A stretch of DNA of 64,000 nucleotides, from the NCBI GenBank assembly GCA_965222075.1, contig OZ244937.1, positions 2,080,001 to 2,144,000 of the forward strand. Direction: 5' to 3'. The notes below the pieces were generated by a model. It searched no databases. It was not told the DNA's origin and saw only the letters and a program-made list of their open reading frames with translations. Shown in pieces: positions 1-64,000 of this stretch. Origin of the DNA: Candidatus Latescibacterota bacterium (lineage in GTDB: Bacteria > Latescibacterota > UBA2968 > GCA-2709665). The translations under genes were made by a program, and so were the position numbers. Each line of letters opens with the position of its first letter. Position 1 is the first letter of the stretch.

Positions 1-136
1 CCTCAAGCAGCGCCTCCCGGATATCGCACACCGCATGGATCCGCGCCAGCGGGTGCACGTCGAACGCCGCTCGGAAACTCCCCCCTCGTCCAACCGCTCC
101 CACAACGCCCACGTTCAGCCTCTCCAGAACCCCCAT
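1..136 (-). CDS. Gfo/Idh/MocA family oxidoreductase, N-terminal part (runs off window)
   Basis: Hand translation from ATG at 136: MGVLERLNVGVVGAVGRGGSFRAAFDVHPLARIHAVCDIRE. This fits the Rossmann start (VGVVG...AVCD) typical of the family. Not in ORF track. Confidence 0.7.
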   Translation of the reverse strand, partial: MGVLERLNVGVVGAVGRGGSFRAAFDVHPLARIHAVCDIREALLE

Positions 137-149
137 GTCGCATCTCCTC

Positions 150-521
150 TCAAACCGCGCGCCAGACCTGCCACACCAGACAGAGCCATCCCCCCAAAAA
201 GGCCAGCCCCCCCAGCGGGGTTATCGCACCCAGCCAGCGGATGTCGCTCAGGCTCAATGCGTACAGACTTCCCGAAAAGATCACCGTCCCCGCCACAAAC
301 AGCCACCCGCCCGCAACCCCCACCGACCCCGGCCAGCGAGACATCGCCCAGGCCACCCCCAGCAGGGCCAGGGCGTGATACATCTGGTAGCGCACCCCCA
401 CCTCGAATACGTTCAACATCTCCGGCTCCAGCCTCTCCTTCAGCCCGTGCGCCCCAAACGCGCCAGCCGCAACACCCACAAATGCCGAAACCGCTCCAAT
501 GCAGAAAAACACACGGTCCAT
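150..521 (-). CDS. DUF423 (YgdD/TMEM256) small membrane protein
   Basis: Motifs GAFGAHGL, RYQMYHA, FSGSLY, LGAITPLGG. Confidence 0.92.
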   Translation of the reverse strand: MDRVFFCIGAVSAFVGVAAGAFGAHGLKERLEPEMLNVFEVGVRYQMYHALALLGVAWAMSRWPGSVGVAGGWLFVAGTVIFSGSLYALSLSDIRWLGAITPLGGLAFLGGWLCLVWQVWRAV

Positions 522-548
522 ATCTCACCTCCGAAGAAATTGAATATT

Positions 549-2504
549 TCAAAAATAGAGACTGTGTCCCTGTCCCTGGAACCAGATCGCATCGATCACG
601 AAAGAGATCCCCGCCCCCGTAAAGTGTCCCACAACCAGCCCGATAAAAAAAGGTTTCGCCCGCTCGAAAAGAACCAGGCCTCCAAACCGGATAATCAGCA
701 CCTTCACCATCCAGGTCACAAACAGAGACAGCGCTGTCCACCGGACCTGACCCACCGAAGCAATCGAAAACCCGATCGGATGCAGCCGCCACCAGGTAAA
801 CCGATGGCGCAAATAGGTCATTACCACCGTGGCCAGCACCCCGATGCCCAGAAAGTGCACCCGGCCGGCCGTAAACTCCTCTGCGGATTTCATCTTGCTC
901 ACAACCGTATCAAAAGGCACCTGTCCTCCCCGCCGGAACACCCACTCTCCGAAATTGTAGCCCCCCGTACCGTAAGCCAGCTTCAGGGAGAACCAGAAGG
1001 AAATCAGCAGGCTGACCCCCAGCGCCAGCGCAACGGCCGTCACATACGTCCCCCGGGGGAACCGCCGGTCGCTGTGCACCCGGGCCGCATTGGCCCCAAA
1101 CGGCATAAAAATGGCAATCGGATCGCAGGCCCACGCATAGGAAAGCGCCAGCCCCGCCATCGTAGATCCGCTCAGTGTTGCCGGTCCCACCATATGCATG
1201 GGAAAAGCCTGGGGCACCAGCGGCCCTCGAACGAACACCAGCCCCCCCTCAATCACGATCCGGGTCAACCCCAGGTAGAGCGTGACCACCGCAAACAGCA
1301 GCAGGATCGCAACGTGCAGCGCGATTCCAACCGCGTGCAACCAGAGCAGGATATAGACGGCCGCCCCCAGAACCCCGAAAACCGCCGCCCGGTAAGAGAG
1401 GATCTCCCCCGTATCGTCCACGGAGGCATCCTTCCGAAACGCCTTGCGCAGCACATCCCGCAGATGCCCCCGCGCCACCCAGATCCCACCCAGTACAATC
1501 GCCGCAAACGCCCCGAACCCCTGCCAGGCCAGCGCCGAAGGATAGATCGAGTAGGTCTCGGAAGCCCCGATGCTGAACCCCGTCCGGTTGAAAAGCGCGA
1601 TCTCCACCAGATTAAAGAGGTTGAACACCCAGACGCTGAAAATCACGTCCACGTTTACAAAGTACGTAATCCCCATCAGCGGAAAGGAGAAATTCGTTGA
1701 AATACCGGGCAAAAGGTGGCTCCCCGGAATACTCAGCCGGATGGGCGGAATGGCCGGCCATCCGTGGGGGAAAAAGTAGCCCGGGATATTCCAGGCAATC
1801 TTGAACGCCGCCACGCCAAACCCGATCCAGAACAGCCGGCTGCGCATAAACCGGGGCAGCGCCCGCTTATCCTCCGCCCCCTCCATCATCGCCAGGGGCA
1901 CATCCACCAACGGAAAATTGAGACGTTCCACTTCCACCCACTGTTTTCTAAAAATCGCAATCAGGCAGACACAGAGCGTCAACGTGGCCGCAATCAGCGA
2001 TCCCCACCAGAAGAGGGGCACAACCCAGATGTGCCAGGGGATCGACACCCCCGCGGGCAGCCCCTCAAAAAACCAGGCCACCTCGGGCCCACCCCCCGGC
2101 ACGGCCCAGCGGGGGATATGGTGGTGCAGATAGTCCGCCCATCCGTTCTCCGTCGTCGCATAATAAAAAGGCGATGCCGAAACCGAAATCACGTACCCCG
2201 TAATCCCGTACGTGGGCACGGACACCGCCGCCAGCAGCATAATATAGATCACACCCAGTTCATCGCTCCGCAGCCCGAAGCGGCGGCGGACCAGCTTCAA
2301 CAGAGGATTGAGGACAACCACCACCAGGATAAACGAAAAAGCCAGTCCCAGCGGGAAATAGTTCGTCGTCATATAGGTCGAACGCACGACCCACTCGGAG
2401 TAGGGCGCGCTCATCGTCACGGCCACCACCCCGATCAGCCCGACCACCGCAGAACGAAGCGTCAGAATGCGCTTCGTCCGGGGCGCTGCTGCACACAGGG
2501 GCAT
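549..2504 (-). CDS. DUF6785/DUF6784-like polytopic membrane protein, putative transporter (paralog 1)
   Basis: 651 aa, many hydrophobic segments. Motifs ENGW, FEGLP..IPW..W..PLFWW, RKQWVEVERLNFPL, WWRLHPIGF are shared with 25323 and 47329. Confidence 0.75.
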   Translation of the reverse strand: MPLCAAAPRTKRILTLRSAVVGLIGVVAVTMSAPYSEWVVRSTYMTTNYFPLGLAFSFILVVVVLNPLLKLVRRRFGLRSDELGVIYIMLLAAVSVPTYGITGYVISVSASPFYYATTENGWADYLHHHIPRWAVPGGGPEVAWFFEGLPAGVSIPWHIWVVPLFWWGSLIAATLTLCVCLIAIFRKQWVEVERLNFPLVDVPLAMMEGAEDKRALPRFMRSRLFWIGFGVAAFKIAWNIPGYFFPHGWPAIPPIRLSIPGSHLLPGISTNFSFPLMGITYFVNVDVIFSVWVFNLFNLVEIALFNRTGFSIGASETYSIYPSALAWQGFGAFAAIVLGGIWVARGHLRDVLRKAFRKDASVDDTGEILSYRAAVFGVLGAAVYILLWLHAVGIALHVAILLLFAVVTLYLGLTRIVIEGGLVFVRGPLVPQAFPMHMVGPATLSGSTMAGLALSYAWACDPIAIFMPFGANAARVHSDRRFPRGTYVTAVALALGVSLLISFWFSLKLAYGTGGYNFGEWVFRRGGQVPFDTVVSKMKSAEEFTAGRVHFLGIGVLATVVMTYLRHRFTWWRLHPIGFSIASVGQVRWTALSLFVTWMVKVLIIRFGGLVLFERAKPFFIGLVVGHFTGAGISFVIDAIWFQGQGHSLYF

Positions 2505-2507
2505 GAC

Positions 2508-5456
2508 CTAACCCCCTGAAATGGACATCCAGCGGTCCGTGCGCTCAATCTTGTGTTGACCAATGGAAACGGCGTTCGTTGTCCTCACCTGCCATCCCTC
2601 TCCATGCGACCGCAACCACACCCGGCTGGGCAACCTCACCTCCGCCTTTCCCTCCAGGGTCTGGAAAGGCGTGAACAGCTCCTTCAGAACGCCCGATTGC
2701 CGGTCATACGCAAAACCCGGATGGCGGGTACAGTGCAGCAGGGTCCGGCCGCCCGCCGTCTCCACCGCCTCAACCGGAAACGCCCGGTGATGGCTCCCCT
2801 CCTGAGACAGAATAACCGGCTCAGGATCTGTAAACACAAGCGGCTTATTTTCCGGGATATCCGCCCACGTACCATCCAAAACCACGGCAAGCCGGCCCTC
2901 GCCCCGGCTCGTCACCCCTTCCACCGCCAGCGGAGGGCGCGCAGAGACCTGGACCTCCAGCGCGCCATTTTGGAAATACGTACAATCGTAAAGGGACACC
3001 TGCGTGCCTTCCCCGCCGGCAATCACCGTTGCGTACCGCCCCTGCATCCGGGCCACTCCGTCCACCGTGTGCCGCCGGGAAGGATCGGACGCATAGAACA
3101 CCTGCGCTGTCCGTTCGCCGGTCTGTGTAACCGCCCGCACATCCAGCGCCACCACCCCGGCATCGTCCCGCGTTACATGTCGAACCCCAACGACCCTGTC
3201 GGTTCCATACATCGGCTCCCACAGCGCCACAAACCGGCTGCGCAGATCCTCACCCTCGCGGCGCATCACCACCCTGGGCATCCGGAACTTCTCCACCAGC
3301 GAGTGGTCCTCATCGCCCAGAGACTTCTGCCAGCAGCGCCGGATACTCGGCACCGTGCAGGTATAAAGATCCCCCTCCACGGGCTCCAGCATATGCAGAC
3401 GCACACCGGCCATCTCCCGGTCGATGGCTCGAAACTCCGCGCCAAACGGCCCCTCCACCCGACCTTTATGCACGTCTCGAAATACCCCATACCAGGGGTT
3501 CACATCGCGCGGTTTGAGCCCCCGTGCGTGCAGTTCCTTCTCCCATTCGCTGTGGGCCGGCGGCGTAAACGGCTTCCCATCGTCTGCGTAACTCTCGGCG
3601 AAAAACTGCGTCGGAACCGAAACGCTCAGGGTCTGATCCGTAGAACAGCTTCCCTGCGCCATCCACTCGTGAACCTCTCCCCCTTCTACCTGAAAAATAT
3701 CCACCACCACGTTGTCCGCCTCGCCAAGCGGAATCAGAAACAGCGCCCGCTGGTAGGTCCTGCACTGGGGATACGCCATTGCCCCGGAGGCCTCCACTAC
3801 CTGCACCCCGTTCTCAGCCGGGTGCCAGCCTATCAGATCTCCCGCCACGGAAACGCGTTTCTGCGTTTCCCGGTCCACCACCACCAGATTGTGCCCGGAG
3901 GCAACCGTAGCGAACATTCGGTACGTCCACGTATACCCGATATCTGCAATCAGTTCGTCCGTGTACGCCCAGAGCGCAAAATTCAGCATATCGTGGTGGT
4001 CGTGACCCCAGTTGCCCGAATAGTGGAGGTGCGCCTGAATCGGATGGCCCTTCTCCAGCACTCCCCGCCCCAGAACCGCGTGCCCGAACGCAGGGTATAT
4101 CAGCGGCCGCCCGTCCTGGGGGTCCGGGTGCCCGCCTCCCGTGAGCTTGCTGTACGTATCGTGCACCATCATATAGGTACCGTCGGGATAGCCCATCGTA
4201 TCCAGCGTCTCTATTGCACGGTAAAGCTGAGGGAGTTCTGTCCGATTGTCCAGCCCGTCGAACCGCCTGCCGTCGATGCTCGAGGCAAAACCGGGGGGAT
4301 CGGAGTATCCCTCTCCGTACTCTGCCGCCCGCTTTATGCCGTAGATGTGCTGACGGGCATAAGACATACTCTCCGGAAACACGTAATCCGCCATCAGCGT
4401 CTTCAGCACCATCTCCCGGAGCTTCCAGTAGGAATAATGGATCAACTCGGGCATACCCGCGCCCCGTCCGATCAAAATCAGTCCCTGCGCCTGGTAAGGA
4501 ATATAATTGCTCAACGCCTCGTCGGGATGGGAATAGTAAACATCGTACAGAATCGCATCCTGTACCGAATAGAGGAACAGATCCGCCTCGACCACACACC
4601 GGGCATCCCCACCCGCTGCCAGCCGGTCCAGCGCCTCCCACACCGGCGCGTTCACCACAAAATCGTAGCCCTGGGCCAGGTCGCCCACATGCCGGATGCC
4701 CGTGTGGTACTTATCGTACCAGATACCGGCGTACACCGGATATTCCCTAACCGGCCGCAGCCGATCACCTTCCGCAATCCCCGGGCGGCCCCGATGCGTC
4801 TTCGGCCAGTGTGGAACCGCACACCCAAAATCATACAGAATCGCCGCCGCACGCGCCGCATACTGCTCATCTCCCGTTATCCGATACAGCATCCCCAGCG
4901 TCTTCGCCGCCTCGATCAGATAATACACCCGCAGCGAATCCATATACTCTCCATACAGGTAGATCCGCTTCCCGTCGGGCGCGTCGTGATAAGGATATTC
5001 CTGTGTATCCCCCCTGGGGCCGGTAATCTCAATCGTCCCGGTCCGCGGATAAAGCGCAAACGGATCCACCGTGTGTCCTCTGGGGCACCAGATCCGGTCC
5101 GGATCGTCCGGGCGCCACACCAGCCTGGCCTCGTCTCCGGTGGGACACATCGCGATTCGTGTGGTCGGCATCACCCGGCTGTTTCCGGCAATACGATTTC
5201 GCAGCGGCGCCATGCCGATGAGCTCCTCCGGAGCCACCTTCAAATACGGCTCGGCCTTCTTCTTGAGGTCTCCAATTTCCTCACCCGTCAGCGCCTCGGT
5301 CAGATCTGTTAGTTGTGGGTTGCCGCGCATATCCGGCATCTGCACACGCGGGACCGGTCTCAGCGTGTCTACCCACTGCTCGGTCGGATAGAACCCGCCG
5401 TAGTATTCCCGCAACGCTGCGTCCGTCTCAGCCTCAAACTTGCCAAACTTGGACAT
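2508..5456 (-). CDS. Heparinase II/III-like polysaccharide lyase-fold protein, no signal peptide (paralog A)
   Basis: Start moved to MSKFGKF (ATG 5456, GGGGGA SD). Motifs FPESMSY, GHDHHDMLNF, GHNLVVVD typical of Hepar_II_III-type proteins. Confidence 0.75.
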   Translation of the reverse strand: MSKFGKFEAETDAALREYYGGFYPTEQWVDTLRPVPRVQMPDMRGNPQLTDLTEALTGEEIGDLKKKAEPYLKVAPEELIGMAPLRNRIAGNSRVMPTTRIAMCPTGDEARLVWRPDDPDRIWCPRGHTVDPFALYPRTGTIEITGPRGDTQEYPYHDAPDGKRIYLYGEYMDSLRVYYLIEAAKTLGMLYRITGDEQYAARAAAILYDFGCAVPHWPKTHRGRPGIAEGDRLRPVREYPVYAGIWYDKYHTGIRHVGDLAQGYDFVVNAPVWEALDRLAAGGDARCVVEADLFLYSVQDAILYDVYYSHPDEALSNYIPYQAQGLILIGRGAGMPELIHYSYWKLREMVLKTLMADYVFPESMSYARQHIYGIKRAAEYGEGYSDPPGFASSIDGRRFDGLDNRTELPQLYRAIETLDTMGYPDGTYMMVHDTYSKLTGGGHPDPQDGRPLIYPAFGHAVLGRGVLEKGHPIQAHLHYSGNWGHDHHDMLNFALWAYTDELIADIGYTWTYRMFATVASGHNLVVVDRETQKRVSVAGDLIGWHPAENGVQVVEASGAMAYPQCRTYQRALFLIPLGEADNVVVDIFQVEGGEVHEWMAQGSCSTDQTLSVSVPTQFFAESYADDGKPFTPPAHSEWEKELHARGLKPRDVNPWYGVFRDVHKGRVEGPFGAEFRAIDREMAGVRLHMLEPVEGDLYTCTVPSIRRCWQKSLGDEDHSLVEKFRMPRVVMRREGEDLRSRFVALWEPMYGTDRVVGVRHVTRDDAGVVALDVRAVTQTGERTAQVFYASDPSRRHTVDGVARMQGRYATVIAGGEGTQVSLYDCTYFQNGALEVQVSARPPLAVEGVTSRGEGRLAVVLDGTWADIPENKPLVFTDPEPVILSQEGSHHRAFPVEAVETAGGRTLLHCTRHPGFAYDRQSGVLKELFTPFQTLEGKAEVRLPSRVWLRSHGEGWQVRTTNAVSIGQHKIERTDRWMSISGG

Positions 5457-5500
5457 AAGGTTTATCCCCCCGTAAGCGCAAGGGTTGTACTTTGCTCGTA

Positions 5501-5530
5501 AGCATAATCCCCCGGACCGGGGGTTGTCAA
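5501..5530 (-). promoter_or_regulatory. Putative sigma70 promoter for lyase A/DUF6785 operon, with dyad in spacer
   Basis: Minus strand TTGACA-18nt-TATGCT. Spacer contains palindrome CCCCCGG-A-CCGGGGG (5509-5523). Repeated at 29939-29968. Confidence 0.55.
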
Positions 5531-5651
5531 GCGCAATCGGCTCCCTCTGCTTCGGCAGGGACCTGCACATTCGCTGGATTTTTCAAAAGAGGAAGAGTAT
5601 ATTGGTTTTCGGATATGGATCTGGTAATGTACGGTTCTGGAGGTACTGACC

Positions 5652-8600
5652 ATGCAACCATCCGACACAACCCGGCTTCGAGCCTCCGCGCCTGCGCTCG
5701 CCCGGCTGTCCTTTTGGGTGCCCCCGGAACGGATGGCCGAATTTGAGATGGCCTACGTGGAGAAAGTGGCTCCCATTCTGGAACGCCTCGGCCTGGTGGC
5801 ATCCTCTTGTCAGGCCCGAACGGCCCTGGAGGGGATCTTCAGCCGGCTGTTCGAGATACAAACACCATCTCATATAGCAGAAATAGAGACAGCGCTTCAG
5901 AGAGACGGAAATTGGCAGGAAACGGTGCAGAGTCTCTCAACGGCCTTTACAGCAGACGGCATACCGGACGTGTTTCGGCACCGCCTCGGAATTTACAGTG
6001 CCCCTGCAGGACCTGGCAGGGTGGTGCCTGCTGGATGCGGTCGGGGGCACTGGCGAACCTACGATGGAGTGGACGGATTGCCGGAAAACCATGTGCGGGC
6101 AGTCCTCCAGGATCGGGACGGAAACCTCTGGTTCGGCACCGAAGTCGGGGCCTGCCGATATGACGGTCGAACCTGGGCTACGTTCGCTATGCAGGACGGT
6201 CTGGGAGACAATTATGTGCAGGCGATTTTCCAGGATCGAGACGGACAGCTCTGGTTCGGCACCAGAGGCGGCGTGAGTTGTTATGACGGACAGACATTTA
6301 CCTCCTTCACGGTTCAGGATGGCCTGGCCGACAACAGTGTGTTTTCAATCCTTCAGGACCGGGAGGGAACCCTCTGGTTCGGCACCGGCAGTTTTCGCGC
6401 CGATGGCCGTGGTGTAAGTCGGTATAACGAACAGGGCTTTACTACTTTTTCCGCACAAGATGGTCTGACGGACGACACGGTGCTTTCGATTTTTCAGGAT
6501 CGGGAGGGGCGCCTCTGGTTTGGTACGAACGGCGGTGTAAATCGATATGACGGTCGAAGCTTTGCCGCTTTTTCCGCACAAGATGGTCTGGCGGGTGACA
6601 CGGTGCTTTCGATTTTTCAGGATCGGGAGGAGCGCCTCTGGTTTGGTACGAACGGCGGTGTAAGTCGATATGACGGACGATGTTTTATCACCTTCACAAC
6701 GGACGATGGGCTGGCGGAGAATGTGGTGCGGTCAATCTACCAGGACCAGGAGGGAATCCTCTGGTTCTGTACCCAAGGCGGTGTGAGCCGCTACGATGGA
6801 CAGAAATTCACGACCTTTACTTCTCAGAACGGCCTGGCCGACAATGTGGTGCGGTCGGTCTGCCAGGATCGGGAGGGGCACCTCTGGTTCGGCACGATGG
6901 GCGGCGGTGTCAGCCGATATGACGGGCAGCGGTTTATCACCTTTACAACAGACGATGGCCTGGCGGGCAATTGGGTGCGATCGATCCTTCAGGACCGGGA
7001 GGGGCGCCTCTGGTTCGGCATCTGCGGGGGCGGTGTGTGCCGTTATGATGGAGAGACCTTTTCTACCTTTTCCACACAAGACGGACTGTTAGACGTGGAC
7101 GTGCGGTTGATTTTTCAGGATCGGGAGGGGCACGTCTGGGTCGGCACTGAATACGGTTTGAGCCGGTATGATGGAGAGGCCTGGACCAGTTTCACGCCTG
7201 AAGATGGACTGCCCGAAAACCCGGTTTTTTCGATCTTTCAAGACCGGGAGGGGAGTCTCTGGATCGGCACGATATCCGGTGTGAGCCGGTATGATGGACG
7301 GCGTTTTACGAGCTTTACAACGGATGATGGATTGATCGATAACCATGTAAGGTCGATCTTCCAGGGCCGGGAGGGGGACCTCTTAATCGGTACAATATCC
7401 GGTGTGAGCCGGTATGATGGACGGCATTTTACGAGTTTTACAGCGGGTGATGGACTGATCGATAACAATGTAAGGTCGATCTTCCAGGACCGGGAGGGAG
7501 ACCTCTGGTTCGGGACCATGGGCGGCGGTGTGAGCCGGTATGACGGACAGGCCTGGACCACCTTTACCACGGGTGACGGGCTGGCGCACAACGTGGTGAC
7601 ATCGATCTTTCAGGACCGTGAAGGGCATCTCTGGTTTGGCACGGATGGCGGTGTGAGCCGGTACGATGGACAGGTCTTCCAGACGCTGACCGACCGGGAT
7701 GGTCTGCCGAGCAATTCGATGTGGTCGATCTTCCAGGATCGGGATGGATATATCTGGATCGGCACCGTCAACGGTGTGACGCGCTATCATCCCCCCGCGC
7801 CGTCGCCTCCTTCAGCGTTCATCGACGGGGTGGTGGCCGATCAACGCTATGAAGGGACAACCGCGCTTGAGATTCCCTCCAGCGTGCGGCTGACCGCCTT
7901 TGAGTTTCACGGGATCAGCTTTAAGACCCGTCCGGAGGCAGTGGTCTATCAATATCGGCTGGAGGGGTATGAAGCAGGCTGGAAGACGACAGATAGCGGC
8001 CGGGCGGAATACCAGGACCTGCCGCCGGGCGATTATACCTTTCATGTGAGGGCCATAGATCGAGATCTGAACTACTCCGATCCTGCGACTGTACGGTTAG
8101 CCGTTGTGCTGGACCCACGAATTCAGGCATTGACCGAGGCCCTGAGCGAGAGTGGGGCATCGAGTGAGTTTGTGGGGAAGAGCGATGCGCTGCACCGGGT
8201 GCAGACGCAGCTTTCGGAGATCGCCCAGACGGATGTGACGGTGTTGATTTTGGGAGAGACCGGAACGGGCAAGGGGCTGGCCGCCCGGGCGGTACACGCA
8301 CTGAGCAATCGAAAAATGGGGCCGTTTATACAGGTGAACTGCGGGGCGATTCCGGAAGGGTTGGTGGAAAGCGAACTGTTCGGACACGAAAAGGGGGCGT
8401 TTACGGGTGCGGATACCCGCAAGCTGGGGAAGGTAGAGCTGGCGAAGGGGGGAACGCTATTGTTAGATGAGATCGGGGATCTGGCCCGGGACACCCAGGT
8501 GAAGCTGTTGCAGCTTTTAGAGGAGCGGACCTTCTATCGGGTGGGAGGCACGCAGTCCCTGCAGGTCGAGGTGCGCGTAATCACAGCAACCAACCGGGAT

Positions 8601-9101
8601 CTGGCGCAAATGGTGGCAGAAGAGAGGTTCAGAGAGGACCTGTACTTCCGACTCCATGCGTTTCCGGTGCGGATGCCGCCTTTGCGAGAGCGCAGAGAGG
8701 ATATTTTGCTGCTTGCCGCCTACTTTATGGAAAGAATGGCGATGCGTATGAACAAGAAGATTACGCATTTGACGCTCGAGGCGCAGGCTATTCTGATGGC
8801 CTACAGTTGGCCGGGAAACGTGCGGGAGCTGGAGCACGCAGTACAGCGTGGAGTGATCCTGTGCAAGGGACCGACAATCGGTGTGGAGGAGATCGCGCTG
8901 GAGATTCAGAAGGATCCTGGGGGTCCGGCAGAGGAAGTTGTGACATTAGCGGAGCACGAACGACAGTATATACGGGAGGTTTTGGAGAAGACCGCCTGGA
9001 GGATCAGGGGGCCTCACGGTGCAGCGGTGCTTTTAGGACTGCCCGAGTCCACGCTGCGCAGCCGGATGAAGAAACTGGGCATTGTGCGACCACAACAGTA
9101 G
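5652..9101 (+). CDS. Sigma54-dependent activator fused to two-component-regulator propeller repeats and Y_Y_Y domain (copy 1)
   Basis: ~14 repeats DGL..N.V.SIFQDREG.LWFGT.GGVSRYDG; [19 protein letters not shown] (Y_Y_Y); Walker [30 protein letters not shown]; C-terminal Fis-type HTH. Confidence 0.92.
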   Translation: MQPSDTTRLRASAPALARLSFWVPPERMAEFEMAYVEKVAPILERLGLVASSCQARTALEGIFSRLFEIQTPSHIAEIETALQRDGNWQETVQSLSTAFTADGIPDVFRHRLGIYSAPAGPGRVVPAGCGRGHWRTYDGVDGLPENHVRAVLQDRDGNLWFGTEVGACRYDGRTWATFAMQDGLGDNYVQAIFQDRDGQLWFGTRGGVSCYDGQTFTSFTVQDGLADNSVFSILQDREGTLWFGTGSFRADGRGVSRYNEQGFTTFSAQDGLTDDTVLSIFQDREGRLWFGTNGGVNRYDGRSFAAFSAQDGLAGDTVLSIFQDREERLWFGTNGGVSRYDGRCFITFTTDDGLAENVVRSIYQDQEGILWFCTQGGVSRYDGQKFTTFTSQNGLADNVVRSVCQDREGHLWFGTMGGGVSRYDGQRFITFTTDDGLAGNWVRSILQDREGRLWFGICGGGVCRYDGETFSTFSTQDGLLDVDVRLIFQDREGHVWVGTEYGLSRYDGEAWTSFTPEDGLPENPVFSIFQDREGSLWIGTISGVSRYDGRRFTSFTTDDGLIDNHVRSIFQGREGDLLIGTISGVSRYDGRHFTSFTAGDGLIDNNVRSIFQDREGDLWFGTMGGGVSRYDGQAWTTFTTGDGLAHNVVTSIFQDREGHLWFGTDGGVSRYDGQVFQTLTDRDGLPSNSMWSIFQDRDGYIWIGTVNGVTRYHPPAPSPPSAFIDGVVADQRYEGTTALEIPSSVRLTAFEFHGISFKTRPEAVVYQYRLEGYEAGWKTTDSGRAEYQDLPPGDYTFHVRAIDRDLNYSDPATVRLAVVLDPRIQALTEALSESGASSEFVGKSDALHRVQTQLSEIAQTDVTVLILGETGTGKGLAARAVHALSNRKMGPFIQVNCGAIPEGLVESELFGHEKGAFTGADTRKLGKVELAKGGTLLLDEIGDLARDTQVKLLQLLEERTFYRVGGTQSLQVEVRVITATNRDLAQMVAEERFREDLYFRLHAFPVRMPPLRERREDILLLAAYFMERMAMRMNKKITHLTLEAQAILMAYSWPGNVRELEHAVQRGVILCKGPTIGVEEIALEIQKDPGGPAEEVVTLAEHERQYIREVLEKTAWRIRGPHGAAVLLGLPESTLRSRMKKLGIVRPQQ

Positions 9102-9211
9102 CGCTATATATCACGCAATGCGCTATATATCACGCAGCATTCTTTTTTTATAATTAACTGTAAATAAATAAAATATAAAATTTATGGAGAAATTGTTAAG
9201 CGATATATCGC
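9101..9211. promoter_or_regulatory. Putative upstream activating sequences (copy 1)
   Basis: Direct repeat GCGCTATATATCACGCA at 9101-9117 and 9120-9136; perfect palindrome GCGATATATCGC at 9200-9211; ~125-235 bp upstream of a -24/-12 promoter in AT-rich DNA. Confidence 0.6.
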
Positions 9212-9290
9212 GCATTCGCAATACTGTTCAAAGACTCTAAACATAGATATAACCTGAAATAATAAATAAAATTAGATATAAGACCGTTAT

Positions 9291-9332
9291 AAACAGCCAC
9301 CTGAAGCTATATGCGTCAGATGGCTGTTTTTT
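9291..9332 (+). terminator. Hairpin plus T-run directly upstream of sigma54 promoter
   Basis: AAACAGCCACCTGA / TCAGATGGCTGTTT (1 mismatch), 11-nt loop, ending in a T6 run. Also at ~33729-33769. Confidence 0.5.
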
Positions 9333-9334
9333 CT

Positions 9335-9350
9335 TGGCACAGATTTTGCT
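9335..9350 (+). promoter_or_regulatory. Sigma54 -24/-12 promoter (copy 1)
   Basis: TGGCAC-AGATT-TTGCT, exact GG-N10-GC consensus, downstream of a bEBP gene. Confidence 0.88.
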
Positions 9351-9381
9351 ATATTCCAAGGCGTTGTCCGGGGAGGCTCCG

Positions 9382-9651
9382 ATGTTGCGCATCACAGTGG
9401 TATCACAGACGCCAGATGAGGTGGTGTTGAGGATGGAGGGCTGGGTGTCCGGAACGAATGTGGAGCTGCTGAAACAGGAAGTCACGCATTGGTTTCGGGA
9501 GGCCAAGTATGTGGTGCTGGACCTGACCAACATTCGGTTCATCGACGAAGCAGGCATCACGTTATTGCAGGGCTGGTCGAAGAAGCGTTTGATGCTGCGC
9601 GGCGGATCGCTGTTTGTTCACACACTGTTGGAGGCCCACGGGTTGGCTTAG
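9382..9651 (+). CDS. STAS-domain (anti-sigma-antagonist-like) small protein
   Basis: MLRITV start with GGAGG SD; VVLDLTNIRFIDEAGITLL resembles the STAS motif (LDLS.V.FIDS.G). Confidence 0.8.
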   Translation: MLRITVVSQTPDEVVLRMEGWVSGTNVELLKQEVTHWFREAKYVVLDLTNIRFIDEAGITLLQGWSKKRLMLRGGSLFVHTLLEAHGLA

Positions 9652-9815
9652 GGAAATAAAGACGAGGAATATAACCTGTCAGACGGGTGTATTATTGCGT
9701 ATAGATAAGGGGGAATGCTTAAAAGATGAATGATTTCGGGTGGCTGTCGGATGTCTTTGCGTGAACGTCATGCGCTTGAAGCTAAGTCGCTGGAGTTAAA
9801 GGAGGAGACCTGAAC

Positions 9816-12800
9816 ATGAGATCGACCAAGACTCTATATATGCTCACCGGGATTCTGACTCTCGTGTTGGCCCTGCCCCTGTCGGGCGCCTTTGCGGGCT
9901 CAACAGGTAAGATTTCCGGGCGGATCACCGATGCCCAGGGGGCGCCCCTGCCGGGGTCCAGCGTGGTCATCGAAGGCACTCAGCGGGGCGCCATCACCGA
10001 CGCGGACGGCTTTTACGTGATCGTGGCGGTAGACCCAGGCACCTACGATTTGACCGCGTCGTTGGTTGGGTTTGCGAATGTGACGAAACGGAATGTGAAC
10101 GTCACGGTCGATTACACGACGACGCTGAGTTTCACGCTGAAGGAGCAGGCGATTGAGGCGGCCGAGATCGTGGTGACCGCGGAGCGCTCGCCGGTGGAGG
10201 CGGACAAGACGTCGACCCGGTACGTGCTGTCGGTCGAGGATATCGAGCAGACGCCGATTGTCAAGACCACGGGCGAGTTTATCTCCCTGCAGCCGGGTGT
10301 GGACCAGGCCGGCACGTTCTCCGTCCGGGGGTCGAAACCCACGCAGGGCACCCACCCCTCCATAGCCAGAGGGTGGAATAAATATTCGGGGGGCGATGTC
10401 AACGTGATGGTTGATGGGGTTCGCATACCCCACAACGATGGGAACAGCGCCCTTCTGTTTACCGGCGTCAATAAAAGCGCGATCCAGCAAATCTCTGTGG
10501 AAACGGGTGTGACACCTGCCGAATATGGGGACGCGCAGGCCGGCACGGTCAACATTGTGATGAAGGATGGGGGAAGGGCGGTCCACGGGTGGACGGAGGT
10601 CAACCTCGAGCCTGGGGGACAGAAGCACTGGGGTACGAACGTCTACGATGCACCTTCGAACCGCGACCACATGAAGTGGGACGATCCCGAATGGCTGAAG
10701 GAAACGGACCCGCAGACGGGCCGAATCATCCACGTGCGGGAGGACTACACGAGCTACCAGGGGGTGAGGCTGGAGGGCAGCCTGTCCGGTCCGATCGGGC
10801 CGAAGGCATCGTTCATCGTCTCGGCCAAGCACGACCGCCGCGCCGCGACCTATCCGTCGGCGACGAGCCACGGGTTCTACAACGATCGGGGGCAGTATAT
10901 CAACGCGCCGGACAACTTTCAGGGGTCGGCCAGCCTGACCTTTAAGCCGACAGGCGGCATAAAGGTGAAGGCAGGGTTGATCCTGCAGCGGTACACGGCG
11001 TTTAACAACGAGTACAACCATGGCAACCAGGCGAATCACGGCTTCATCCGGGGTGTTGGCCGGGCCAGCGGCCGAAATATCTTTCTGCCGAGCGATTGGG
11101 CGTCGTCAGGCAAGTACCGCCACCAGGAAAACCTGGCGTACGTAACATTCACGCATACGATCTCGTCCAAAACGTTTTACGAGGTACGCCTTGCGCGCAG
11201 CCAGACCGTGAACGATACCATGGATACCCATCCCTGGTCGGAGAATCCGCGCAATGACAGGGCCGGGTGGTTCTATATCGACCGGGAGGTCGCGTCCTGG
11301 GTGGATACGGACCGCAAGCGGTACAGCATCAAGGCCGACCTGTCCAGCCAACTCACCAGGGGAAACTTTGTGAAGACCGGCTTTGAGATCATCCGCTACA
11401 ATACCTATTACACCTTCTGGTCATCGGGTTCCAAGACGGCGAACCGCTTCACGATGTCCGCCGGCGGCGATACGCCGTGGATCATGGACACGCCGGCCAA
11501 GCCGATCAGGGGGGCCTTCTACGTGCAGGACAAGATGGAGTTCGAGGGGCTGATCGCGAACCTGGGTGTGCGCCTGGACTTCAACAAGCACACGCACAAG
11601 GAGTTGATGTTCTCGGGGATGCACACGGCGCCCATGTGGAAGTTCTACACGCACAGGCACTACGCCTACGGCGTGGGGACGGGCGACGGGGTGAACGTGA
11701 CAGGCGACATGGCGCGGACGCCGCCGACGCAGTTCTACATCAGTCCGAGGTTGGGCGTCTCGCACCCGGTCACGGACCGCATGAAGCTGCATTTCTCGCT
11801 GGGGCGATTCCTCAAGTGGCTTTCCGTCTACGACAGCTATTCCAAGTCCTACCGGAATGCGGGTAAGGTCGGCCCGGACGGGGACCCGTCGTGGAAGGAC
11901 GTGAACGGCAACGGCGTGAAGGACCCGGCCGAGGCGCTCAACGTGATGCAGCACCCCAAGAAGGGCAACGGGGGAGATCCCTGGGCCCATCCGGAGCAGA
12001 CGATGACGTTTGAGGTGGGCGCAGACTGGAACTTCGTCTCCGACTATACCGCGTCTCTGGCGATCTGGTATCGCAGCGAGACGGACAAGATCACCGGTGA
12101 GGCGAACAGGTGGGAGGGTCCGAAGGTTGCGACGACGATTCGAGGCCAGGCCAACGGACGGGGGGCGTACGTGAAAGGCTTTGATATTATGATCAGAAAG
12201 CGGCTGAGCAACTACTTCTCGTTCCGCCTGGCGTGGACGTCAAGCTGGTCGGCGGCCGGCGACATAGGCCTCACGCAGTACAGGGCGCGCATGCACCCGG
12301 ACTCCTCCTTTGTGGTCAGCCCGGAATTCTGGTATAAGTTCAAACCTATGCCGGACGGGTCGGAGGTGGCAATCGCGCTCACAGAGGCGGAAAAGGTCAA
12401 ATTCGGCAGCGAGGCGGAGAGATATGTGCGGAACAGCAAGAGGTGGTACAAGGATGCGGCACGCACGCACTACGGCAGAATGCCGGAGTTCCCCCGACAA
12501 GGGAATGTACATGAAGTACATGTCGCTGGGTGGGTTTAACTGGGGCCCTCTGGCACTAACGGGACAGGAGAGAACCGGCGGCCGTTTGGGCCAGGCGAAC
12601 GCGCAGTTTGTGGTGCACACGCCGCCGGACGTCCGGTTCGGTCCCCGGTGGATGAACTGGCTGGCCAGCGATCTGAATGCGAACCTGCTCTGGCGGCTTC
12701 GCACCGGAATCCGGATCAAATGGAAGCCGCCGGGGGGAGGCACGGTGTTTGACCGAGGCCCGATCGTCACGCTGACGGACCTGGGTGTGGAGAAGGTCTT

Positions 12801-13020
12801 CAACTCGAAGGGGCGCGTGCGCCCGTCGTTCTTCGTCGAGGTCCGCAATCTCTTCGACCAGAAGACGGACATTACCAATCCTGGGGCCAAGTACATGCAG
12901 CGGGGCCAGCTGATGCCCGACCCGGACAATAAGGACTTTTTGACCTACGGGGACATGGGAGACCGCGATTTTGCCCACGCACCCAGACAGACCAACCTGG
13001 GCATCCGCGTCTCCTTCTGA
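9816..13020 (+). pseudogene. TonB-dependent receptor copy 1, frameshifted at C5 run 12491-12495 (real or sequencing error)
   Basis: Signal peptide, carboxypeptidase-regulatory-like domain, plug. ORFs 9816-12539 and 12310-13020 together match the intact 34270-37476. Removing one C restores F-P-D-K-G-M-Y-M. Ends RVSF. Confidence 0.85.
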
Positions 13021-13029
13021 CAGATGCCG

Positions 13030-13057
13030 GGAGGGCGCGGGTACTATCGCGCCCTCC
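13030..13057 (+). terminator. GC stem-loop after TonB receptor 1
   Basis: GGAGGGCGCG / CGCGCCCTCC; weak U-tail. Confidence 0.5.
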
Positions 13058-13121
13058 TACCTTACACTTTACGTGTTTTATCAATGACTGTTCGTATGAG
13101 ATCAGAAGGAAGGATAAGATC

Positions 13122-15530
13122 ATGAGAGTCCGAACGCCTACCTTGGCCGTTCCAATCACAGCGGCGATGGTCCTGCTCCTGCTCACCGTCGCTTCCAGTC
13201 CTCGGGCGCAGTTGGTGGGGGGAGAGGGGGACGTCGAGTCGGCACGGCTCAATCGTCCGCTTCTCTCGCCCTCTGTCACCAACGCGGGGACCCACGATCA
13301 CTTCTTCCTTGCCGGCTACGGCACGAATGCCGGGATGGCCTACCCCCGCCACAACAAGGGAGGCGGCGCCTACGGCGACAACATCCTCGGCACCATAGGC
13401 TCGTCCGGCAACAGGGATGCCTCCTTTACGGCCGTGCGCAACGGCCACGGGGTCTGGACCCTGACGTCGGACACCCGCGTGGTTTACACCGGCATCCGGC
13501 TGGGCATGCAGGAGCAGCACATCGTGCCCATGCAGTACGACGTGAGCGCCGATCCGGACCTGTCAAAGCTGGGCAAGGAAATCCACCTCCACCGCGTGCC
13601 CACGGTGAAGATGGGCAACGGAGCGGGGAGCCCCTCCGGGATATCGGAGACGAGCCTGCAGGGGAACTGGTGGCCGGGATCTGACCTGATCGAAGTGGGC
13701 AAGACCCTACCTCCCGGCACCAAGCCGCCGGTCCACATTCTCAATCTGAACCTGTCCGCCTATCCGGATGACGACACCTGGCCCGAGCAGATCATCATCA
13801 CAAAATGGACAAATTCTCAGGGCCTCACGATCACGGAACGGGTTTCCGGCTGGAGCCACCCCGACTTCGACGAGTTCTTCATCGACGAGTACGTGATCGA
13901 AAACACGGGCGATACGGATGGGGACGGGGAGCGGGACCTGCCGGCGGTCGCCCAGAACGACCTCTTCATCGGGTTTGAGGACCGGTTCAAGACCAACGCG
14001 GCCGGATCCGCGCCGTACCGCACGGCAGGGGGAGGCTACGCCTCCTGGCGGCGGGAAGAGCAAGTCACCCTGGACGACTGGTACGCCTACGACCAGAATC
14101 TCAAACTGCTGTACAACTGGGATGGCGACCAACCTCTCTTTATAGACTGGGATGATACGGGCGATCCCTACAGAGACGCCCAGGCAGAAGGGACGCTAGT
14201 CTCCGGCGCAAAGCTCGGCCAGCCTGAGGGCCAGCTGATGTCCCCCGGGCATCACGGAGTGACCGTGATCGCTTACACGGACGATTCCACGAGTCCCTAC
14301 GCGTACAATGCGCGGGACATAGGCCAGGGCTACGTCGTGCCCGAAGGCGATCAGCCCTACGCCGTGCGAATGTGGGAGTCCTTCGGTCCTCAGGTGCAGA
14401 GCGACCCGAACACCACCACGATGACGGAATTAGACATGTACTCCGAGGTGCTTTCGGGCCGCCAGATCGATCCGAACCCGGACCATGTAAGCGGCCAGAT
14501 CTCCATGCTGGTCTTCGGGCCGTACGACCTGCCCGCCGACGGAAAGACGAAGATCGTGCTGGCCTATGTGTCCGGACAGCCCGGCCAGATGCTGGGGAAC
14601 ATCGGCCCGATCGAGTGGGCGGTCAAAGGGAATCAGAACGAACTGCCCAAGGGCCACGACGCGCAGAAGCAGAATTTGGAGGCCGCACAGTTTGCTTACG
14701 ATAACGCCTTCGACCTCCCGGACGCGCCGCCCGATGTGAATTTCCGGACGGGCAGCAGCGCCACGGCGACCATGACGGTGGACTGGCCGGACGTGATCGA
14801 GAATGCGGCACACCCGGACTACGGGTCTGCGGATATTGCGGGCTACCGGGTCTATCGCACCTCCTGGTTCGACATCGGCCCCTACGAGTTGGTTGCGGAT
14901 ATCCCCGCGGGAACGACGAGCTTAGAGGCGCCTGCCTACAGGGTGACGCGCGAGGGCGGGCTGTACAAGGTCACGGACCTGCGCTCGGCGGCCGGATTCT
15001 TTTATCACTACAGCGTGCGCGCCTACGCAAAGCCCCACGCGGACTGGACCCCGGGGAGCAGCGATCCGGCGGTGCACCCGCTTTCGATGGCAGACCTGCC
15101 CGGCCACATCACCAGCCACGTGCAGGTGGGCCAGGAGGGGGGCTGGTCCGCGTCGACACAGCGGATTTATGCGGCCGAATCGCCCTTCTCGGTGCCGTCG
15201 CCGGAGACGGAGTCCCTCAGCGAAAAGATCCGGGTGGTGCCCAACCCCTACTTTGCCCTCGAACAGGGGCGATTCTACCCCGGTTCTACGAAACTCCGGT
15301 TTGTGGGCATCCCATCGCACTGCAGAATCCGCGTCTTCTCGGCATCCGGAGACATGGTCTCCGATTACCTTCACGACAATCCGACCAAGGGGGAGTCCGA
15401 CTACATCCAGGAGACGTGGAACCTGAGCGGGTCGATCGCTTCGGGGGTCTACTTCTGGGTGGTGGAGAATCTGATCGACGGTCCGAATAAAGGGAAGATT
15501 CAGAAGGGCCACCTCGTGGTTATCCGATAA
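13122..15530 (+). CDS. Secreted protein with fibronectin-III-like region and T9SS-type/FlgD-like C-terminal domain (copy 1)
   Basis: N-terminal signal peptide; PDAPP...DW...AGYRVYR...YHYSVRAY; C-terminus IRVVPNPY...IRVFSASGD...W...ASGVYFWVV...KGHLVVIR. Confidence 0.75.
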   Translation: MRVRTPTLAVPITAAMVLLLLTVASSPRAQLVGGEGDVESARLNRPLLSPSVTNAGTHDHFFLAGYGTNAGMAYPRHNKGGGAYGDNILGTIGSSGNRDASFTAVRNGHGVWTLTSDTRVVYTGIRLGMQEQHIVPMQYDVSADPDLSKLGKEIHLHRVPTVKMGNGAGSPSGISETSLQGNWWPGSDLIEVGKTLPPGTKPPVHILNLNLSAYPDDDTWPEQIIITKWTNSQGLTITERVSGWSHPDFDEFFIDEYVIENTGDTDGDGERDLPAVAQNDLFIGFEDRFKTNAAGSAPYRTAGGGYASWRREEQVTLDDWYAYDQNLKLLYNWDGDQPLFIDWDDTGDPYRDAQAEGTLVSGAKLGQPEGQLMSPGHHGVTVIAYTDDSTSPYAYNARDIGQGYVVPEGDQPYAVRMWESFGPQVQSDPNTTTMTELDMYSEVLSGRQIDPNPDHVSGQISMLVFGPYDLPADGKTKIVLAYVSGQPGQMLGNIGPIEWAVKGNQNELPKGHDAQKQNLEAAQFAYDNAFDLPDAPPDVNFRTGSSATATMTVDWPDVIENAAHPDYGSADIAGYRVYRTSWFDIGPYELVADIPAGTTSLEAPAYRVTREGGLYKVTDLRSAAGFFYHYSVRAYAKPHADWTPGSSDPAVHPLSMADLPGHITSHVQVGQEGGWSASTQRIYAAESPFSVPSPETESLSEKIRVVPNPYFALEQGRFYPGSTKLRFVGIPSHCRIRVFSASGDMVSDYLHDNPTKGESDYIQETWNLSGSIASGVYFWVVENLIDGPNKGKIQKGHLVVIR

Positions 15531-15551
15531 TGCGAAGAAAGGGGTAAGACC

Positions 15552-16538
15552 GTGAAACAGCTTAGATTCACGATACTGCTCGCCGCGATGGGGGTGCTCC
15601 TGTTTGCGCCTCCCGGCGACGCGGTTATCAAGGATGAAGTCGAGCGGCTCTTTGGCACACAAAAGTGGCTCGGCCTGGCCGGGTTTCAGTTCCTCAAGAT
15701 CGGGCAGGGTGCCCGGCCCGTGGCCATGGGCGATGCCTATACGGCCGTGGCGGACGATATCAACGCGATCTTCTGGAATCCGGCGGGGCTGACGGCCATC
15801 CGGGGCACGGCCTGGACGGCCTCCTACACGAAGTGGCTGGTGGACTCCTACCTCTACTCCGCGGCGGTGGCCTGGAACACGGGCACGGCCAGGGGCGGGG
15901 TGCTGGGCGGCAGCGTGGTGGCCTTGAGGTTCCCGCATATCGAGGAAACAACGACCTTCCAGCCGCAAGGTACGGGTGCCGGTGTGTCCACCGGGGATGT
16001 GGCCATCGGCGTGGTCTACGCGCTGAAGCTGACGGACAAATTTTCGTTCGCCTCCCGGGTGTCGTGGGTCAGCCAGACCCTCCATACCGAAAGCGTCAGC
16101 ACCATCAGTGTGGACGTGGGCACGCTCTTCTATACGGGCTTTAAGAGCCTGCGTCTGGCCATGGCGCTGAAGAACTACGGCCCGGACAAGAAGATTGTGG
16201 AGAACAAATTCTTCATGCCCCTTTATTACCACGTAGCTGCGGCAGGGGAGATCTACGGGGAGAAGGGAGACCCCGCTTATCTGACCGTGTCGGGGGAATC
16301 CGCGTTTGCGGCGGACTACGAGCTGCGCGCGCACCTGGGGGCCGAGATGTGGTTTCAGAACATGGTTGCCCTGCGGGCAGGCTACAAGTTCAACTACGAC
16401 ACGGATACCTACAGTGCAGGGGTAGGCCTGAACTACGAAATCGCCGGTGACCGGGCAGTGACGGTGGACCTCTCCTACACGGATATGGGCAGGTACTTCG
16501 ACGGTCCCATACGGGTGACGGTTGGGGGGATGTTTTAG
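15552..16538 (+). CDS. PorV/PorQ (UPF0164) family outer-membrane beta-barrel (copy 1)
   Basis: GTG start, signal peptide, FLKIGQGARPVAMGDAYTAVADDINAIFWNPAGL motif, C-terminal Phe. Confidence 0.88.
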   Translation: MKQLRFTILLAAMGVLLFAPPGDAVIKDEVERLFGTQKWLGLAGFQFLKIGQGARPVAMGDAYTAVADDINAIFWNPAGLTAIRGTAWTASYTKWLVDSYLYSAAVAWNTGTARGGVLGGSVVALRFPHIEETTTFQPQGTGAGVSTGDVAIGVVYALKLTDKFSFASRVSWVSQTLHTESVSTISVDVGTLFYTGFKSLRLAMALKNYGPDKKIVENKFFMPLYYHVAAAGEIYGEKGDPAYLTVSGESAFAADYELRAHLGAEMWFQNMVALRAGYKFNYDTDTYSAGVGLNYEIAGDRAVTVDLSYTDMGRYFDGPIRVTVGGMF

Positions 16539-16615
16539 GGAAAAAGACGGCGCCTTAGAGAGGGGATGGAGACCGGAACCGATCTCCTGGACTTGAGCCT
16601 GCCGTTGGGCAGATT

Positions 16616-16660
16616 TGCACCCCCGTCTTTTTGACTTTGGATGGGGGTGCACCTATTTTT
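16616..16660 (+). terminator. Intrinsic terminator-like hairpin overlapping putative sigma70 promoter
   Basis: TGCACCCCCGTC / GATGGGGGTGCA then CCTATTTTT; contains TTGACT-17nt-TATTTT (16631-16659). Confidence 0.55.
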
Positions 16661-16803
16661 CCCGGAACGTCTACATCATTTATGTGGCCTGCGTGGAAAG
16701 TCTGGTACAGGCCGCAAAGCTGCTCGGAGACTTCGGTCGAGGAGCGGCTGGCCATCTACGTTGGCGAAGGCCGCGGCGTTGCGTGTTGGGAAGGAACTGT
16801 TTC

Positions 16804-19800
16804 ATGTCCAAGTTTGGCGTGTTTATCCCGAAATCCGCTCGGTCGAAAGCACCCACCTCGACGGGCTCACCCGGCCCTCCTGCGCTGGACGCCACATCGG
16901 GCCTGAGTTCCGACCGGCTCTCGGAGAGACCCTTTTCACAGGCAGACCTGGAACGATACTACGGGGGATTTTTCCCCACGCCGGAGTGGACCAACGCCCT
17001 CCAGCCCGTGCCGCGCGACCGTCGCGCCAACCCTCAGTTGACGGACATATTGATCAAGCCGCTTACCCAGGATCAAATCGAGCGCCTGAAACAGGACGCC
17101 GAACCCTACCTGCGTGTCTCGCCGAATGACCTGATCGGAATGGCCCCGGTGCGCAACCGCATCGCAGGCAACGCCCGCGTGATGCCCTCCACGCGAATCG
17201 CCCGGTGTCCCGACGGCGACGGCGAAACGCTCACCTGGCGGCCCGACGACCCGGATAAGATCTGGTGTCCGCAGGGCCACACAGTAGACCCCTTCGCACG
17301 CTACCCCCAGACCGGCAGCATCCGGATCACGGGTCCCAAAGGGGACGAGCAGGACTACCCCTACCACGACGCGCCGGATGGAAAGCGGATCTACCTCTAC
17401 GGCGAGTTTATGGATTCGCTGCGCGTGTACTATCTGATCGAAGCCTCAAAAACCCTGGGAATGCTGTACCACCTCACCGGCGACATTGCATACGCCGAAC
17501 GCGCTGCGGCCATCCTCCACGGCTTCGCCCGCGCGGTGCCCCACTGGCCCAAGACCCATCGGGGGCTTCCGGGAATTGCGGAAGAAGACCGGCTTTGCCC
17601 GGTAACCGAATTTTCCGATTGCGCCGGAATCTGGTACGACAGATACCACACGGGCACGATACACCTCAGCATACTTGGGGAAGCGTACGACTTCATTGTC
17701 AATGCCCACGTCTGGGAACCGCTGGACAGCTCGGCGCCCGGCAAAGACACACGGGTCTGGATCGAGAACGACCTCTTTCTTTACTGCGTGAAAGACGCGA
17801 TCCGGTACGACATCCAGTACCCCCATCCCGACGCCGCCCTGAGCAATTATATACCCTCCCAGGCCGCAGGCTTTACCCTCATCGGGCGGGGCGTGGGCAT
17901 TCCCGAACTGGTCCACTACGCCTACTGGAAGCTCAAACAACTGGCCGAAAAGACGATCATGGCCGACTACGTATTCCCCGAGAGCATGTCCTACGGATCC
18001 ATGCACATCCACGGTATCGCCAGCGCCTCGGAAAAAGGGCAGGGATACGCCGATCCGCCCGGCTTTGTTTCGAGTATCGACGGCGGGCGGTTCGACAGCT
18101 TAGATAACGAGCAGGAACTCCCCGTTCTCCAGCGGGCGGTCGATACCCTGGCGACGATGGTCTATCCGGACGGCAACTACATCCAGGCCCACGATACCCA
18201 CCACACCATGAGGCGGAGGAAGGATGTTACTCCCGGGGAGACCCGGCCGTCCAACCTGGCCCCCAAAAAGACACGACCGCTGATCTATCCCGCTTTCGGA
18301 CATGCCTTTTTAGCAAGGGGGGAAGCAGAGAAAGGAAACCAGATCCAGGCCCACCTCCACTACTCGGGCAACTGGGGACACGACCACGACGACATGCTCA
18401 ACACCATCCTCTGGTCGTACAGCGAAGAGATGATATCCGACATCGGCTACCAGCTCACGTACGCCGGCTTCTCCAAAATCGCCGCCGGACACAACTTAGT
18501 GGTTGTAGACCGTAACACCCAGGCCAGAGTATCTTTGCCGGGGCGCCTGCTCGGGTGGCATCCGGCGGAGAATGGGGTGCAGGTGGTTGAGGCCTCGGCG
18601 CCGGAGGTCTACCCTCAGTGCAGCACGTACCGCCGGACATTATTCCTCATTCCCATTGGCGAAATGGACAACCTGGTCCTGGACATCTTCGACGTGGAAG
18701 GCGGCAGCATCCACGAATGGATGGCCCAGGGAAGCTGCATGGTCGAGCAGGCCCTGGACGTCCCGGTTCCCACCCGGTACCATGCGGACAGCTATGCGGA
18801 CGACGGGGTGCCCTTCACCCCGCCTGCCCACCGCGAATGGGAAAAGCAGCTGCACGCCCAGGGGCTCAAACCGCGCGATGTGAACCCCTGGTACGGCGTG
18901 TTTCGAAACGTCCACAAAGGACGTGTGGAAGGGCCGTTTACGGCCACCTTTCGCGCTGAGAACCCGGACATGCCCGATGTACGCCTGCACATGCTCCTGC
19001 CCACAGACGGCGACCTCTACACCTGCACCGTGCCCACCCTTCGACAGTGCTGGAGCAACGCCCTGCAAATAGAAGACCATTCCCTGGTGGAAAAATTCCG
19101 AATGCCCAAGCTCGTCATTCGACGCGAGGGAGAAAATCTGCGCAGCCGGTTTGTTGGATTGTGGGAACCCGCACGCGGCTCCATGGTCGTCAAAGAGGTG
19201 AAAAATCTCGCCCCCGGGCACTCCGAACTCGTGGCCGTAGAAATTCGTACCACCGGCGGGCACACGGTTCAACTTTTCTATTCGTCCGACCCTTCAAAGC
19301 GCCACGAGATCAGCAATGGAATGGAGTTTCAGGGCCGCTATGCGTCGGTCATCTCCCAAAACGAGAGCAAGCAGATAACACTTTACGACTGCGCATCCTT
19401 CCATAACGGCGACCTGGAACTGGCCCTGTCGCCTCGCCCGCCCCTGCCGGTGGAAGAAGTGCGCGAACAGGAGGGAGACAACGCCCTGCTGGTCCTGAAT
19501 GGCGTGTGGACGGACATACCCGAAGACCGCCCGCTTCAATTTGAAGAGCCCGAGCTGGTCATTCTGACTCAAAACGGCGGCCACCAGAGGGCCTTCCCCA
19601 TCCAGGCGGTGGAGAGAGAGGGCAGCAAGACCCTGCTGCGGTGCAGCCGCCATCCGGGATTTGATTACGACCGCGAATCGGGCGTACTCAGAGAGATCAC
19701 CACGCCGTTTCAGGTCGTGGAAGGCAGGGCGGAGGTGACGCTGCCCAACCGTACGTGGGTTCGCTCGCGTGTGGCTCGGCCCGACGTGTGGAAGGTCCGG

Positions 19801-19890
19801 TCGACGAACGCAGTCAGCATCGGCGCACACCGGGTTGAATGGAGCGGCAACTGGATAACTGTTGGGCGGAAGTGTTCCGAGGAATCATGA
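16804..19890 (+). CDS. Heparinase II/III-like protein, no signal peptide (paralog B1)
   Basis: Start MSKFGVF with AAGGA SD; FPESMSY, GHDHDDMLN, GHNLVVVD; clearly paralogous to 2508-5456. Confidence 0.75.
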   Translation: MSKFGVFIPKSARSKAPTSTGSPGPPALDATSGLSSDRLSERPFSQADLERYYGGFFPTPEWTNALQPVPRDRRANPQLTDILIKPLTQDQIERLKQDAEPYLRVSPNDLIGMAPVRNRIAGNARVMPSTRIARCPDGDGETLTWRPDDPDKIWCPQGHTVDPFARYPQTGSIRITGPKGDEQDYPYHDAPDGKRIYLYGEFMDSLRVYYLIEASKTLGMLYHLTGDIAYAERAAAILHGFARAVPHWPKTHRGLPGIAEEDRLCPVTEFSDCAGIWYDRYHTGTIHLSILGEAYDFIVNAHVWEPLDSSAPGKDTRVWIENDLFLYCVKDAIRYDIQYPHPDAALSNYIPSQAAGFTLIGRGVGIPELVHYAYWKLKQLAEKTIMADYVFPESMSYGSMHIHGIASASEKGQGYADPPGFVSSIDGGRFDSLDNEQELPVLQRAVDTLATMVYPDGNYIQAHDTHHTMRRRKDVTPGETRPSNLAPKKTRPLIYPAFGHAFLARGEAEKGNQIQAHLHYSGNWGHDHDDMLNTILWSYSEEMISDIGYQLTYAGFSKIAAGHNLVVVDRNTQARVSLPGRLLGWHPAENGVQVVEASAPEVYPQCSTYRRTLFLIPIGEMDNLVLDIFDVEGGSIHEWMAQGSCMVEQALDVPVPTRYHADSYADDGVPFTPPAHREWEKQLHAQGLKPRDVNPWYGVFRNVHKGRVEGPFTATFRAENPDMPDVRLHMLLPTDGDLYTCTVPTLRQCWSNALQIEDHSLVEKFRMPKLVIRREGENLRSRFVGLWEPARGSMVVKEVKNLAPGHSELVAVEIRTTGGHTVQLFYSSDPSKRHEISNGMEFQGRYASVISQNESKQITLYDCASFHNGDLELALSPRPPLPVEEVREQEGDNALLVLNGVWTDIPEDRPLQFEEPELVILTQNGGHQRAFPIQAVEREGSKTLLRCSRHPGFDYDRESGVLREITTPFQVVEGRAEVTLPNRTWVRSRVARPDVWKVRSTNAVSIGAHRVEWSGNWITVGRKCSEES

Positions 19891-19947
19891 ACAATATCGC
19901 GGCAACGTAATACAATAAATGCTGAAAAAACAGAGAGGAAGAACGGA

Positions 19948-22314
19948 ATGGAGCTTGCCGTCACAGACGGAATCTACTCGAAGGACAACTACGAACCGAG
20001 TCTCTGCGCCCTGTCGAACGGCCGGGCGTGCTGGATGGCGTGGGCGGCCTACGAGAGGGATGGGTCCAGGGCTTTTGTGCGACGGTTCGACGGAGAGGAT
20101 GCAGGGGAAGTGACGCCGATTTCTCCCAGCAAGAGGATGCAGACGAGGCCGATTTGTGTGCCGATGGATACGGGGGTACGGTTCGTCTGGTTCGAGAAGG
20201 AGGGGCAGACCTATTCCATCTGGAGCCGTGAACACGGGGGGGATGCGTTTACCGGGTGCGAGGAGCTGGCTGTGTTGCCGGAGTCGGCGAAGCCGTGGGA
20301 GCTGCAGGCGCTCTGCGATGAGAGCGGGACCCTTTGGGTAACCTGGGCGCAGTCCGTTAAGAATAACAGCAGCATCGAGGTTTTCGGGTTTCTACAGGGG
20401 AGTGAGCCGGTGCACTTCTCGTTGGGAAATGAGAGCCGATACAATTATCGACCCAGAATGGTTGCGTGGAAAGCAGAGGGAATCTATCTGATCTGGGACA
20501 GTTATGTGGATGAGGCGTACGACATTTACGGCTGTCCCGTGCTGCCGTCCGGCCCTTCGGAGGTGGTGAAGATCAGTTGCGATGCTGCGTGGGAGAACAA
20601 GTCGGCCATCTGCCGGGATCGGGACGGTGCGCTCTGGGCGGTGTGGGTGCGGTGGCAGGATGTGATGTATCGCCAGAGTACGATTCAGCAGAAGTTTTCG
20701 GTTCGAGGGGCACGGCTTGAGGGCGATTCGTGGGAACCTCTGTTGGGCGCGGACGGGGGATCGGACATTGCGCCGCTCCATTACGGGTTGCTGACCGATT
20801 TTCCGCGCCTGCCCAATCTGGGACATATAGGCAGGCGGCTTTTTCCGATTCTGAAGGGGGCCGAAGACGGCGGAGTCTGGCTCTTTTACGAGGTGAAGGC
20901 GGACCAGGATCACCATACGCTTCTTTCAAAAGGGCGGATGTTTGCCCATCGGTGCGTCGATGGGACCTGGTCGGGGCCTTACACTGTGAGGGAGGGTCGC
21001 GTTTTCTACGAGTTGCCCCACAATAACTCCCTCAGCACCGGGACCTTCCTGATCTCACGGGACTTCGATTCCGATGAGCTTTACCTGGAAAAAGTCGATC
21101 TGTCGGCGGATTTTCCGGTTGTCCCGGAGGAGAAGCGCAGCGTCAATTTGGAGCAATGGGAGGAGATCCGACTGCCGTTCAAGGAGCGACGAGAAACAGA
21201 CAGGGCTTCCAACGAATTGCCCGGCGAAACAAATGGAAAGTACCAACTTTTCTGGGCAGACCTGCACTGCCACTCGGCGGTGTCGATCGAGATGGAGGGA
21301 GAGCCGGACGAGCTGGGACACTTTGCGCGGGACAAGGCGCAGATCGACGCGCTGACAGTGTCTGACAACGACAATTTCTGGGACCGGTTCAGACGCAATC
21401 AGGTACGCCATCTGAAGGATTACGAGTGGGACTACGTGAAGGGCAACGCCCTTCTGCTCAATGAGCCGGGGCGGTTTGCGATGTTTCCAGGCTACGAGAT
21501 GGGGACTGGTGGCGACAACAGCAAACCGGGCGCGAAGTGGAAGCACAACCACCGCTCGGTGATGTCGGACGACGACGAGATGGAGATGGATCTGCTCAAC
21601 TTCAAGTACATAGACGCCTATATGAGAGAAGAGCGGGAGACCCACAAGGAGATCCAGGAGTGCATTGCCTGGTGCAGGGAAAGGGAATACCTCCCGCTGC
21701 CTCATCCACACGACGGACACTGGAATCTGGTTGATACGGACGTGGAATGGGGCATCGACGTGTGCGCCGCCTGGATGATCAATATGGATCTTTTCGATAT
21801 CTACTTCAAGTATCTGGACGCAGGCCACAAATTCGCATTCACCGGCAGCGGAGACAGCCATCACCGGAACCCCGGATTGAGCGGCGCCATCACCGGAATC
21901 TGGGCCGACAGGCTGGATCGCGCCTCCCTCCTTGAAGCCATCAAGGCGCGGCGCTGCTTCGCCACTGCTGGGCAACGAATCCTCATCGAATTCACCATCA
22001 ACGACCACATGATGGGCAGCTCGCTGGTGATGGAGGAAGACCCCGTGCTCAAGTGGCGGGTCGTGGGCGAAGAAAACCAGGACTACATCCTGCGCATCCA
22101 CCGGGACGGGCGCCTGATGCACGAAGACCGGTTCGTCGGACAGACCCGGGGAGAACTGGAAGAATACCGGCTGTGCCAGTATCGTCCGGGAAAGCACTAC
22201 TACTACCTCGAAGTCCTCTCCCCCGATCCGATTCCCCAGTATCCGGCCAACGTTGCGCATGCCCTGGGCGCAAAGGGATGGAGTACCCCGATCTGGATCG
22301 AGACAACGAATTGA
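19948..22314 (+). CDS. PHP-type metallohydrolase (DUF3604/CehA-McbA-like) with beta-rich N-terminal region
   Basis: WADLHCHS, PGYE, PHPH, GSGDSHH, GAITGIWA..L.R.SLLEAIKARRCFAT, WSTPIW. Confidence 0.72.
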   Translation: MELAVTDGIYSKDNYEPSLCALSNGRACWMAWAAYERDGSRAFVRRFDGEDAGEVTPISPSKRMQTRPICVPMDTGVRFVWFEKEGQTYSIWSREHGGDAFTGCEELAVLPESAKPWELQALCDESGTLWVTWAQSVKNNSSIEVFGFLQGSEPVHFSLGNESRYNYRPRMVAWKAEGIYLIWDSYVDEAYDIYGCPVLPSGPSEVVKISCDAAWENKSAICRDRDGALWAVWVRWQDVMYRQSTIQQKFSVRGARLEGDSWEPLLGADGGSDIAPLHYGLLTDFPRLPNLGHIGRRLFPILKGAEDGGVWLFYEVKADQDHHTLLSKGRMFAHRCVDGTWSGPYTVREGRVFYELPHNNSLSTGTFLISRDFDSDELYLEKVDLSADFPVVPEEKRSVNLEQWEEIRLPFKERRETDRASNELPGETNGKYQLFWADLHCHSAVSIEMEGEPDELGHFARDKAQIDALTVSDNDNFWDRFRRNQVRHLKDYEWDYVKGNALLLNEPGRFAMFPGYEMGTGGDNSKPGAKWKHNHRSVMSDDDEMEMDLLNFKYIDAYMREERETHKEIQECIAWCREREYLPLPHPHDGHWNLVDTDVEWGIDVCAAWMINMDLFDIYFKYLDAGHKFAFTGSGDSHHRNPGLSGAITGIWADRLDRASLLEAIKARRCFATAGQRILIEFTINDHMMGSSLVMEEDPVLKWRVVGEENQDYILRIHRDGRLMHEDRFVGQTRGELEEYRLCQYRPGKHYYYLEVLSPDPIPQYPANVAHALGAKGWSTPIWIETTN

Positions 22315-22333
22315 CCCCAGACTTACCCCGATT

Positions 22334-22426
22334 GAGTTCCGAGTTCCACCTCACCTCCACACCACCCCTGTTCCGAGTTCCGAGTTAAAACCTGAAGCAT
22401 CGGGAGAAGCGTGGAACTCGGAACTT
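22334..22426. repeat. Heptamer (GTTCCGA)n repeats forming an inverted repeat
   Basis: AGTTCCGAGTTCCAC (22335-22349) is the reverse complement of GTGGAACTCGGAACT (22411-22425); a further GTTCCGAGTTCCGAGTT at 22370-22386. Confidence 0.7.
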
Positions 22427-22484
22427 CTGTAAACCAATATCAGGCGAAAGGGAATAGCAAACAGGGAGTCCGGAGGATATCGCT

Positions 22485-23843
22485 ATGAGTGCTGAATTCC
22501 AGGCGGGAGCCGCAACGGCCAATATTACCCCCTGCCTGGGGACTTCGATCCCGGGGAGTTTTCAGCCCCGGTTTGCGGAGGACGTGCACGACGAGCTGCT
22601 GGCAAAAGCTCTGGTGATTGACAACGGTGACACGCGTCTGGCGATGGTGACGTGCGACCTGGTGGTTGTGACGCAAAAGATGGTGGATGCGGCCAAGGCG
22701 CGGATTGCAGAGCGGTGTGAGATCCCGCCCGAGCATGTGATGGTGAACGCGACGCATACGCACACCGGCCCGGGGGTGGTAGACCTAGTGATTATCGAGG
22801 AGGATCGGGAGTATACCGCGTGGGCGCCGTTGAAGATTGCGGACGCAGTGGAGCTGGCGGTGCAACGGCTGCGCCCGGCGCGGATCGGCTTTGCCAGCGT
22901 GGAAGAGGGCCGGATCGCGTTTCACCGGAGGTGGCATATGAAAGACGGCACGGTCCGGATGAATCCGGGGGCCAACAATCCGGATCTGGTCCGGCCGGCT
23001 GGACCGATCGATCCGGAGCTTGCGATGATATACGTGGAGGGAACGGACGGGACGCCGATTTCGGCAGTGGCCAATTTTTCACTCCATTACGTGGGTACAG
23101 ACAACCGGCAGGCGATTTCGGCGGACTATTTCGGTCACTTCTTCCGGCTGATGCGGCATTACCTGGGGGCCAATTGTGTGCCGATGCTGTGGAATGCGGC
23201 TTCGGGACAGATCAACAATATCGATTACAGCGGGCGCACGGCGTGGAAAGACCGGGGCCATCGGCAGGCGGTGAGGATGGCGAACGTGCTGGCGGGGCAC
23301 ATGATTACGGAGATCCAGTTGATGGAGATGCACGAGACGCTGGAACTGGCGGGAATGGTGGACACATTTGAGTTTCCGCGCAAAGGGATTACGGCAGGCG
23401 ATCTGGAGGTGGCGGAGAAGGTGCTTGCCGTGCCCGAGGGGACGTATGAGGATTACGAGACCGGTCCGTTTAGCTGGGTGGTGGGCCAGCCGATCCCCAA
23501 GAACCTATTGCACGCCTACGCCCTCCAGTGCCGGCACATGGCTGACCTGCCGGAAAAAATGACCGCGCCCGTACAGGTCTTGAAGCTGGGGAAGGCGGCG
23601 ATCGTGGCCCTGCCGGGTGAGGTGTTCGTCGAGACTGGACTCAGCATCAAATCCCAGGCATCCGCCGCGCCGCTGTTCCTGGTAAGCCTGGCCAACGGGT
23701 ATATCGGATATATCTGTACGGACACGGCGCTTACGGAACAAGGAGGGTATGAGACGTGGGCGGGGACATGGTCCCTGGGGGGCGTGGAAACGGAGCCGGC
23801 GATGGAAAATACGGCGCTTTCTCTTTTAGGTGAACTGGAGTAG
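22485..23843 (+). CDS. Neutral/alkaline ceramidase-like amidohydrolase
   Basis: AGAATANITP, VHDELLAKALV, ATHTHTGP, ISADY, LPGEVFVE, ANGYIGY, GGYET. Confidence 0.8.
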   Translation: MSAEFQAGAATANITPCLGTSIPGSFQPRFAEDVHDELLAKALVIDNGDTRLAMVTCDLVVVTQKMVDAAKARIAERCEIPPEHVMVNATHTHTGPGVVDLVIIEEDREYTAWAPLKIADAVELAVQRLRPARIGFASVEEGRIAFHRRWHMKDGTVRMNPGANNPDLVRPAGPIDPELAMIYVEGTDGTPISAVANFSLHYVGTDNRQAISADYFGHFFRLMRHYLGANCVPMLWNAASGQINNIDYSGRTAWKDRGHRQAVRMANVLAGHMITEIQLMEMHETLELAGMVDTFEFPRKGITAGDLEVAEKVLAVPEGTYEDYETGPFSWVVGQPIPKNLLHAYALQCRHMADLPEKMTAPVQVLKLGKAAIVALPGEVFVETGLSIKSQASAAPLFLVSLANGYIGYICTDTALTEQGGYETWAGTWSLGGVETEPAMENTALSLLGELE

Positions 23844-23916
23844 AAAGTAATGGTACTCGGCAGAAATTCCTGACCGGTTGCACACTCTTTTGAACCATAG
23901 AGATCACGGAGACCAC

Positions 23917-24870
23917 AGCGCGGCCGTTGGCCGCAACCAAAGTGGAAATCGGTAGGCATCGTTCCGATATTAGGCGTGTACTGACACATACAACGCCACG
24001 ATATGGAGGATGCCTACCATGGAACAGTTTACGTCAAAGCATGCCCAAGGTGTTATTGGTTTGTTGAGTGGTTGGGATCGGATCGTGTTTCGTGGAACCT
24101 ATCGTATTCTTAGCGTTACGAAGGGGATGATGGAGTATCTGTGGCGCACAAGCGTCCGGCTGTGTGATTTCACTGAGCATGCCAAGGCCATGACGGCTAC
24201 GCTCCTTGAGGCTTCGCTTGCTCAGGCAGAAAGGGAAGGGCGTCCCATCCAGTATCTTCCCTCCAGTGCGACAGACAAGGAAGCGGAGGCACGGAAGATC
24301 CTGGAAGAGCATCCGGTGGATCGAGGGCTGGTCGGTCTCTTGACCTGCGTTGAGCCGTGCTTGACCTTCGAGGTCCATCGCAACCGGGCAGCGAAGAAGC
24401 TAGAACTGCGCGCGAAATGGGGGAAGTGTCTCCATCTGTATCACTACTACTTGGATCCATGCTTCGGTTTGATGAACGCCCGCATCGAGACCACCATCAA
24501 CCAGTCTCGTGAGTTCAAGGTATACCGCACCTCTGAGAGGAATCCAGGAGGCGATAAGAAGTGGCTCCCGATGCGCAAGGGAATCGCGGATTTACACCGA
24601 CGTGCCCAGGTCTCCCAAAAGGCAAACGAACGATATCTGGATGCCCTTGCCCAGTTGGACTCCACAGTACGGCTGGAAGAACTACTTGCTCCTGTATCTC
24701 GGCCCACCAGGCGCAACGGCAAGACCGTCCGTGCCCTGCGCCTATGGACCGCCGAAGACCAGGCCCTGCTGGAGGCCATCAACCGACCTGAGTTCCTCCT
24801 GGCTGGCTTCCGCAATCGCGATCTAGCGCAGATCCTTTACCCCGGCGCTCAAACCAACCCATTGATCTGA
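23917..24870 (+). mobile_element. Degraded transposase-like element of an uncharacterised family, internally deleted and 3' truncated
   Basis: ORF 24010-24870 with LSGWDRIVFRGT, KCLHLYHYYLDP.FGLM, RIETTIN, MRKGIADL, ANERYLDALA, GFRNRDL, recalled from a mobile ~500 aa family. Hairpin GCGGCC-GTT-GGCCGC-AACCAAA upstream at 23920-23941. Confidence 0.55.
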
Positions 24871-25322
24871 TCGTACTTGAAATCTGATGGTTTTAGACCC
24901 ATGATGGGTTTTCATACCGTGTGCCGGCGCGAGAATCCCGAACTTGGACTCGCCAGATCCATTTACAAGCAATGCCACCTGACTTTGAGAGTTACACTGT
25001 TCAGTGTAGAAGGTTCTCAAAAACCGCGCCAAATCAGGCTTTTCGATTTTCCTTTATAAAGACTACAGAGAGCAATTTGGTGGGCGACGGCTAAGATGCC
25101 GGCAGATTCACTGCCCTGAGCCCAAGAGTAAAATTCAGCCTAACGATTTGTTTATAAGAACTTTGTATGAGTTTTTTCGAAATGCTCATTCAACGCTAGG
25201 AGTGGCCGGATAGCCTTCAAAATCTTTCTAAACACACAGATCAGAGTGGGCATAAGTCGATATTAGACAACTGGATATGCTATAAAAACTTTCTGTTCGC
25301 TAACTCTTGAACTTGGGATGCC

Positions 25323-27341
25323 ATGTCACCCTTTCGCGATCCTGCCACTTTGGGCCGGTCAGTTGTTTCCTCTGAGGATCGACCTTTTAGAGGAGTCACC
25401 CTTCGTGCCATCGGTGTGGGACTGCTGGTCGCTGTCGCGGCGGCTCTGTGGTCCATCCATTCCGAGACGATTGCCCGGACCTCCCGTCTCAATCTCACGC
25501 AATTTCCCCTCTCCCTGGCCGCGGTCTTTTTCGTCCTGGTCCTGGTGCTGAATCCCGCCCTTGCCCTCCTTCGCCGCGGGTGGGAGCTCACTCGATCCGA
25601 GTTACTCGTCGCCCTGGGGATGGGCCTGGTCGCTGCCACCATCCCCACCGCCGGACTGACCAGCCTTCTCCTTGGCATGCTGGCCATTCCCTTCTACCAC
25701 GCCACTCCGGAAAACCAGTGGGATCTCTACTTCCTCGGTCACATCCCGGAATGGCTTGCTCCCCGCGACACTGGCCTTGCGCTCACCCACCTCTTCGAGG
25801 GGCTCCCTCACGGGGCCTCCATCCCCTGGGGGGTATGGCTCCTCCCCCTCTTCTGGTGGGGGTCTTTGATCGCCGCCGTCGCGGCCTTCTGCTTTGGCGT
25901 TGCGGTCATCCTTCGCCGACCGTGGGTCGAAGAGCAGCGTCTCGCCTATCCGCTGCTCACGCCCACGGTCACATTAACCGAGGGCCTTACGCCCGGCTCT
26001 TTCTGGTCTGACACAGTCCGGTCCCGCCTGTTCTGGGGGGGCTTCGCCATCGCCTTCGCGATCGGTACCTGGAACTACTTCTCCTTTGCCTTTCCCACAG
26101 TTCCCCGCCTCCCCAGCTTCCTGTTGGGCCGGTGGTTCCCCCTGGGCCGATACGCCCCCCCGCTTTGGACCAAGCTCAACCTCTACACGGTCGGCTTCGG
26201 CTACTTTGTCGACCTGGACATCCTCCTGGGCTTCCTGGTATTCAACGCATTCTTCACCGCGGAGATCGCCCTTTTCCGCCGTGTGGGGTACCAGATCGGA
26301 AGGGATGTGGGGGTTTTCGGCTACCTGTGGAAGCGGGGCGGCTGGGGTAACCCGGAGACAGCCTGGCAGTGCTTTGGCGCCCTGACCTTCCTGGTGCTGT
26401 GGGGCTTCTATGTAGCACGGAGGCACCTGGCCGGCGTGCTGCGCAAGGCCCTCGACACCAGTCACCCTGTTGATGATGCCGGGGAGATGCTCTCCTATCG
26501 CGCTGCCGTGGGCTGTAGCATTGCAGGGCTGGCCTACACGCTTTTCTGGTTGCACGCTGCCGGTCTGGAGCTCCGCGTGCTCCTGCCTTTCCTCTTTGCC
26601 CTTCTGATCGTTTACGTCGGCCTGGCACGTTTTGTGGCAGAAGGCGGCATCCTCTACGCCTACAGCCCTATGAGCCCTCAGGAATTCGCGGTGCGGCTTA
26701 ACGGCACTGCGTCTGTCTCGGGCTCAAGCATGACGCTCCTCACCTTCGCTTTCGTACTCCGGGGCAACGGTCCAGGGTTACTCCTCCCGTCCCTGACCCA
26801 AATCGTACGTCTGGGTGATCTGGTGAAGGAGCCGGGACGAAGGTTCGTCGGGGCAACGATTCTGGCTCTATTTGTGGCCTTCCTGACTTCGGTATCCACC
26901 ACGCTCTATTTCGGGTACACAGAGGGAGCTGCTAACCATTGGGATCTGGTCTTCAAGAATTACCCAACCAGGTTCTTCAACCGGGCCCTGAGCCACATCC
27001 GGAATCCCTCGGACATCGAATGGGCGCACTTTGCGTTTTTTGGAGTCGGCGCAGGGATTATGGCCGTCCTCACTTATCTCCGCTTCCGGTTCCCCTGGTG
27101 GCCCCTTCACCCTATTGGTTTTCCGGTTGCGGGTACCGATTGCCGGAGCTCGATCGTCAGTCTGTTCCTGATTTGGGGAATCAAATCGATTGTCCTGCGG
27201 GTTGGTGGGGCACGGTTTTACCGTCGGGGTGTCCCACTCTTCATCGGCATCCTTGTGGGGCACGCAGCGGCAGTCTTCCTCTACCACTGGATGGATCAGA
27301 TCTGGTTCCCTCGGGGCGGACACCACTTGCACGGATGGTAA
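25323..27341 (+). CDS. DUF6785/DUF6784-like membrane protein (paralog 2)
   Basis: ENQW, FEGLP..IPW, RRPWVEEQRLAYPL, RSRLFW, EMLSYRA, WWPLHPIGF. Confidence 0.75.
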   Translation: MSPFRDPATLGRSVVSSEDRPFRGVTLRAIGVGLLVAVAAALWSIHSETIARTSRLNLTQFPLSLAAVFFVLVLVLNPALALLRRGWELTRSELLVALGMGLVAATIPTAGLTSLLLGMLAIPFYHATPENQWDLYFLGHIPEWLAPRDTGLALTHLFEGLPHGASIPWGVWLLPLFWWGSLIAAVAAFCFGVAVILRRPWVEEQRLAYPLLTPTVTLTEGLTPGSFWSDTVRSRLFWGGFAIAFAIGTWNYFSFAFPTVPRLPSFLLGRWFPLGRYAPPLWTKLNLYTVGFGYFVDLDILLGFLVFNAFFTAEIALFRRVGYQIGRDVGVFGYLWKRGGWGNPETAWQCFGALTFLVLWGFYVARRHLAGVLRKALDTSHPVDDAGEMLSYRAAVGCSIAGLAYTLFWLHAAGLELRVLLPFLFALLIVYVGLARFVAEGGILYAYSPMSPQEFAVRLNGTASVSGSSMTLLTFAFVLRGNGPGLLLPSLTQIVRLGDLVKEPGRRFVGATILALFVAFLTSVSTTLYFGYTEGAANHWDLVFKNYPTRFFNRALSHIRNPSDIEWAHFAFFGVGAGIMAVLTYLRFRFPWWPLHPIGFPVAGTDCRSSIVSLFLIWGIKSIVLRVGGARFYRRGVPLFIGILVGHAAAVFLYHWMDQIWFPRGGHHLHGW

Positions 27342-27515
27342 AGGCGGTATGTGATCAGCGAGTGGGCTGATATCTACCTTTGCATTTTTGCATCATAGAA
27401 ACTGATCTTTCGCTCATTTCAGAAGGCAAATCCGAGATTTGACCAGCTAAGGTTATTATGGATAGTAATTTATATTTATATATAGGCCTTCAGATAATTG
27501 TTCTGAGTCATAAGG

Positions 27516-27611
27516 TGATGTTACCCCGAAAAAGTGGACAAGGAGTTAAGTCGCATGTAGCAGCTCGTAGTTGTGTGGGCTTTTATGGCCCAGGGTAGAG
27601 TGCCTCCGCTT
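27516..27611 (-). mobile_element. IS3-family remnant: OrfB C-terminus plus right inverted repeat
   Basis: Minus strand encodes KRRHSTLGHKSPHNYELLHAT*, followed by CTCCTTGTCCACTTTTTCGGGGTAACATCA-3' (IS3-like end finishing in CA). Confidence 0.75.
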
Positions 27612-27626
27612 CAGGAGGGTGTTCCC

Positions 27627-28607
27627 ATGCCAGAATCGATTCTGGAGAGGCTGAAGGAAGGCGTGGTACTGGGGGATGGAGGGTATCTGCTTGCCCTGGA
27701 GAAACGGGGCTACGTGCAGGCGGGGCCGTTCACGCCGGAGGTGACGATCGAGCACCCCAATGCTCTCCGCGCCCTGCACGAGGAGTTCCTGCACGCCGGG
27801 TCGGAAGTGCTCCAGGTGCTTACCTTTTATGCGAGTGAGAACAAGCTGGCGCAGATCGGCTATGCAGGCAAACTGGGTGAGATCAACCGCGCAGCGGTCA
27901 GGATCGCGCGGGAGGCCGCCGGGGATGAGGCCCTCGTTTCGGGCAATGTGTGCCTGACCTGGAAGTACCAGGAGGGGGACGCCGCTGCGGCCGATGAGTG
28001 CCGCCGCTTGTTCGACGCGCAGATCGGGTATCAGATGGAGGTGGGGGTCGATTTCTTTGTCGGCGAGACGTTTCTGTGGGTGGGGGAGGCCCTGATCGCC
28101 CTGGAGCGTATCCAGAAGACGGGTCTTCCAAGTATGGTGACGCTGGCTTTTGAAGGTCCAAAGACGCGAGACGGCAACACGCCGGGAGAAGCGGCCAGGA
28201 TGCTTGAAGGCGCCGGGGCGGATATCGTGGGTGTCAGCTGCTGGCAGGACCCGACGTTTATGCTTCCCGTGGTGGAGGAGATGCGCCAGGCCGTGAGCTG
28301 CTACGTTGCCGCCCAACCGGTTGCCTACCGATGCACGCCTGAGGAGCCTTTCTTTACCCGGTCAAAGGGGTTTCCGGACAGGCTCGATCCCTACCAGATT
28401 ACCCGCTACGAGATGGGCGAGTTTGCCAAACGGGCGCTGGACCTGGGGGTGAACTACATCGGGGGCTGCTGCGGGTGCGAGGGTTCGCACATCCGCCAGA
28501 TGGCCCGGGCGGTTGGTAAGATGCCGGTTGAAGAACGGGAGTGGGGGATCGACTACGAGCGACCCCAGTCGGCGACCGAGACGTATAAAGATCTGCGGGA
28601 AGGGTAA
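27627..28607 (+). CDS. Homocysteine S-methyltransferase family (BHMT-like)
   Basis: ATG 27627 after AGGAGG; LGDGGY..ALEKRGYV.AGPFTPEV, HEEFLHAGS, GVSC, YIGGCCG (Zn-binding Cys). Confidence 0.9.
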   Translation: MPESILERLKEGVVLGDGGYLLALEKRGYVQAGPFTPEVTIEHPNALRALHEEFLHAGSEVLQVLTFYASENKLAQIGYAGKLGEINRAAVRIAREAAGDEALVSGNVCLTWKYQEGDAAAADECRRLFDAQIGYQMEVGVDFFVGETFLWVGEALIALERIQKTGLPSMVTLAFEGPKTRDGNTPGEAARMLEGAGADIVGVSCWQDPTFMLPVVEEMRQAVSCYVAAQPVAYRCTPEEPFFTRSKGFPDRLDPYQITRYEMGEFAKRALDLGVNYIGGCCGCEGSHIRQMARAVGKMPVEEREWGIDYERPQSATETYKDLREG

Positions 28608-28700
28608 AGCCCCATTCGGTATGAACGGCGCAACGGTCTGGAGCGGTGCGGGGTTCGGATAGGCCGAGTTGCGGGAGCAACAGGAGCGCCAAAAAAGGGC

Positions 28701-28749
28701 TTGACAGAAGGATGGGAATGGAGATATCTTAGTTATGGTCGGACCATAA
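28701..28749 (+). promoter_or_regulatory. Orphan sigma70 promoter with GntR/FadR-type operator
   Basis: TTGACA-18nt-TATCTT followed by palindrome TTATGGTC-G-GACCATAA (28733-28749). Confidence 0.6.
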
Positions 28750-28816
28750 TACCATAAATCTCTCTATGAGTTAAGGTTCAAGTTGAAAGTATTTGTTTTG
28801 TAGAAACTTATACGCA

Positions 28817-28928
28817 ATGTGTGACTTCTTTTCGTAACTCCTTGATTTTCAACAGCACCGATTTCTTCCCAAATAAGGCATTGGAAATAACCTGTTGAAA
28901 ATATAGTGGTTTAAAAAAAGTCACACAT
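28817..28928. mobile_element. MITE-like AT-rich element at duplication breakpoint
   Basis: Terminal inverted repeats ATGTGTGACTTCTTTT / AAAAAAAGTCACACAT (15 of 16 match); internal IR ATTTTCAACAG / CTGTTGAAAAT. Confidence 0.55.
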
Positions 28929-29894
28929 GACGTAAGGGATATAATTGCTCAACGCCGCATCGGGATGGGAATAGTAAACATCGTACAGAATCGCATCCTG
29001 TACCGAATAGAGAAACAGGTCCGCTTCAACCACGCTTCGAGCATCCCCACCCGCTGCCAGCCGGTCCAGCGCCTCCCACACCGGCGCGTTCACCACAAAA
29101 TCGTAGCCCTGGGCCAGGTCGCCCACGTGCCGGATGCCCGTGTGGTACTTATCGTACCAGATACCGGCGTACACCGGATATTCCCTAACCGGCCGCAGCC
29201 GATCACCTTCCGCAATCCCCGGGCGGCCCCGGTGCGTCTTCGGCCAGTGTGGAACCGCACACCCAAAATCATACAGAATCGCCGCCGCACGCGCCGCATA
29301 CTGCTCATCTCCCGTTATCCGATACAGCATCCCCAGCGTCTTCGCCGCCTCGATCAGATAATACACCCGCAGCGAATCCATATACTCTCCATACAGGTAG
29401 ATCCGCTTCCCGTCGGGCGCGTCGTGATAAGGATATTCCTGTGTATCCCCCCTGGGGCCGGTAATCTCAATCGTCCCGGTCCGCGGATAAAGCGCAAACG
29501 GATCCACCGTGTGTCCTCTGGGGCACCAGATCCGGTCCGGATCGTCCGGGCGCCACACCAGCCTGGCCTCGTCTCCGGTGGGACACATCGCGATTCGTGT
29601 GGTCGGCATCACCCGGCTGTTTCCGGCAATACGATTTCGCAGCGGCGCCATGCCGATGAGCTCCTCCGGAGCCACCTTCAAATACGGCTCGGCCTTCACC
29701 TTGAGGTCTTCAATCTCCTCATCCGTCAGCGCCTCGGCCAGATCTGTTAGTTGCGGGTTGCCGCGCATATCCGGCATCTGCACACGCGGGACCGGTTTCA
29801 GCCTGTCCACCCACTGCTCGGTCGGATAGAACCCGCCGTAGTATTCCCGCAACGCTGCGTCCGTCTCAGCCTCAAACTTGCCAAACTTGGACAT
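28911..29894 (-). pseudogene. 3'-truncated copy of heparinase-like paralog A
   Basis: Near-identical to the N-terminal third of 2508-5456. Similarity ends after ALSNYIPY at 28932, then reads VMCDFF* into the MITE-like element. Confidence 0.9.
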
Positions 29895-30089
29895 AAGGTT
29901 TATCCCCCCGTAAGCGCAAGGGTTGTACTTTGCTCGTAAGCATAATCCCCCGGACCGGGGGTTGTCAAGCGCAATCGGCTCCCTCTGCTTCGGCAGGGAC
30001 CTGCACATTCGCTGGATTTTTCAAAAGAGGAAGAGTATATTGGTTTTCGGATATGGATCTGGTAATGTACGGTTCTGGAGGTACTGACC

Positions 30090-33000
30090 ATGCAACCATC
30101 CGACACAACCCGGCTTCGAGCCTCCGCGCCTGCGCTCGCCCGGCTGTCCTTTTGGGTGCCCCCGGAACGGATGGCCGAATTTGAGATGGCCTACGTGGAG
30201 AAAGTGGCTCCCATTCTGGAACGCCTCGGCCTGGTGGCATCCTCTTGTCAGGCCCGAACGGCCCTGGAGGGGATCTTCAGCCGGCTGTTCGAGATACAAA
30301 CACCATCTCATATAGCAGAAATAGAGACAGCGCTTCAGAGAGACGGAAATTGGCAGGAAACGGTGCAGAGTCTCTCAACGGCCTTTACAGCAGACGGCAT
30401 ACCGGACGTGTTTCGGCACCGCCTCGGAATTTACAGTGCCCCTGCAGGACCTGGCAGGGTGGTGCCTGCCGGACGAGGACAGGGGCACTGGCGAACCTAC
30501 GACGGGGCGGACGGATTGTTGGAAAATCATGTGCGGGCAGTCCTCCAGGATCGGGACGGAAACCTCTGGTTCGGCACCGAAGTCGGGGCCTGCCGATATG
30601 ACGGTCGAACCTGGGCTACGTTCACTATGCAGGACGGCCTGGGAGACAATTATGTGCAGGCGATTTTCCAGGATCGAGACGGACAGCTCTGGTTCGGCAC
30701 CAGAGGCGGCGTGAGTTGTTATGACGGACAGACATTTACCTCCTTCACGGTTCAGGACGGTCTGGCCGACAACAGCGTATTTTCAATTTTCCAGGACCGG
30801 GACGGAATCCTCTGGTTCGGCACCGGCAGTTTTCGCGCCAGCGGCCGTGGCGTCAGTCGATACGATGGACAGCGCTTTACCACGCTCACGACAAACGATG
30901 GCCTGGCGGACGACACAGTGCTTTCGATCTTCCAGGACCGGGACGGAATCCTCTGGTTCGGCACCCGAGACGGCGTGAGCTGTTATGACGGGCAAACCTT
31001 TACTTCGTTTACCGTTCAGGACGGTCTGGCCGACAACAGCGTATTTTCAATTTTCCAGGACCGGGACGGAATCCTCTGGTTTGGCACCAACGGGGGGGCC
31101 AGTCGATACGATGGACAGCGCTTTGCCACGCTCACGACAAACGATGGCCTGGCGGACAATGTGGTGCGCTCGGTCTGCCAGGATCGGGAGGGACTCCTCT
31201 GGTTCTGTACCCACGGGGGTGTGAACTGCTACGATGGACAGAAGTTTACGACCTTTACTTCTCAGAACGGCCTGGCGGACAGTGTGGTGCGCTCGGTCTG
31301 CCAGGATCGGGAGGGACACCTCTGGTTCGGCACGATGGGCGGCGGTGTCAGTCGATATGACCAGCAGCGATTTATCACCTTCACAACAGACGATGGCCTG
31401 GCAGGCAATTGGGTGCGATCGATCCTTCAGGACCGCAAGGGACACCTCTGGTTCGGCATCTGCGGGGGCGGGGTGTGCCGGTACGATGGAGAGACCTTTT
31501 CTACCTTTTCCACACAAGACGGACTGTTAGACGTGGGCGTGCGGTCGATCCTTCAGGACCGCAAGGGACACCTCTGGGTCGGCGCCGAAATCGGTTTAAG
31601 CCGGTATGATGGAGAAAACTGGATCAACTACACGCCGGAGGACGGTCTGCCGGAAAATCCGGTCTTTTCCATCTTCCAGGACCGGGAAGAAAACCTCTGG
31701 ATCGGCATGATGTCCGGCGTGTGCCGGTACGATGGGCAGCATTTTACGACCTACACAACGGACGATGGACTGGCAAGTAACGATGTGCGGACGCTCTACC
31801 AGGATAGTGAGGGAACGCTCTGGGCCGGCACCGAGGGCGGCATCAGCCGGTACGATGGGCAGACCTGGACGACGGTTACCACACAGGATGGTTTGAGTAC
31901 CAACCGGACCTGGGTGATCTTCCAGGACCGGGAAGAAAACCTCTGGTTTGGAACCGTGGGGGATGGCGTATGCCGGTACGATGGGCAGACCTGGACATCG
32001 GTTACCACACAGGACGGACTGGCCCACAACGTGGTAACATCCATCTTCCAGGACCGGGACGGGCATCTCTGGTTTGGCACGGATGGAGGGATCAGCCGGT
32101 ATGACGGGCAGGTCTTCCAAACCCTGACCGACCAGGACGGCCTGCCGGGCAACTCGGTGTGGTCGGTCTTTCAGGACCGGGACGGGTACATCTGGATTGG
32201 CACCGCCAATGGCGTGACGCGCTATCATCGCCCCACGCCGTCGCCTCCTTCGGTGGTCATCGACGGGGTGGTGGCCGATCAACGCTATGAAGGGACAACC
32301 GCGCTTGAGATTCCCTCCAGTGTGGGACTGACCGCCTTTGAGTTTCACGGGGTCAGCTTTAAGACCCGCCCGGAGGCAGTAGTCTATCAATATCGGCTGG
32401 AGGGGTATGAAGCAGACTGGAAGACGACAGATAGCGGCCGGACGGAATACCTGGACCTTCCGCCGGGCGATTATACCTTTCATGTGAGGGCCATAGATCG
32501 GGATCTGAACTACTCCGATCCTGTGACTGTACGGTTAGCCGTTGTGCTGGACCCACAAATTCAGGCATTGACCGGGGCCCTGAGCGAGAGTGGGGCATTG
32601 AGTGAGTTCGTGGGGAAGAGCGATGCGCTGCGCCGGGTGCAGACACACCTTTCGGAGATAGCCCAAACGGATGTGACAGTGTTGATTTTGGGAGAGACCG
32701 GAACGGGCAAGGGGCTGGCTGCCCGGGCGGTACACGCACTGAGTAATCGAAAAATGAGGCCGTGTATACAGGTGAACTGTGGGGCGATTCCAGAAGGGTT
32801 GGTGGAAAGCGAACTGTTCGGGCACGAAAAGGGGGCGTTTACGGGTGCTTACGCTCGCAAGCTGGGGAAGGTAGAGCTGGCGAAGGGAGGAACGCTATTC
32901 TTAGATGAGATCGGGGATCTGGCCCATGAAACCCAGGTGAAGCTGTTGCAGCTTTTAGAGGAGCGGATCTTCTACCGGGTGGGGGGCACACTATCCCTGC

Positions 33001-33539
33001 AGGCCGAGGTACGCGTAATCACAGCGACCAACCGGAATCTGGCGCAAATGGTGGCGGAAGAGAGGTTCAGAGAGGACCTGTACTTCCGACTCCAGGCGTT
33101 TCCGGTGCGGATGCCGCCTTTGCGAGAACGCAGAGAGGATATTTTGCTGCTTGCCGCCTACTTTATGGAAAGAATGGCGATGCGTATGAACAAGAAGATT
33201 ACGCATTTGACGCTCGAGGCGCAGGCTATTCTGATGGCCTACAGTTGGCCGGGAAACGTGCGGGAGCTGGAGCACGCAGTACAGCGTGGAGTGATCCTGT
33301 GCAAGGGACCGACAATCGGTGTGGAGGAGATCGCGCTGGAGATTCAGAAGGATCCTGGGGGTCCGGCAGAGGAAGTTGTGACATTAGCGGAGCACGAACG
33401 ACAGTATATACGGGAGGTTTTGGAGAAGACCGCCTGGAGGATCAGGGGGCCTCACGGTGCAGCGGTGCTTTTAGGACTGCCCGAGTCCACGCTGCGCAGC
33501 CGGATGAAGAAACTGGGCATTGTGCGACCACAACAGTAG
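30090..33539 (+). CDS. Propeller/Y_Y_Y-fused sigma54-dependent activator (copy 2)
   Basis: Same 1149-aa length as copy 1; [21 protein letters not shown]; N-terminus and HTH identical, propeller blades diverged. Confidence 0.92.
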
Positions 33540-33649
33540 CGCTATATATCACGCAATGCGCTATATATCACGCAGCATTCTTTTTTTATAATTAACTGTA
33601 AATAAATAAAATATAAAATTTATGGAGAAATTGTTAAGCGATATATCGC
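33539..33649. promoter_or_regulatory. Putative UAS (copy 2)
   Basis: Same direct repeat (33539-33574) and GCGATATATCGC palindrome (33638-33649) as copy 1. Confidence 0.6.
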
Positions 33650-33771
33650 GCATTCGCAATACTGTTCAAAGACTCTAAACATAGATATAACCTGAAATAA
33701 TAAATAAAATTAGATATAAGACCGTTATAAACAGCCACCTGAAGCTATATGCGTCAGATGGCTGTTTTTCT

Positions 33772-33787
33772 TGGCACAGCTTTTGCT
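33772..33787 (+). promoter_or_regulatory. Sigma54 -24/-12 promoter (copy 2)
   Basis: TGGCAC-AGCTT-TTGCT. Confidence 0.88.
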
Positions 33788-33804
33788 GTATTCTGGAGGC
33801 TCCG

Positions 33805-34113
33805 ATGTTGCGCATCACAGTGGTATCACAGACGCCAGATGAGGTGGTGTTGAGGATGGAGGGCTGGGTGTCCGGAACGAATGTGGAGCTGCTGAAACAG
33901 GAAGTCACGCATTGGTTTCGGGAGGCCAAGTATGTGGTGCTGGACCTGACCAACATTCGGTTCATCGACGAAGCAGGCATCACGTTATTGCAGGGCTGGT
34001 CGAAGAAGCGTTTGCGCGGCGGATCGCTGTTTGTTCACACACTGTTGGAGGCGCGGCGGATCGCTGTTTGTTCACACACTGTTGGAGGCCCACGGGTTGG
34101 CTTAGGGAAATAA
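33805..34113 (+). CDS. STAS-domain protein copy 2, altered C-terminus
   Basis: As 9382-9651 but with a 6-nt deletion and a 37-bp tandem duplication (34014-34050 / 34051-34087) that shifts the last codons. Confidence 0.7.
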   Translation: MLRITVVSQTPDEVVLRMEGWVSGTNVELLKQEVTHWFREAKYVVLDLTNIRFIDEAGITLLQGWSKKRLRGGSLFVHTLLEARRIAVCSHTVGGPRVGLGK

Positions 34114-34269
34114 AGACGAGGAATATAACCTGTCAGACGGGTGTATTATTGCGTATAGATAAGGGGGAATGCTTAAAAGATGAATGATTTCGGGTGGCTG
34201 TCGGATGTCTTTGCGTGAACGTCATGCGCTTGAAGCTAAGTCGCTGGAGTTAAAGGAGGAGACCTGAAC

Positions 34270-37200
34270 ATGAGATCGACCAAGACTCTATATATGCTCA
34301 CCGGGATTCTGACTCTCGTGTTGGCCCTGCCCCTGTCGGGCGCCTTTGCGGGCTCAACAGGTAAGATTTCCGGGCGGATCACCGATGCCCAGGGGGCGCC
34401 CCTGCCGGGGTCCAGCGTGGTCATCGAAGGCACTCAGCGGGGCGCCATCACCGACGCGGACGGCTTTTACGTGATCGTGGCGGTAGACCCGGGATCCTAC
34501 GATTTGACCGCGTCGTTGGTTGGGTTTGCGAATGTGACGAAACGGAATGTGAACGTCACGGTCGATTACACGACGACGCTGAGTTTCACGCTGAAGGAGC
34601 AGGCGATTGAGGCGGCCGAGATCGTGGTGACCGCGGAGCGCTCGCCGGTGGAGGCGGACAAGACGTCGACCCGGTACGTGCTGTCGGTCGAGGATATCGA
34701 GCAGGCGCCGATTGTCAAGACCACGGGCGAGTTTATCTCCCTGCAGCCGGGTGTAGACCAGGCCGGCACGTTCTCAATTCGCGGATCGAAGATCACAAGA
34801 GGCACCGACCCGCAGATTGCCGGAGGGCATAATTCTTATGCGGGCAACGATGTCTACGTGATGATCGATGGGGTGCGCATTTCCAACAATGATGGGAACA
34901 GCGCGCTCCTGTTTACCGGCGTCAATAAAAGCGCGATCCAGCAAATCTCTGTGGAAACGGGTGTGACACCTGCCGAGTATGGGGACGCGCAGGGGGGCAC
35001 GATCAACATTGTGATGAAGGATGGGGGGAAGGCGTTCCACGGGTGGACGGAGGTCAACTTAGAGCCTGCGGGAAAGAAACACTGGGGGGCGAACGCGTAC
35101 GACGCCCCGCTGCATCGGGACCACATGAAGTGGGACGATCCGGAGTGGTTGAAGGAAACGGACCCGCAGACGGGCCGGATCATCCACGTGCGGGAGGACT
35201 ACACGAGCTACCAGGGGGTGAGGCTGGAGGGCAGCCTGTCCGGTCCGGTCGGGCCGAAGGCATCATTTATCGTCTCGGCCAAGCACGACCGCCGCGCCAC
35301 GACCTATCCGTCGGCGACGAGCCACGGGTTCTACAACGATCGGGGGCAGTATATCAACGCGCCGAACAACTTTCAGGGGTCGGCCAGCCTGACCGTTAAG
35401 CCGACAGGCGGCATAAAAGTGAAGACGGGGCTGATCCTGCAGCGCTACACGGCGTTTAACAACGAGTACAACCACGCGCGCCAGGCGGATGAGGGTTTCA
35501 TCCGCGGGCTGCTGCGAAGAAACGGCCGAAATATCTTTCTGCCGAGCGATTGGGCGTCGTCAGGCAAGTACCGCCACCAGGAAAACCTGGCGTACGTAAC
35601 ATTCACGCATACGATCTCGTCCAAAACGTTTTACGAGGTACGCCTTGCGCGCAGCCAGACCGTGAACGATACCATGGATACCCATCCCTGGTCGGAGAAT
35701 CCGCGCAATGACAGGGCCGGGTGGTTCTATATCGACCGGGAGGTCGCGTCCTGGGTGGATACGGACCGCAAGCGGTACAGCATCAAGGCCGACCTGTCCA
35801 GCCAACTCACCAGGGGAAACTTTGTGAAGACCGGCTTTGAGATCATCCGCTACAATACCTATTACACCTTCTGGTCATCGGGTTCCAAGACGGCGAACCG
35901 CTTCACGATGTCCGCCGGCGGCGATACGCCGTGGATCATGGACACGCCGGCCAAGCCGATCAGGGGGGCCTTCTACGTGCAGGACAAGATGGAGTTTGAA
36001 GGGTTGATTTTAAACGTGGGCGTGCGTATGGACTTCAACAAGCACACCCACAGGGAACTCATGTTCTCGGGGATGCAAACGGCGCCCATGTGGCGGTTCT
36101 ACACGGACCGGCACTATGCCTACGGCGTGGGCACGGGTGAGGGGGTGAACGTGACAGGCGACATGGCGCGGACGCCGACGACGCAGTTTTACATCAGTCC
36201 GAGGTTGGGCATCTCGCACCCGGTCACGGACCGGATGACGATGCACTTCTCGCTGGGGAGGTTCATCCAGTGGCTCTCCATCTACGACAGCTATGCCAAG
36301 TCCTACCGGAATGCCGGTAAGGTCGGTCCGGACGGGGACCCGTCGTGGAAGGACGTGAACGGCAACGGGGTGAAGGACCCGGCCGAGGCGCTCAACGTCA
36401 TGCAGCACCCCAAAAAGGGGACCGCGGGAGATCCCTGGGCCCATCCGGAGCAGACGCTGACGTTTGAGGTGGGCGGAGACTGGAACTTCGTCTCCGACTA
36501 TACCGCGTCGCTGGCGATCTGGTATCGCAGCGAGACGGACCAGATCGTCCGCGAGGCGAACAGGTGGGAGGGCCCGAAGTCGTCAACGACGCTTCGAGGC
36601 CAGGGGAACGGGCGAGGGGGCTACGTTAAGGGCCTTGATATAGCGGTGCGGAAGCGCCTGAGCAGCTACTTCTCGTTCCGCCTGGCCTGGACGTCAAGCT
36701 GGTCCGCGTACGGCGACATGGGCCTCACCCAGTACAGGGCGCGGATGCACCCGGACTCCGCCTTTGTGGTCAGCCCGGAATTCTGGTATAAGTTCAAACC
36801 TATGCCGGACGGGTCCCAGGTGGCGGTTGCGCTGACCGAGGCGGAGAAGAAAGAGTTCGGCAGGCAGGCGGAGAACACTGTGCGGGGAAGCCAGCGGAAT
36901 TTCGAGGATGTTGCCCGCACCCACTACGGCAAAATCCCGGAGTTCGCCGACAAGGCGGTCTACATGAAATACATGTCGCTGGGTGGGTTTAACCGCGGCC
37001 CCCTGGCACCATTGGGAGAGGAGAGAGTCGGCGGGCGTTTGGGCCAGGCGAACGCGCAGTTCGTGCTGCACACGCCGCCGGACATCCGGTTCGGTCCCAG
37101 GTGGATGAGCTGGCTTGCCAGCGATCTGAATGCGAACCTGCTCTGGCGGCTTCGCACCGGAATCCGGTTCAAATGGACGCCGCCGGGAAGAGGCGATGCG

Positions 37201-37476
37201 CTGATTACTCGGGGCCCGGTCGAGACGGTGACGGACCTGGGCGTGGAGAAGGTCTTCAACTCGAAGGGTCGCGTGCGCCCGTCGTTCTTCGTCGAGGTCC
37301 GCAATCTCTTCGACCAGAAGACGGACATTACCAATCCCGGGGCGAAGTACATGCAGTGGGGCCAGCTGATGCCCGACCCGGACAATAAGGACTTTGTGAC
37401 CTACGGGGACATGGGAGACCGCGATTATGCCCACGCGCCCAGACAGACGAACCTGGGTATCCGCATCGTCTTTTGA
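34270..37476 (+). CDS. TonB-dependent receptor copy 2 (intact)
   Basis: AAAGGAGG SD, signal peptide, GKISGRITD...GFY carboxypeptidase-regulatory-like domain, plug (PAEYGDAQGGTINIV), YVQDKMEF, ISPRLGISHP, terminal RIVF. Confidence 0.92.
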   Translation: MRSTKTLYMLTGILTLVLALPLSGAFAGSTGKISGRITDAQGAPLPGSSVVIEGTQRGAITDADGFYVIVAVDPGSYDLTASLVGFANVTKRNVNVTVDYTTTLSFTLKEQAIEAAEIVVTAERSPVEADKTSTRYVLSVEDIEQAPIVKTTGEFISLQPGVDQAGTFSIRGSKITRGTDPQIAGGHNSYAGNDVYVMIDGVRISNNDGNSALLFTGVNKSAIQQISVETGVTPAEYGDAQGGTINIVMKDGGKAFHGWTEVNLEPAGKKHWGANAYDAPLHRDHMKWDDPEWLKETDPQTGRIIHVREDYTSYQGVRLEGSLSGPVGPKASFIVSAKHDRRATTYPSATSHGFYNDRGQYINAPNNFQGSASLTVKPTGGIKVKTGLILQRYTAFNNEYNHARQADEGFIRGLLRRNGRNIFLPSDWASSGKYRHQENLAYVTFTHTISSKTFYEVRLARSQTVNDTMDTHPWSENPRNDRAGWFYIDREVASWVDTDRKRYSIKADLSSQLTRGNFVKTGFEIIRYNTYYTFWSSGSKTANRFTMSAGGDTPWIMDTPAKPIRGAFYVQDKMEFEGLILNVGVRMDFNKHTHRELMFSGMQTAPMWRFYTDRHYAYGVGTGEGVNVTGDMARTPTTQFYISPRLGISHPVTDRMTMHFSLGRFIQWLSIYDSYAKSYRNAGKVGPDGDPSWKDVNGNGVKDPAEALNVMQHPKKGTAGDPWAHPEQTLTFEVGGDWNFVSDYTASLAIWYRSETDQIVREANRWEGPKSSTTLRGQGNGRGGYVKGLDIAVRKRLSSYFSFRLAWTSSWSAYGDMGLTQYRARMHPDSAFVVSPEFWYKFKPMPDGSQVAVALTEAEKKEFGRQAENTVRGSQRNFEDVARTHYGKIPEFADKAVYMKYMSLGGFNRGPLAPLGEERVGGRLGQANAQFVLHTPPDIRFGPRWMSWLASDLNANLLWRLRTGIRFKWTPPGRGDALITRGPVETVTDLGVEKVFNSKGRVRPSFFVEVRNLFDQKTDITNPGAKYMQWGQLMPDPDNKDFVTYGDMGDRDYAHAPRQTNLGIRIVF

Positions 37477-37482
37477 CAGATG

Positions 37483-37514
37483 CAGGGGGCGCGGTTCGCA
37501 GGCCGCGCCCCCTG
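37483..37514 (+). terminator. GC stem-loop after TonB receptor 2
   Basis: CAGGGGGCGCGG / CCGCGCCCCCTG, 12-bp perfect stem. Confidence 0.55.
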
Positions 37515-37558
37515 TTGGCTTTGTATGCCAAATGGGACACAGAAGGAGGGTTACCTTT

Positions 37559-39961
37559 ATGCACTTGCGTATGTTGAGACTTTCGCTTGTTCCGCTTGGA
37601 GCGGTGCTGTTTCTGCTCTTTGCAGCATCCGGCCCTCGGGCGCAGTTGGCAGGAGGGGAGGGGGACGCCGAGGCGATACGGCTCAACCGTCCGCTCCTGT
37701 CGCCCCTGATAACCGCGGTGGGCACCCACGACCACTTTTTCCTTGCTGGCTACGGCACCAGCGCCGGGCTGGGTTACCCCCGCCATAATGCGGGGGGCGG
37801 CGCCTACGGCGACAACCGGTTGGGCAGCATAGGGGTATCCGGCAACAGGGATGCCTCCTTTACGGCCGTGCGCAACGGCCACGGGGTCTGGACACTGACG
37901 TCGGACACCCGCGTGGTCTACACCGGCATCCGGATCGGCATGCAGGAGCTGAACATTCGGGCAATGCAGTACGACGTGAGCGCCGATCCGGACCTGTCAA
38001 AGCTGGGCAAGGAGTTCCACCTCCACCGCCGGCCTACGGTGAAGATGGGCAACGGACGGGGGAATCCCGCCGGGGTATCGGAGACAAGCCTGGGCGGGAA
38101 CTGGTGGCCGGGGTCCGATCTGATCGAGGTGGGACGGACACTGGCGCGCAATGACCTGCCGCCGGTCAACATCCTGAACCTGAACCTCTCCGCCTATCCG
38201 GATGACGACACCTGGGCCGAGCAGATCATCATCACAAAGTGGACGACTTCTCAGGGGCTGACCATCACGGAGCGGGTGTCCGGATGGAGCCACCCCGACT
38301 TCGACGAGTTCTTCATCGACGAGTACGTGATCGAAAACACGGGCGATACGGATGGGGACGGGGAGCGGGACCTGCCGGCGGTCGCCCAGAACGACCTCTT
38401 CATCGGGTTTGAGGACCGGTTCAAGACCAACGCGGCCGGATCCGCGCCGTACCGCACGGCAGGGGGAGGCTACGCCTCCTGGCGGCGGGAAGAGCAAGTC
38501 ACCCTGGACGACTGGTACGCCTACGACGAGAAGCTCAAACTGCTGTATAACTGGGATGGCGACCATCCCCTCTATATCGACTGGGATGATACGGGCGATC
38601 CCTACAGAGACGCCTTTGCGGAAGGGACGGAGGTCGCCGGCGCCAAGATCGGCCAGCCCGAGGGCCACTTGATGTCCCCCGGGCATCACGGAGTGGCCGT
38701 GATCGCTTACACGGACGATTCTACGAGTCCCTACGCGTACAATGCGCGGGACATAGGCCAGGGCTACGTCGTGCCCGAAGGCGATCAGCCCTACGCCGTG
38801 CGAATGTGGGAGTCCTTCGGTCCTCAGGTGCAGAGCGACCCGAACACCACCACGATGACGGAATTAGACATGTACTCCGAGGTGCTTTCGGGCCGCCAGA
38901 TCGATCCGAACCCGGACCATGTAAGCGGCCAGATCTCCATGCTGGTCTTCGGGCCGTACGACCTGCCCGCCGACGGAAAGACGAAGATCGTGCTGGCCTA
39001 TGTGTCCGGACAGCCCGGCCAGATGCTGGGGAACATCGGCCCGATCGAGTGGGCGGTCAAAGGGAATCAGAACGAACTGCCCAAGGGCCACGACGCGCAG
39101 AAGCAGAATTTGGAGGCCGCACAGTTTGCTTACGATAACGCCTTCGACCTCCCGGACGCGCCGCCCGATGTGAATTTCCGGACGGGCAGCAGCGCCACGG
39201 CGACCATGACGGTGGACTGGCCGGACGTGATCGAGAATGCGGCACACCCGGACTACGGGTCTGCGGATATTGCGGGCTACCGGGTCTATCGCACCTCCTG
39301 GTTCGACATCGGCCCCTACGAGTTGGTTGCGGATATCCCCGCGGGGACGACAAGCTTAGAGACGCCCGCATACAGGGTGACGCGCGAGGGCGGGCTGTAC
39401 AAGGTCACGGACCTGCGCTCGGCGGCCGGATTCTTTTATCACTACAGCGTGCGCGCCTACGCAAAGCCCCACGCGGACTGGACCCCGGGGAGCAGCGATC
39501 CGGCGGTGCACCCGCTTTCGATGGCAGACCTGCCGGGCCACATCACCAGCCACGTGCAGGTGGGCCAGGAGGGGGGCTGGTCCGCGTCTACGCAGCGGAT
39601 TTATGCGGTCGAATCGCCCTTCTCGGTGCCGGCGCCGGAGACGGAGTCCCTCAGCGAAAAGATCCGGGTGGTGCCCAACCCCTACTTTGCGGTCGAACAG
39701 GGGCGATTCTACCCCGGCTCCACGAAACTCCGATTTGTGGGTATCCCATCACACTGCAGAATCCGCATCTTCTCGGCATCCGGAGACATGGTCTCCGATT
39801 ATACCCACAACAATCCGACCAAGGGGGAGTCCGACTACATCCAGGAGACGTGGAACCTGAGCGGGTCGATCGCTTCGGGGGTCTACTTCTGGGTGGTGGA
39901 GAATCTGATCGACGGTCATAAGGGGAAGATTCAGAAGGGCCACCTCGTGGTTATCCGATAA
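37559..39961 (+). CDS. Secreted protein with T9SS-type CTD (copy 2)
   Basis: Start MHLRMLRL after AAGGAGG; paralog of 13122-15530 with a different signal peptide. Confidence 0.75.
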   Translation: MHLRMLRLSLVPLGAVLFLLFAASGPRAQLAGGEGDAEAIRLNRPLLSPLITAVGTHDHFFLAGYGTSAGLGYPRHNAGGGAYGDNRLGSIGVSGNRDASFTAVRNGHGVWTLTSDTRVVYTGIRIGMQELNIRAMQYDVSADPDLSKLGKEFHLHRRPTVKMGNGRGNPAGVSETSLGGNWWPGSDLIEVGRTLARNDLPPVNILNLNLSAYPDDDTWAEQIIITKWTTSQGLTITERVSGWSHPDFDEFFIDEYVIENTGDTDGDGERDLPAVAQNDLFIGFEDRFKTNAAGSAPYRTAGGGYASWRREEQVTLDDWYAYDEKLKLLYNWDGDHPLYIDWDDTGDPYRDAFAEGTEVAGAKIGQPEGHLMSPGHHGVAVIAYTDDSTSPYAYNARDIGQGYVVPEGDQPYAVRMWESFGPQVQSDPNTTTMTELDMYSEVLSGRQIDPNPDHVSGQISMLVFGPYDLPADGKTKIVLAYVSGQPGQMLGNIGPIEWAVKGNQNELPKGHDAQKQNLEAAQFAYDNAFDLPDAPPDVNFRTGSSATATMTVDWPDVIENAAHPDYGSADIAGYRVYRTSWFDIGPYELVADIPAGTTSLETPAYRVTREGGLYKVTDLRSAAGFFYHYSVRAYAKPHADWTPGSSDPAVHPLSMADLPGHITSHVQVGQEGGWSASTQRIYAVESPFSVPAPETESLSEKIRVVPNPYFAVEQGRFYPGSTKLRFVGIPSHCRIRIFSASGDMVSDYTHNNPTKGESDYIQETWNLSGSIASGVYFWVVENLIDGHKGKIQKGHLVVIR

Positions 39962-39982
39962 TGCGAAGAAAGGGGTAAGACC

Positions 39983-40969
39983 GTGAAACAGCTTAGATTC
40001 ACGATACTGCTCGCCGCGATGGGGGTGCTCCTGTTTGCGCCTCCCGGCGACGCGGTTATCAAGGATGAAGTCGAGCGGCTCTTTGGCACACAAAAGTGGC
40101 TCGGCCTGGCCGGGTTTCAGTTCCTCAAGATCGGGCAGGGTGCCCGGCCCGTGGCCATGGGCGATGCCTATACGGCCGTGGCGGACGATATCAACGCGAT
40201 CTTCTGGAATCCGGCGGGGCTGACGGCCATCCGGGGCACGGCCTGGACGGCCTCCTACACGAAGTGGCTGGTGGACTCCCACCTCTACTCCGCGGCGGTG
40301 GCCTGGAACACGGGCACGGCCAGGGGCGGGGTGCTGGGCGGCAGCGTGGTGGCCTTGAGGTTCCCGCATATCGAGGAAACAACGACCTTCCAGCCGCAAG
40401 GTACGGGTGCCGGTGTGTCCACCGGGGATGTGGCCATCGGCGTGGTCTACGCGCTGAAGCTGACGGACAAATTTTCGTTCGCCTCCCGGGTGTCGTGGGT
40501 CAGCCAGACCCTCCATACCGAAAGCGTCAGCACCATCAGTGTGGACGTGGGCACGCTCTTCTATACGGGCTTTAAGAGCCTGCGTCTGGCCATGGCGCTG
40601 AAGAACTACGGCCCGGACAAGAAGATTGTGGAGAACAAATTCTTCATGCCCCTTTATTACCACGTAGCTGCGGCAGGGGAGATCTACGGGGAGAAGGGAG
40701 ACCCCGCTTATCTAACCGTGTCGGGGGAATCCGCGTTTGCGGCGGACTACGAGTTGCGCGCCCACCTGGGAGCCGAGATGTGGTTTCAGAACATGGTTGC
40801 CCTGCGGGCAGGCTATAAGTTCAACTACGACACGGATACCTACAGTGCAGGGGCAGGCCTGAAGTACGAAATCGCCGGTGACCGGGCAGTGACGGTGGAC
40901 CTCTCCTACACGGATATGGGCAAGTACTTCGACGGCCCCATACGGGTGACGGTTGGGGGGATGTTTTAG
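39983..40969 (+). CDS. PorV/PorQ family barrel (copy 2)
   Basis: 328 aa; four substitutions versus copy 1 found by eye. Confidence 0.88.
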   Translation: MKQLRFTILLAAMGVLLFAPPGDAVIKDEVERLFGTQKWLGLAGFQFLKIGQGARPVAMGDAYTAVADDINAIFWNPAGLTAIRGTAWTASYTKWLVDSHLYSAAVAWNTGTARGGVLGGSVVALRFPHIEETTTFQPQGTGAGVSTGDVAIGVVYALKLTDKFSFASRVSWVSQTLHTESVSTISVDVGTLFYTGFKSLRLAMALKNYGPDKKIVENKFFMPLYYHVAAAGEIYGEKGDPAYLTVSGESAFAADYELRAHLGAEMWFQNMVALRAGYKFNYDTDTYSAGAGLKYEIAGDRAVTVDLSYTDMGKYFDGPIRVTVGGMF

Positions 40970-41044
40970 GGAAAAGGACGGCGTTAGAGAGGGGATGGAG
41001 ACCGGAACCGATCTCCTGGACTTGAGCCTGCCGTTGGGCAGATT

Positions 41045-41090
41045 TGCACCCCCGTCTTTTTGACTTTGGATGGGGGTGCACCTGTTTTGT
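41045..41090 (+). terminator. Terminator-like hairpin (copy 2)
   Basis: Same stem as 16616-16651, followed by CCTGTTTTGT. Confidence 0.55.
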
Positions 41091-41165
41091 TAAGGCGCCG
41101 GATAAGACCTGTCCATAACTTTGTTTCCAACATGCCCGACGACGTGCGCCACTTCAGGAGGTTCC

Positions 41166-44100
41166 ATGTCTAAGTTTGGCGAGTTTATCCCGAAATCCGC
41201 TCGGTCGAAAGCATCCGCCTCGACGGGCTCACCCGGTCCTCCTGCGCTGGACGCCACATCGGGCCTGAGTTCCGACCGGCTCTCGGAGAGACCCTTTTCA
41301 CAGGCAGCCCTGGAACAATACTACGGCGGATTTTTCCCCACGCCGGAATGGACCGACGCCCTCCAGCCCGTGCCACGCGACAGTCGCGCCAACCCCCAGT
41401 TGACGGACATACTGGTCAAGCCGCTTACCCGGGAACGAATCGAGAGCCTGAAACAGGACGCCGAACCCTACCTGCGTGTCTCGCCGAATGACCTGATCGG
41501 AATGGCCCCGGTGCGCAACCGCATCGCCGGCAACGCCCGCGTGATGCCCTCCACGCGAATCGCCCGGTGTCCCGACGGCGACGGCGAAACGCTCACCTGG
41601 CGGCCCGACGACCCGGACAAGATCTGGTGTCCGCAGGGCCACACGGTAGACCCGTTCGCACGCTACCCCCAGACCGGCAGCATCCGGATCACGGGTCCCA
41701 AAGGGGACGAGCAGGACTACCCCTATCACGATGCGCCGGATGGAAAACGCATTTACCTCAACGGCGAGTTTATGGACTCGCTGCGCGTGTACTATCTCAT
41801 CGAAGCCGCAAAGACCCTTGGCATATTGTATCATCTCACCTCGGAGGTTGCATACGCCCAACGCGCTGCGGCCATCCTCTACGACTTCGCCCGCGCAGTG
41901 CCCCACTGGCCCAAGACCCACCGGGGGCGTCCCGGAATCGCGGAAGGTGACCGCCTGCGGCCCGTCACCGAATACCCCGTTTATGCCGGAATCTGGTACG
42001 ACAAATACCACACCGGCACGAGACACTTCTGCACGCTTGCGGAAGGCTACGACTTCATTGTCAACACACCCGTCTGGGATGCGCTGGACAGCTCGGCGCC
42101 CGGCAAAGACGCACGGGCCTGGATCGAGAACGACCTCTTCCTCTACTCTGTGAAAGACGCGATCCAGTACGACATCCACTACCCCCACCCCGACGCCGCC
42201 CTGAGCAATTATATACCCTCCCAGGCCGCAGGCTTTACCCTCATCGGGCGGGGCGTGGGCATTCCCGAACTGGTCCACTACGCCTACTGGAAGCTCAGAC
42301 AACTGGCCGAAAAGACCATCATGGCCGACTACGTCTTCCCCGAGAGCATGTCCTACGGGGCCATGCACATCCACGGCATCGCCCGCGCCTCGGAAAAAGG
42401 ACAGGGATACGCCGATCCCCCCGGATTTATCTCCAGCATCGATGGCGGGCGGTTCGACAACCTGGACAACGCGCAGGAACTCCCCGTACTCCGTCGCGCA
42501 GTCGAAACCCTGGCAACCATGGTCTATCCGGACGGCAACTACATCCAGGCCCACGACACCCATCACAAAATGCGCCAGAGGAAAAACACGACGCCGGAAG
42601 AAACGCGGCCCTCCACCTCCGCCGCCGGAGAAACGCGACCTCTCATCTACCCCGCCTTCGGACACGCCTGCCTGGCCAGGGGGGAGGCTCCAAAAGGCAA
42701 CCAGATCCAGGCGCACCTGCACTACTCGGGCAACTGGGGGCACGATCACGACGACATGCTCAACTTCATCCTCTGGTCCTACAAAGAGGAAATGATCTCG
42801 GATATCGGATACCAGCTCACCTACAACGGCTTTTCCCATATCGCCGCCGGGCACAACCTGGTTGTCGTGGACCGGAACACGCAAGAAAGCGTAAATGCGC
42901 CGGGGCGCCTGATCGGGTGGCATCCGGCGGAGGATGGCGTTCAGGTCATCGAGGTCTCAGCGCCGGAGGTCTACCCTCAGTGCAGCGCGTACCGGCGAAC
43001 CCTTTTCCTCATCCCCATTGGCGAAATGGACAACCTGGTCCTGGACATCTTCGACGTGGAAGGCGGCAGCATCCACGAATGGATGGCCCAGGGAAGCTGC
43101 ATGGTCGAGCAGGCCCTGGACGTCCCGGTTCCCACCCGGTACCATGCGGACAGCTATGCGGACGACGAGGTGCCCTTCACCCCGCCTGCCCACCGCGAAT
43201 GGGAAAAGCAGCTGCACGCCCAGGGGCTCAAACCGCGCGATGTGAACCCCTGGTACGGCGTGTTTCGAAACGTCCACAAAGGACGTGTGGAAGGCCCGTT
43301 TACGGCCACCTTTCGCGCTGAGAACCCGGACATGCCCGATGTACGCCTGCACATGCTCCTGCCCACAGACGGCGACCTCTACACCTGCACCGTGCCCACC
43401 CTTCGACAGTGCTGGAGCAACGCCCTGCAAATAGAAGACCATTCCCTGGTGGAAAAATTCCGAATGCCCAAGCTCGTCATTCGACGCGAGGGAGAAAATC
43501 TGCGCAGCCGGTTTGTTGGATTGTGGGAACCCGCACGCGGCTCCATGGTCGTCAAAGAAGTGAAAAATCTCGCCCCCGGACACCCCGAACTCGTGGCCGT
43601 GGAAATCCGTACCATCGGCGGGCACACGGTTCAACTGTTCTATTCGTCCGACCCCTCAAAGTGCCACCAGATCAGCAATGGAATGGCGTTCCAGGGCCGC
43701 TATGCGTCGGTCATCTCCCAGCATGAAAAGAAACAAATAACACTGTATGACTGCGCATCCTTCCATAACGGCGACCTTGAACTGACCCTCTCGCCTCGCC
43801 CGGCCCTGCCGCTGGAGGAAGTGCGCGAACGGGAGGGGGACAACGCCGTGCTGGTCCTGAATGGCGTGTGGGCGGACATACCCGAAGACCGCCCGCTTCA
43901 ATTTGAAACGCCCGAGCTGGTCATCCTGTCTCAAAACGGCGGCCACCAGCGGGCCTTCCCCATCCAGGCAGTGGAGAGAGAGGGCAACAGGACACGGCTG
44001 CGGTGCAGCCACCATCCGGGATTTGACTACGACTCGGGCGTGCTCAGAGAAATCGCCACGCCGTTTCAGGTCGTGGAAGGTAAGGCGGAGGTGAGGCTTC

Positions 44101-44228
44101 TTAGCAGGGTGTGGGCCCGCTCAAACGTTGCTCGAAAGGGTGTCTGGGAGGTGTTGACGACGGATGCGGTTACGGTGGGAACGCACCGGGTGGAACGGTC
44201 CGAGAAGTCCCCCAAAACACAGAGGTGA
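41166..44228 (+). CDS. Heparinase II/III-like protein (paralog B2)
   Basis: Start MSKFGEF after AGGAGG; mosaic near-copy of 16804-19890. Confidence 0.75.
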   Translation: MSKFGEFIPKSARSKASASTGSPGPPALDATSGLSSDRLSERPFSQAALEQYYGGFFPTPEWTDALQPVPRDSRANPQLTDILVKPLTRERIESLKQDAEPYLRVSPNDLIGMAPVRNRIAGNARVMPSTRIARCPDGDGETLTWRPDDPDKIWCPQGHTVDPFARYPQTGSIRITGPKGDEQDYPYHDAPDGKRIYLNGEFMDSLRVYYLIEAAKTLGILYHLTSEVAYAQRAAAILYDFARAVPHWPKTHRGRPGIAEGDRLRPVTEYPVYAGIWYDKYHTGTRHFCTLAEGYDFIVNTPVWDALDSSAPGKDARAWIENDLFLYSVKDAIQYDIHYPHPDAALSNYIPSQAAGFTLIGRGVGIPELVHYAYWKLRQLAEKTIMADYVFPESMSYGAMHIHGIARASEKGQGYADPPGFISSIDGGRFDNLDNAQELPVLRRAVETLATMVYPDGNYIQAHDTHHKMRQRKNTTPEETRPSTSAAGETRPLIYPAFGHACLARGEAPKGNQIQAHLHYSGNWGHDHDDMLNFILWSYKEEMISDIGYQLTYNGFSHIAAGHNLVVVDRNTQESVNAPGRLIGWHPAEDGVQVIEVSAPEVYPQCSAYRRTLFLIPIGEMDNLVLDIFDVEGGSIHEWMAQGSCMVEQALDVPVPTRYHADSYADDEVPFTPPAHREWEKQLHAQGLKPRDVNPWYGVFRNVHKGRVEGPFTATFRAENPDMPDVRLHMLLPTDGDLYTCTVPTLRQCWSNALQIEDHSLVEKFRMPKLVIRREGENLRSRFVGLWEPARGSMVVKEVKNLAPGHPELVAVEIRTIGGHTVQLFYSSDPSKCHQISNGMAFQGRYASVISQHEKKQITLYDCASFHNGDLELTLSPRPALPLEEVREREGDNAVLVLNGVWADIPEDRPLQFETPELVILSQNGGHQRAFPIQAVEREGNRTRLRCSHHPGFDYDSGVLREIATPFQVVEGKAEVRLLSRVWARSNVARKGVWEVLTTDAVTVGTHRVERSEKSPKTQR

Positions 44229-44271
44229 CACCCTCCTGGCACCGCCCGGAATTTTCCTAAGAGGAGAGGGT

Positions 44272-47238
44272 ATGCCACGGTTCGACCCGATTGAATTTTC
44301 ATCGCACGAGGACTTGAAGAACTACTACGGAGGGTTCTTCCCAACCCAAGCCTGGGCCGAATCCCTCGCTACGGTCCCCCGCGACCAGCGCAGCAATCCG
44401 CACGACCTCCACGAAGTCAAAAAATCAAATAAAAAATGGATCGCATCTCTTCAGAAACAAGCCCGTGCGTATATGGCATTCGCCCCTGAAGAATTGCTCG
44501 GCCTGGTCCCCCGGCGCAACCGCATTGCCGGCAACGCCCGAAAAAATAACGATGCGGCGCAGTGTCCCTGCGGCGATGGGGCCAGGTTGACCTGGACGCC
44601 GGAAGACCCGGACCGGATCTGGTGTCCCAAAGGCCATACCGTGGATCCATTCGAACTATTTCCGCAAACCGGAACCATTGAAATCGTCGGCCCGAAGGGA
44701 GACAGGCAGGAATACCCGTACCACGACGCGCCGGACGGAAAAAGAATCTACCTGTACGGAGAATACATGGACAACGTGCGCCTGGGCTGTCTGTCCAGGG
44801 CGGCCGATGTGCTGGCGATGCTCTACCGGGCAACGGAAGACGTGGCGTACGCCGAGCGGGCCTCGGCAATCGTGTACGACTTTGCCTGTGCGGTCCCCCA
44901 CTGGCCCAAGATTCACCGGGGACTGACCAGCGTGGCCTCAGAGGAAGACCGGTTCCGGCCCGTTGAGGAGCAGGTTACCCACGCCGGCATCTGGAGAGAC
45001 AGGAACCACGCCGGACTCAACGGAATCGCCGGGATTGTGGCCTACAATCTGGTGGTGAACGCGCCGGTATGGGAACCGCTGGACCGCCTTGCAGAGAGCG
45101 GGGATGCCCGGCAGACAATCGAGAAGGACCTGTTTCTCTATCTGGCCAGAGATGCGATTCGCGCGGACATCCATTTTCCCCAGCCCAACTTTGCGCTGAG
45201 AAACCACATCCCGTCCCAGTGCGAAGGCATGATTGCCATCGGCAAAGCGGCCGGCGTTCCCGAACTGGTTCACTATGCGTACTGGAAACTCCGGCAGATG
45301 GCGGAAAAGACTATCATGGCCGACTCGACCTTTCCGGAGAGCATGTCCTATGCAGCCATGCACCTCTACGGGATGGTGGACGCCGCCGCCGAAGGAGAGG
45401 GATACTCCGATCCGCCGGGGTTCCTCTCCAGCCTAGACGGCGCCCGGTTCGACAACCTGTACCTCCCACGGCAACTGCCCGAGCTGTACCGTGCGGTTGA
45501 CGTCCTCAAATCCATGGTCTACCCCGACGGCAACTACATCCAGGCGCACGACACCACCTACTGGTTCGGCGGCGGCAGGGAACCGATCCCGGAAACCGTG
45601 CAGCCGATCATCTACCCCGCGTTCGGCCACACTGTGCTGGGCCGGGGCGAGCGCGAACGAAAAGACCAGATCCAGGCGCACCTGCACTACTCCGGGAACT
45701 GGGGGCACGACCACCACGACATGCTCAACCTGATCCTCTGGGCCTACGGCGAAGAACTCGTCTCAGACTTCGGAAAAATTATGACCTACCGCCTGTTCGC
45801 CGATGGGTCCTGGGGGCACAACCTGGTGGTAGTGGACCGGAAAAACCAGGAGCGGGTGTACCGGTCGGGATGTCTTCTGAACTGGCACGCCCCCGCAAAC
45901 GAGGTGCAGGTCGTGGAAGCCTCAGAACCGGCAGTCTACCCTCAATGCGGCGTTTACCGACGCGCGCTTTTTCTGATCCCCGGAGGAGTTTTCACCCATA
46001 TCTCTCCCAGGTGCCGGCCGCTTGGGGAAACGGACAACCTGGTTCTGGACATCTTTGAGGTAGAAGGTGGGAACACACACGAGTGGATGGCGCAGGGGAA
46101 CTGCATCAACGGCCAGACCCTTGAGGTCTCGGTACCAACAGAATATGATGCCGACAGCTATGCCGACGACGGGGTGCCCTTTACCCCGCCTGCCCACAGA
46201 GAATGGGAGAAACAACTGCAAGCGCAGGGGCTCACGTCGCAGGACGTAAGCCCCTGGTACGGCGTATTCCGGGATGTGCATAAGGGGAAAATCCAGGCGC
46301 CCTTCACCGCTGTGTTCCGCTCGGTCAACCGGAACCTGCCCGACCTTCGCCTCCACCTGCTGGAGCCGACCGACGCCGACCTCTATACCTGCACCGTACC
46401 CGGTCTCAAGCAGGGCCGCAACGCGAAAAAATCGGAAATTTGGGACCATTCCCTCGTGGAGAAATACCGAATGCCCAAGCTTGTGGTGCGCCGGGACGGT
46501 GTCCGTCTACACAGCCGGTTTGTCGCACTCTGGGAGCCCACGCGCGGAACCGATCTGACCGCCCGGGTAGAAAACCTCGCGCCGGGCCACCCTGATTTTG
46601 TGGCGCTGGAAATCCATACCGCCGGACAGGGTGAAACCATCCGAACCTTCTATTCCGCCGATCCCTCTCAGCCCAGGCGTGTTGACAAAACCGAATTCCA
46701 GGGACGCTACGCGGTCGTCCGGTCCTGCGAGGAAAGCAAATACATCACCCTTTACGACACCGCTTGCTTCCGGGATGGCGATCTGGAGCTTACAATTTCA
46801 GACCGCTCGCCTCTTTTGCTGGAAAAAGTGACGGAACAGGATGGAGAGAGTGTACTGATCCTGAACGGAATCTGGGAGGATATCCCTCGGGGGAACCCCC
46901 TAATATTCCCGGAACCGGAACTGGTGGTCCTTTCTCAGGACGGGGGCTATCAGAGGGCCTTTCCGGTAAAATCGGCAGAAACGGGAGAAGGCCAAACGTT
47001 GCTGCGATGCAGCCGGCACCCCGGATTTGAGTATGACCTGGAAGCCCGAATACTGAAAGAGATTTCTTTTCCGTTCCACACCGTAGAAGGAAAGGCGGAG
47101 GTGAGGCTTCCCAGCAGGGTGTGGGCCCGTTCACATGCCGCTCGACCGGGCGTCTGGGAAATCCGAACAACGAATGGGGTCACGATCAGCGCACGCCACA
47201 TGGAACCAACCGCAAGTTGGGTAACCATTTCGCTTTGA
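44272..47238 (+). CDS. Heparinase II/III-like protein (paralog C)
   Basis: Start MPRFDP after GAGGAG; FPESMSY, GHDHHDMLN, GHNLVVVD; more diverged; no signal peptide. Confidence 0.75.
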   Translation: MPRFDPIEFSSHEDLKNYYGGFFPTQAWAESLATVPRDQRSNPHDLHEVKKSNKKWIASLQKQARAYMAFAPEELLGLVPRRNRIAGNARKNNDAAQCPCGDGARLTWTPEDPDRIWCPKGHTVDPFELFPQTGTIEIVGPKGDRQEYPYHDAPDGKRIYLYGEYMDNVRLGCLSRAADVLAMLYRATEDVAYAERASAIVYDFACAVPHWPKIHRGLTSVASEEDRFRPVEEQVTHAGIWRDRNHAGLNGIAGIVAYNLVVNAPVWEPLDRLAESGDARQTIEKDLFLYLARDAIRADIHFPQPNFALRNHIPSQCEGMIAIGKAAGVPELVHYAYWKLRQMAEKTIMADSTFPESMSYAAMHLYGMVDAAAEGEGYSDPPGFLSSLDGARFDNLYLPRQLPELYRAVDVLKSMVYPDGNYIQAHDTTYWFGGGREPIPETVQPIIYPAFGHTVLGRGERERKDQIQAHLHYSGNWGHDHHDMLNLILWAYGEELVSDFGKIMTYRLFADGSWGHNLVVVDRKNQERVYRSGCLLNWHAPANEVQVVEASEPAVYPQCGVYRRALFLIPGGVFTHISPRCRPLGETDNLVLDIFEVEGGNTHEWMAQGNCINGQTLEVSVPTEYDADSYADDGVPFTPPAHREWEKQLQAQGLTSQDVSPWYGVFRDVHKGKIQAPFTAVFRSVNRNLPDLRLHLLEPTDADLYTCTVPGLKQGRNAKKSEIWDHSLVEKYRMPKLVVRRDGVRLHSRFVALWEPTRGTDLTARVENLAPGHPDFVALEIHTAGQGETIRTFYSADPSQPRRVDKTEFQGRYAVVRSCEESKYITLYDTACFRDGDLELTISDRSPLLLEKVTEQDGESVLILNGIWEDIPRGNPLIFPEPELVVLSQDGGYQRAFPVKSAETGEGQTLLRCSRHPGFEYDLEARILKEISFPFHTVEGKAEVRLPSRVWARSHAARPGVWEIRTTNGVTISARHMEPTASWVTISL

Positions 47239-47272
47239 AAGTGCTGCCGGATCAGCCATAAGGAGCATATCG

Positions 47273-47332
47273 ATGGATATTGCCGTGACAGAAGGGACCT
47301 ATTCGAAAGACAACTATGAGCCCAGCCTGTGA
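47273..47332 (+). pseudogene. 19-codon remnant of PHP hydrolase paralog
   Basis: AAGGAG SD then MDIAVTEGTYSKDNYEPSL*, versus MELAVTDGIYSKDNYEPSLC at 19948. The stop overlaps the next start (GTGA). Confidence 0.85.
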
Positions 47333-49317
47333 CCGGCATCTGGTCCGACCGTCTCGACCATAGTGCTTCGGAAGACCTGCAGCACGGCGCAATGCCTCAG
47401 ACGGTGACGCTCCGATCTTTGGCCGTCGGGCTGATTCTCATCATCGCGATCAGCATCTTCGCAACAGATACCACCTACCGATTGCGCGCCTCTCGAGTCT
47501 CTCTCGGACACCTTCCCATCTGCCTGTGGCTTCCTTTCCTCTTGCTCTTCCTCAGCAATGTCTTGTTGAAGGGCCTTCGCCCACACTGGGCGCTCCGTCC
47601 TCACGAGCTCGGCTTCATCCTCTGCTTAGGATTCATTGGAAGCATCTTCCCCACCAAGAGCTTAGCGGGGCGCCTTGTCGCCGGTCTATCCATCCTCCAG
47701 TACAAGGCAAACCCCGAAAATCGATGGGGAGAGATCATCCTTCAGCACCTCAAGCCCTGGGCGATTCCCGGCAACGAGATAGGCGCAATCACATACCTGT
47801 GGGAAGGGCTTCCTCAAGGTCAAGGCATCCCCTGGAGGGTGTGGGCCGGTCCGCTCTTCTGGTGGTTTACCCTGTTCTTTGCCCTTTTCATTGCCAGTCT
47901 CTGCCTTACGGTCATATTCCGGAAGCAGTGGGTGGAGCACGAACGAATCGTGTTCCCCCTGGCCCGGTTGCCCATCATGATGATCACAGACGAAGAGCCC
48001 GGCTCGATCTGGCCCCGTTTCTTCAGGAGCCGCCTCTTCTGGATTGGGTTCGGCATTGCGCTCTTCATTATTCTCTGGAACATCCTGCCCCGTTTCTCCC
48101 ACCGCGTACCCATCATCCCCATCGGCCCCACCTATGGCATCAAGTACTATTACGCCAAATACTTTCCGCCGGTCAAGATAAAGTTCAACTTCTTCGTGGC
48201 GACCTTTGGCTACCTGACGAACCTGGAAGTCCTCCTATCCATCTGGTTCTTCCACATCCTCGCATTGATCGAAGCCGGCGCGCTTAACCGTCTCGGGGTT
48301 TCGGTCAGAGGTGAGTACTCAAGCGGCGTGATGCTGCAGCAGGTGGGAGGATTTATCACCCTTGTCTTTGTCGGTCTCTACATTGCCCGAAAGCATATTA
48401 CGGCCGTTTTCCGCACCGCGTGGCGTCCCGGGTCCGGCGAGGACGACCGGGAGGAGCTTCTTTCCTACCGCGCCACCGTTATCGGGCTCCTCGTTTCCCT
48501 CGTCTATTCGATCGGGTGGATGCACGCCTTCGGCATTTCCCTGACCGGTGTCGTCGTTCAGGTCGGATTCCTTCTGATATACTTCCTGGGCCTGGCCAAA
48601 ATCGTTGCCGAGACCGGCCTGGTCTATGTCGAGACCCCTCTAAAGACCCAGCAGTTGTCGGCCGCAGCTCTCGGACCGGTCATTCAAACGTCGGACCACA
48701 TTGGAATGGCCCTTTCCGCCAATACGGTAGAAAGCCACCGAGCATATATCTTGCCCACGCTGACGCATCTGGCCAGAATCCACCATTCTTTTCGCTGGGA
48801 CCGCACCCAGATGCTCGGTTCCCTGTGTGTCGCATTTCTGATAGGATTTGTCGTCTCTGTCGCTTACACCCTGGTCCTTTGCTATACCTCCACCGGTGCC
48901 TCCAACATCCGCCATGTCTATGTCTTCAACAACTACGGCCCTCGAATATTCAACCGGGTGGTCAGGTGGGCTTCGGAAGCCCCATCCTTTACGCAGACGG
49001 AGCTCATCTTCATTGCCGCCGGTGCAATCGGCACCCTGTTGTTGAGCTTTCTCAGATTGCGCCTGCCTTGGTGGCCCCTGCATCCGGTTGGATTCACGGT
49101 TGCCTCCGTCTTCATGGTCAACGTCACTGCGTTCACTGTTTTCCTCGTCTGGGCCTTCAAAGCGCTGGTCCTTCGCATCGGCGGGGTGGCCTTCTACCGG
49201 CGGCTTCAACCCTTCTTCCTGGGCCTGCTCTTCGGCTATACCCTCGGTGTGGGCCTCTCTACGCTTGTAGATGCTATCTGGTTTCCCGGAAACGGACATC
49301 CGGTGCATGGCTGGTAA
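47329..49317 (+). CDS. DUF6785/DUF6784-like membrane protein (paralog 3)
   Basis: ENRW, WEGLP..IPW, RKQWVEHERIVFPL, RSRLFWIGF, WWPLHPVGF. Alternative ATG at 47392. Confidence 0.75.
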   Translation: MTGIWSDRLDHSASEDLQHGAMPQTVTLRSLAVGLILIIAISIFATDTTYRLRASRVSLGHLPICLWLPFLLLFLSNVLLKGLRPHWALRPHELGFILCLGFIGSIFPTKSLAGRLVAGLSILQYKANPENRWGEIILQHLKPWAIPGNEIGAITYLWEGLPQGQGIPWRVWAGPLFWWFTLFFALFIASLCLTVIFRKQWVEHERIVFPLARLPIMMITDEEPGSIWPRFFRSRLFWIGFGIALFIILWNILPRFSHRVPIIPIGPTYGIKYYYAKYFPPVKIKFNFFVATFGYLTNLEVLLSIWFFHILALIEAGALNRLGVSVRGEYSSGVMLQQVGGFITLVFVGLYIARKHITAVFRTAWRPGSGEDDREELLSYRATVIGLLVSLVYSIGWMHAFGISLTGVVVQVGFLLIYFLGLAKIVAETGLVYVETPLKTQQLSAAALGPVIQTSDHIGMALSANTVESHRAYILPTLTHLARIHHSFRWDRTQMLGSLCVAFLIGFVVSVAYTLVLCYTSTGASNIRHVYVFNNYGPRIFNRVVRWASEAPSFTQTELIFIAAGAIGTLLLSFLRLRLPWWPLHPVGFTVASVFMVNVTAFTVFLVWAFKALVLRIGGVAFYRRLQPFFLGLLFGYTLGVGLSTLVDAIWFPGNGHPVHGW

Positions 49318-49339
49318 CACCATCTGGCGGGCAGGATGC

Positions 49340-50152
49340 TTACGGTTCGCCCGCTTCCGGTTTCAAAACGACAAAGCCGTATCTTTGAAAAATCGTACTC
49401 GACGTATCCGAACGGAGCACCTTCATAAAACGGACCGTCCGCTCGTTCCTGCGCCCCTTCACAATAACAACCGAGTAAACGATCGGATCGTGAGACTCGG
49501 TCGGAAGCCTCGCAAGCACCCCCACCTTCGAACTCACCGCCGCATCGGTCGCGTAGACCACCCCCGCAGGGCACGCCCCTCGCTCTACATAAATCAGGGC
49601 CGTCCGAACGTCGTGTCCAACGACCAGACGGCCTTTCAGGCTTTCCCACCATCCCAGCCACTCAAGCGCCTGCTTCGCATACATCCCCGCCGGCACGTGG
49701 GAGGGGTCCGCCAGGGCCAGACGACCCTCAAACGCCCCTGCAAAGTCAAACGCCTTTTGAGGCGTCACACAAAATGCTTCTCCCTTCGGCGCTACAACCA
49801 CCAGCACATTGCCCAGCAGGTCGATGCGGGTCTCCGGCTCGAACAACTCCCGATGCTCCAGGTAATCCATCCACACCGGATTTGCCGAAAGGTAGACATC
49901 GGCCGGCGCTCCATGCGCAATCTGCCGGGCCAGCGTAGAAGACCCGGCAAAAGAGAGCTTCACCTCAACATCACCCTCTCCCTCGAATTCCCGGGCGATA
50001 TCCTGCAGCGCATTTGTCAAACTCGCCGCCGCGTAAACCCGGACCGCCTCCGCCTGAAGGCACGCGGGAAAAACAAAAAGGGCCAGAAGCAAGAAAACAA
50101 CCCGGCAAAACGCGCTTAAATCTGAAGATCTATATCGTTTTACTCCCCCCAC
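49340..50152 (-). CDS. modA: Molybdate ABC transporter substrate-binding protein
   Basis: YAAASLT, FAGSSTLARQI..GAPADVYLSAN, LLGNVLV, DPSHVPAGMYAKQAL, VYATDA, HDPIVY. Confidence 0.92.
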   Translation of the reverse strand: MGGVKRYRSSDLSAFCRVVFLLLALFVFPACLQAEAVRVYAAASLTNALQDIAREFEGEGDVEVKLSFAGSSTLARQIAHGAPADVYLSANPVWMDYLEHRELFEPETRIDLLGNVLVVVAPKGEAFCVTPQKAFDFAGAFEGRLALADPSHVPAGMYAKQALEWLGWWESLKGRLVVGHDVRTALIYVERGACPAGVVYATDAAVSSKVGVLARLPTESHDPIVYSVVIVKGRRNERTVRFMKVLRSDTSSTIFQRYGFVVLKPEAGEP

Positions 50153-51282
50153 ACCGTCCCCTCTCCTCTATACCACCGGGCAAGCACCTCTTCCGCCGGC
50201 TTTCTCTGCGGCGTAAACCCCCGTTCCCGCCGGCGTGCGCGCCGCCCTCCAAAGCGCCTGCTCCCCTCGGGGAACCACTTCCAGATGTGGGCGCCCGCAA
50301 ACCACGGACGATTCCAAAATACTTGAAACATCGCCTCGTAACAGGTCGCCTGCAGTTCAAAGTCCATCGGCGCCCTCGACCGCCAGACCCAGGGCTCCGC
50401 GGCCGTATCCGCTGTGCTCCGGTAGCCCACCTCCGTAAAAAGCACCGGCTTTCCCACCCGCTGCTGCACCGCCTCAATCCGCTCCACATAGGGTGCCCAC
50501 GCCGCCTTTAAAGAGGCAAGCGTGACCGCACCGCCTGTACTGTCTGCCAGCGGGAAATAGACCTGGATGCCGATATAGTCGAGCGCATCCCAGAAAGGCA
50601 CCTCCTCGAACTCCCGGTACCAGTTCGCCGAATAGGTCAGTTCGCCCCTGTAAACCGCCCGCACATCCGCAATCAGCCTGCGCCACTCGCCGGGGCGGTT
50701 CAACACCGTGCTGCGCAGTTCCGTCCCGATGCACAGCGCCTCCATCCCGCTTGCCTCCGCCAGTTCGGCGTAGTGGAGGATAAACCGCCGGTAGCTCGCC
50801 CACCACTGCCCCCACTCGGCCCCGGTCGGAAAATCGATCGTCCCGCGCCACTGCCCGTTGCCCCGATCCCGGATCCAGATGTGAGGCTTCAGCACCGTCC
50901 GGATGCCCCGCAGCCGGGCCCGCCGGGCCGTTTCCACCAGCCCCTCGTCCGACTCCCCCCACCAGACCCGCCCTGAAGTCACCAGGATCACCTCCGGGGC
51001 GTCGGCGCCCCGCTGCCACCCGAACGGCGTCTGAGAAATCCAGTTCACGTTCAGTTCGGCTAAGCGGTCAAAGGCCTCCTCTGTCGGACGGCCCGGCCCG
51101 GCCACAAAACAGACCCCACGGTGTCTTTCCGTCAAAAGCGGCACCTCCGATACCGGGGCCTGAACCTCAGCCTGGACCGCTGTGGTCACAAAAACAAACA
51201 CACAAAGCCCAACCACCCTCCGGATCTGCGTCAACCCTGCGCTCCCTTCTCCAGCCAATCCGTATCTCTCTTTTTGGTCCAC
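50140..51282 (-). CDS. Glycoside hydrolase family 113-like TIM-barrel protein
   Basis: LKPHIW, YRRFILHYA, IGTEL, LTYSANW, LDYIGIQVYFPL, LFTEVGYRS. Start uncertain (GTG 51282 chosen). Confidence 0.8.
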   Translation of the reverse strand: MDQKERYGLAGEGSAGLTQIRRVVGLCVFVFVTTAVQAEVQAPVSEVPLLTERHRGVCFVAGPGRPTEEAFDRLAELNVNWISQTPFGWQRGADAPEVILVTSGRVWWGESDEGLVETARRARLRGIRTVLKPHIWIRDRGNGQWRGTIDFPTGAEWGQWWASYRRFILHYAELAEASGMEALCIGTELRSTVLNRPGEWRRLIADVRAVYRGELTYSANWYREFEEVPFWDALDYIGIQVYFPLADSTGGAVTLASLKAAWAPYVERIEAVQQRVGKPVLFTEVGYRSTADTAAEPWVWRSRAPMDFELQATCYEAMFQVFWNRPWFAGAHIWKWFPEGSRRFGGRRARRRERGFTPQRKPAEEVLARWYRGEGTVWGE

Positions 51283-51370
51283 GGCCCCACCACCCACTTC
51301 CCGCAAAGAGAAAATACCCAGGACACAGTGTAAAGTAAAGGGTGAACCTTTCCGTTCCCGGGCCTTTCCC

Positions 51371-51398
51371 TTGACAAAAGGAGGCGCGCGCTTATCTT
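51371..51398 (+). promoter_or_regulatory. Putative sigma70 promoter
   Basis: TTGACA-16nt-TATCTT upstream of 51450. Confidence 0.45.
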
Positions 51399-51449
51399 TA
51401 AGGGACCGCCGGCATTTTCCTTCGATATTCTGCTTTTCGGACACATCTA

Positions 51450-52955
51450 ATGTATACCAGACAGTACCCAGGACCCAATGAAGACGTTTTAGAGGCGCAA
51501 GCGCGGGTCTGCACCGGTCCCCACCAGTCCAGGCCGCTGGGGAAAAAGCCGTCGGATCCCCGGCCGGGCCCGATTCTTGAACTCATCTTGAAAACCGCAA
51601 GGGGAGAACTCCCTTACGATCAGATGGTTTCAAAAGCCCAGATGGGGGCGTTCTTTGTCGCCATGACCCTCCGCGAAAACTTTCCAAAAAAAACCCGATG
51701 GAGCGACGCGGAGGTCGAGGCCTTCAATAAATACCGTTCGGATTTAGAGCGGCTGATGCACCCGGATGTCAAATTCCTGATGCACCCGGACCGTGGGTAC
51801 GAACCCACCAGCCCCCAGGAAGAGGTCGTCGTCGCATCCCTGGAGAAAATCTTAAGCGGAGTGCATCTCACCTACGCTGAAACCCGGCGGATGGGTGAAG
51901 CCATCCTGAACGGCCGGGTCGGGGACGCCCTGAAAGCCGCGGCCCTCATCGGCCAGCGCATGAACCGCGAAACCTGCGACGAAGTACGCGGATACCTGGA
52001 CGCGGTCCTGGGCCCCGATCAGGTTCTGGAGGTCGATGTCGCGTCGTTGACCCACTTTGGCGAACCCTACGATGGATCGACACGGTATTTCAGGCCGACC
52101 CTCTTTATTGCGGCCGTACGGGCCGCTTTGGGGGAGGCCTCAGTCCTGCACGGCGTCGATGACATGCCGCCCAAAAGAGGCATCACCGAAGAACAGATCC
52201 TCAACGCGCTGGGCGCCCGCACGAACCTCTCCCTTGAAGAGGCCGCAAGCCTGCTCGAAGATCCGGAAGTCGGATTCGCCTACGTCAGCCAGCGGGAATA
52301 CGCTCCCGGCGCGTACTCGGTTCGGGAATTGCGCGTTCACATCAAAAAGCGCCCCCCCTGGGCGGCCACGGAAAAAGCCCAGCAGCTCTTCTCCAAACCG
52401 GGCGCAAACTACATGGTCGTCGGATACTACCACCCCGGCTATGAAGAGCCGCTCATCCGGTTAATGCAGGACCGTGGATTCCAGGCCGGGCTTGTCGTGA
52501 AAGGCGAGGAAGGCACCAGCCACTATTCCTTGCGCCTGGGCAAACCCTCCACGGAGGACCGCAAAGCCGTCAACTATTCCCAGGGCTTCAGGCACGCCGG
52601 CGAACAGCCGGAAAACATCGCATTAGACATCAACCCCGGAACATTCGGCCTGGACTACGACCAGAGCCCGCGCCTGCAGACCATAAGCGCAAAATCCTAC
52701 GCAGAAGCCGGAATCGCAGCCCTGTCCGGACAAAAGGGCCACGTCTACGACCGCATCGTCTTCAACACCGCGCTCAAAGACCACCTCCTGGGCCTCTGTC
52801 CGGATCCGCACGATGCGATCCTGCGCACAAAAGAGGCCATTGACAGCGGCCGTGCGCTTGCGCACCTGAAAGCATACATCCGGAAGTCGACAAGGATCTC
52901 CCCATGGCCAAAAAAATCTACGCCTATGGCATGGACGGCTTCATCACACCCATGA
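51450..52955 (+). CDS. Anthranilate phosphoribosyltransferase-like protein (non-canonical, glycosyl transferase family 3)
   Basis: AQMGAFF, GEPYDG.TR, LHGVDDMPPK.GIT, IKKRPPWAATEK, VGYYHPGYE, VKGEEG. Lacks the canonical TrpD GTGGD motif. Confidence 0.7.
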   Translation: MYTRQYPGPNEDVLEAQARVCTGPHQSRPLGKKPSDPRPGPILELILKTARGELPYDQMVSKAQMGAFFVAMTLRENFPKKTRWSDAEVEAFNKYRSDLERLMHPDVKFLMHPDRGYEPTSPQEEVVVASLEKILSGVHLTYAETRRMGEAILNGRVGDALKAAALIGQRMNRETCDEVRGYLDAVLGPDQVLEVDVASLTHFGEPYDGSTRYFRPTLFIAAVRAALGEASVLHGVDDMPPKRGITEEQILNALGARTNLSLEEAASLLEDPEVGFAYVSQREYAPGAYSVRELRVHIKKRPPWAATEKAQQLFSKPGANYMVVGYYHPGYEEPLIRLMQDRGFQAGLVVKGEEGTSHYSLRLGKPSTEDRKAVNYSQGFRHAGEQPENIALDINPGTFGLDYDQSPRLQTISAKSYAEAGIAALSGQKGHVYDRIVFNTALKDHLLGLCPDPHDAILRTKEAIDSGRALAHLKAYIRKSTRISPWPKKSTPMAWTASSHP

Positions 52956-54850
52956 TGAAAAAATTCGTCGCCGAAGGCTGTCTGCCCAACTTTGAACGCA
53001 TGCTGAAAGAAGGCGTCGTCAACCAGACCTTCCCCTCTTTCCCCGTCTGGACGCCCACCAACTGGGCCACCCTCTCCACCGGCGCTCACACCGGCACCCA
53101 CGGCGTCACCCGCTGGCGCGTGGAGGTCGCGCCCGGAGAACGCATCGACAGCTTCGACGGCCGGGCGCCCAATGCCGAGCGCATCTGGAACGCCCTGGAA
53201 CGCGCCGGACTTAAAAGCGTGGCCGTCCACTACCCGGCGGCCCACCCTTCGGGCATCAGGTCCGGCTTTGTCGTGGACGGCTTCGGCCACCCCGGCCACG
53301 CCCAGACCGACTACGAGGTCGCTGCCTGCCAGGCCTACACCACCGCCGGCGTCGAATCCACCGTGCAGATGGACCACGACGGCACCGCCGTCCGCCAGGT
53401 GCAAAGCAGCATCGTCTCCATCCCACCCCTCCGCCCCGCCGAAGGCTGGTCCAACCTGCCCGAAAGCCAGTCTCCCCCGCTCGAATCGAGCCTCGAAATC
53501 CACGCCCGCCTCGGCGGCGACGTCAACACCTTCCACCTCCTGGCCTTAGACGGCCGTGGCAACGGATACGACAGTCTGCTCATCTGCCGGGAAAAGGACG
53601 GGACCGCAAAGGTCGCCGAAACCGAAACCGGCGCCTGGAGCGGCTGGGCCATCGAGCCTTTCCGCATCGATGGTCACGGCCAGCGGGCCTCGGTCCGCTT
53701 CAAACTCCTCGAACTCTCGCCCGACGCTCAAAACCTGAAGCTCTACCGCACCCAGGTCACCTGCACCGACGGTTTCACCACTCCCGACGACCTCGCCGGG
53801 GACCTCATCGAGCGCTTCGGTCCCTACCAGGAACACGCCTCCATGGTCCCCTACACCTCCGGCATGGCCGACTTCGACACCGCCCTGGAAGAATGCGAGT
53901 ACCAGGGCCTCTGGTTCGCCGACGTGGCCAACTACATGCTCCGGGAAAAAGGGTGCGCCTTCTTCATCTGCCACTGGCACCTCTACGACTATCTCAACCA
54001 CATCCACCTCAACGACGTCGACCCTGTCTGCCCCGGCTACAACCCGGCAAACGCCGACCGCGCCCTGGACTATTTCCGCCGGGCCTACCAGGTCGGCGAC
54101 CGCGTCCTGGGCCGCATCTATGAGGCCGCCGATGAAAACACCTGCGTCGGCATCCTGGCCGACCACGGCGCCTCTCCGGACGTGCGCGTCGCCAACATCC
54201 GCAAATTCCTCCACGACCGGGGCTTCACCGTCCTCAAACCCAGCGCTCAGGGCGTGGAGCGCGACCAGGTTCTGGAAACGGACATCGACTGGGAAAAGAC
54301 CACCGCCTACCTGAAAGACGACAAAGGCTTCGACATCTTCATCAACGCCGAACCCGGCGAAGCATTCGACAAAATCGAACGGGAACTCCTCCTTGCGCTG
54401 CGCACCTGGGTCGACGAAGGCGTCGGCCGCACCCCCATCGCGATCGCCCTGCCAAAGCGCGACGCCTACCTCCTGGGTCAGTGGGGCGACCAGTGCGGCG
54501 ACGTCATCTTCGCCTGGGACCACGGCTACGTCAGCGGCTACTACGGCCAGTGGAAAGGCATCGTAGGCAACGGCACCGTGGGCGCTCCGGAAGTCTACGG
54601 CGCCCACCACGGCGGCTTCATCCCCACCCGAAGCGACATCTCCTCCAGCTTCGGCTCCTTCCTCTTGAGCGGCCCCGGCCTCAAAAAGGGCTACGAGCGC
54701 CCCTCCGAGACCCTCGGCTACATCCACGCCGCCGACGTCGTCCCCACCTTCTGCCACATCCTGGGCGTCTCCCCCCCGGCCCAAAGCCAGGGCGCCATCG
54801 CCTATGACCTCTTCGAAGGGCATGAGATGATCCGCCGGAGAGAGGCGTAG
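52904..54850 (+). CDS. Alkaline phosphatase superfamily (phosphodiesterase-like) protein
   Basis: GMDG, PVWTPTNWATLSTGA..GTHGV, ILADHG, GAHHG, DVVPT. Confidence 0.85.
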   Translation: MAKKIYAYGMDGFITPMMKKFVAEGCLPNFERMLKEGVVNQTFPSFPVWTPTNWATLSTGAHTGTHGVTRWRVEVAPGERIDSFDGRAPNAERIWNALERAGLKSVAVHYPAAHPSGIRSGFVVDGFGHPGHAQTDYEVAACQAYTTAGVESTVQMDHDGTAVRQVQSSIVSIPPLRPAEGWSNLPESQSPPLESSLEIHARLGGDVNTFHLLALDGRGNGYDSLLICREKDGTAKVAETETGAWSGWAIEPFRIDGHGQRASVRFKLLELSPDAQNLKLYRTQVTCTDGFTTPDDLAGDLIERFGPYQEHASMVPYTSGMADFDTALEECEYQGLWFADVANYMLREKGCAFFICHWHLYDYLNHIHLNDVDPVCPGYNPANADRALDYFRRAYQVGDRVLGRIYEAADENTCVGILADHGASPDVRVANIRKFLHDRGFTVLKPSAQGVERDQVLETDIDWEKTTAYLKDDKGFDIFINAEPGEAFDKIERELLLALRTWVDEGVGRTPIAIALPKRDAYLLGQWGDQCGDVIFAWDHGYVSGYYGQWKGIVGNGTVGAPEVYGAHHGGFIPTRSDISSSFGSFLLSGPGLKKGYERPSETLGYIHAADVVPTFCHILGVSPPAQSQGAIAYDLFEGHEMIRRREA

Positions 54851-54907
54851 AAACACTGTTGGACCATTCCAAATCGCTTCCGCACAATCGCGGGAGGAGG
54901 CCGCTGC

Positions 54908-55660
54908 ATGGACGAGACATTGCACCCCAAACGTCGCCTGGAGATCGAAGGAGCGCACAATGTGAGGGACCTGGGAGGATACCGCACGCGGGACGGGGGC
55001 TACACGCGCTGGCTGAGGTTCCTGCGGGCCGACAGCCTGCATCGGCTGTCTTCCGCCGCCCAGACCGCCCTCCTTGACTATGGGCTACACACGGTAATCG
55101 ACCTGCGACGGACAAACGAAACCCGGGCAGCGCCCAATGTCTTTGCCCGTTCGTCGAGAGTGAAGTACCACCATCTGAACATGATCGGCGACGAGGATCT
55201 GGTGCTCGAACCGGTGCCGGAGAATGCCGGACAACCCCGGCAGATCGCCCACAGCTATTGCGGGTTTCTCGACAAGTGCCAGGTCCAGGTGGGCCGGATC
55301 ATGGGGACGCTGGCGTATGCGGGAAATCAGGCCGCTCTGTTCCACTGCGCCGGCGGCAAGGACCGTACAGGCATAATTTCGGCCCTGCTCCTGGGTCTGG
55401 CCGGGGTGCCTGAAGAGACCATCGCCGCCGACTACGGCTTAACCGCCCGCTACCTGACAGCGCCCTATCTGACCTTCCCGGAGGCGGATCCGGAGATCCG
55501 CACCTGGGCGGACTACCAGCGCGTGTACTGCCCGCCGGAGACCATGTTGCTGGTCCTGGACCATCTGGAGCGTATCTACGGTGGGGTCGAAAGCTATGTG
55601 CGGACGGTAGGGCTGTCTGAGGATCAGATCGGCCGGTTGCGCGATACGCTGGTGGAATAG
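54908..55660 (+). CDS. Tyrosine-protein phosphatase (Y_phosphatase3/PtpB-like)
   Basis: NVRDLGGY, VIDLR, P-loop HCAGGKDRTG, IAADY. Confidence 0.92.
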   Translation: MDETLHPKRRLEIEGAHNVRDLGGYRTRDGGYTRWLRFLRADSLHRLSSAAQTALLDYGLHTVIDLRRTNETRAAPNVFARSSRVKYHHLNMIGDEDLVLEPVPENAGQPRQIAHSYCGFLDKCQVQVGRIMGTLAYAGNQAALFHCAGGKDRTGIISALLLGLAGVPEETIAADYGLTARYLTAPYLTFPEADPEIRTWADYQRVYCPPETMLLVLDHLERIYGGVESYVRTVGLSEDQIGRLRDTLVE

Positions 55661-55724
55661 TCCGCATTTTCGCGGTCGGGCGCCATCGCCTTACCGTAAA
55701 CCTTCTCAAATCGGGAGACGCGTT

Positions 55725-57257
55725 ATGGATGCGGAAGCCATCATCGTAGGCGGTGGGCACAACGGCCTCACGGCCGCGGCCTATCTGGCAAAAGCCGGAC
55801 TGGATGTGCACATCTTCGAACGCCGCCCCTTTGTCGGAGGGGCCGCCATCACCGAGGAGCTCTGGCCCGGCTTCCACTTTTCCACCTGCGCGCATATGAC
55901 CCACGGCATCCACCCAAAAATCATCCGGGACCTCCGCCTCTACGAGCGGGGCCTGGAGATGTGCACCCGCCTGGGCGGCATCCGCATGTGTCCGGACGGG
56001 ACCTACTACGGCCCTTCGGACCACGAGTCGCCCCGCAACCGCATTACGGAGGAACCACTCGCGGAGGAGGAGCGGGAAGCCGCACGCAAATACGGAGCAT
56101 TCAAACGCACGCTCATCGACATCTTTGTGCCCTACCGGCTGCAGCCGCCCCCCACCCTGGACGAAGTGCGGGCCAAAGTCGCGGGCACGCCGGCCGCCGG
56201 GGTGCTGGAGCGGGCGTTGACCACCCGCATCCGGGAACTCCAGGACGCCTTTCTCCCCACCGACAACCTGAAAGAGCGCCACGCCGGCGAGGGCGCCTCC
56301 GTGGGACGCAATCCCCTTGCTATGCACTTTGCGTACGGTTCGATCAACCGGCCCGAGGAGGAAACCGGCGAAGCGCCTCCCTACGGGTATCCCCGAAACG
56401 GCATGGGCGCAATCCCCCGGATGATCGCGGAGGCCGCCCAGGAGGCGGGGGTAAAAATCCACGTAAACCAGGGCGTTGAACAATTCCTCGTAGAAGACGG
56501 AAAGACAATCGGCATCCGGCTCTCCGGCGGAACCGAAGTCCGCAGCCGGGTGGTGGTCTCCAACTTAGATCCCAAGCGCACGTTCCTCAAGATGCTTGCC
56601 CCCGAACACCTGGATGAGGGGCTCCGTTCCCGCATCGAGGGGTTGATCACGCACGTAAGCTGCTACAAATTCTTAGCGGTGATCACGGAGCTGCCCCAAT
56701 ACACCGCCTGGGACGGCGATCCGGACCGGCCCTATATGGGCTCCACCATGATGGGGATGACGCGCGCCGAGATCGACGCAGCCTACGACGACCTGGACGC
56801 CGGACGGCCTCCCGAAACGCCCGTCGTCAGCTTCTCAGTCCCCTCCTTCGTCGACCCCAGCCTCACCCGGTCCGGATACCACACCGCGTCGATCTGGATC
56901 TTCCCCGCTCCCGCGAAGCTGAGCGAAGGCACGTGGGACGACGTGCGCGAGCAGGTCGCGGAACGCCTCATCGACCAGATCACCGGATATGCGCCCAACT
57001 TCCGGGCGTCCATCCGGGACTACAAGCTCCGTACGCCGCTGGACTTGGAGCGGGAAAACGGCCTCACCGACGGGTGCATCTGGCACATCCAGCACGCGGG
57101 CGAGCACCTCTTCTGGAACCGCCCCCTGCCCCAACTGGCCGCCTACCGCGCACCTCTTAAAGGCCTCTACCTCTGCGGCGCCGGCCAGCACCCCGGCGGC
57201 GAAGTCAGCGGCATTCCCGGCCACAATGCAGCGCACGAAATCCTTAAAGATCTGTAG
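55725..57257 (+). CDS. Phytoene-dehydrogenase-like FAD oxidoreductase (COG1233)
   Basis: GGGHNGLTAAAYLA, GGAAITEE, TPLDLE, LYLCGAGQHPGGEVSGIPGHNAA. Confidence 0.88.
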   Translation: MDAEAIIVGGGHNGLTAAAYLAKAGLDVHIFERRPFVGGAAITEELWPGFHFSTCAHMTHGIHPKIIRDLRLYERGLEMCTRLGGIRMCPDGTYYGPSDHESPRNRITEEPLAEEEREAARKYGAFKRTLIDIFVPYRLQPPPTLDEVRAKVAGTPAAGVLERALTTRIRELQDAFLPTDNLKERHAGEGASVGRNPLAMHFAYGSINRPEEETGEAPPYGYPRNGMGAIPRMIAEAAQEAGVKIHVNQGVEQFLVEDGKTIGIRLSGGTEVRSRVVVSNLDPKRTFLKMLAPEHLDEGLRSRIEGLITHVSCYKFLAVITELPQYTAWDGDPDRPYMGSTMMGMTRAEIDAAYDDLDAGRPPETPVVSFSVPSFVDPSLTRSGYHTASIWIFPAPAKLSEGTWDDVREQVAERLIDQITGYAPNFRASIRDYKLRTPLDLERENGLTDGCIWHIQHAGEHLFWNRPLPQLAAYRAPLKGLYLCGAGQHPGGEVSGIPGHNAAHEILKDL

Positions 57258-57295
57258 GATTTTGAGAGACAGCCCAACCGGATCGAGCCTGACAA

Positions 57296-58051
57296 TCAGG
57301 TCTCCGATCTCAGCTTGAACCCCTGCTCCCTTAGAAACGCGTCCAGTTCGGCCCGGTTGTGAAACTGACCCGCCCGTTCGCCCACCACAGTGGTCCACCG
57401 GGGATCGGACGGATGCATCCCCTGCGACTCGTAAAAGTCCACCATCGCCTGATCGTACGCGCTTAGATACTCCTGGTGCGTTGCATCTTCCATATACCGC
57501 TCCCGGTGCAACACCGCCTCCACCGGCAGGCGCGGTTTGATCGCGGCATCCTGCGCCGGATACCCCAGACACATGCCGGCAACCGCGTACACGAACGGCG
57601 GCAGTCTCAGCAGCTTCCCCACCGCCTTCGGGTGGTTGCGCATCGCCCCGATCATACAGACTCCCAGCCCCGCCGACTCGGCCGCCACCGCCACATTCTG
57701 CATCATAAGCGCCACGTCCACCGTCGAAATCAGCAGCGCCTCGACGTAGTCTCCGTCAAACTGCTCCACCCCGTGCATCTGCCCCGCCATCCGGTCCCGG
57801 TGCAAATCCGCGCAAAAAGCCAGAAAAGCCGCGCTCTGATGAATCTGAACCTGATCCGCGCACAACACCGCCAACTCCGCTTTCCGCTCCGGTTCGGACA
57901 CGTGAATCACACTGTAAGCCTGCAAATTGCTCGACGTGCTCGCCCGCTGACCGCAGACAATCAACTGCTCCAGCAACCCCTCTGGCAGCAGCCGGTCCTC
58001 AAAGCGGCGGATACTCCGGTGTCCCAGCAACGTCTCGATCGTAGGATTCAT
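57296..58051 (-). CDS. NADPH-dependent nitroreductase/flavin reductase, NfsA/Frp family
   Basis: HRSIRRF, ASTSSNLQAYSVI, FCADLHR, AAESAGLGVCMIGAMRN, KPRLP. Start MNPTIE. Confidence 0.9.
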   Translation of the reverse strand: MNPTIETLLGHRSIRRFEDRLLPEGLLEQLIVCGQRASTSSNLQAYSVIHVSEPERKAELAVLCADQVQIHQSAAFLAFCADLHRDRMAGQMHGVEQFDGDYVEALLISTVDVALMMQNVAVAAESAGLGVCMIGAMRNHPKAVGKLLRLPPFVYAVAGMCLGYPAQDAAIKPRLPVEAVLHRERYMEDATHQEYLSAYDQAMVDFYESQGMHPSDPRWTTVVGERAGQFHNRAELDAFLREQGFKLRSET

Positions 58052-58174
58052 CTCTTCCCCCCTCTTCGTATTGAATTGAATATTGATATTTTTCAATCTT
58101 CAATCCCGAATATGCTTTCCTCCCCCTCTCCTGTCAACCTGAAACCCCCGCTTCGCTATTGAGACTCCGCGGAC

Positions 58175-59131
58175 ATGAACCTCAACCGCATCCTCCTCAT
58201 CCGCACCGGCGCCCTCGGAGACCTCATCGTCACCCTCCCGGTCCTGAGCGCCCTCAAAGCGGCTGCGCCTCGCGCCCGCGTCCACCTGCTCGGCCATCCC
58301 AAAACCCTCGCTCTGGCCGGAGACTACGCCCACAGCATCGCCGGCATCGAACAAGCCGACTGGGCCCCTTTCTTTGTCCCCAACGGCCGCCTCTCCCCCC
58401 GCTTTGTGGACCAGCTCAAAACCACCGACCTCGTCCTCTCCTACCTCCCCGATCCCGACGGAACCTTCACGGCCAACCTCCAACGCGCCGGTGCACGGAC
58501 CGTCCTTTCCTTCCCCCCCCACCCCCCTCCGGACGGCTCGATCCACGTTGTAGACCACCTTCTGCGCCCTCTGTCGGACCTCCACATTCCGGTGGCCGAT
58601 CCTGTCCCCCGGGTATCCCTCACCCGGGAAGACCACCGCGAGGCCGACCGCATACTCCCACATCTTGAAGACGCATCGCCCGCCGTCATCCATCCCGGCA
58701 GTGGAGGTGCGATGAAACGCTGGCCTCCCGAACGCTTTTCCGCTGTGGCCGACCACCTCGCCCGGCGCACAGGCCGGCCGGTCGTCCTCCTCTCCGGCCC
58801 TGCCGATGGAGATCTGGCCGAGCGAATCGCCTCACGCATGCAAACCGCCCCAATACGCATCCCCCCCCTTACGCTAAGGCACCTGGCTGCCCTGCTAAGA
58901 CGCGCATCCGTCTACCTGGGCAATGACTCGGGTCCCTCCCACCTCGCGGCTGCTGTCGGCACCCCGGCCGTTGTCCTCTTCGGCCCCACCGACCCCCGCA
59001 CCTGGGGCCCCCGGGGCGAGGCCGTCCGCATCCTCCAGGGAGATCCTCACCTGCCTCCGGAATGCCGCCTCGAAACCATTTCGGAAAGCAAAGTGGTCGA
59101 AGCCCTCCTCCAGTACCCTGGTGGGTTTTGA
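58175..59131 (+). CDS. Glycosyltransferase family 9 (heptosyltransferase-like)
   Basis: GALGDL, HPGSGG..KRWP, GNDSGPSHLAAAVGTP.VVLFGPT. Confidence 0.92.
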   Translation: MNLNRILLIRTGALGDLIVTLPVLSALKAAAPRARVHLLGHPKTLALAGDYAHSIAGIEQADWAPFFVPNGRLSPRFVDQLKTTDLVLSYLPDPDGTFTANLQRAGARTVLSFPPHPPPDGSIHVVDHLLRPLSDLHIPVADPVPRVSLTREDHREADRILPHLEDASPAVIHPGSGGAMKRWPPERFSAVADHLARRTGRPVVLLSGPADGDLAERIASRMQTAPIRIPPLTLRHLAALLRRASVYLGNDSGPSHLAAAVGTPAVVLFGPTDPRTWGPRGEAVRILQGDPHLPPECRLETISESKVVEALLQYPGGF

Positions 59132-59154
59132 AATTCGGACAGACATCGCCCACC

Positions 59155-59183
59155 TTGACGGCGCAAATACAAATTGGTATTTT
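59155..59183 (+). promoter_or_regulatory. Putative sigma70 promoter flanked by 12-bp inverted repeats
   Basis: TTGACG-17nt-TATTTT with TG extension; IRs at 59129-59140 and 59209-59220. Confidence 0.55.
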
Positions 59184-59246
59184 AAAGAGCCCTGAAGAAG
59201 AAATCCTGGTCCGAATTTCACACGCGTCCGAACCGGAATCACCATC

Positions 59247-59621
59247 GTGTCAAAAGCCTTACTCATTGTCGACCACGGATCGGTGCGCGACGAAGCCAAT
59301 CGGATGCTTGAAGGTGTGGCGGAAATCCTGCGTCGTCAGCGGCCCGGCCTCATCGTCCACATCGCCCACATGGAACTGGCCGCGCCCACCATAAAAGACG
59401 GCGTTGCGGCCTGTGTGCGCGACGGCGCAACCGAGGTCATCATCCACCCCTACATGCTCTCTCCCGGCCGTCACGCCACCAGCGACATTCCGGCCCTGGC
59501 CAGAGAAGCCGCTACCGATTTTCCCAACATCACATACAGCGTCACCGATCCTCTCGGCCTGCACGACAAAATCGGAGAAGTCGTTCTCGAACGCGCCGGT
59601 CTCCTGACCCCTGACTCCTGA
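59247..59621 (+). CDS. CbiX/SirB-type single-domain chelatase
   Basis: DHGS, AHMELAAPTI, PYMLSPGRHATSDIP, PLGLH. GTG start. Confidence 0.88.
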   Translation: MSKALLIVDHGSVRDEANRMLEGVAEILRRQRPGLIVHIAHMELAAPTIKDGVAACVRDGATEVIIHPYMLSPGRHATSDIPALAREAATDFPNITYSVTDPLGLHDKIGEVVLERAGLLTPDS

Positions 59622-59634
59622 ATACGGAGCCTCC

Positions 59635-60828
59635 ATGCCCGCTTCCCAACACCCGATGCGCCGGGTCTGGTACATCACCTTCACCCACACTGCGGTGGAC
59701 TTCTACATGACCCTCTTCCCACCGCTTCTGGCCCTGTTCAAGGCCCATTTCGCCCTCTCCCTGGTCCAGGCCTCCCTGCTCCCAACCGTCGTTTCGGTCT
59801 TCGGCTCCATGCCCCAGCCCTTCCTGGGCTACCTGGGCGACCGGACCAACCGGATGGCCCTGGCCGCTCTGGGCGTGTGCATCTCCGGGATCTTCATCTC
59901 GGCCATCTGCTTCGTCCCCTCGGCCCCCGTCCTTGCCCTCTTCCTGCTCATGGCAGCGCTGGGCTCTTCCCTCTTTCACCCCACCGGGGGCGGCCTGGTG
60001 ACCGCCTTTGCCCCCCAACGCTCAAACCTTGCCCTGGCCATCTTTCTCACCGGCGGTCCCTTCGGCATGGCCATGGCCCCCGTCATCGCCACCCAAATCG
60101 TCGAACGCTACGGCCTGGGACACCTCTGGATACTCGTCTTCCCCTCCCTGATCGCAGCAGCCCTCCTCTTCCGCCTCTCCCGCACCCAGAGCATCCAGGG
60201 GACCTCTCCGTCAGGCCGCCGCATCAACCTTGCGCACCTCCGAACCGCAGCGATGCGCCCCCTCTGGACCCTCTACGCCATCGCCGTTTTCCGCTCCCTC
60301 GTTCACGCTGTCTACGTCAGCTTTCTCTCCCTCCTGGGTGAGGACAGGGGCTGGACCATCGGAAGTATCGGCTGGACCCTCTCGGCCTACCTCGTGGCCA
60401 GCACAATCGGCCGCATGGCAGGGGGATACGTTGGCGATCGCGTCTCCCCCCGTAAGCTCCTCACGCTTTCCAACGCCCTGTCCCCCCTCATCTATATCGG
60501 CTTCTGTTCCACAACCGGCCCGGCCGCCCTCCCCCTCCTCTGCCTGGCTGCATTCACCTTCGACACGGGTGCAACCACCAACATCATCCTGGCCCAGCGC
60601 CTCCTCCCCCAAAACACCAGCACCGCCACCGGTATGGTCATGGGGTTTTCCTGGGGGACGGCCGGCCTCCTCATCCCCCTGGTCGGCATGCTGGCCGAAG
60701 CCACCTCGGTCCCCTTCGCGCTCGCCTGCGTCTCCGGCCTCCTCCTGCCCACAACCACGCTCGTCGCCGCCCTGCCCCCCGAACAACAGCAGGCATACGA
60801 ACCCGCCGTTGCCCTGGAAACCGACTGA
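59635..60828 (+). CDS. MFS transporter (Fsr-like)
   Basis: HTAVDFY, QPFLGYLGDR, GSSLFHP, GGYVGDR; ~12 hydrophobic segments. Confidence 0.9.
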   Translation: MPASQHPMRRVWYITFTHTAVDFYMTLFPPLLALFKAHFALSLVQASLLPTVVSVFGSMPQPFLGYLGDRTNRMALAALGVCISGIFISAICFVPSAPVLALFLLMAALGSSLFHPTGGGLVTAFAPQRSNLALAIFLTGGPFGMAMAPVIATQIVERYGLGHLWILVFPSLIAAALLFRLSRTQSIQGTSPSGRRINLAHLRTAAMRPLWTLYAIAVFRSLVHAVYVSFLSLLGEDRGWTIGSIGWTLSAYLVASTIGRMAGGYVGDRVSPRKLLTLSNALSPLIYIGFCSTTGPAALPLLCLAAFTFDTGATTNIILAQRLLPQNTSTATGMVMGFSWGTAGLLIPLVGMLAEATSVPFALACVSGLLLPTTTLVAALPPEQQQAYEPAVALETD

Positions 60829-60916
60829 GCCTATGTCTGCCCCACACAACACCCGGCCCTACCCCACCGGCCTGACCCCCCCAAAGCCCATCCCCTTCTC
60901 CTCCCGGGGGGACAGG

Positions 60917-63900
60917 GTGCGGCTTCGTAGCTTTCGTAGGAGAGGCGCAGCGATGGGCGGTTTCGTGGCTTTCGTGATCCTGTCTACCGCCTCTCCCACC
61001 CCCGCCCAGCCCACCTATTCCCCCGGCCAGATCCTGGTCAAATTTCGAGCCGCTGCCCCCAAACCCACTGCCGGCACCCTGCAGAACCTTGCCCGGCGCT
61101 ACGGGGTCCACGCTGTTGAGCCTCTCTTCTCCCGCCGCTCCGGCCTCTCCAAGCCCGTCGCACCCTTCGGCCGGATCTACCGCCTCCGGATCGATCCTGG
61201 CGCAAATCCCCGGGAGGCCGCTGCGGCTTATGCCGCGCACCCCGGCGTTGTCTACGCTCAGCCCAACCACCTGTTCCGACCGCACCAGGCGCCCAACGAC
61301 CCTCAGTACGGCAGCCAGACCGGCCTGTCCATCATCCGCTGGCAGAACCTCTGGGAGGGCCTCGGCCCCAAACGTCAGGAGGTTGTCCTTGCTATCATAG
61401 ACTCCGGGGTCGACCACACCCACGAAGACCTTGCCGACAACATCTGGATCAATTCCGTCGAAGCCGGGGGACGCCCTGGAGTGGACGACGACGGCAATGG
61501 GTACATCGATGACATCCGGGGGTGGGACTTCTCAGACGCCCCCGACCTCCCCGGCAGGGGGGACTATCTCACCCCGGACAACGACCCCGCCGATGAATCG
61601 GGCCATGGCACCCACGTGGCCGGAATCGCCGGCGGGGTCGCCAACAACAGCGTTGGCATCGCCGGCGTTGCGCCCGATACCAGGCTTATGGCCCTCCGCG
61701 CGGGTGTGACGCTCCAGTCCGGCGGCACCTTCCTGGAAGAGGACGACCTGGCCGCCGCCATCCTCTACGCGGTCGACAACGGCGCCCACATCGCCAACCT
61801 GAGCTGGGGCGCACCCGAACGCGCCTTCCTCATTGAAGACGCCGTGCGGTACGCCGCCGACAGCGGCCTTATCCTTGTGGCCTCCTCGGGAAACTCCGGA
61901 GCGTCGGGAGTCGCCTATCCCGCCGCCGCCGACGAGACCATCGCTGTTTCCGCAACCGACCGGAGTGACCGTATCGCCGGTTTCAGCAGCCGTGGGGTAC
62001 CCCTCGACCTGGCCGCCCCCGGCGCAAATATCCTGAGCACCCAGCCGGGAAACGCCTACAGCCGCCGCTCCGGCACCTCTTTCTCGGCCCCTTTCGTCTC
62101 GGGCCTGGCCGCCCTGCTCCTTTCCAGGCGGCCGGGCCTCACGCCCGAGCAGGTCCGCTCCGGCCTCACCGGCGCAACCGCCGACCTGGGCACCCCCGGC
62201 TGGGACGACGACTTCGGCGCGGGCAGAATCGACGCTGCTGCGCTCCTCTCCATCCTCGCACAGCCGCAGACGCCTCCAACCGTCCGCATCCATGCCCCCC
62301 GCACCGACCATGCCGCCCAAACCTACTTTGAAGTCACTGCGCAGGCCTCGGGCTCAAACCTCACCGCCTACCGGCTCTCCTGGGGCCTGGGGCATAGTCC
62401 CCGCTCCTGGAATCTCCTCAAGAACGGTCCCCCATACGCCGAGATCCGCCTCCGGTGGCACGTCTCGTCCCTTCCCGACACCGCGGCCGTACTCCGCTTA
62501 GAGGCGGACCTGAGCGGGGGCCGCACCCTCGAAGACCGCGTCCTCGTCTCGGTTCGTCCTGCGCCCCCGGCGATTTCCGGCATCGCGTTTCATCCCATTC
62601 TCGTGGGGCCCCACATGGCCTACCAGGTCCGATGGACAACCGACCGGCCCGCCGAAGGCTTCCTCCTCTACCGGCCCGCCGGGGCGGCCGAAGAAGACAC
62701 CCTCGCTTCATTCGCCGTCAATCGCGCTCAGAGGGTGACCCTGTCCGGACACCTGCCGGCCGGCCCCCTGCGCTACCGCATTCTGGCCCGGGGTGCCTCC
62801 GGCCAGACGGCTCTCACCGACCCCGACACCTTCGTGGTTGCGCCCCTTGGCATCCCCCAGGCTGGCTACGCTGAAGTCGCCGCCCTCCCCAACGGCTTCC
62901 TGGCGGATCGGCCCGCTGACTTCGACGGGGACGGACGCCCTGAAATCGTCCTGATGCCCTACATCCAGGGCACGCCCTTCAGCCCCCCGCAGATCCTGGA
63001 ACGGAAGGACGACGGCACCTTTCAACAGGTCTTTGAAAGCGAGAGAACCTTCCTACCCTGGAGCATCGGCGACGCCGACAACAACGGCGCCCCCGACCTC
63101 CTGGGCGCAGACGTGGTCCGCCTCCGGCTCTTCACCGGGACTGAAACCGACCCCTTCCCCTCCACCCGGATCCTGGACCGCACCCGGACCCGGGGTGGCG
63201 AAATCGCCGACCTGGACAACGACGGCAAAAATGAAATCCTCGCCCGGTCCAGCGCCGACCGCGGCATCCTCATCCTCAAACGCGGAGACGACGGCGCCTT
63301 CATCGAATCCGCCTTTCTCCCCGATCCCACCGCCGGTTCGGGTGACCTGGGCCCCCGCTTTGTGATCGCCGACCTGGACAACGACGGCAGAAACGAAATC
63401 CTGATCGGCGATGCCGACGGCGACCTCTGGACCTACGAAACCGACGGCAGTGGCGGGTACACCGCCGCCTGGAAGCTGGAGGGAGACGACAACACCAGCG
63501 CCGGCTGGGTCGGCGGCGGCGCCGACCTGGACAACGACGGCGTCCTCGAATTCGCCGTTGCCCGCGCGGCCGAAGAAAAGGACGACCCCCTCAACGGCGT
63601 CTGGGACCTCGAAATCTACAGCGCAACCGGCCCGGATGCCTACACCCTGGAATGGACCACCCGAATCGCCGGCGTCATCACCACCGGCAACGGCATCGCC
63701 GCTGGCGACACCGACGGCGACGGCACCCCCGACCTGGCCGTCTGCCTCCTGCCCGACCTCTACCTGTTCCGGTCGGACGGTCCGGACGCCTACCGCCCCA
63801 TCTGGCACAGCCGGGCCGACCTCACCCACCGCCCCATCGTCGCCGACTTAGACGCCAACGGCCGTCCCGAAATCCTTTTCAACCGGGACGGCGCCGTCCG

Positions 63901-64000
63901 CATCTTCGAACGGACCGCTCCGCCCGCCGACGCCGTCGCGCCTCAGATCCTCGGTGCGCGTCCCCTCGGTCCCGACCGCGTCCGGCTGAACTGGACCGCC
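60917..64000 (+). CDS. Secreted S8 subtilisin-like protease with FG-GAP repeats (runs off window)
   Basis: Absent from ORF track. Hand translation: signal peptide (GTG 60917 or ATG 60953), PGQILVKF propeptide, triad IIDSG / GHGTHVAG / SGTSFSAP, then DFDGDG and DLDNDG repeats. Confidence 0.9.
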   Translation, partial: MRLRSFRRRGAAMGGFVAFVILSTASPTPAQPTYSPGQILVKFRAAAPKPTAGTLQNLARRYGVHAVEPLFSRRSGLSKPVAPFGRIYRLRIDPGANPREAAAAYAAHPGVVYAQPNHLFRPHQAPNDPQYGSQTGLSIIRWQNLWEGLGPKRQEVVLAIIDSGVDHTHEDLADNIWINSVEAGGRPGVDDDGNGYIDDIRGWDFSDAPDLPGRGDYLTPDNDPADESGHGTHVAGIAGGVANNSVGIAGVAPDTRLMALRAGVTLQSGGTFLEEDDLAAAILYAVDNGAHIANLSWGAPERAFLIEDAVRYAADSGLILVASSGNSGASGVAYPAAADETIAVSATDRSDRIAGFSSRGVPLDLAAPGANILSTQPGNAYSRRSGTSFSAPFVSGLAALLLSRRPGLTPEQVRSGLTGATADLGTPGWDDDFGAGRIDAAALLSILAQPQTPPTVRIHAPRTDHAAQTYFEVTAQASGSNLTAYRLSWGLGHSPRSWNLLKNGPPYAEIRLRWHVSSLPDTAAVLRLEADLSGGRTLEDRVLVSVRPAPPAISGIAFHPILVGPHMAYQVRWTTDRPAEGFLLYRPAGAAEEDTLASFAVNRAQRVTLSGHLPAGPLRYRILARGASGQTALTDPDTFVVAPLGIPQAGYAEVAALPNGFLADRPADFDGDGRPEIVLMPYIQGTPFSPPQILERKDDGTFQQVFESERTFLPWSIGDADNNGAPDLLGADVVRLRLFTGTETDPFPSTRILDRTRTRGGEIADLDNDGKNEILARSSADRGILILKRGDDGAFIESAFLPDPTAGSGDLGPRFVIADLDNDGRNEILIGDADGDLWTYETDGSGGYTAAWKLEGDDNTSAGWVGGGADLDNDGVLEFAVARAAEEKDDPLNGVWDLEIYSATGPDAYTLEWTTRIAGVITTGNGIAAGDTDGDGTPDLAVCLLPDLYLFRSDGPDAYRPIWHSRADLTHRPIVADLDANGRPEILFNRDGAVRIFERTAPPADAVAPQILGARPLGPDRVRLNWTA

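Follow-up and report, generated by a model that had tools for sequence, protein, structure and literature searches.

The window analysed here, a stretch of 64,000 nt from contig OZ244937.1 of a Candidatus Latescibacterota bacterium (positions 2,080,001 to 2,144,000), carries two direct copies of one gene module, at 4494-~19850 (copy A) and 28932-~44210 (copy B). With a probability of about 78%, these descend from an old duplication of a sigma-54-controlled locus for polysaccharide uptake and have exchanged sequence by interlocus gene conversion. Comparison with relatives suggests that the pair predates the split of the window's genus from the genus of one of them, G004.

Gene content of the two copies

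The module runs from the 5' end of a lyase gene through a sigma-54 activator with a propeller sensor, a STAS ORF, a TonB receptor, an 800-aa secreted protein and a PorV-like barrel to a lyase. The features are as follows.

4494..19850, no strand: repeat copy A, lyase-paralog 5' end to lyA (blastn and alignment)
28932..44210, no strand: repeat copy B, 24.4 kb downstream of copy A, genes in the same order (blastn and alignment)
19891..28931, no strand: unique 9-kb spacer between the copies, five genes (profile matches; junctions bridged by contigs from other runs)
28809..28930, no strand: MITE-like element, ~120 nt, with terminal inverted repeats, adjoining the left end of copy B
2508..5570, minus: lyA0, full-length lyase paralog, likely start 5456 (MSKFG...), G001 orthologue at 93%; its 5' 1077 nt are the left arm of copy A
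28911..30008, minus: lyA0', truncated, N-terminal 365 codons of lyA0 only
5652..9101, plus: regA, 1149-aa sigma-54 activator with 14-blade Reg_prop propeller, Y_Y_Y, AAA+ (GAFTGA) and Fis-type HTH (Pfam)
30090..33539, plus: regB, 87.5% aa identity to regA (Pfam, alignment)
9101..9136, plus: two direct copies of GCGCTATATATCACGCA, candidate activator binding site, copy A (sequence repeat)
33539..33574, plus: both 17-nt repeats again, copy B (sequence repeat)
9335..9349, plus: perfect -24/-12 sigma-54 promoter match, TGGCACAGATTTTGC (motif match)
33772..33786, plus: perfect sigma-54 promoter match, TGGCACAGCTTTTGC (motif match)
9382..9651, plus: STAS-domain ORF, 89 aa, first gene past the promoter, copy A (PF01740, E 5.8e-10)
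33805..34113, plus: STAS ORF of copy B, 102 aa; a 31-nt tandem duplication shifts the C-terminal frame
9816..13020, plus: tbdrA, TonB-dependent receptor, frame break at 12491-12494 (ORFs 9816-12539 and 12310-13020)
34270..37476, plus: tbdrB, intact 1068-aa receptor, CarboxypepD_reg, plug and 22-strand barrel model (Pfam, model)
13122..15530, plus: ctdA, 802-aa secreted protein, no Pfam family, weak T9SS-type C-terminal tail
37559..39961, plus: ctdB, 800 aa
15552..16538, plus: PorV/PorQ-family barrel, copy A (98.8% aa identity to the profile-scored copy B)
39983..40969, plus: PorV/PorQ-family barrel, copy B (NF033709, 170.6 bits, cut-off 90)
16804..19890, plus: lyA, lyase-fold protein of copy A, old patches at 17440-17760 and 18040-18640
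41166..44228, plus: lyB, lyase-fold protein with orthologues in G001 and G004

The regulators are predicted to be sigma-54 enhancer-binding proteins, with an AAA+ domain (PF00158, E 5.5e-67) whose translation contains the GAFTGA loop and a C-terminal HTH (HTH_8, E 3.4e-6). No hydrophobic segment was found in regA (maximum 19-residue hydropathy 1.07), which is predicted soluble. The two proteins are identical over the N-terminal 123 residues and the HTH. Exact copies of GCGCTATATATCACGCA occur in the genome at the copy A and copy B sites only, perfect sigma-54 promoter matches number 2 in the window and 20 in the genome, and rpoN is represented by one Sigma54_DBD gene (206 bits). The copies do not differ in their HTH domains, 17-nt upstream repeats and -24/-12 promoters, from which we infer that either regulator should switch on both operons.

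Family assignments of the remaining genes vary in firmness. The copy B barrel belongs to the PorV/PorQ family by NCBIfam NF033709, and its Pfam PorV score is only 27 bits, equal to the cut-off of 27. The tail of the secreted protein matches TIGR04183 weakly (E 0.15, 12 bits, cut-off 23) and the tail of NF052323 with E 4e-4. The lyases score 21-22 bits against Pfam Hepar_II_III_C, below its cut-off of 24, and the sole match among PDB sequences is 9irq (E 0.022). In a Foldseek search with a mediocre AF2 model (pLDDT 64.7), all 47 matches listed (to rank 50) were toroid lyases or dermatan-sulfate epimerase, the best being 8bdd_A (E 6.9e-14, TM-scores only 0.35/0.46); the fold class compared is that of polysaccharide lyases with an (alpha/alpha) toroid plus a beta-sandwich (PL17/PL12/PL15/PL21-like). 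The spacer genes encode a DUF3604/CehA-like protein, a ceramidase-like protein, a 286-aa protein of unknown type, a DUF6785+DUF6784 protein and a homocysteine S-methyltransferase.

Mosaic divergence and its age

Blastn aligned the copies in four segments (4494-9635 with 28932-34052, 92.0%; 9597-13040 with 34051-37494, 92.0%; 13191-16659 with 37625-41088, 95.2%; 16799-19742 with 41161-44098, 90.6%), along which the A-to-B offset drifts from 24438 to 24362. Aligned globally, the copies differ at 1375 of 15287 columns (91.0% identity), and twelve identical tracts of at least 200 nt together cover 5024 nt, or 33% of the alignment. In copy A coordinates they lie at 4795-5259, 5371-6031, 8691-9326, 9372-9591, 9597-10036, 10042-10250, 11069-11542, 13851-14093, 14289-14911, 15492-15848, 15850-16282 and 18934-19196, with extents as assembled, short-read contigs of all four runs being unable to phase identical tracts of 400-660 nt. 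Between them, identity falls as low as 54%. When the differences were permuted (n=2000), the longest tract averaged 82 nt and reached at most 155 nt, and no tract of 200 nt or more appeared; counted per 100 columns, the differences have an index of dispersion of 14.9. At 4-fold degenerate sites, identity extends unbroken over as many as 169 sites, where permutation gave a mean of 44 for the longest run and a maximum of 111. The identity mosaic is far beyond chance, silent sites included.

This confirms by blastn, alignment and permutation what a preliminary description of the sequence had reported, a duplicated 15-kb module in which identical tracts alternate with substituted patches. The parts it had named as identical were checked and are so: the regulator N- and C-termini, the intergenic region (UAS), the receptor around 11070-11540 (tract 11069-11542), the core of the secreted protein and most of PorV. 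The differing receptor plug peptides that it quoted, SKPTQGTHPSIARGWNKYSGG and SKITRGTDPQIAGGHNSYAGN, were found, as were the heavily substituted patches in the propeller, the C-terminal part of the receptor, the N-terminus of the secreted protein and the middle of the lyase.

Silent divergence between the copies is 0.00-0.02 in the identical tracts and 0.3-0.7 in the patches, where silent sites are near saturation, versus 0.17 to the same-genus orthologue. Over 155 bins of 30 codons each, the youngest stratum holds 46 bins with pS<0.03, the intermediate one 80 bins (mean pS 0.154, omega 0.30) and the oldest 29 bins (mean pS 0.518, omega 0.15).

Among the relatives searched, no close outgroup was found for the regulator, receptor, secreted protein and PorV-like genes, so the argument about age draws on the lyase and the left arm. 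In the old lyase patches, lyB shares 92-99% identity with the G001 gene, whereas lyA reaches 73-85% to lyB, G001 and G004; IQ-TREE gave (lyA,(G004,(lyB,G001))), each node at 100/99. In the identical lyase tract, pS is 0.02 between the copies versus 0.15-0.17 to G001, and lyA and lyB are sisters (98/99). The lyase trees are incongruent between segments, paralogs being closer than orthologues inside the tracts only. Of the 22 sites in the left arm that differ between the copies, 10 have copy A like G001 and copy B like G004. At the orthologous site, G004 still has the opening ~20 codons of the regulator, and in G001 the upstream region survives to ~5 nt short of the regulator start codon, remnants from which the module appears to be ancestral at the window's site. 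The second copy is absent in G001, G004 and one close strain, which could instead reflect recent gain.

A further layer of exchange is seen in the propeller, where blades within one gene resemble each other more than expected from a blade-versus-blade background identity of 47-76%. The blades concerned, from the blade matrix, are:

6408..6653, plus: regA blades 4 and 5, mutual identity 86%, intragenic conversion
7275..7520, plus: regA blades 11 and 12, mutual identity 89%, intragenic conversion
30705..31214, plus: regB blades 3-6, blade 5 versus 3 at 90% and 6 versus 4 at 83%, a two-blade shift of 264 nt

The orthologous A-B blade identity is lowest exactly at these outlier blades (64-78%), and the most divergent propeller patches are explained by blade-to-blade conversion inside each gene. 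Outside the propeller, no third genomic locus matched a patch better than the partner copy did (28 windows; 2 marginal, both in the conserved plug).

These patterns point to a process in which homologous recombination, probably RecA-type conversion, would repeatedly copy stretches across between direct copies 24.4 kb apart. Repetition would leave the tracts of several ages seen here, with about a third of the module identical, about half moderately diverged and about a fifth retaining the original deep divergence. The same conversion between 123-nt blade repeats within the sensor gene, a blade being overwritten by its neighbour, would produce the most divergent A/B patches. Deep patches might persist where recombination stalls on mismatched DNA, where replacement is selected against, or both.

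Strain alleles and alternative explanations

Alleles from other assemblies, compared as proteins only, carry almost exclusively "a" or "b" states at the diagnostic columns (144 in the regulator, 126 in the receptor, 70 in the secreted protein, 130 in the lyase), with differing switch points; recombinants include P0124, P0002, P0191, P0222 and P0213. P0192 has 6 substitutions at residues 29-105, where the window copies are identical, and is not homogenised there. Conversion tracts are polymorphic among close strains. Conversion is ongoing, as A/B switch points vary among close strains, at least one of which appears to have a single module. The view of the preliminary description that an old paralog pair has been homogenised tract by tract is borne out by the lyase tree incongruence, the silent-site contrast and these strain-variable tracts.

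Repeat collapse, mis-polishing or two strain haplotypes in tandem might imitate such a mosaic in a metagenome-type single contig, the more so as short-read contigs break within the repeat. The preliminary description had allowed for collapse or mis-polishing, which may account for one feature, the frame break in the copy A receptor: it is private to this assembly, absent from all 4 other short-read runs and from both full-length A-type proteins. The rest of the mosaic is another matter. The 9-kb spacer and its two junctions are spanned by contigs from three organisms that carry different labels (X3 19674-28968; X4 19516-29000; X7 19635-27454 plus 27612-28956, 0 differences), and B-type spacer sequence is present in all four short-read runs. 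One other complete-size assembly (a 5,239,126-bp contig) has both copies of all five gene families, with A and B states agreeing with the window copies, and on one contig of 18,234 bp the regulator, receptor and lyase are all A-type; another assembly (5,462,556 bp) has B-type genes only of the five families. Artefact is accordingly the least probable of the explanations considered, and largely rejected. Annotators should not call the frameshifted copy A receptor a pseudogene without read support.

The preliminary description had further proposed that recognition surfaces diversify, and the distribution of differences gives positive selection some appeal: they fall mostly in the sensor propeller, a plug loop, three receptor loops (L3, L9, L10) and the secreted protein's N-terminal half, and the parts expected to face shared machinery (TonB-side N-terminus, PorV-like barrel, C-terminal tail, HTH) are identical. 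This proposal was not borne out, and we consider it improbable. Omega is 0.15 in the oldest bins, whose silent sites are near saturation, pN exceeds pS in 3 of the 155 bins, all marginally, and the worst propeller patches are whole-blade replacements, a process that the description did not include. Strain-private variation hardly exists (0-7 private substitutions outside frameshifted tails), and with alleles so nearly pure A-type or B-type, the patches generate nothing new. When variable sites were mapped on the receptor model, as the description had advised, predicted outer loops (14.6%) and plug (13.5%) showed only a modest excess of differences over strands (8.9%). Two outer loops lie entirely within an identical tract, and the differing sites are ordinary variable columns of the family. 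Such an excess would also be expected under some selection on ligand-facing parts. It is conceivable, if unlikely, that the pair is a maintained two-type system in which conversion shuffles sensor, receptor and surface-protein segments between two co-regulated modules with common upstream repeats, promoter and HTH and swaps whole sensor blades, while selection keeps two specificities apart in the deep patches; if so, ligand sensing and uptake would be combined in different chimeric ways from one strain of the symbiont to another.

Two alternatives place the source of divergence outside the pair. Copy A, with its module, lyA and spacer genes, might be a xenolog from a more distant Latescibacterota lineage, inserted beside a resident copy B and partly overwritten by conversion. 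The A-type lyase patches do branch outside the clade that unites lyB, G001 and G004, neither a lyA-type gene nor the spacer block was found at the orthologous site of G001 and G004, and the MITE-like element lies at the copy B junction. Against this, GC content is even (0.54-0.63) over both copies and the spacer, the regulator deletion scars in both relatives document module loss and not gain, the G004-like states sit in the B-side left arm rather than in copy A, and no A-type lyase patch or donor was found among the 30 relative genomes searched. We regard such an origin as rather unlikely. The mosaic mechanism would be unchanged by it; only the origin of the divergence would differ. More doubtful still, and less probable than positive selection, is a recent duplication into which homologous recombination imported divergent patches piecewise from other strains or species. 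Inter-lineage recombination does occur in the lyase family, the G004 lyase itself being a mosaic relative to G001 and lyB (63-77% at 18249, 64-66% at 19249), but both deep lyase patches lie in copy A and lyB is orthologue-like throughout, A-type patches occur in none of the 30 genomes, and the A and B types return unchanged in at least 3 other large assemblies. The intermediate strata (pS ~0.15), half of the module, are better matched by many old conversions than by a young duplicate.

Comparison with known systems

In Bacteroidota SusC/SusD loci with hybrid two-component sensors (HTCS), a Reg_prop/Y_Y_Y sensor controls an adjacent TonB receptor, surface protein and polysaccharide-cleaving enzyme, and the HTCS itself consists of a periplasmic sensor, membrane span, histidine kinase, receiver and AraC HTH. 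The window module shares the logic of propeller sensor, receptor, surface protein and enzyme, as well as the occurrence of paralogous loci in one genome. It differs in that no SusD family was found among the genes next to the receptor in Pfam and profile searches, the receptor scores 70 bits against TIGR04056 (SusC/RagA cut-off 368), and the receptor is partnered by a secreted protein that has a PorV-like barrel of its own. Unlike an HTCS, the sensor is predicted soluble and is fused to a sigma-54 AAA+ activator; HTCS identity was rejected for the regulator, in which Pfam found no HisKA, HATPase or Response_reg and which has no hydrophobic segment. For uptake systems outside Bacteroidota, the window offers a natural near-isogenic module pair, with defined sensor, plug and loop differences and one common regulatory region, as a convenient start for specificity mapping.

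Concerted evolution by interlocus gene conversion is known for bacterial duplicates such as tufA/tufB of Salmonella and babA/babB of Helicobacter. The likeness extends to identical tracts in diverged paralogs, homogenised silent sites, in-tract paralogs closer than orthologues, and strain-variable tract ends. Here, by contrast, the unit is an operon set 15 kb long that holds six to seven genes, with 9 kb of unique spacer, and there are at least three tract ages plus a second conversion layer between 123-nt blade repeats. Four independent lines agree (silent sites, outgroup trees, alleles of other assemblies and contigs of other runs), and operon-scale concerted evolution is well documented in this uncultured Latescibacterota lineage.

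Comparable patterns are reported for tandem paralogues that diverge as mosaics under interlocus gene conversion (bioRxiv 10.1101/2025.10.29.685298) and for Plasmodium falciparum, where conversion between paralogous surface antigens is linked to allelic dimorphism (PMC10919680): as in the window, islands of deep divergence lie beside homogenised stretches, and there are exactly two deep types with little within-type variation. Both systems, as described there, are eukaryotic, and the Plasmodium antigens are under immune pressure, whereas the genes here serve nutrient uptake and carry no sign of positive selection. In duplicated uptake loci, abrupt "hypervariable" patches are not necessarily a mark of adaptive diversification: they can be old sequence untouched by conversion or, in repeat proteins, blade-for-blade replacement. 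The locus is a clean operon-sized case of well-known gene conversion, not one of fast-evolving recognition surfaces.

Layout and control region of the duplicated module

The genome holding the window is a single contig of 5.36 Mb, and the module is present as two direct copies with a spacing of 24.4 kb, copy A at 4494 to about 19850 and copy B at 28932 to about 44210.

Components of the module (window coordinates)
2508-5570 (copy A) and 28911-30008 (copy B), minus strand: lyase paralog, shared over its 5' 1077 nt; copy A holds the full-length gene, copy B a truncated one
Both copies: regulator, 1149 aa, with about 14 Reg_prop blades, Y_Y_Y, sigma-54 AAA+ and Fis-type HTH domains
9101-9136 and 33539-33574: 17-nt direct repeat GCGCTATATATCACGCA, two per module, matched exactly at these four places alone in the 5.36-Mb genome
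9382-9651 (copy A): ORF of 89 aa with a STAS-domain match, first gene behind the sigma-54 promoter
Each copy: TonB-dependent receptor, 1068 aa, with CarboxypepD_reg domain and plug
Each copy: secreted protein, 800 aa, matching no Pfam family and with only a weak T9SS-type tail
Each copy: PorV/PorQ-family barrel
Each copy: lyase-fold protein, about 1020 aa, no signal peptide

No hydrophobic segment was found in the regulator, indicating that it is soluble, and rpoN is present in the genome. A model of the lyase-fold protein, of mediocre quality, matched, among the hits listed, solely polysaccharide lyases of the toroid-plus-sandwich class (PL17 best) or dermatan-sulfate epimerase, which given the low model quality suggests a fold class at most. 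A search for solved structures related in sequence to the secreted protein found none. About 20 receptor/secreted-protein/PorV-like triads are encoded in the genome, and A and B are closer to each other than to any third paralog, the nearest of which reach only 57-63% protein identity.

The -24/-12 promoter of each copy is a perfect match, and the window has only two such matches. With mismatches allowed, the sigma-54 promoter scan returned 48 matches against 61 expected by chance, and therefore only the two perfect matches were used. The 17-nt repeat is a candidate binding site for both regulators (RegA and RegB), whose HTH domains are identical. A terminator scan between the PorV-like gene and the lyase found none. 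The stretches just upstream of the lyase start, 16660-16799 (139 nt) in copy A and 41088-41160 (72 nt) in copy B, are unrelated, and the same-genus genome G001 differs there too; the lyases lyA and lyB therefore have different upstream regions, although their coding sequences recombine.

In copy B the STAS ORF (33805-34113), likewise the gene next to the promoter, carries a 31-nt tandem duplication that shifts the C-terminal frame, giving 102 aa versus 89 aa in copy A. Three DUF6785+DUF6784 proteins, at 549-2504 (minus), 25323-27341 (plus) and 47329-49317 (plus), each lie near a lyase paralog, and the third (47275-49337) is missing from the colinear stretch of G001. Adjoining the start of copy B, at 28809-28930, is an element of some 120 nt bounded by terminal inverted repeats; this genome has just that one, and at least 14 copies at 91-93% identity occur in G004, a genome of a different genus.

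Mosaic divergence and the integrity of the assembly

The two copies have most likely undergone concerted evolution by interlocus gene conversion. They are 91.0% identical over 15287 aligned columns, and the preliminary description of identical tracts alternating with heavily substituted patches holds far beyond chance: 12 identical tracts of 209-661 nt each make up 33% of the alignment, the lowest 100-column bins fall to 54% identity, and when the 1375 differences were permuted 2000 times the longest identical tract never exceeded 155 nt. All of the examples quoted in that description were recovered from the alignment and translations. The heterogeneity is also present at 2225 four-fold sites and is therefore not an effect of protein constraint.

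The coding alignment was cut into 155 bins of 30 codons, of which 46 had pS below 0.03, 80 had a mean pS of 0.154 (omega 0.30), and 29 had a mean pS of 0.518 (dS about 0.9, omega 0.15). A young duplicate with accelerated amino acid change would show high pN and low pS; the opposite is seen, so the diverged patches are old sequence, not the product of fast evolution. The same dN/dS comparison between the copies gave no support to the earlier suggestion that recognition surfaces are diversifying, since omega was low in the oldest bins and pN exceeded pS in only three bins, each resting on a handful of changes; dN/dS by whole gene was 0.20-0.46.

Conversion also acts within the sensor propeller. 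Each regulator has 14 blades of 123 nt, and pairwise comparison put the background identity between blades at 47-76%, with outlying pairs at A4-A5 (86%), A11-A12 (89%), B3-B5 (90%) and B4-B6 (83%). Orthologous A and B blades reach their minimum identity (64-78%) precisely at blades 4-6 and 11-12, and from this coincidence the propeller patches with the greatest divergence reflect replacement of an entire blade by the sequence of a neighbouring one, in copy A or in copy B.

For the patches outside the propeller, a third paralog was considered as donor. For 28 such 150-nt windows, all under 88% A-B identity, no other genomic locus outdid the partner copy; two of the windows were marginal, both in the conserved plug. 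An intragenomic donor for these patches was rejected.

Repeat collapse or mis-polishing had been raised as another source of the pattern. Words sampled from a copy-A-specific stretch were recovered at 77-80% in six sequencing runs from three studies, and next to none were found in sponge metagenome runs X8-X10, which therefore say nothing about habitat. Four runs (X2, X3, X4 and X7) were compared with the window, all kept as contigs, which cannot phase identical tracts. The unique spacer and its two junctions are spanned by long contigs of X3 (19674-28968, 4 differences), X4 (19516-29000) and X7 (19635-27454 and 27612-28956, 0 differences), and the B-type version of the PorV-lyase spacer is present in all four runs. 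Depth summed over the repeated part is about 2x that of the spacer, a summed depth that does not equate to copy number and was left out of the evidence. The bridging contigs argue against an artefact of assembly at the spacer and junctions; the artefact explanation retains some force at one site, a frame break that splits the copy-A receptor (12485-12500). After 12494, the only contig of each of the four runs has two extra letters that restore the frame, and both A-type receptors of full length in other assemblies, P0127 and P0189, have EFPDDKG at this point, so the break is confined to the window's assembly and reflects either a recent mutation or an error in the consensus. At receptor patch 10978-11068, X2 and X3 contigs differ strongly from the window and X4 and X7 agree with it; this patch may represent a third haplotype among strains.

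Outgroups and alleles from other assemblies

In both G001 and G004 the gene order is lyase paralog, lyase, third lyase, and the regulator-to-PorV block is absent. Between lyase and lyase paralog, G004 (L012, C1:5116000-5131000) keeps the first ~20 regulator codons, ending in a stop and followed by an unrelated ORF of ~1 kb, and G001 keeps the upstream region to ~5 nt from the regulator start codon, a tighter deletion with a different breakpoint. From these differing scars it follows that the uptake block is ancestral at this site and was lost twice independently.

Copy B of the lyase is the orthologue of the G001 gene, to which it is 93.1% identical (copy A, 88.2%). Across two deep patches, lyB keeps 92-99% identity with G001, and lyA shows 73-85% with each of lyB, G001 and G004. 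At silent sites lyA and lyB diverge by 0.29 in one of these patches and by 0.53 in the other, compared with 0.11 for the 5' part and 0.02 for the identical tract; on the same measure lyB stands 0.17 from G001 and 0.27 from G004. Segment trees of eight sequences gave (lyA,(G004,(lyB,G001))) for the deep patches, with support of 100/99 at every node, and (G004,(G001,(lyA,lyB))) for the identical tract, with the A+B pair at 98/99; the 5' part gave no resolved topology. Such conflicting topologies are the formal signature of recombination, and place the origin of the A type earlier than the divergence of the two genera. Among the 22 left-arm sites at which the copies disagree, 10 show the G001 state in A and the G004 state in B, again indicating old types. 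For the regulator-to-PorV genes, the best non-self matches (50-63% for the regulator, 54-63% for the receptor, and at most 73% in the DNA of 30 relatives) are so distant that none polarises the patches.

Other assemblies supplied alleles of all five gene families, which were typed at protein level where window copies A and B differ (diagnostic columns: regulator 144, receptor 126, secreted protein 70, lyase 130). The alleles match copy A or copy B at almost every diagnostic column, with 0-7 private substitutions per intact allele, and several are recombinant: regulator P0124 changes type at several points, regulator P0002 has A-type ends on a B-type body, an A-type tract occupies about residues 658-800 of receptor P0191, and lyases P0222 and P0213 have one short tract each of the other type. 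Receptor P0192 has six substitutions at residues 29-105, where window A and B are identical, so homogenisation of this tract is confined to the window's lineage. Gene conversion is thus ongoing in the population. Module copy number seems to vary among strains: an assembly with a 5,239,126-bp contig carries both versions of every family, and one of 5,462,556 bp has B-type genes only.

Receptor differences, proposed working and known systems

The receptors differ at 117 of 1068 residues. These were placed on a model of the copy-B receptor (pLDDT 86.7, pTM 0.86), whose secondary structure gave 22 strands and the long loops; inside and outside were judged by how long loops and tight turns alternate, rather than read from coordinates.

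Residues differing between receptors A and B, by region
Long (outer) loops: 66 of 451 (14.6%)
Plug: 19 of 141 (13.5%)
Strands: 28 of 313 (8.9%)
Short (periplasmic) turns: 3 of 48 (6.2%)
N-terminal (CarboxypepD_reg) domain: 1 of 88 (1.1%)
Signal peptide: 0 of 27

Loops L9, L10 and L3 are the most different, and L4 and L5, being inside an identical tract, do not differ at all. Differing sites are the family's variable columns (conservation 0.19 versus 0.46 elsewhere). The enrichment in outer loops and plug is mild, of the kind that lower constraint by itself produces, and does not bear out the proposal that the variable sites mark recognition surfaces. The homogenised parts (TonB-side N-terminus, PorV-like barrel, C-terminal half of the secreted protein, HTH and promoter region) are those expected to touch shared machinery, a pattern compatible with selection against homogenising the ligand-facing parts and equally with recombination stalling on mismatched DNA.

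Judging from domain content and order, the propeller of RegA or RegB would detect imported oligosaccharide within the cytoplasm, and the activator would bind the 17-nt repeats ~200-230 nt upstream of the -24/-12 promoter and then drive the STAS-receptor-secreted protein-PorV operon. Lacking a signal peptide, the lyase-fold protein would work inside the cell. As the HTH, repeats and promoters are the same in both copies, both sensors should feed both operons, and would serve as alternative inputs to them.

Interlocus gene conversion with concerted evolution is well known from tufA/tufB and babA/babB, where the process is the same. It has reportedly been modelled for tandem paralogues (bioRxiv 10.1101/2025.10.29.685298) and linked to two-type dimorphism in Plasmodium antigens (PMC10919680); the best 12 of 767 literature matches held no link between gene conversion and polysaccharide utilisation loci. 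Less usual here are the scale, with a module of several genes spanning 15 kb, the clear strata of age, the evidence from the population and the added layer of conversion between blades.
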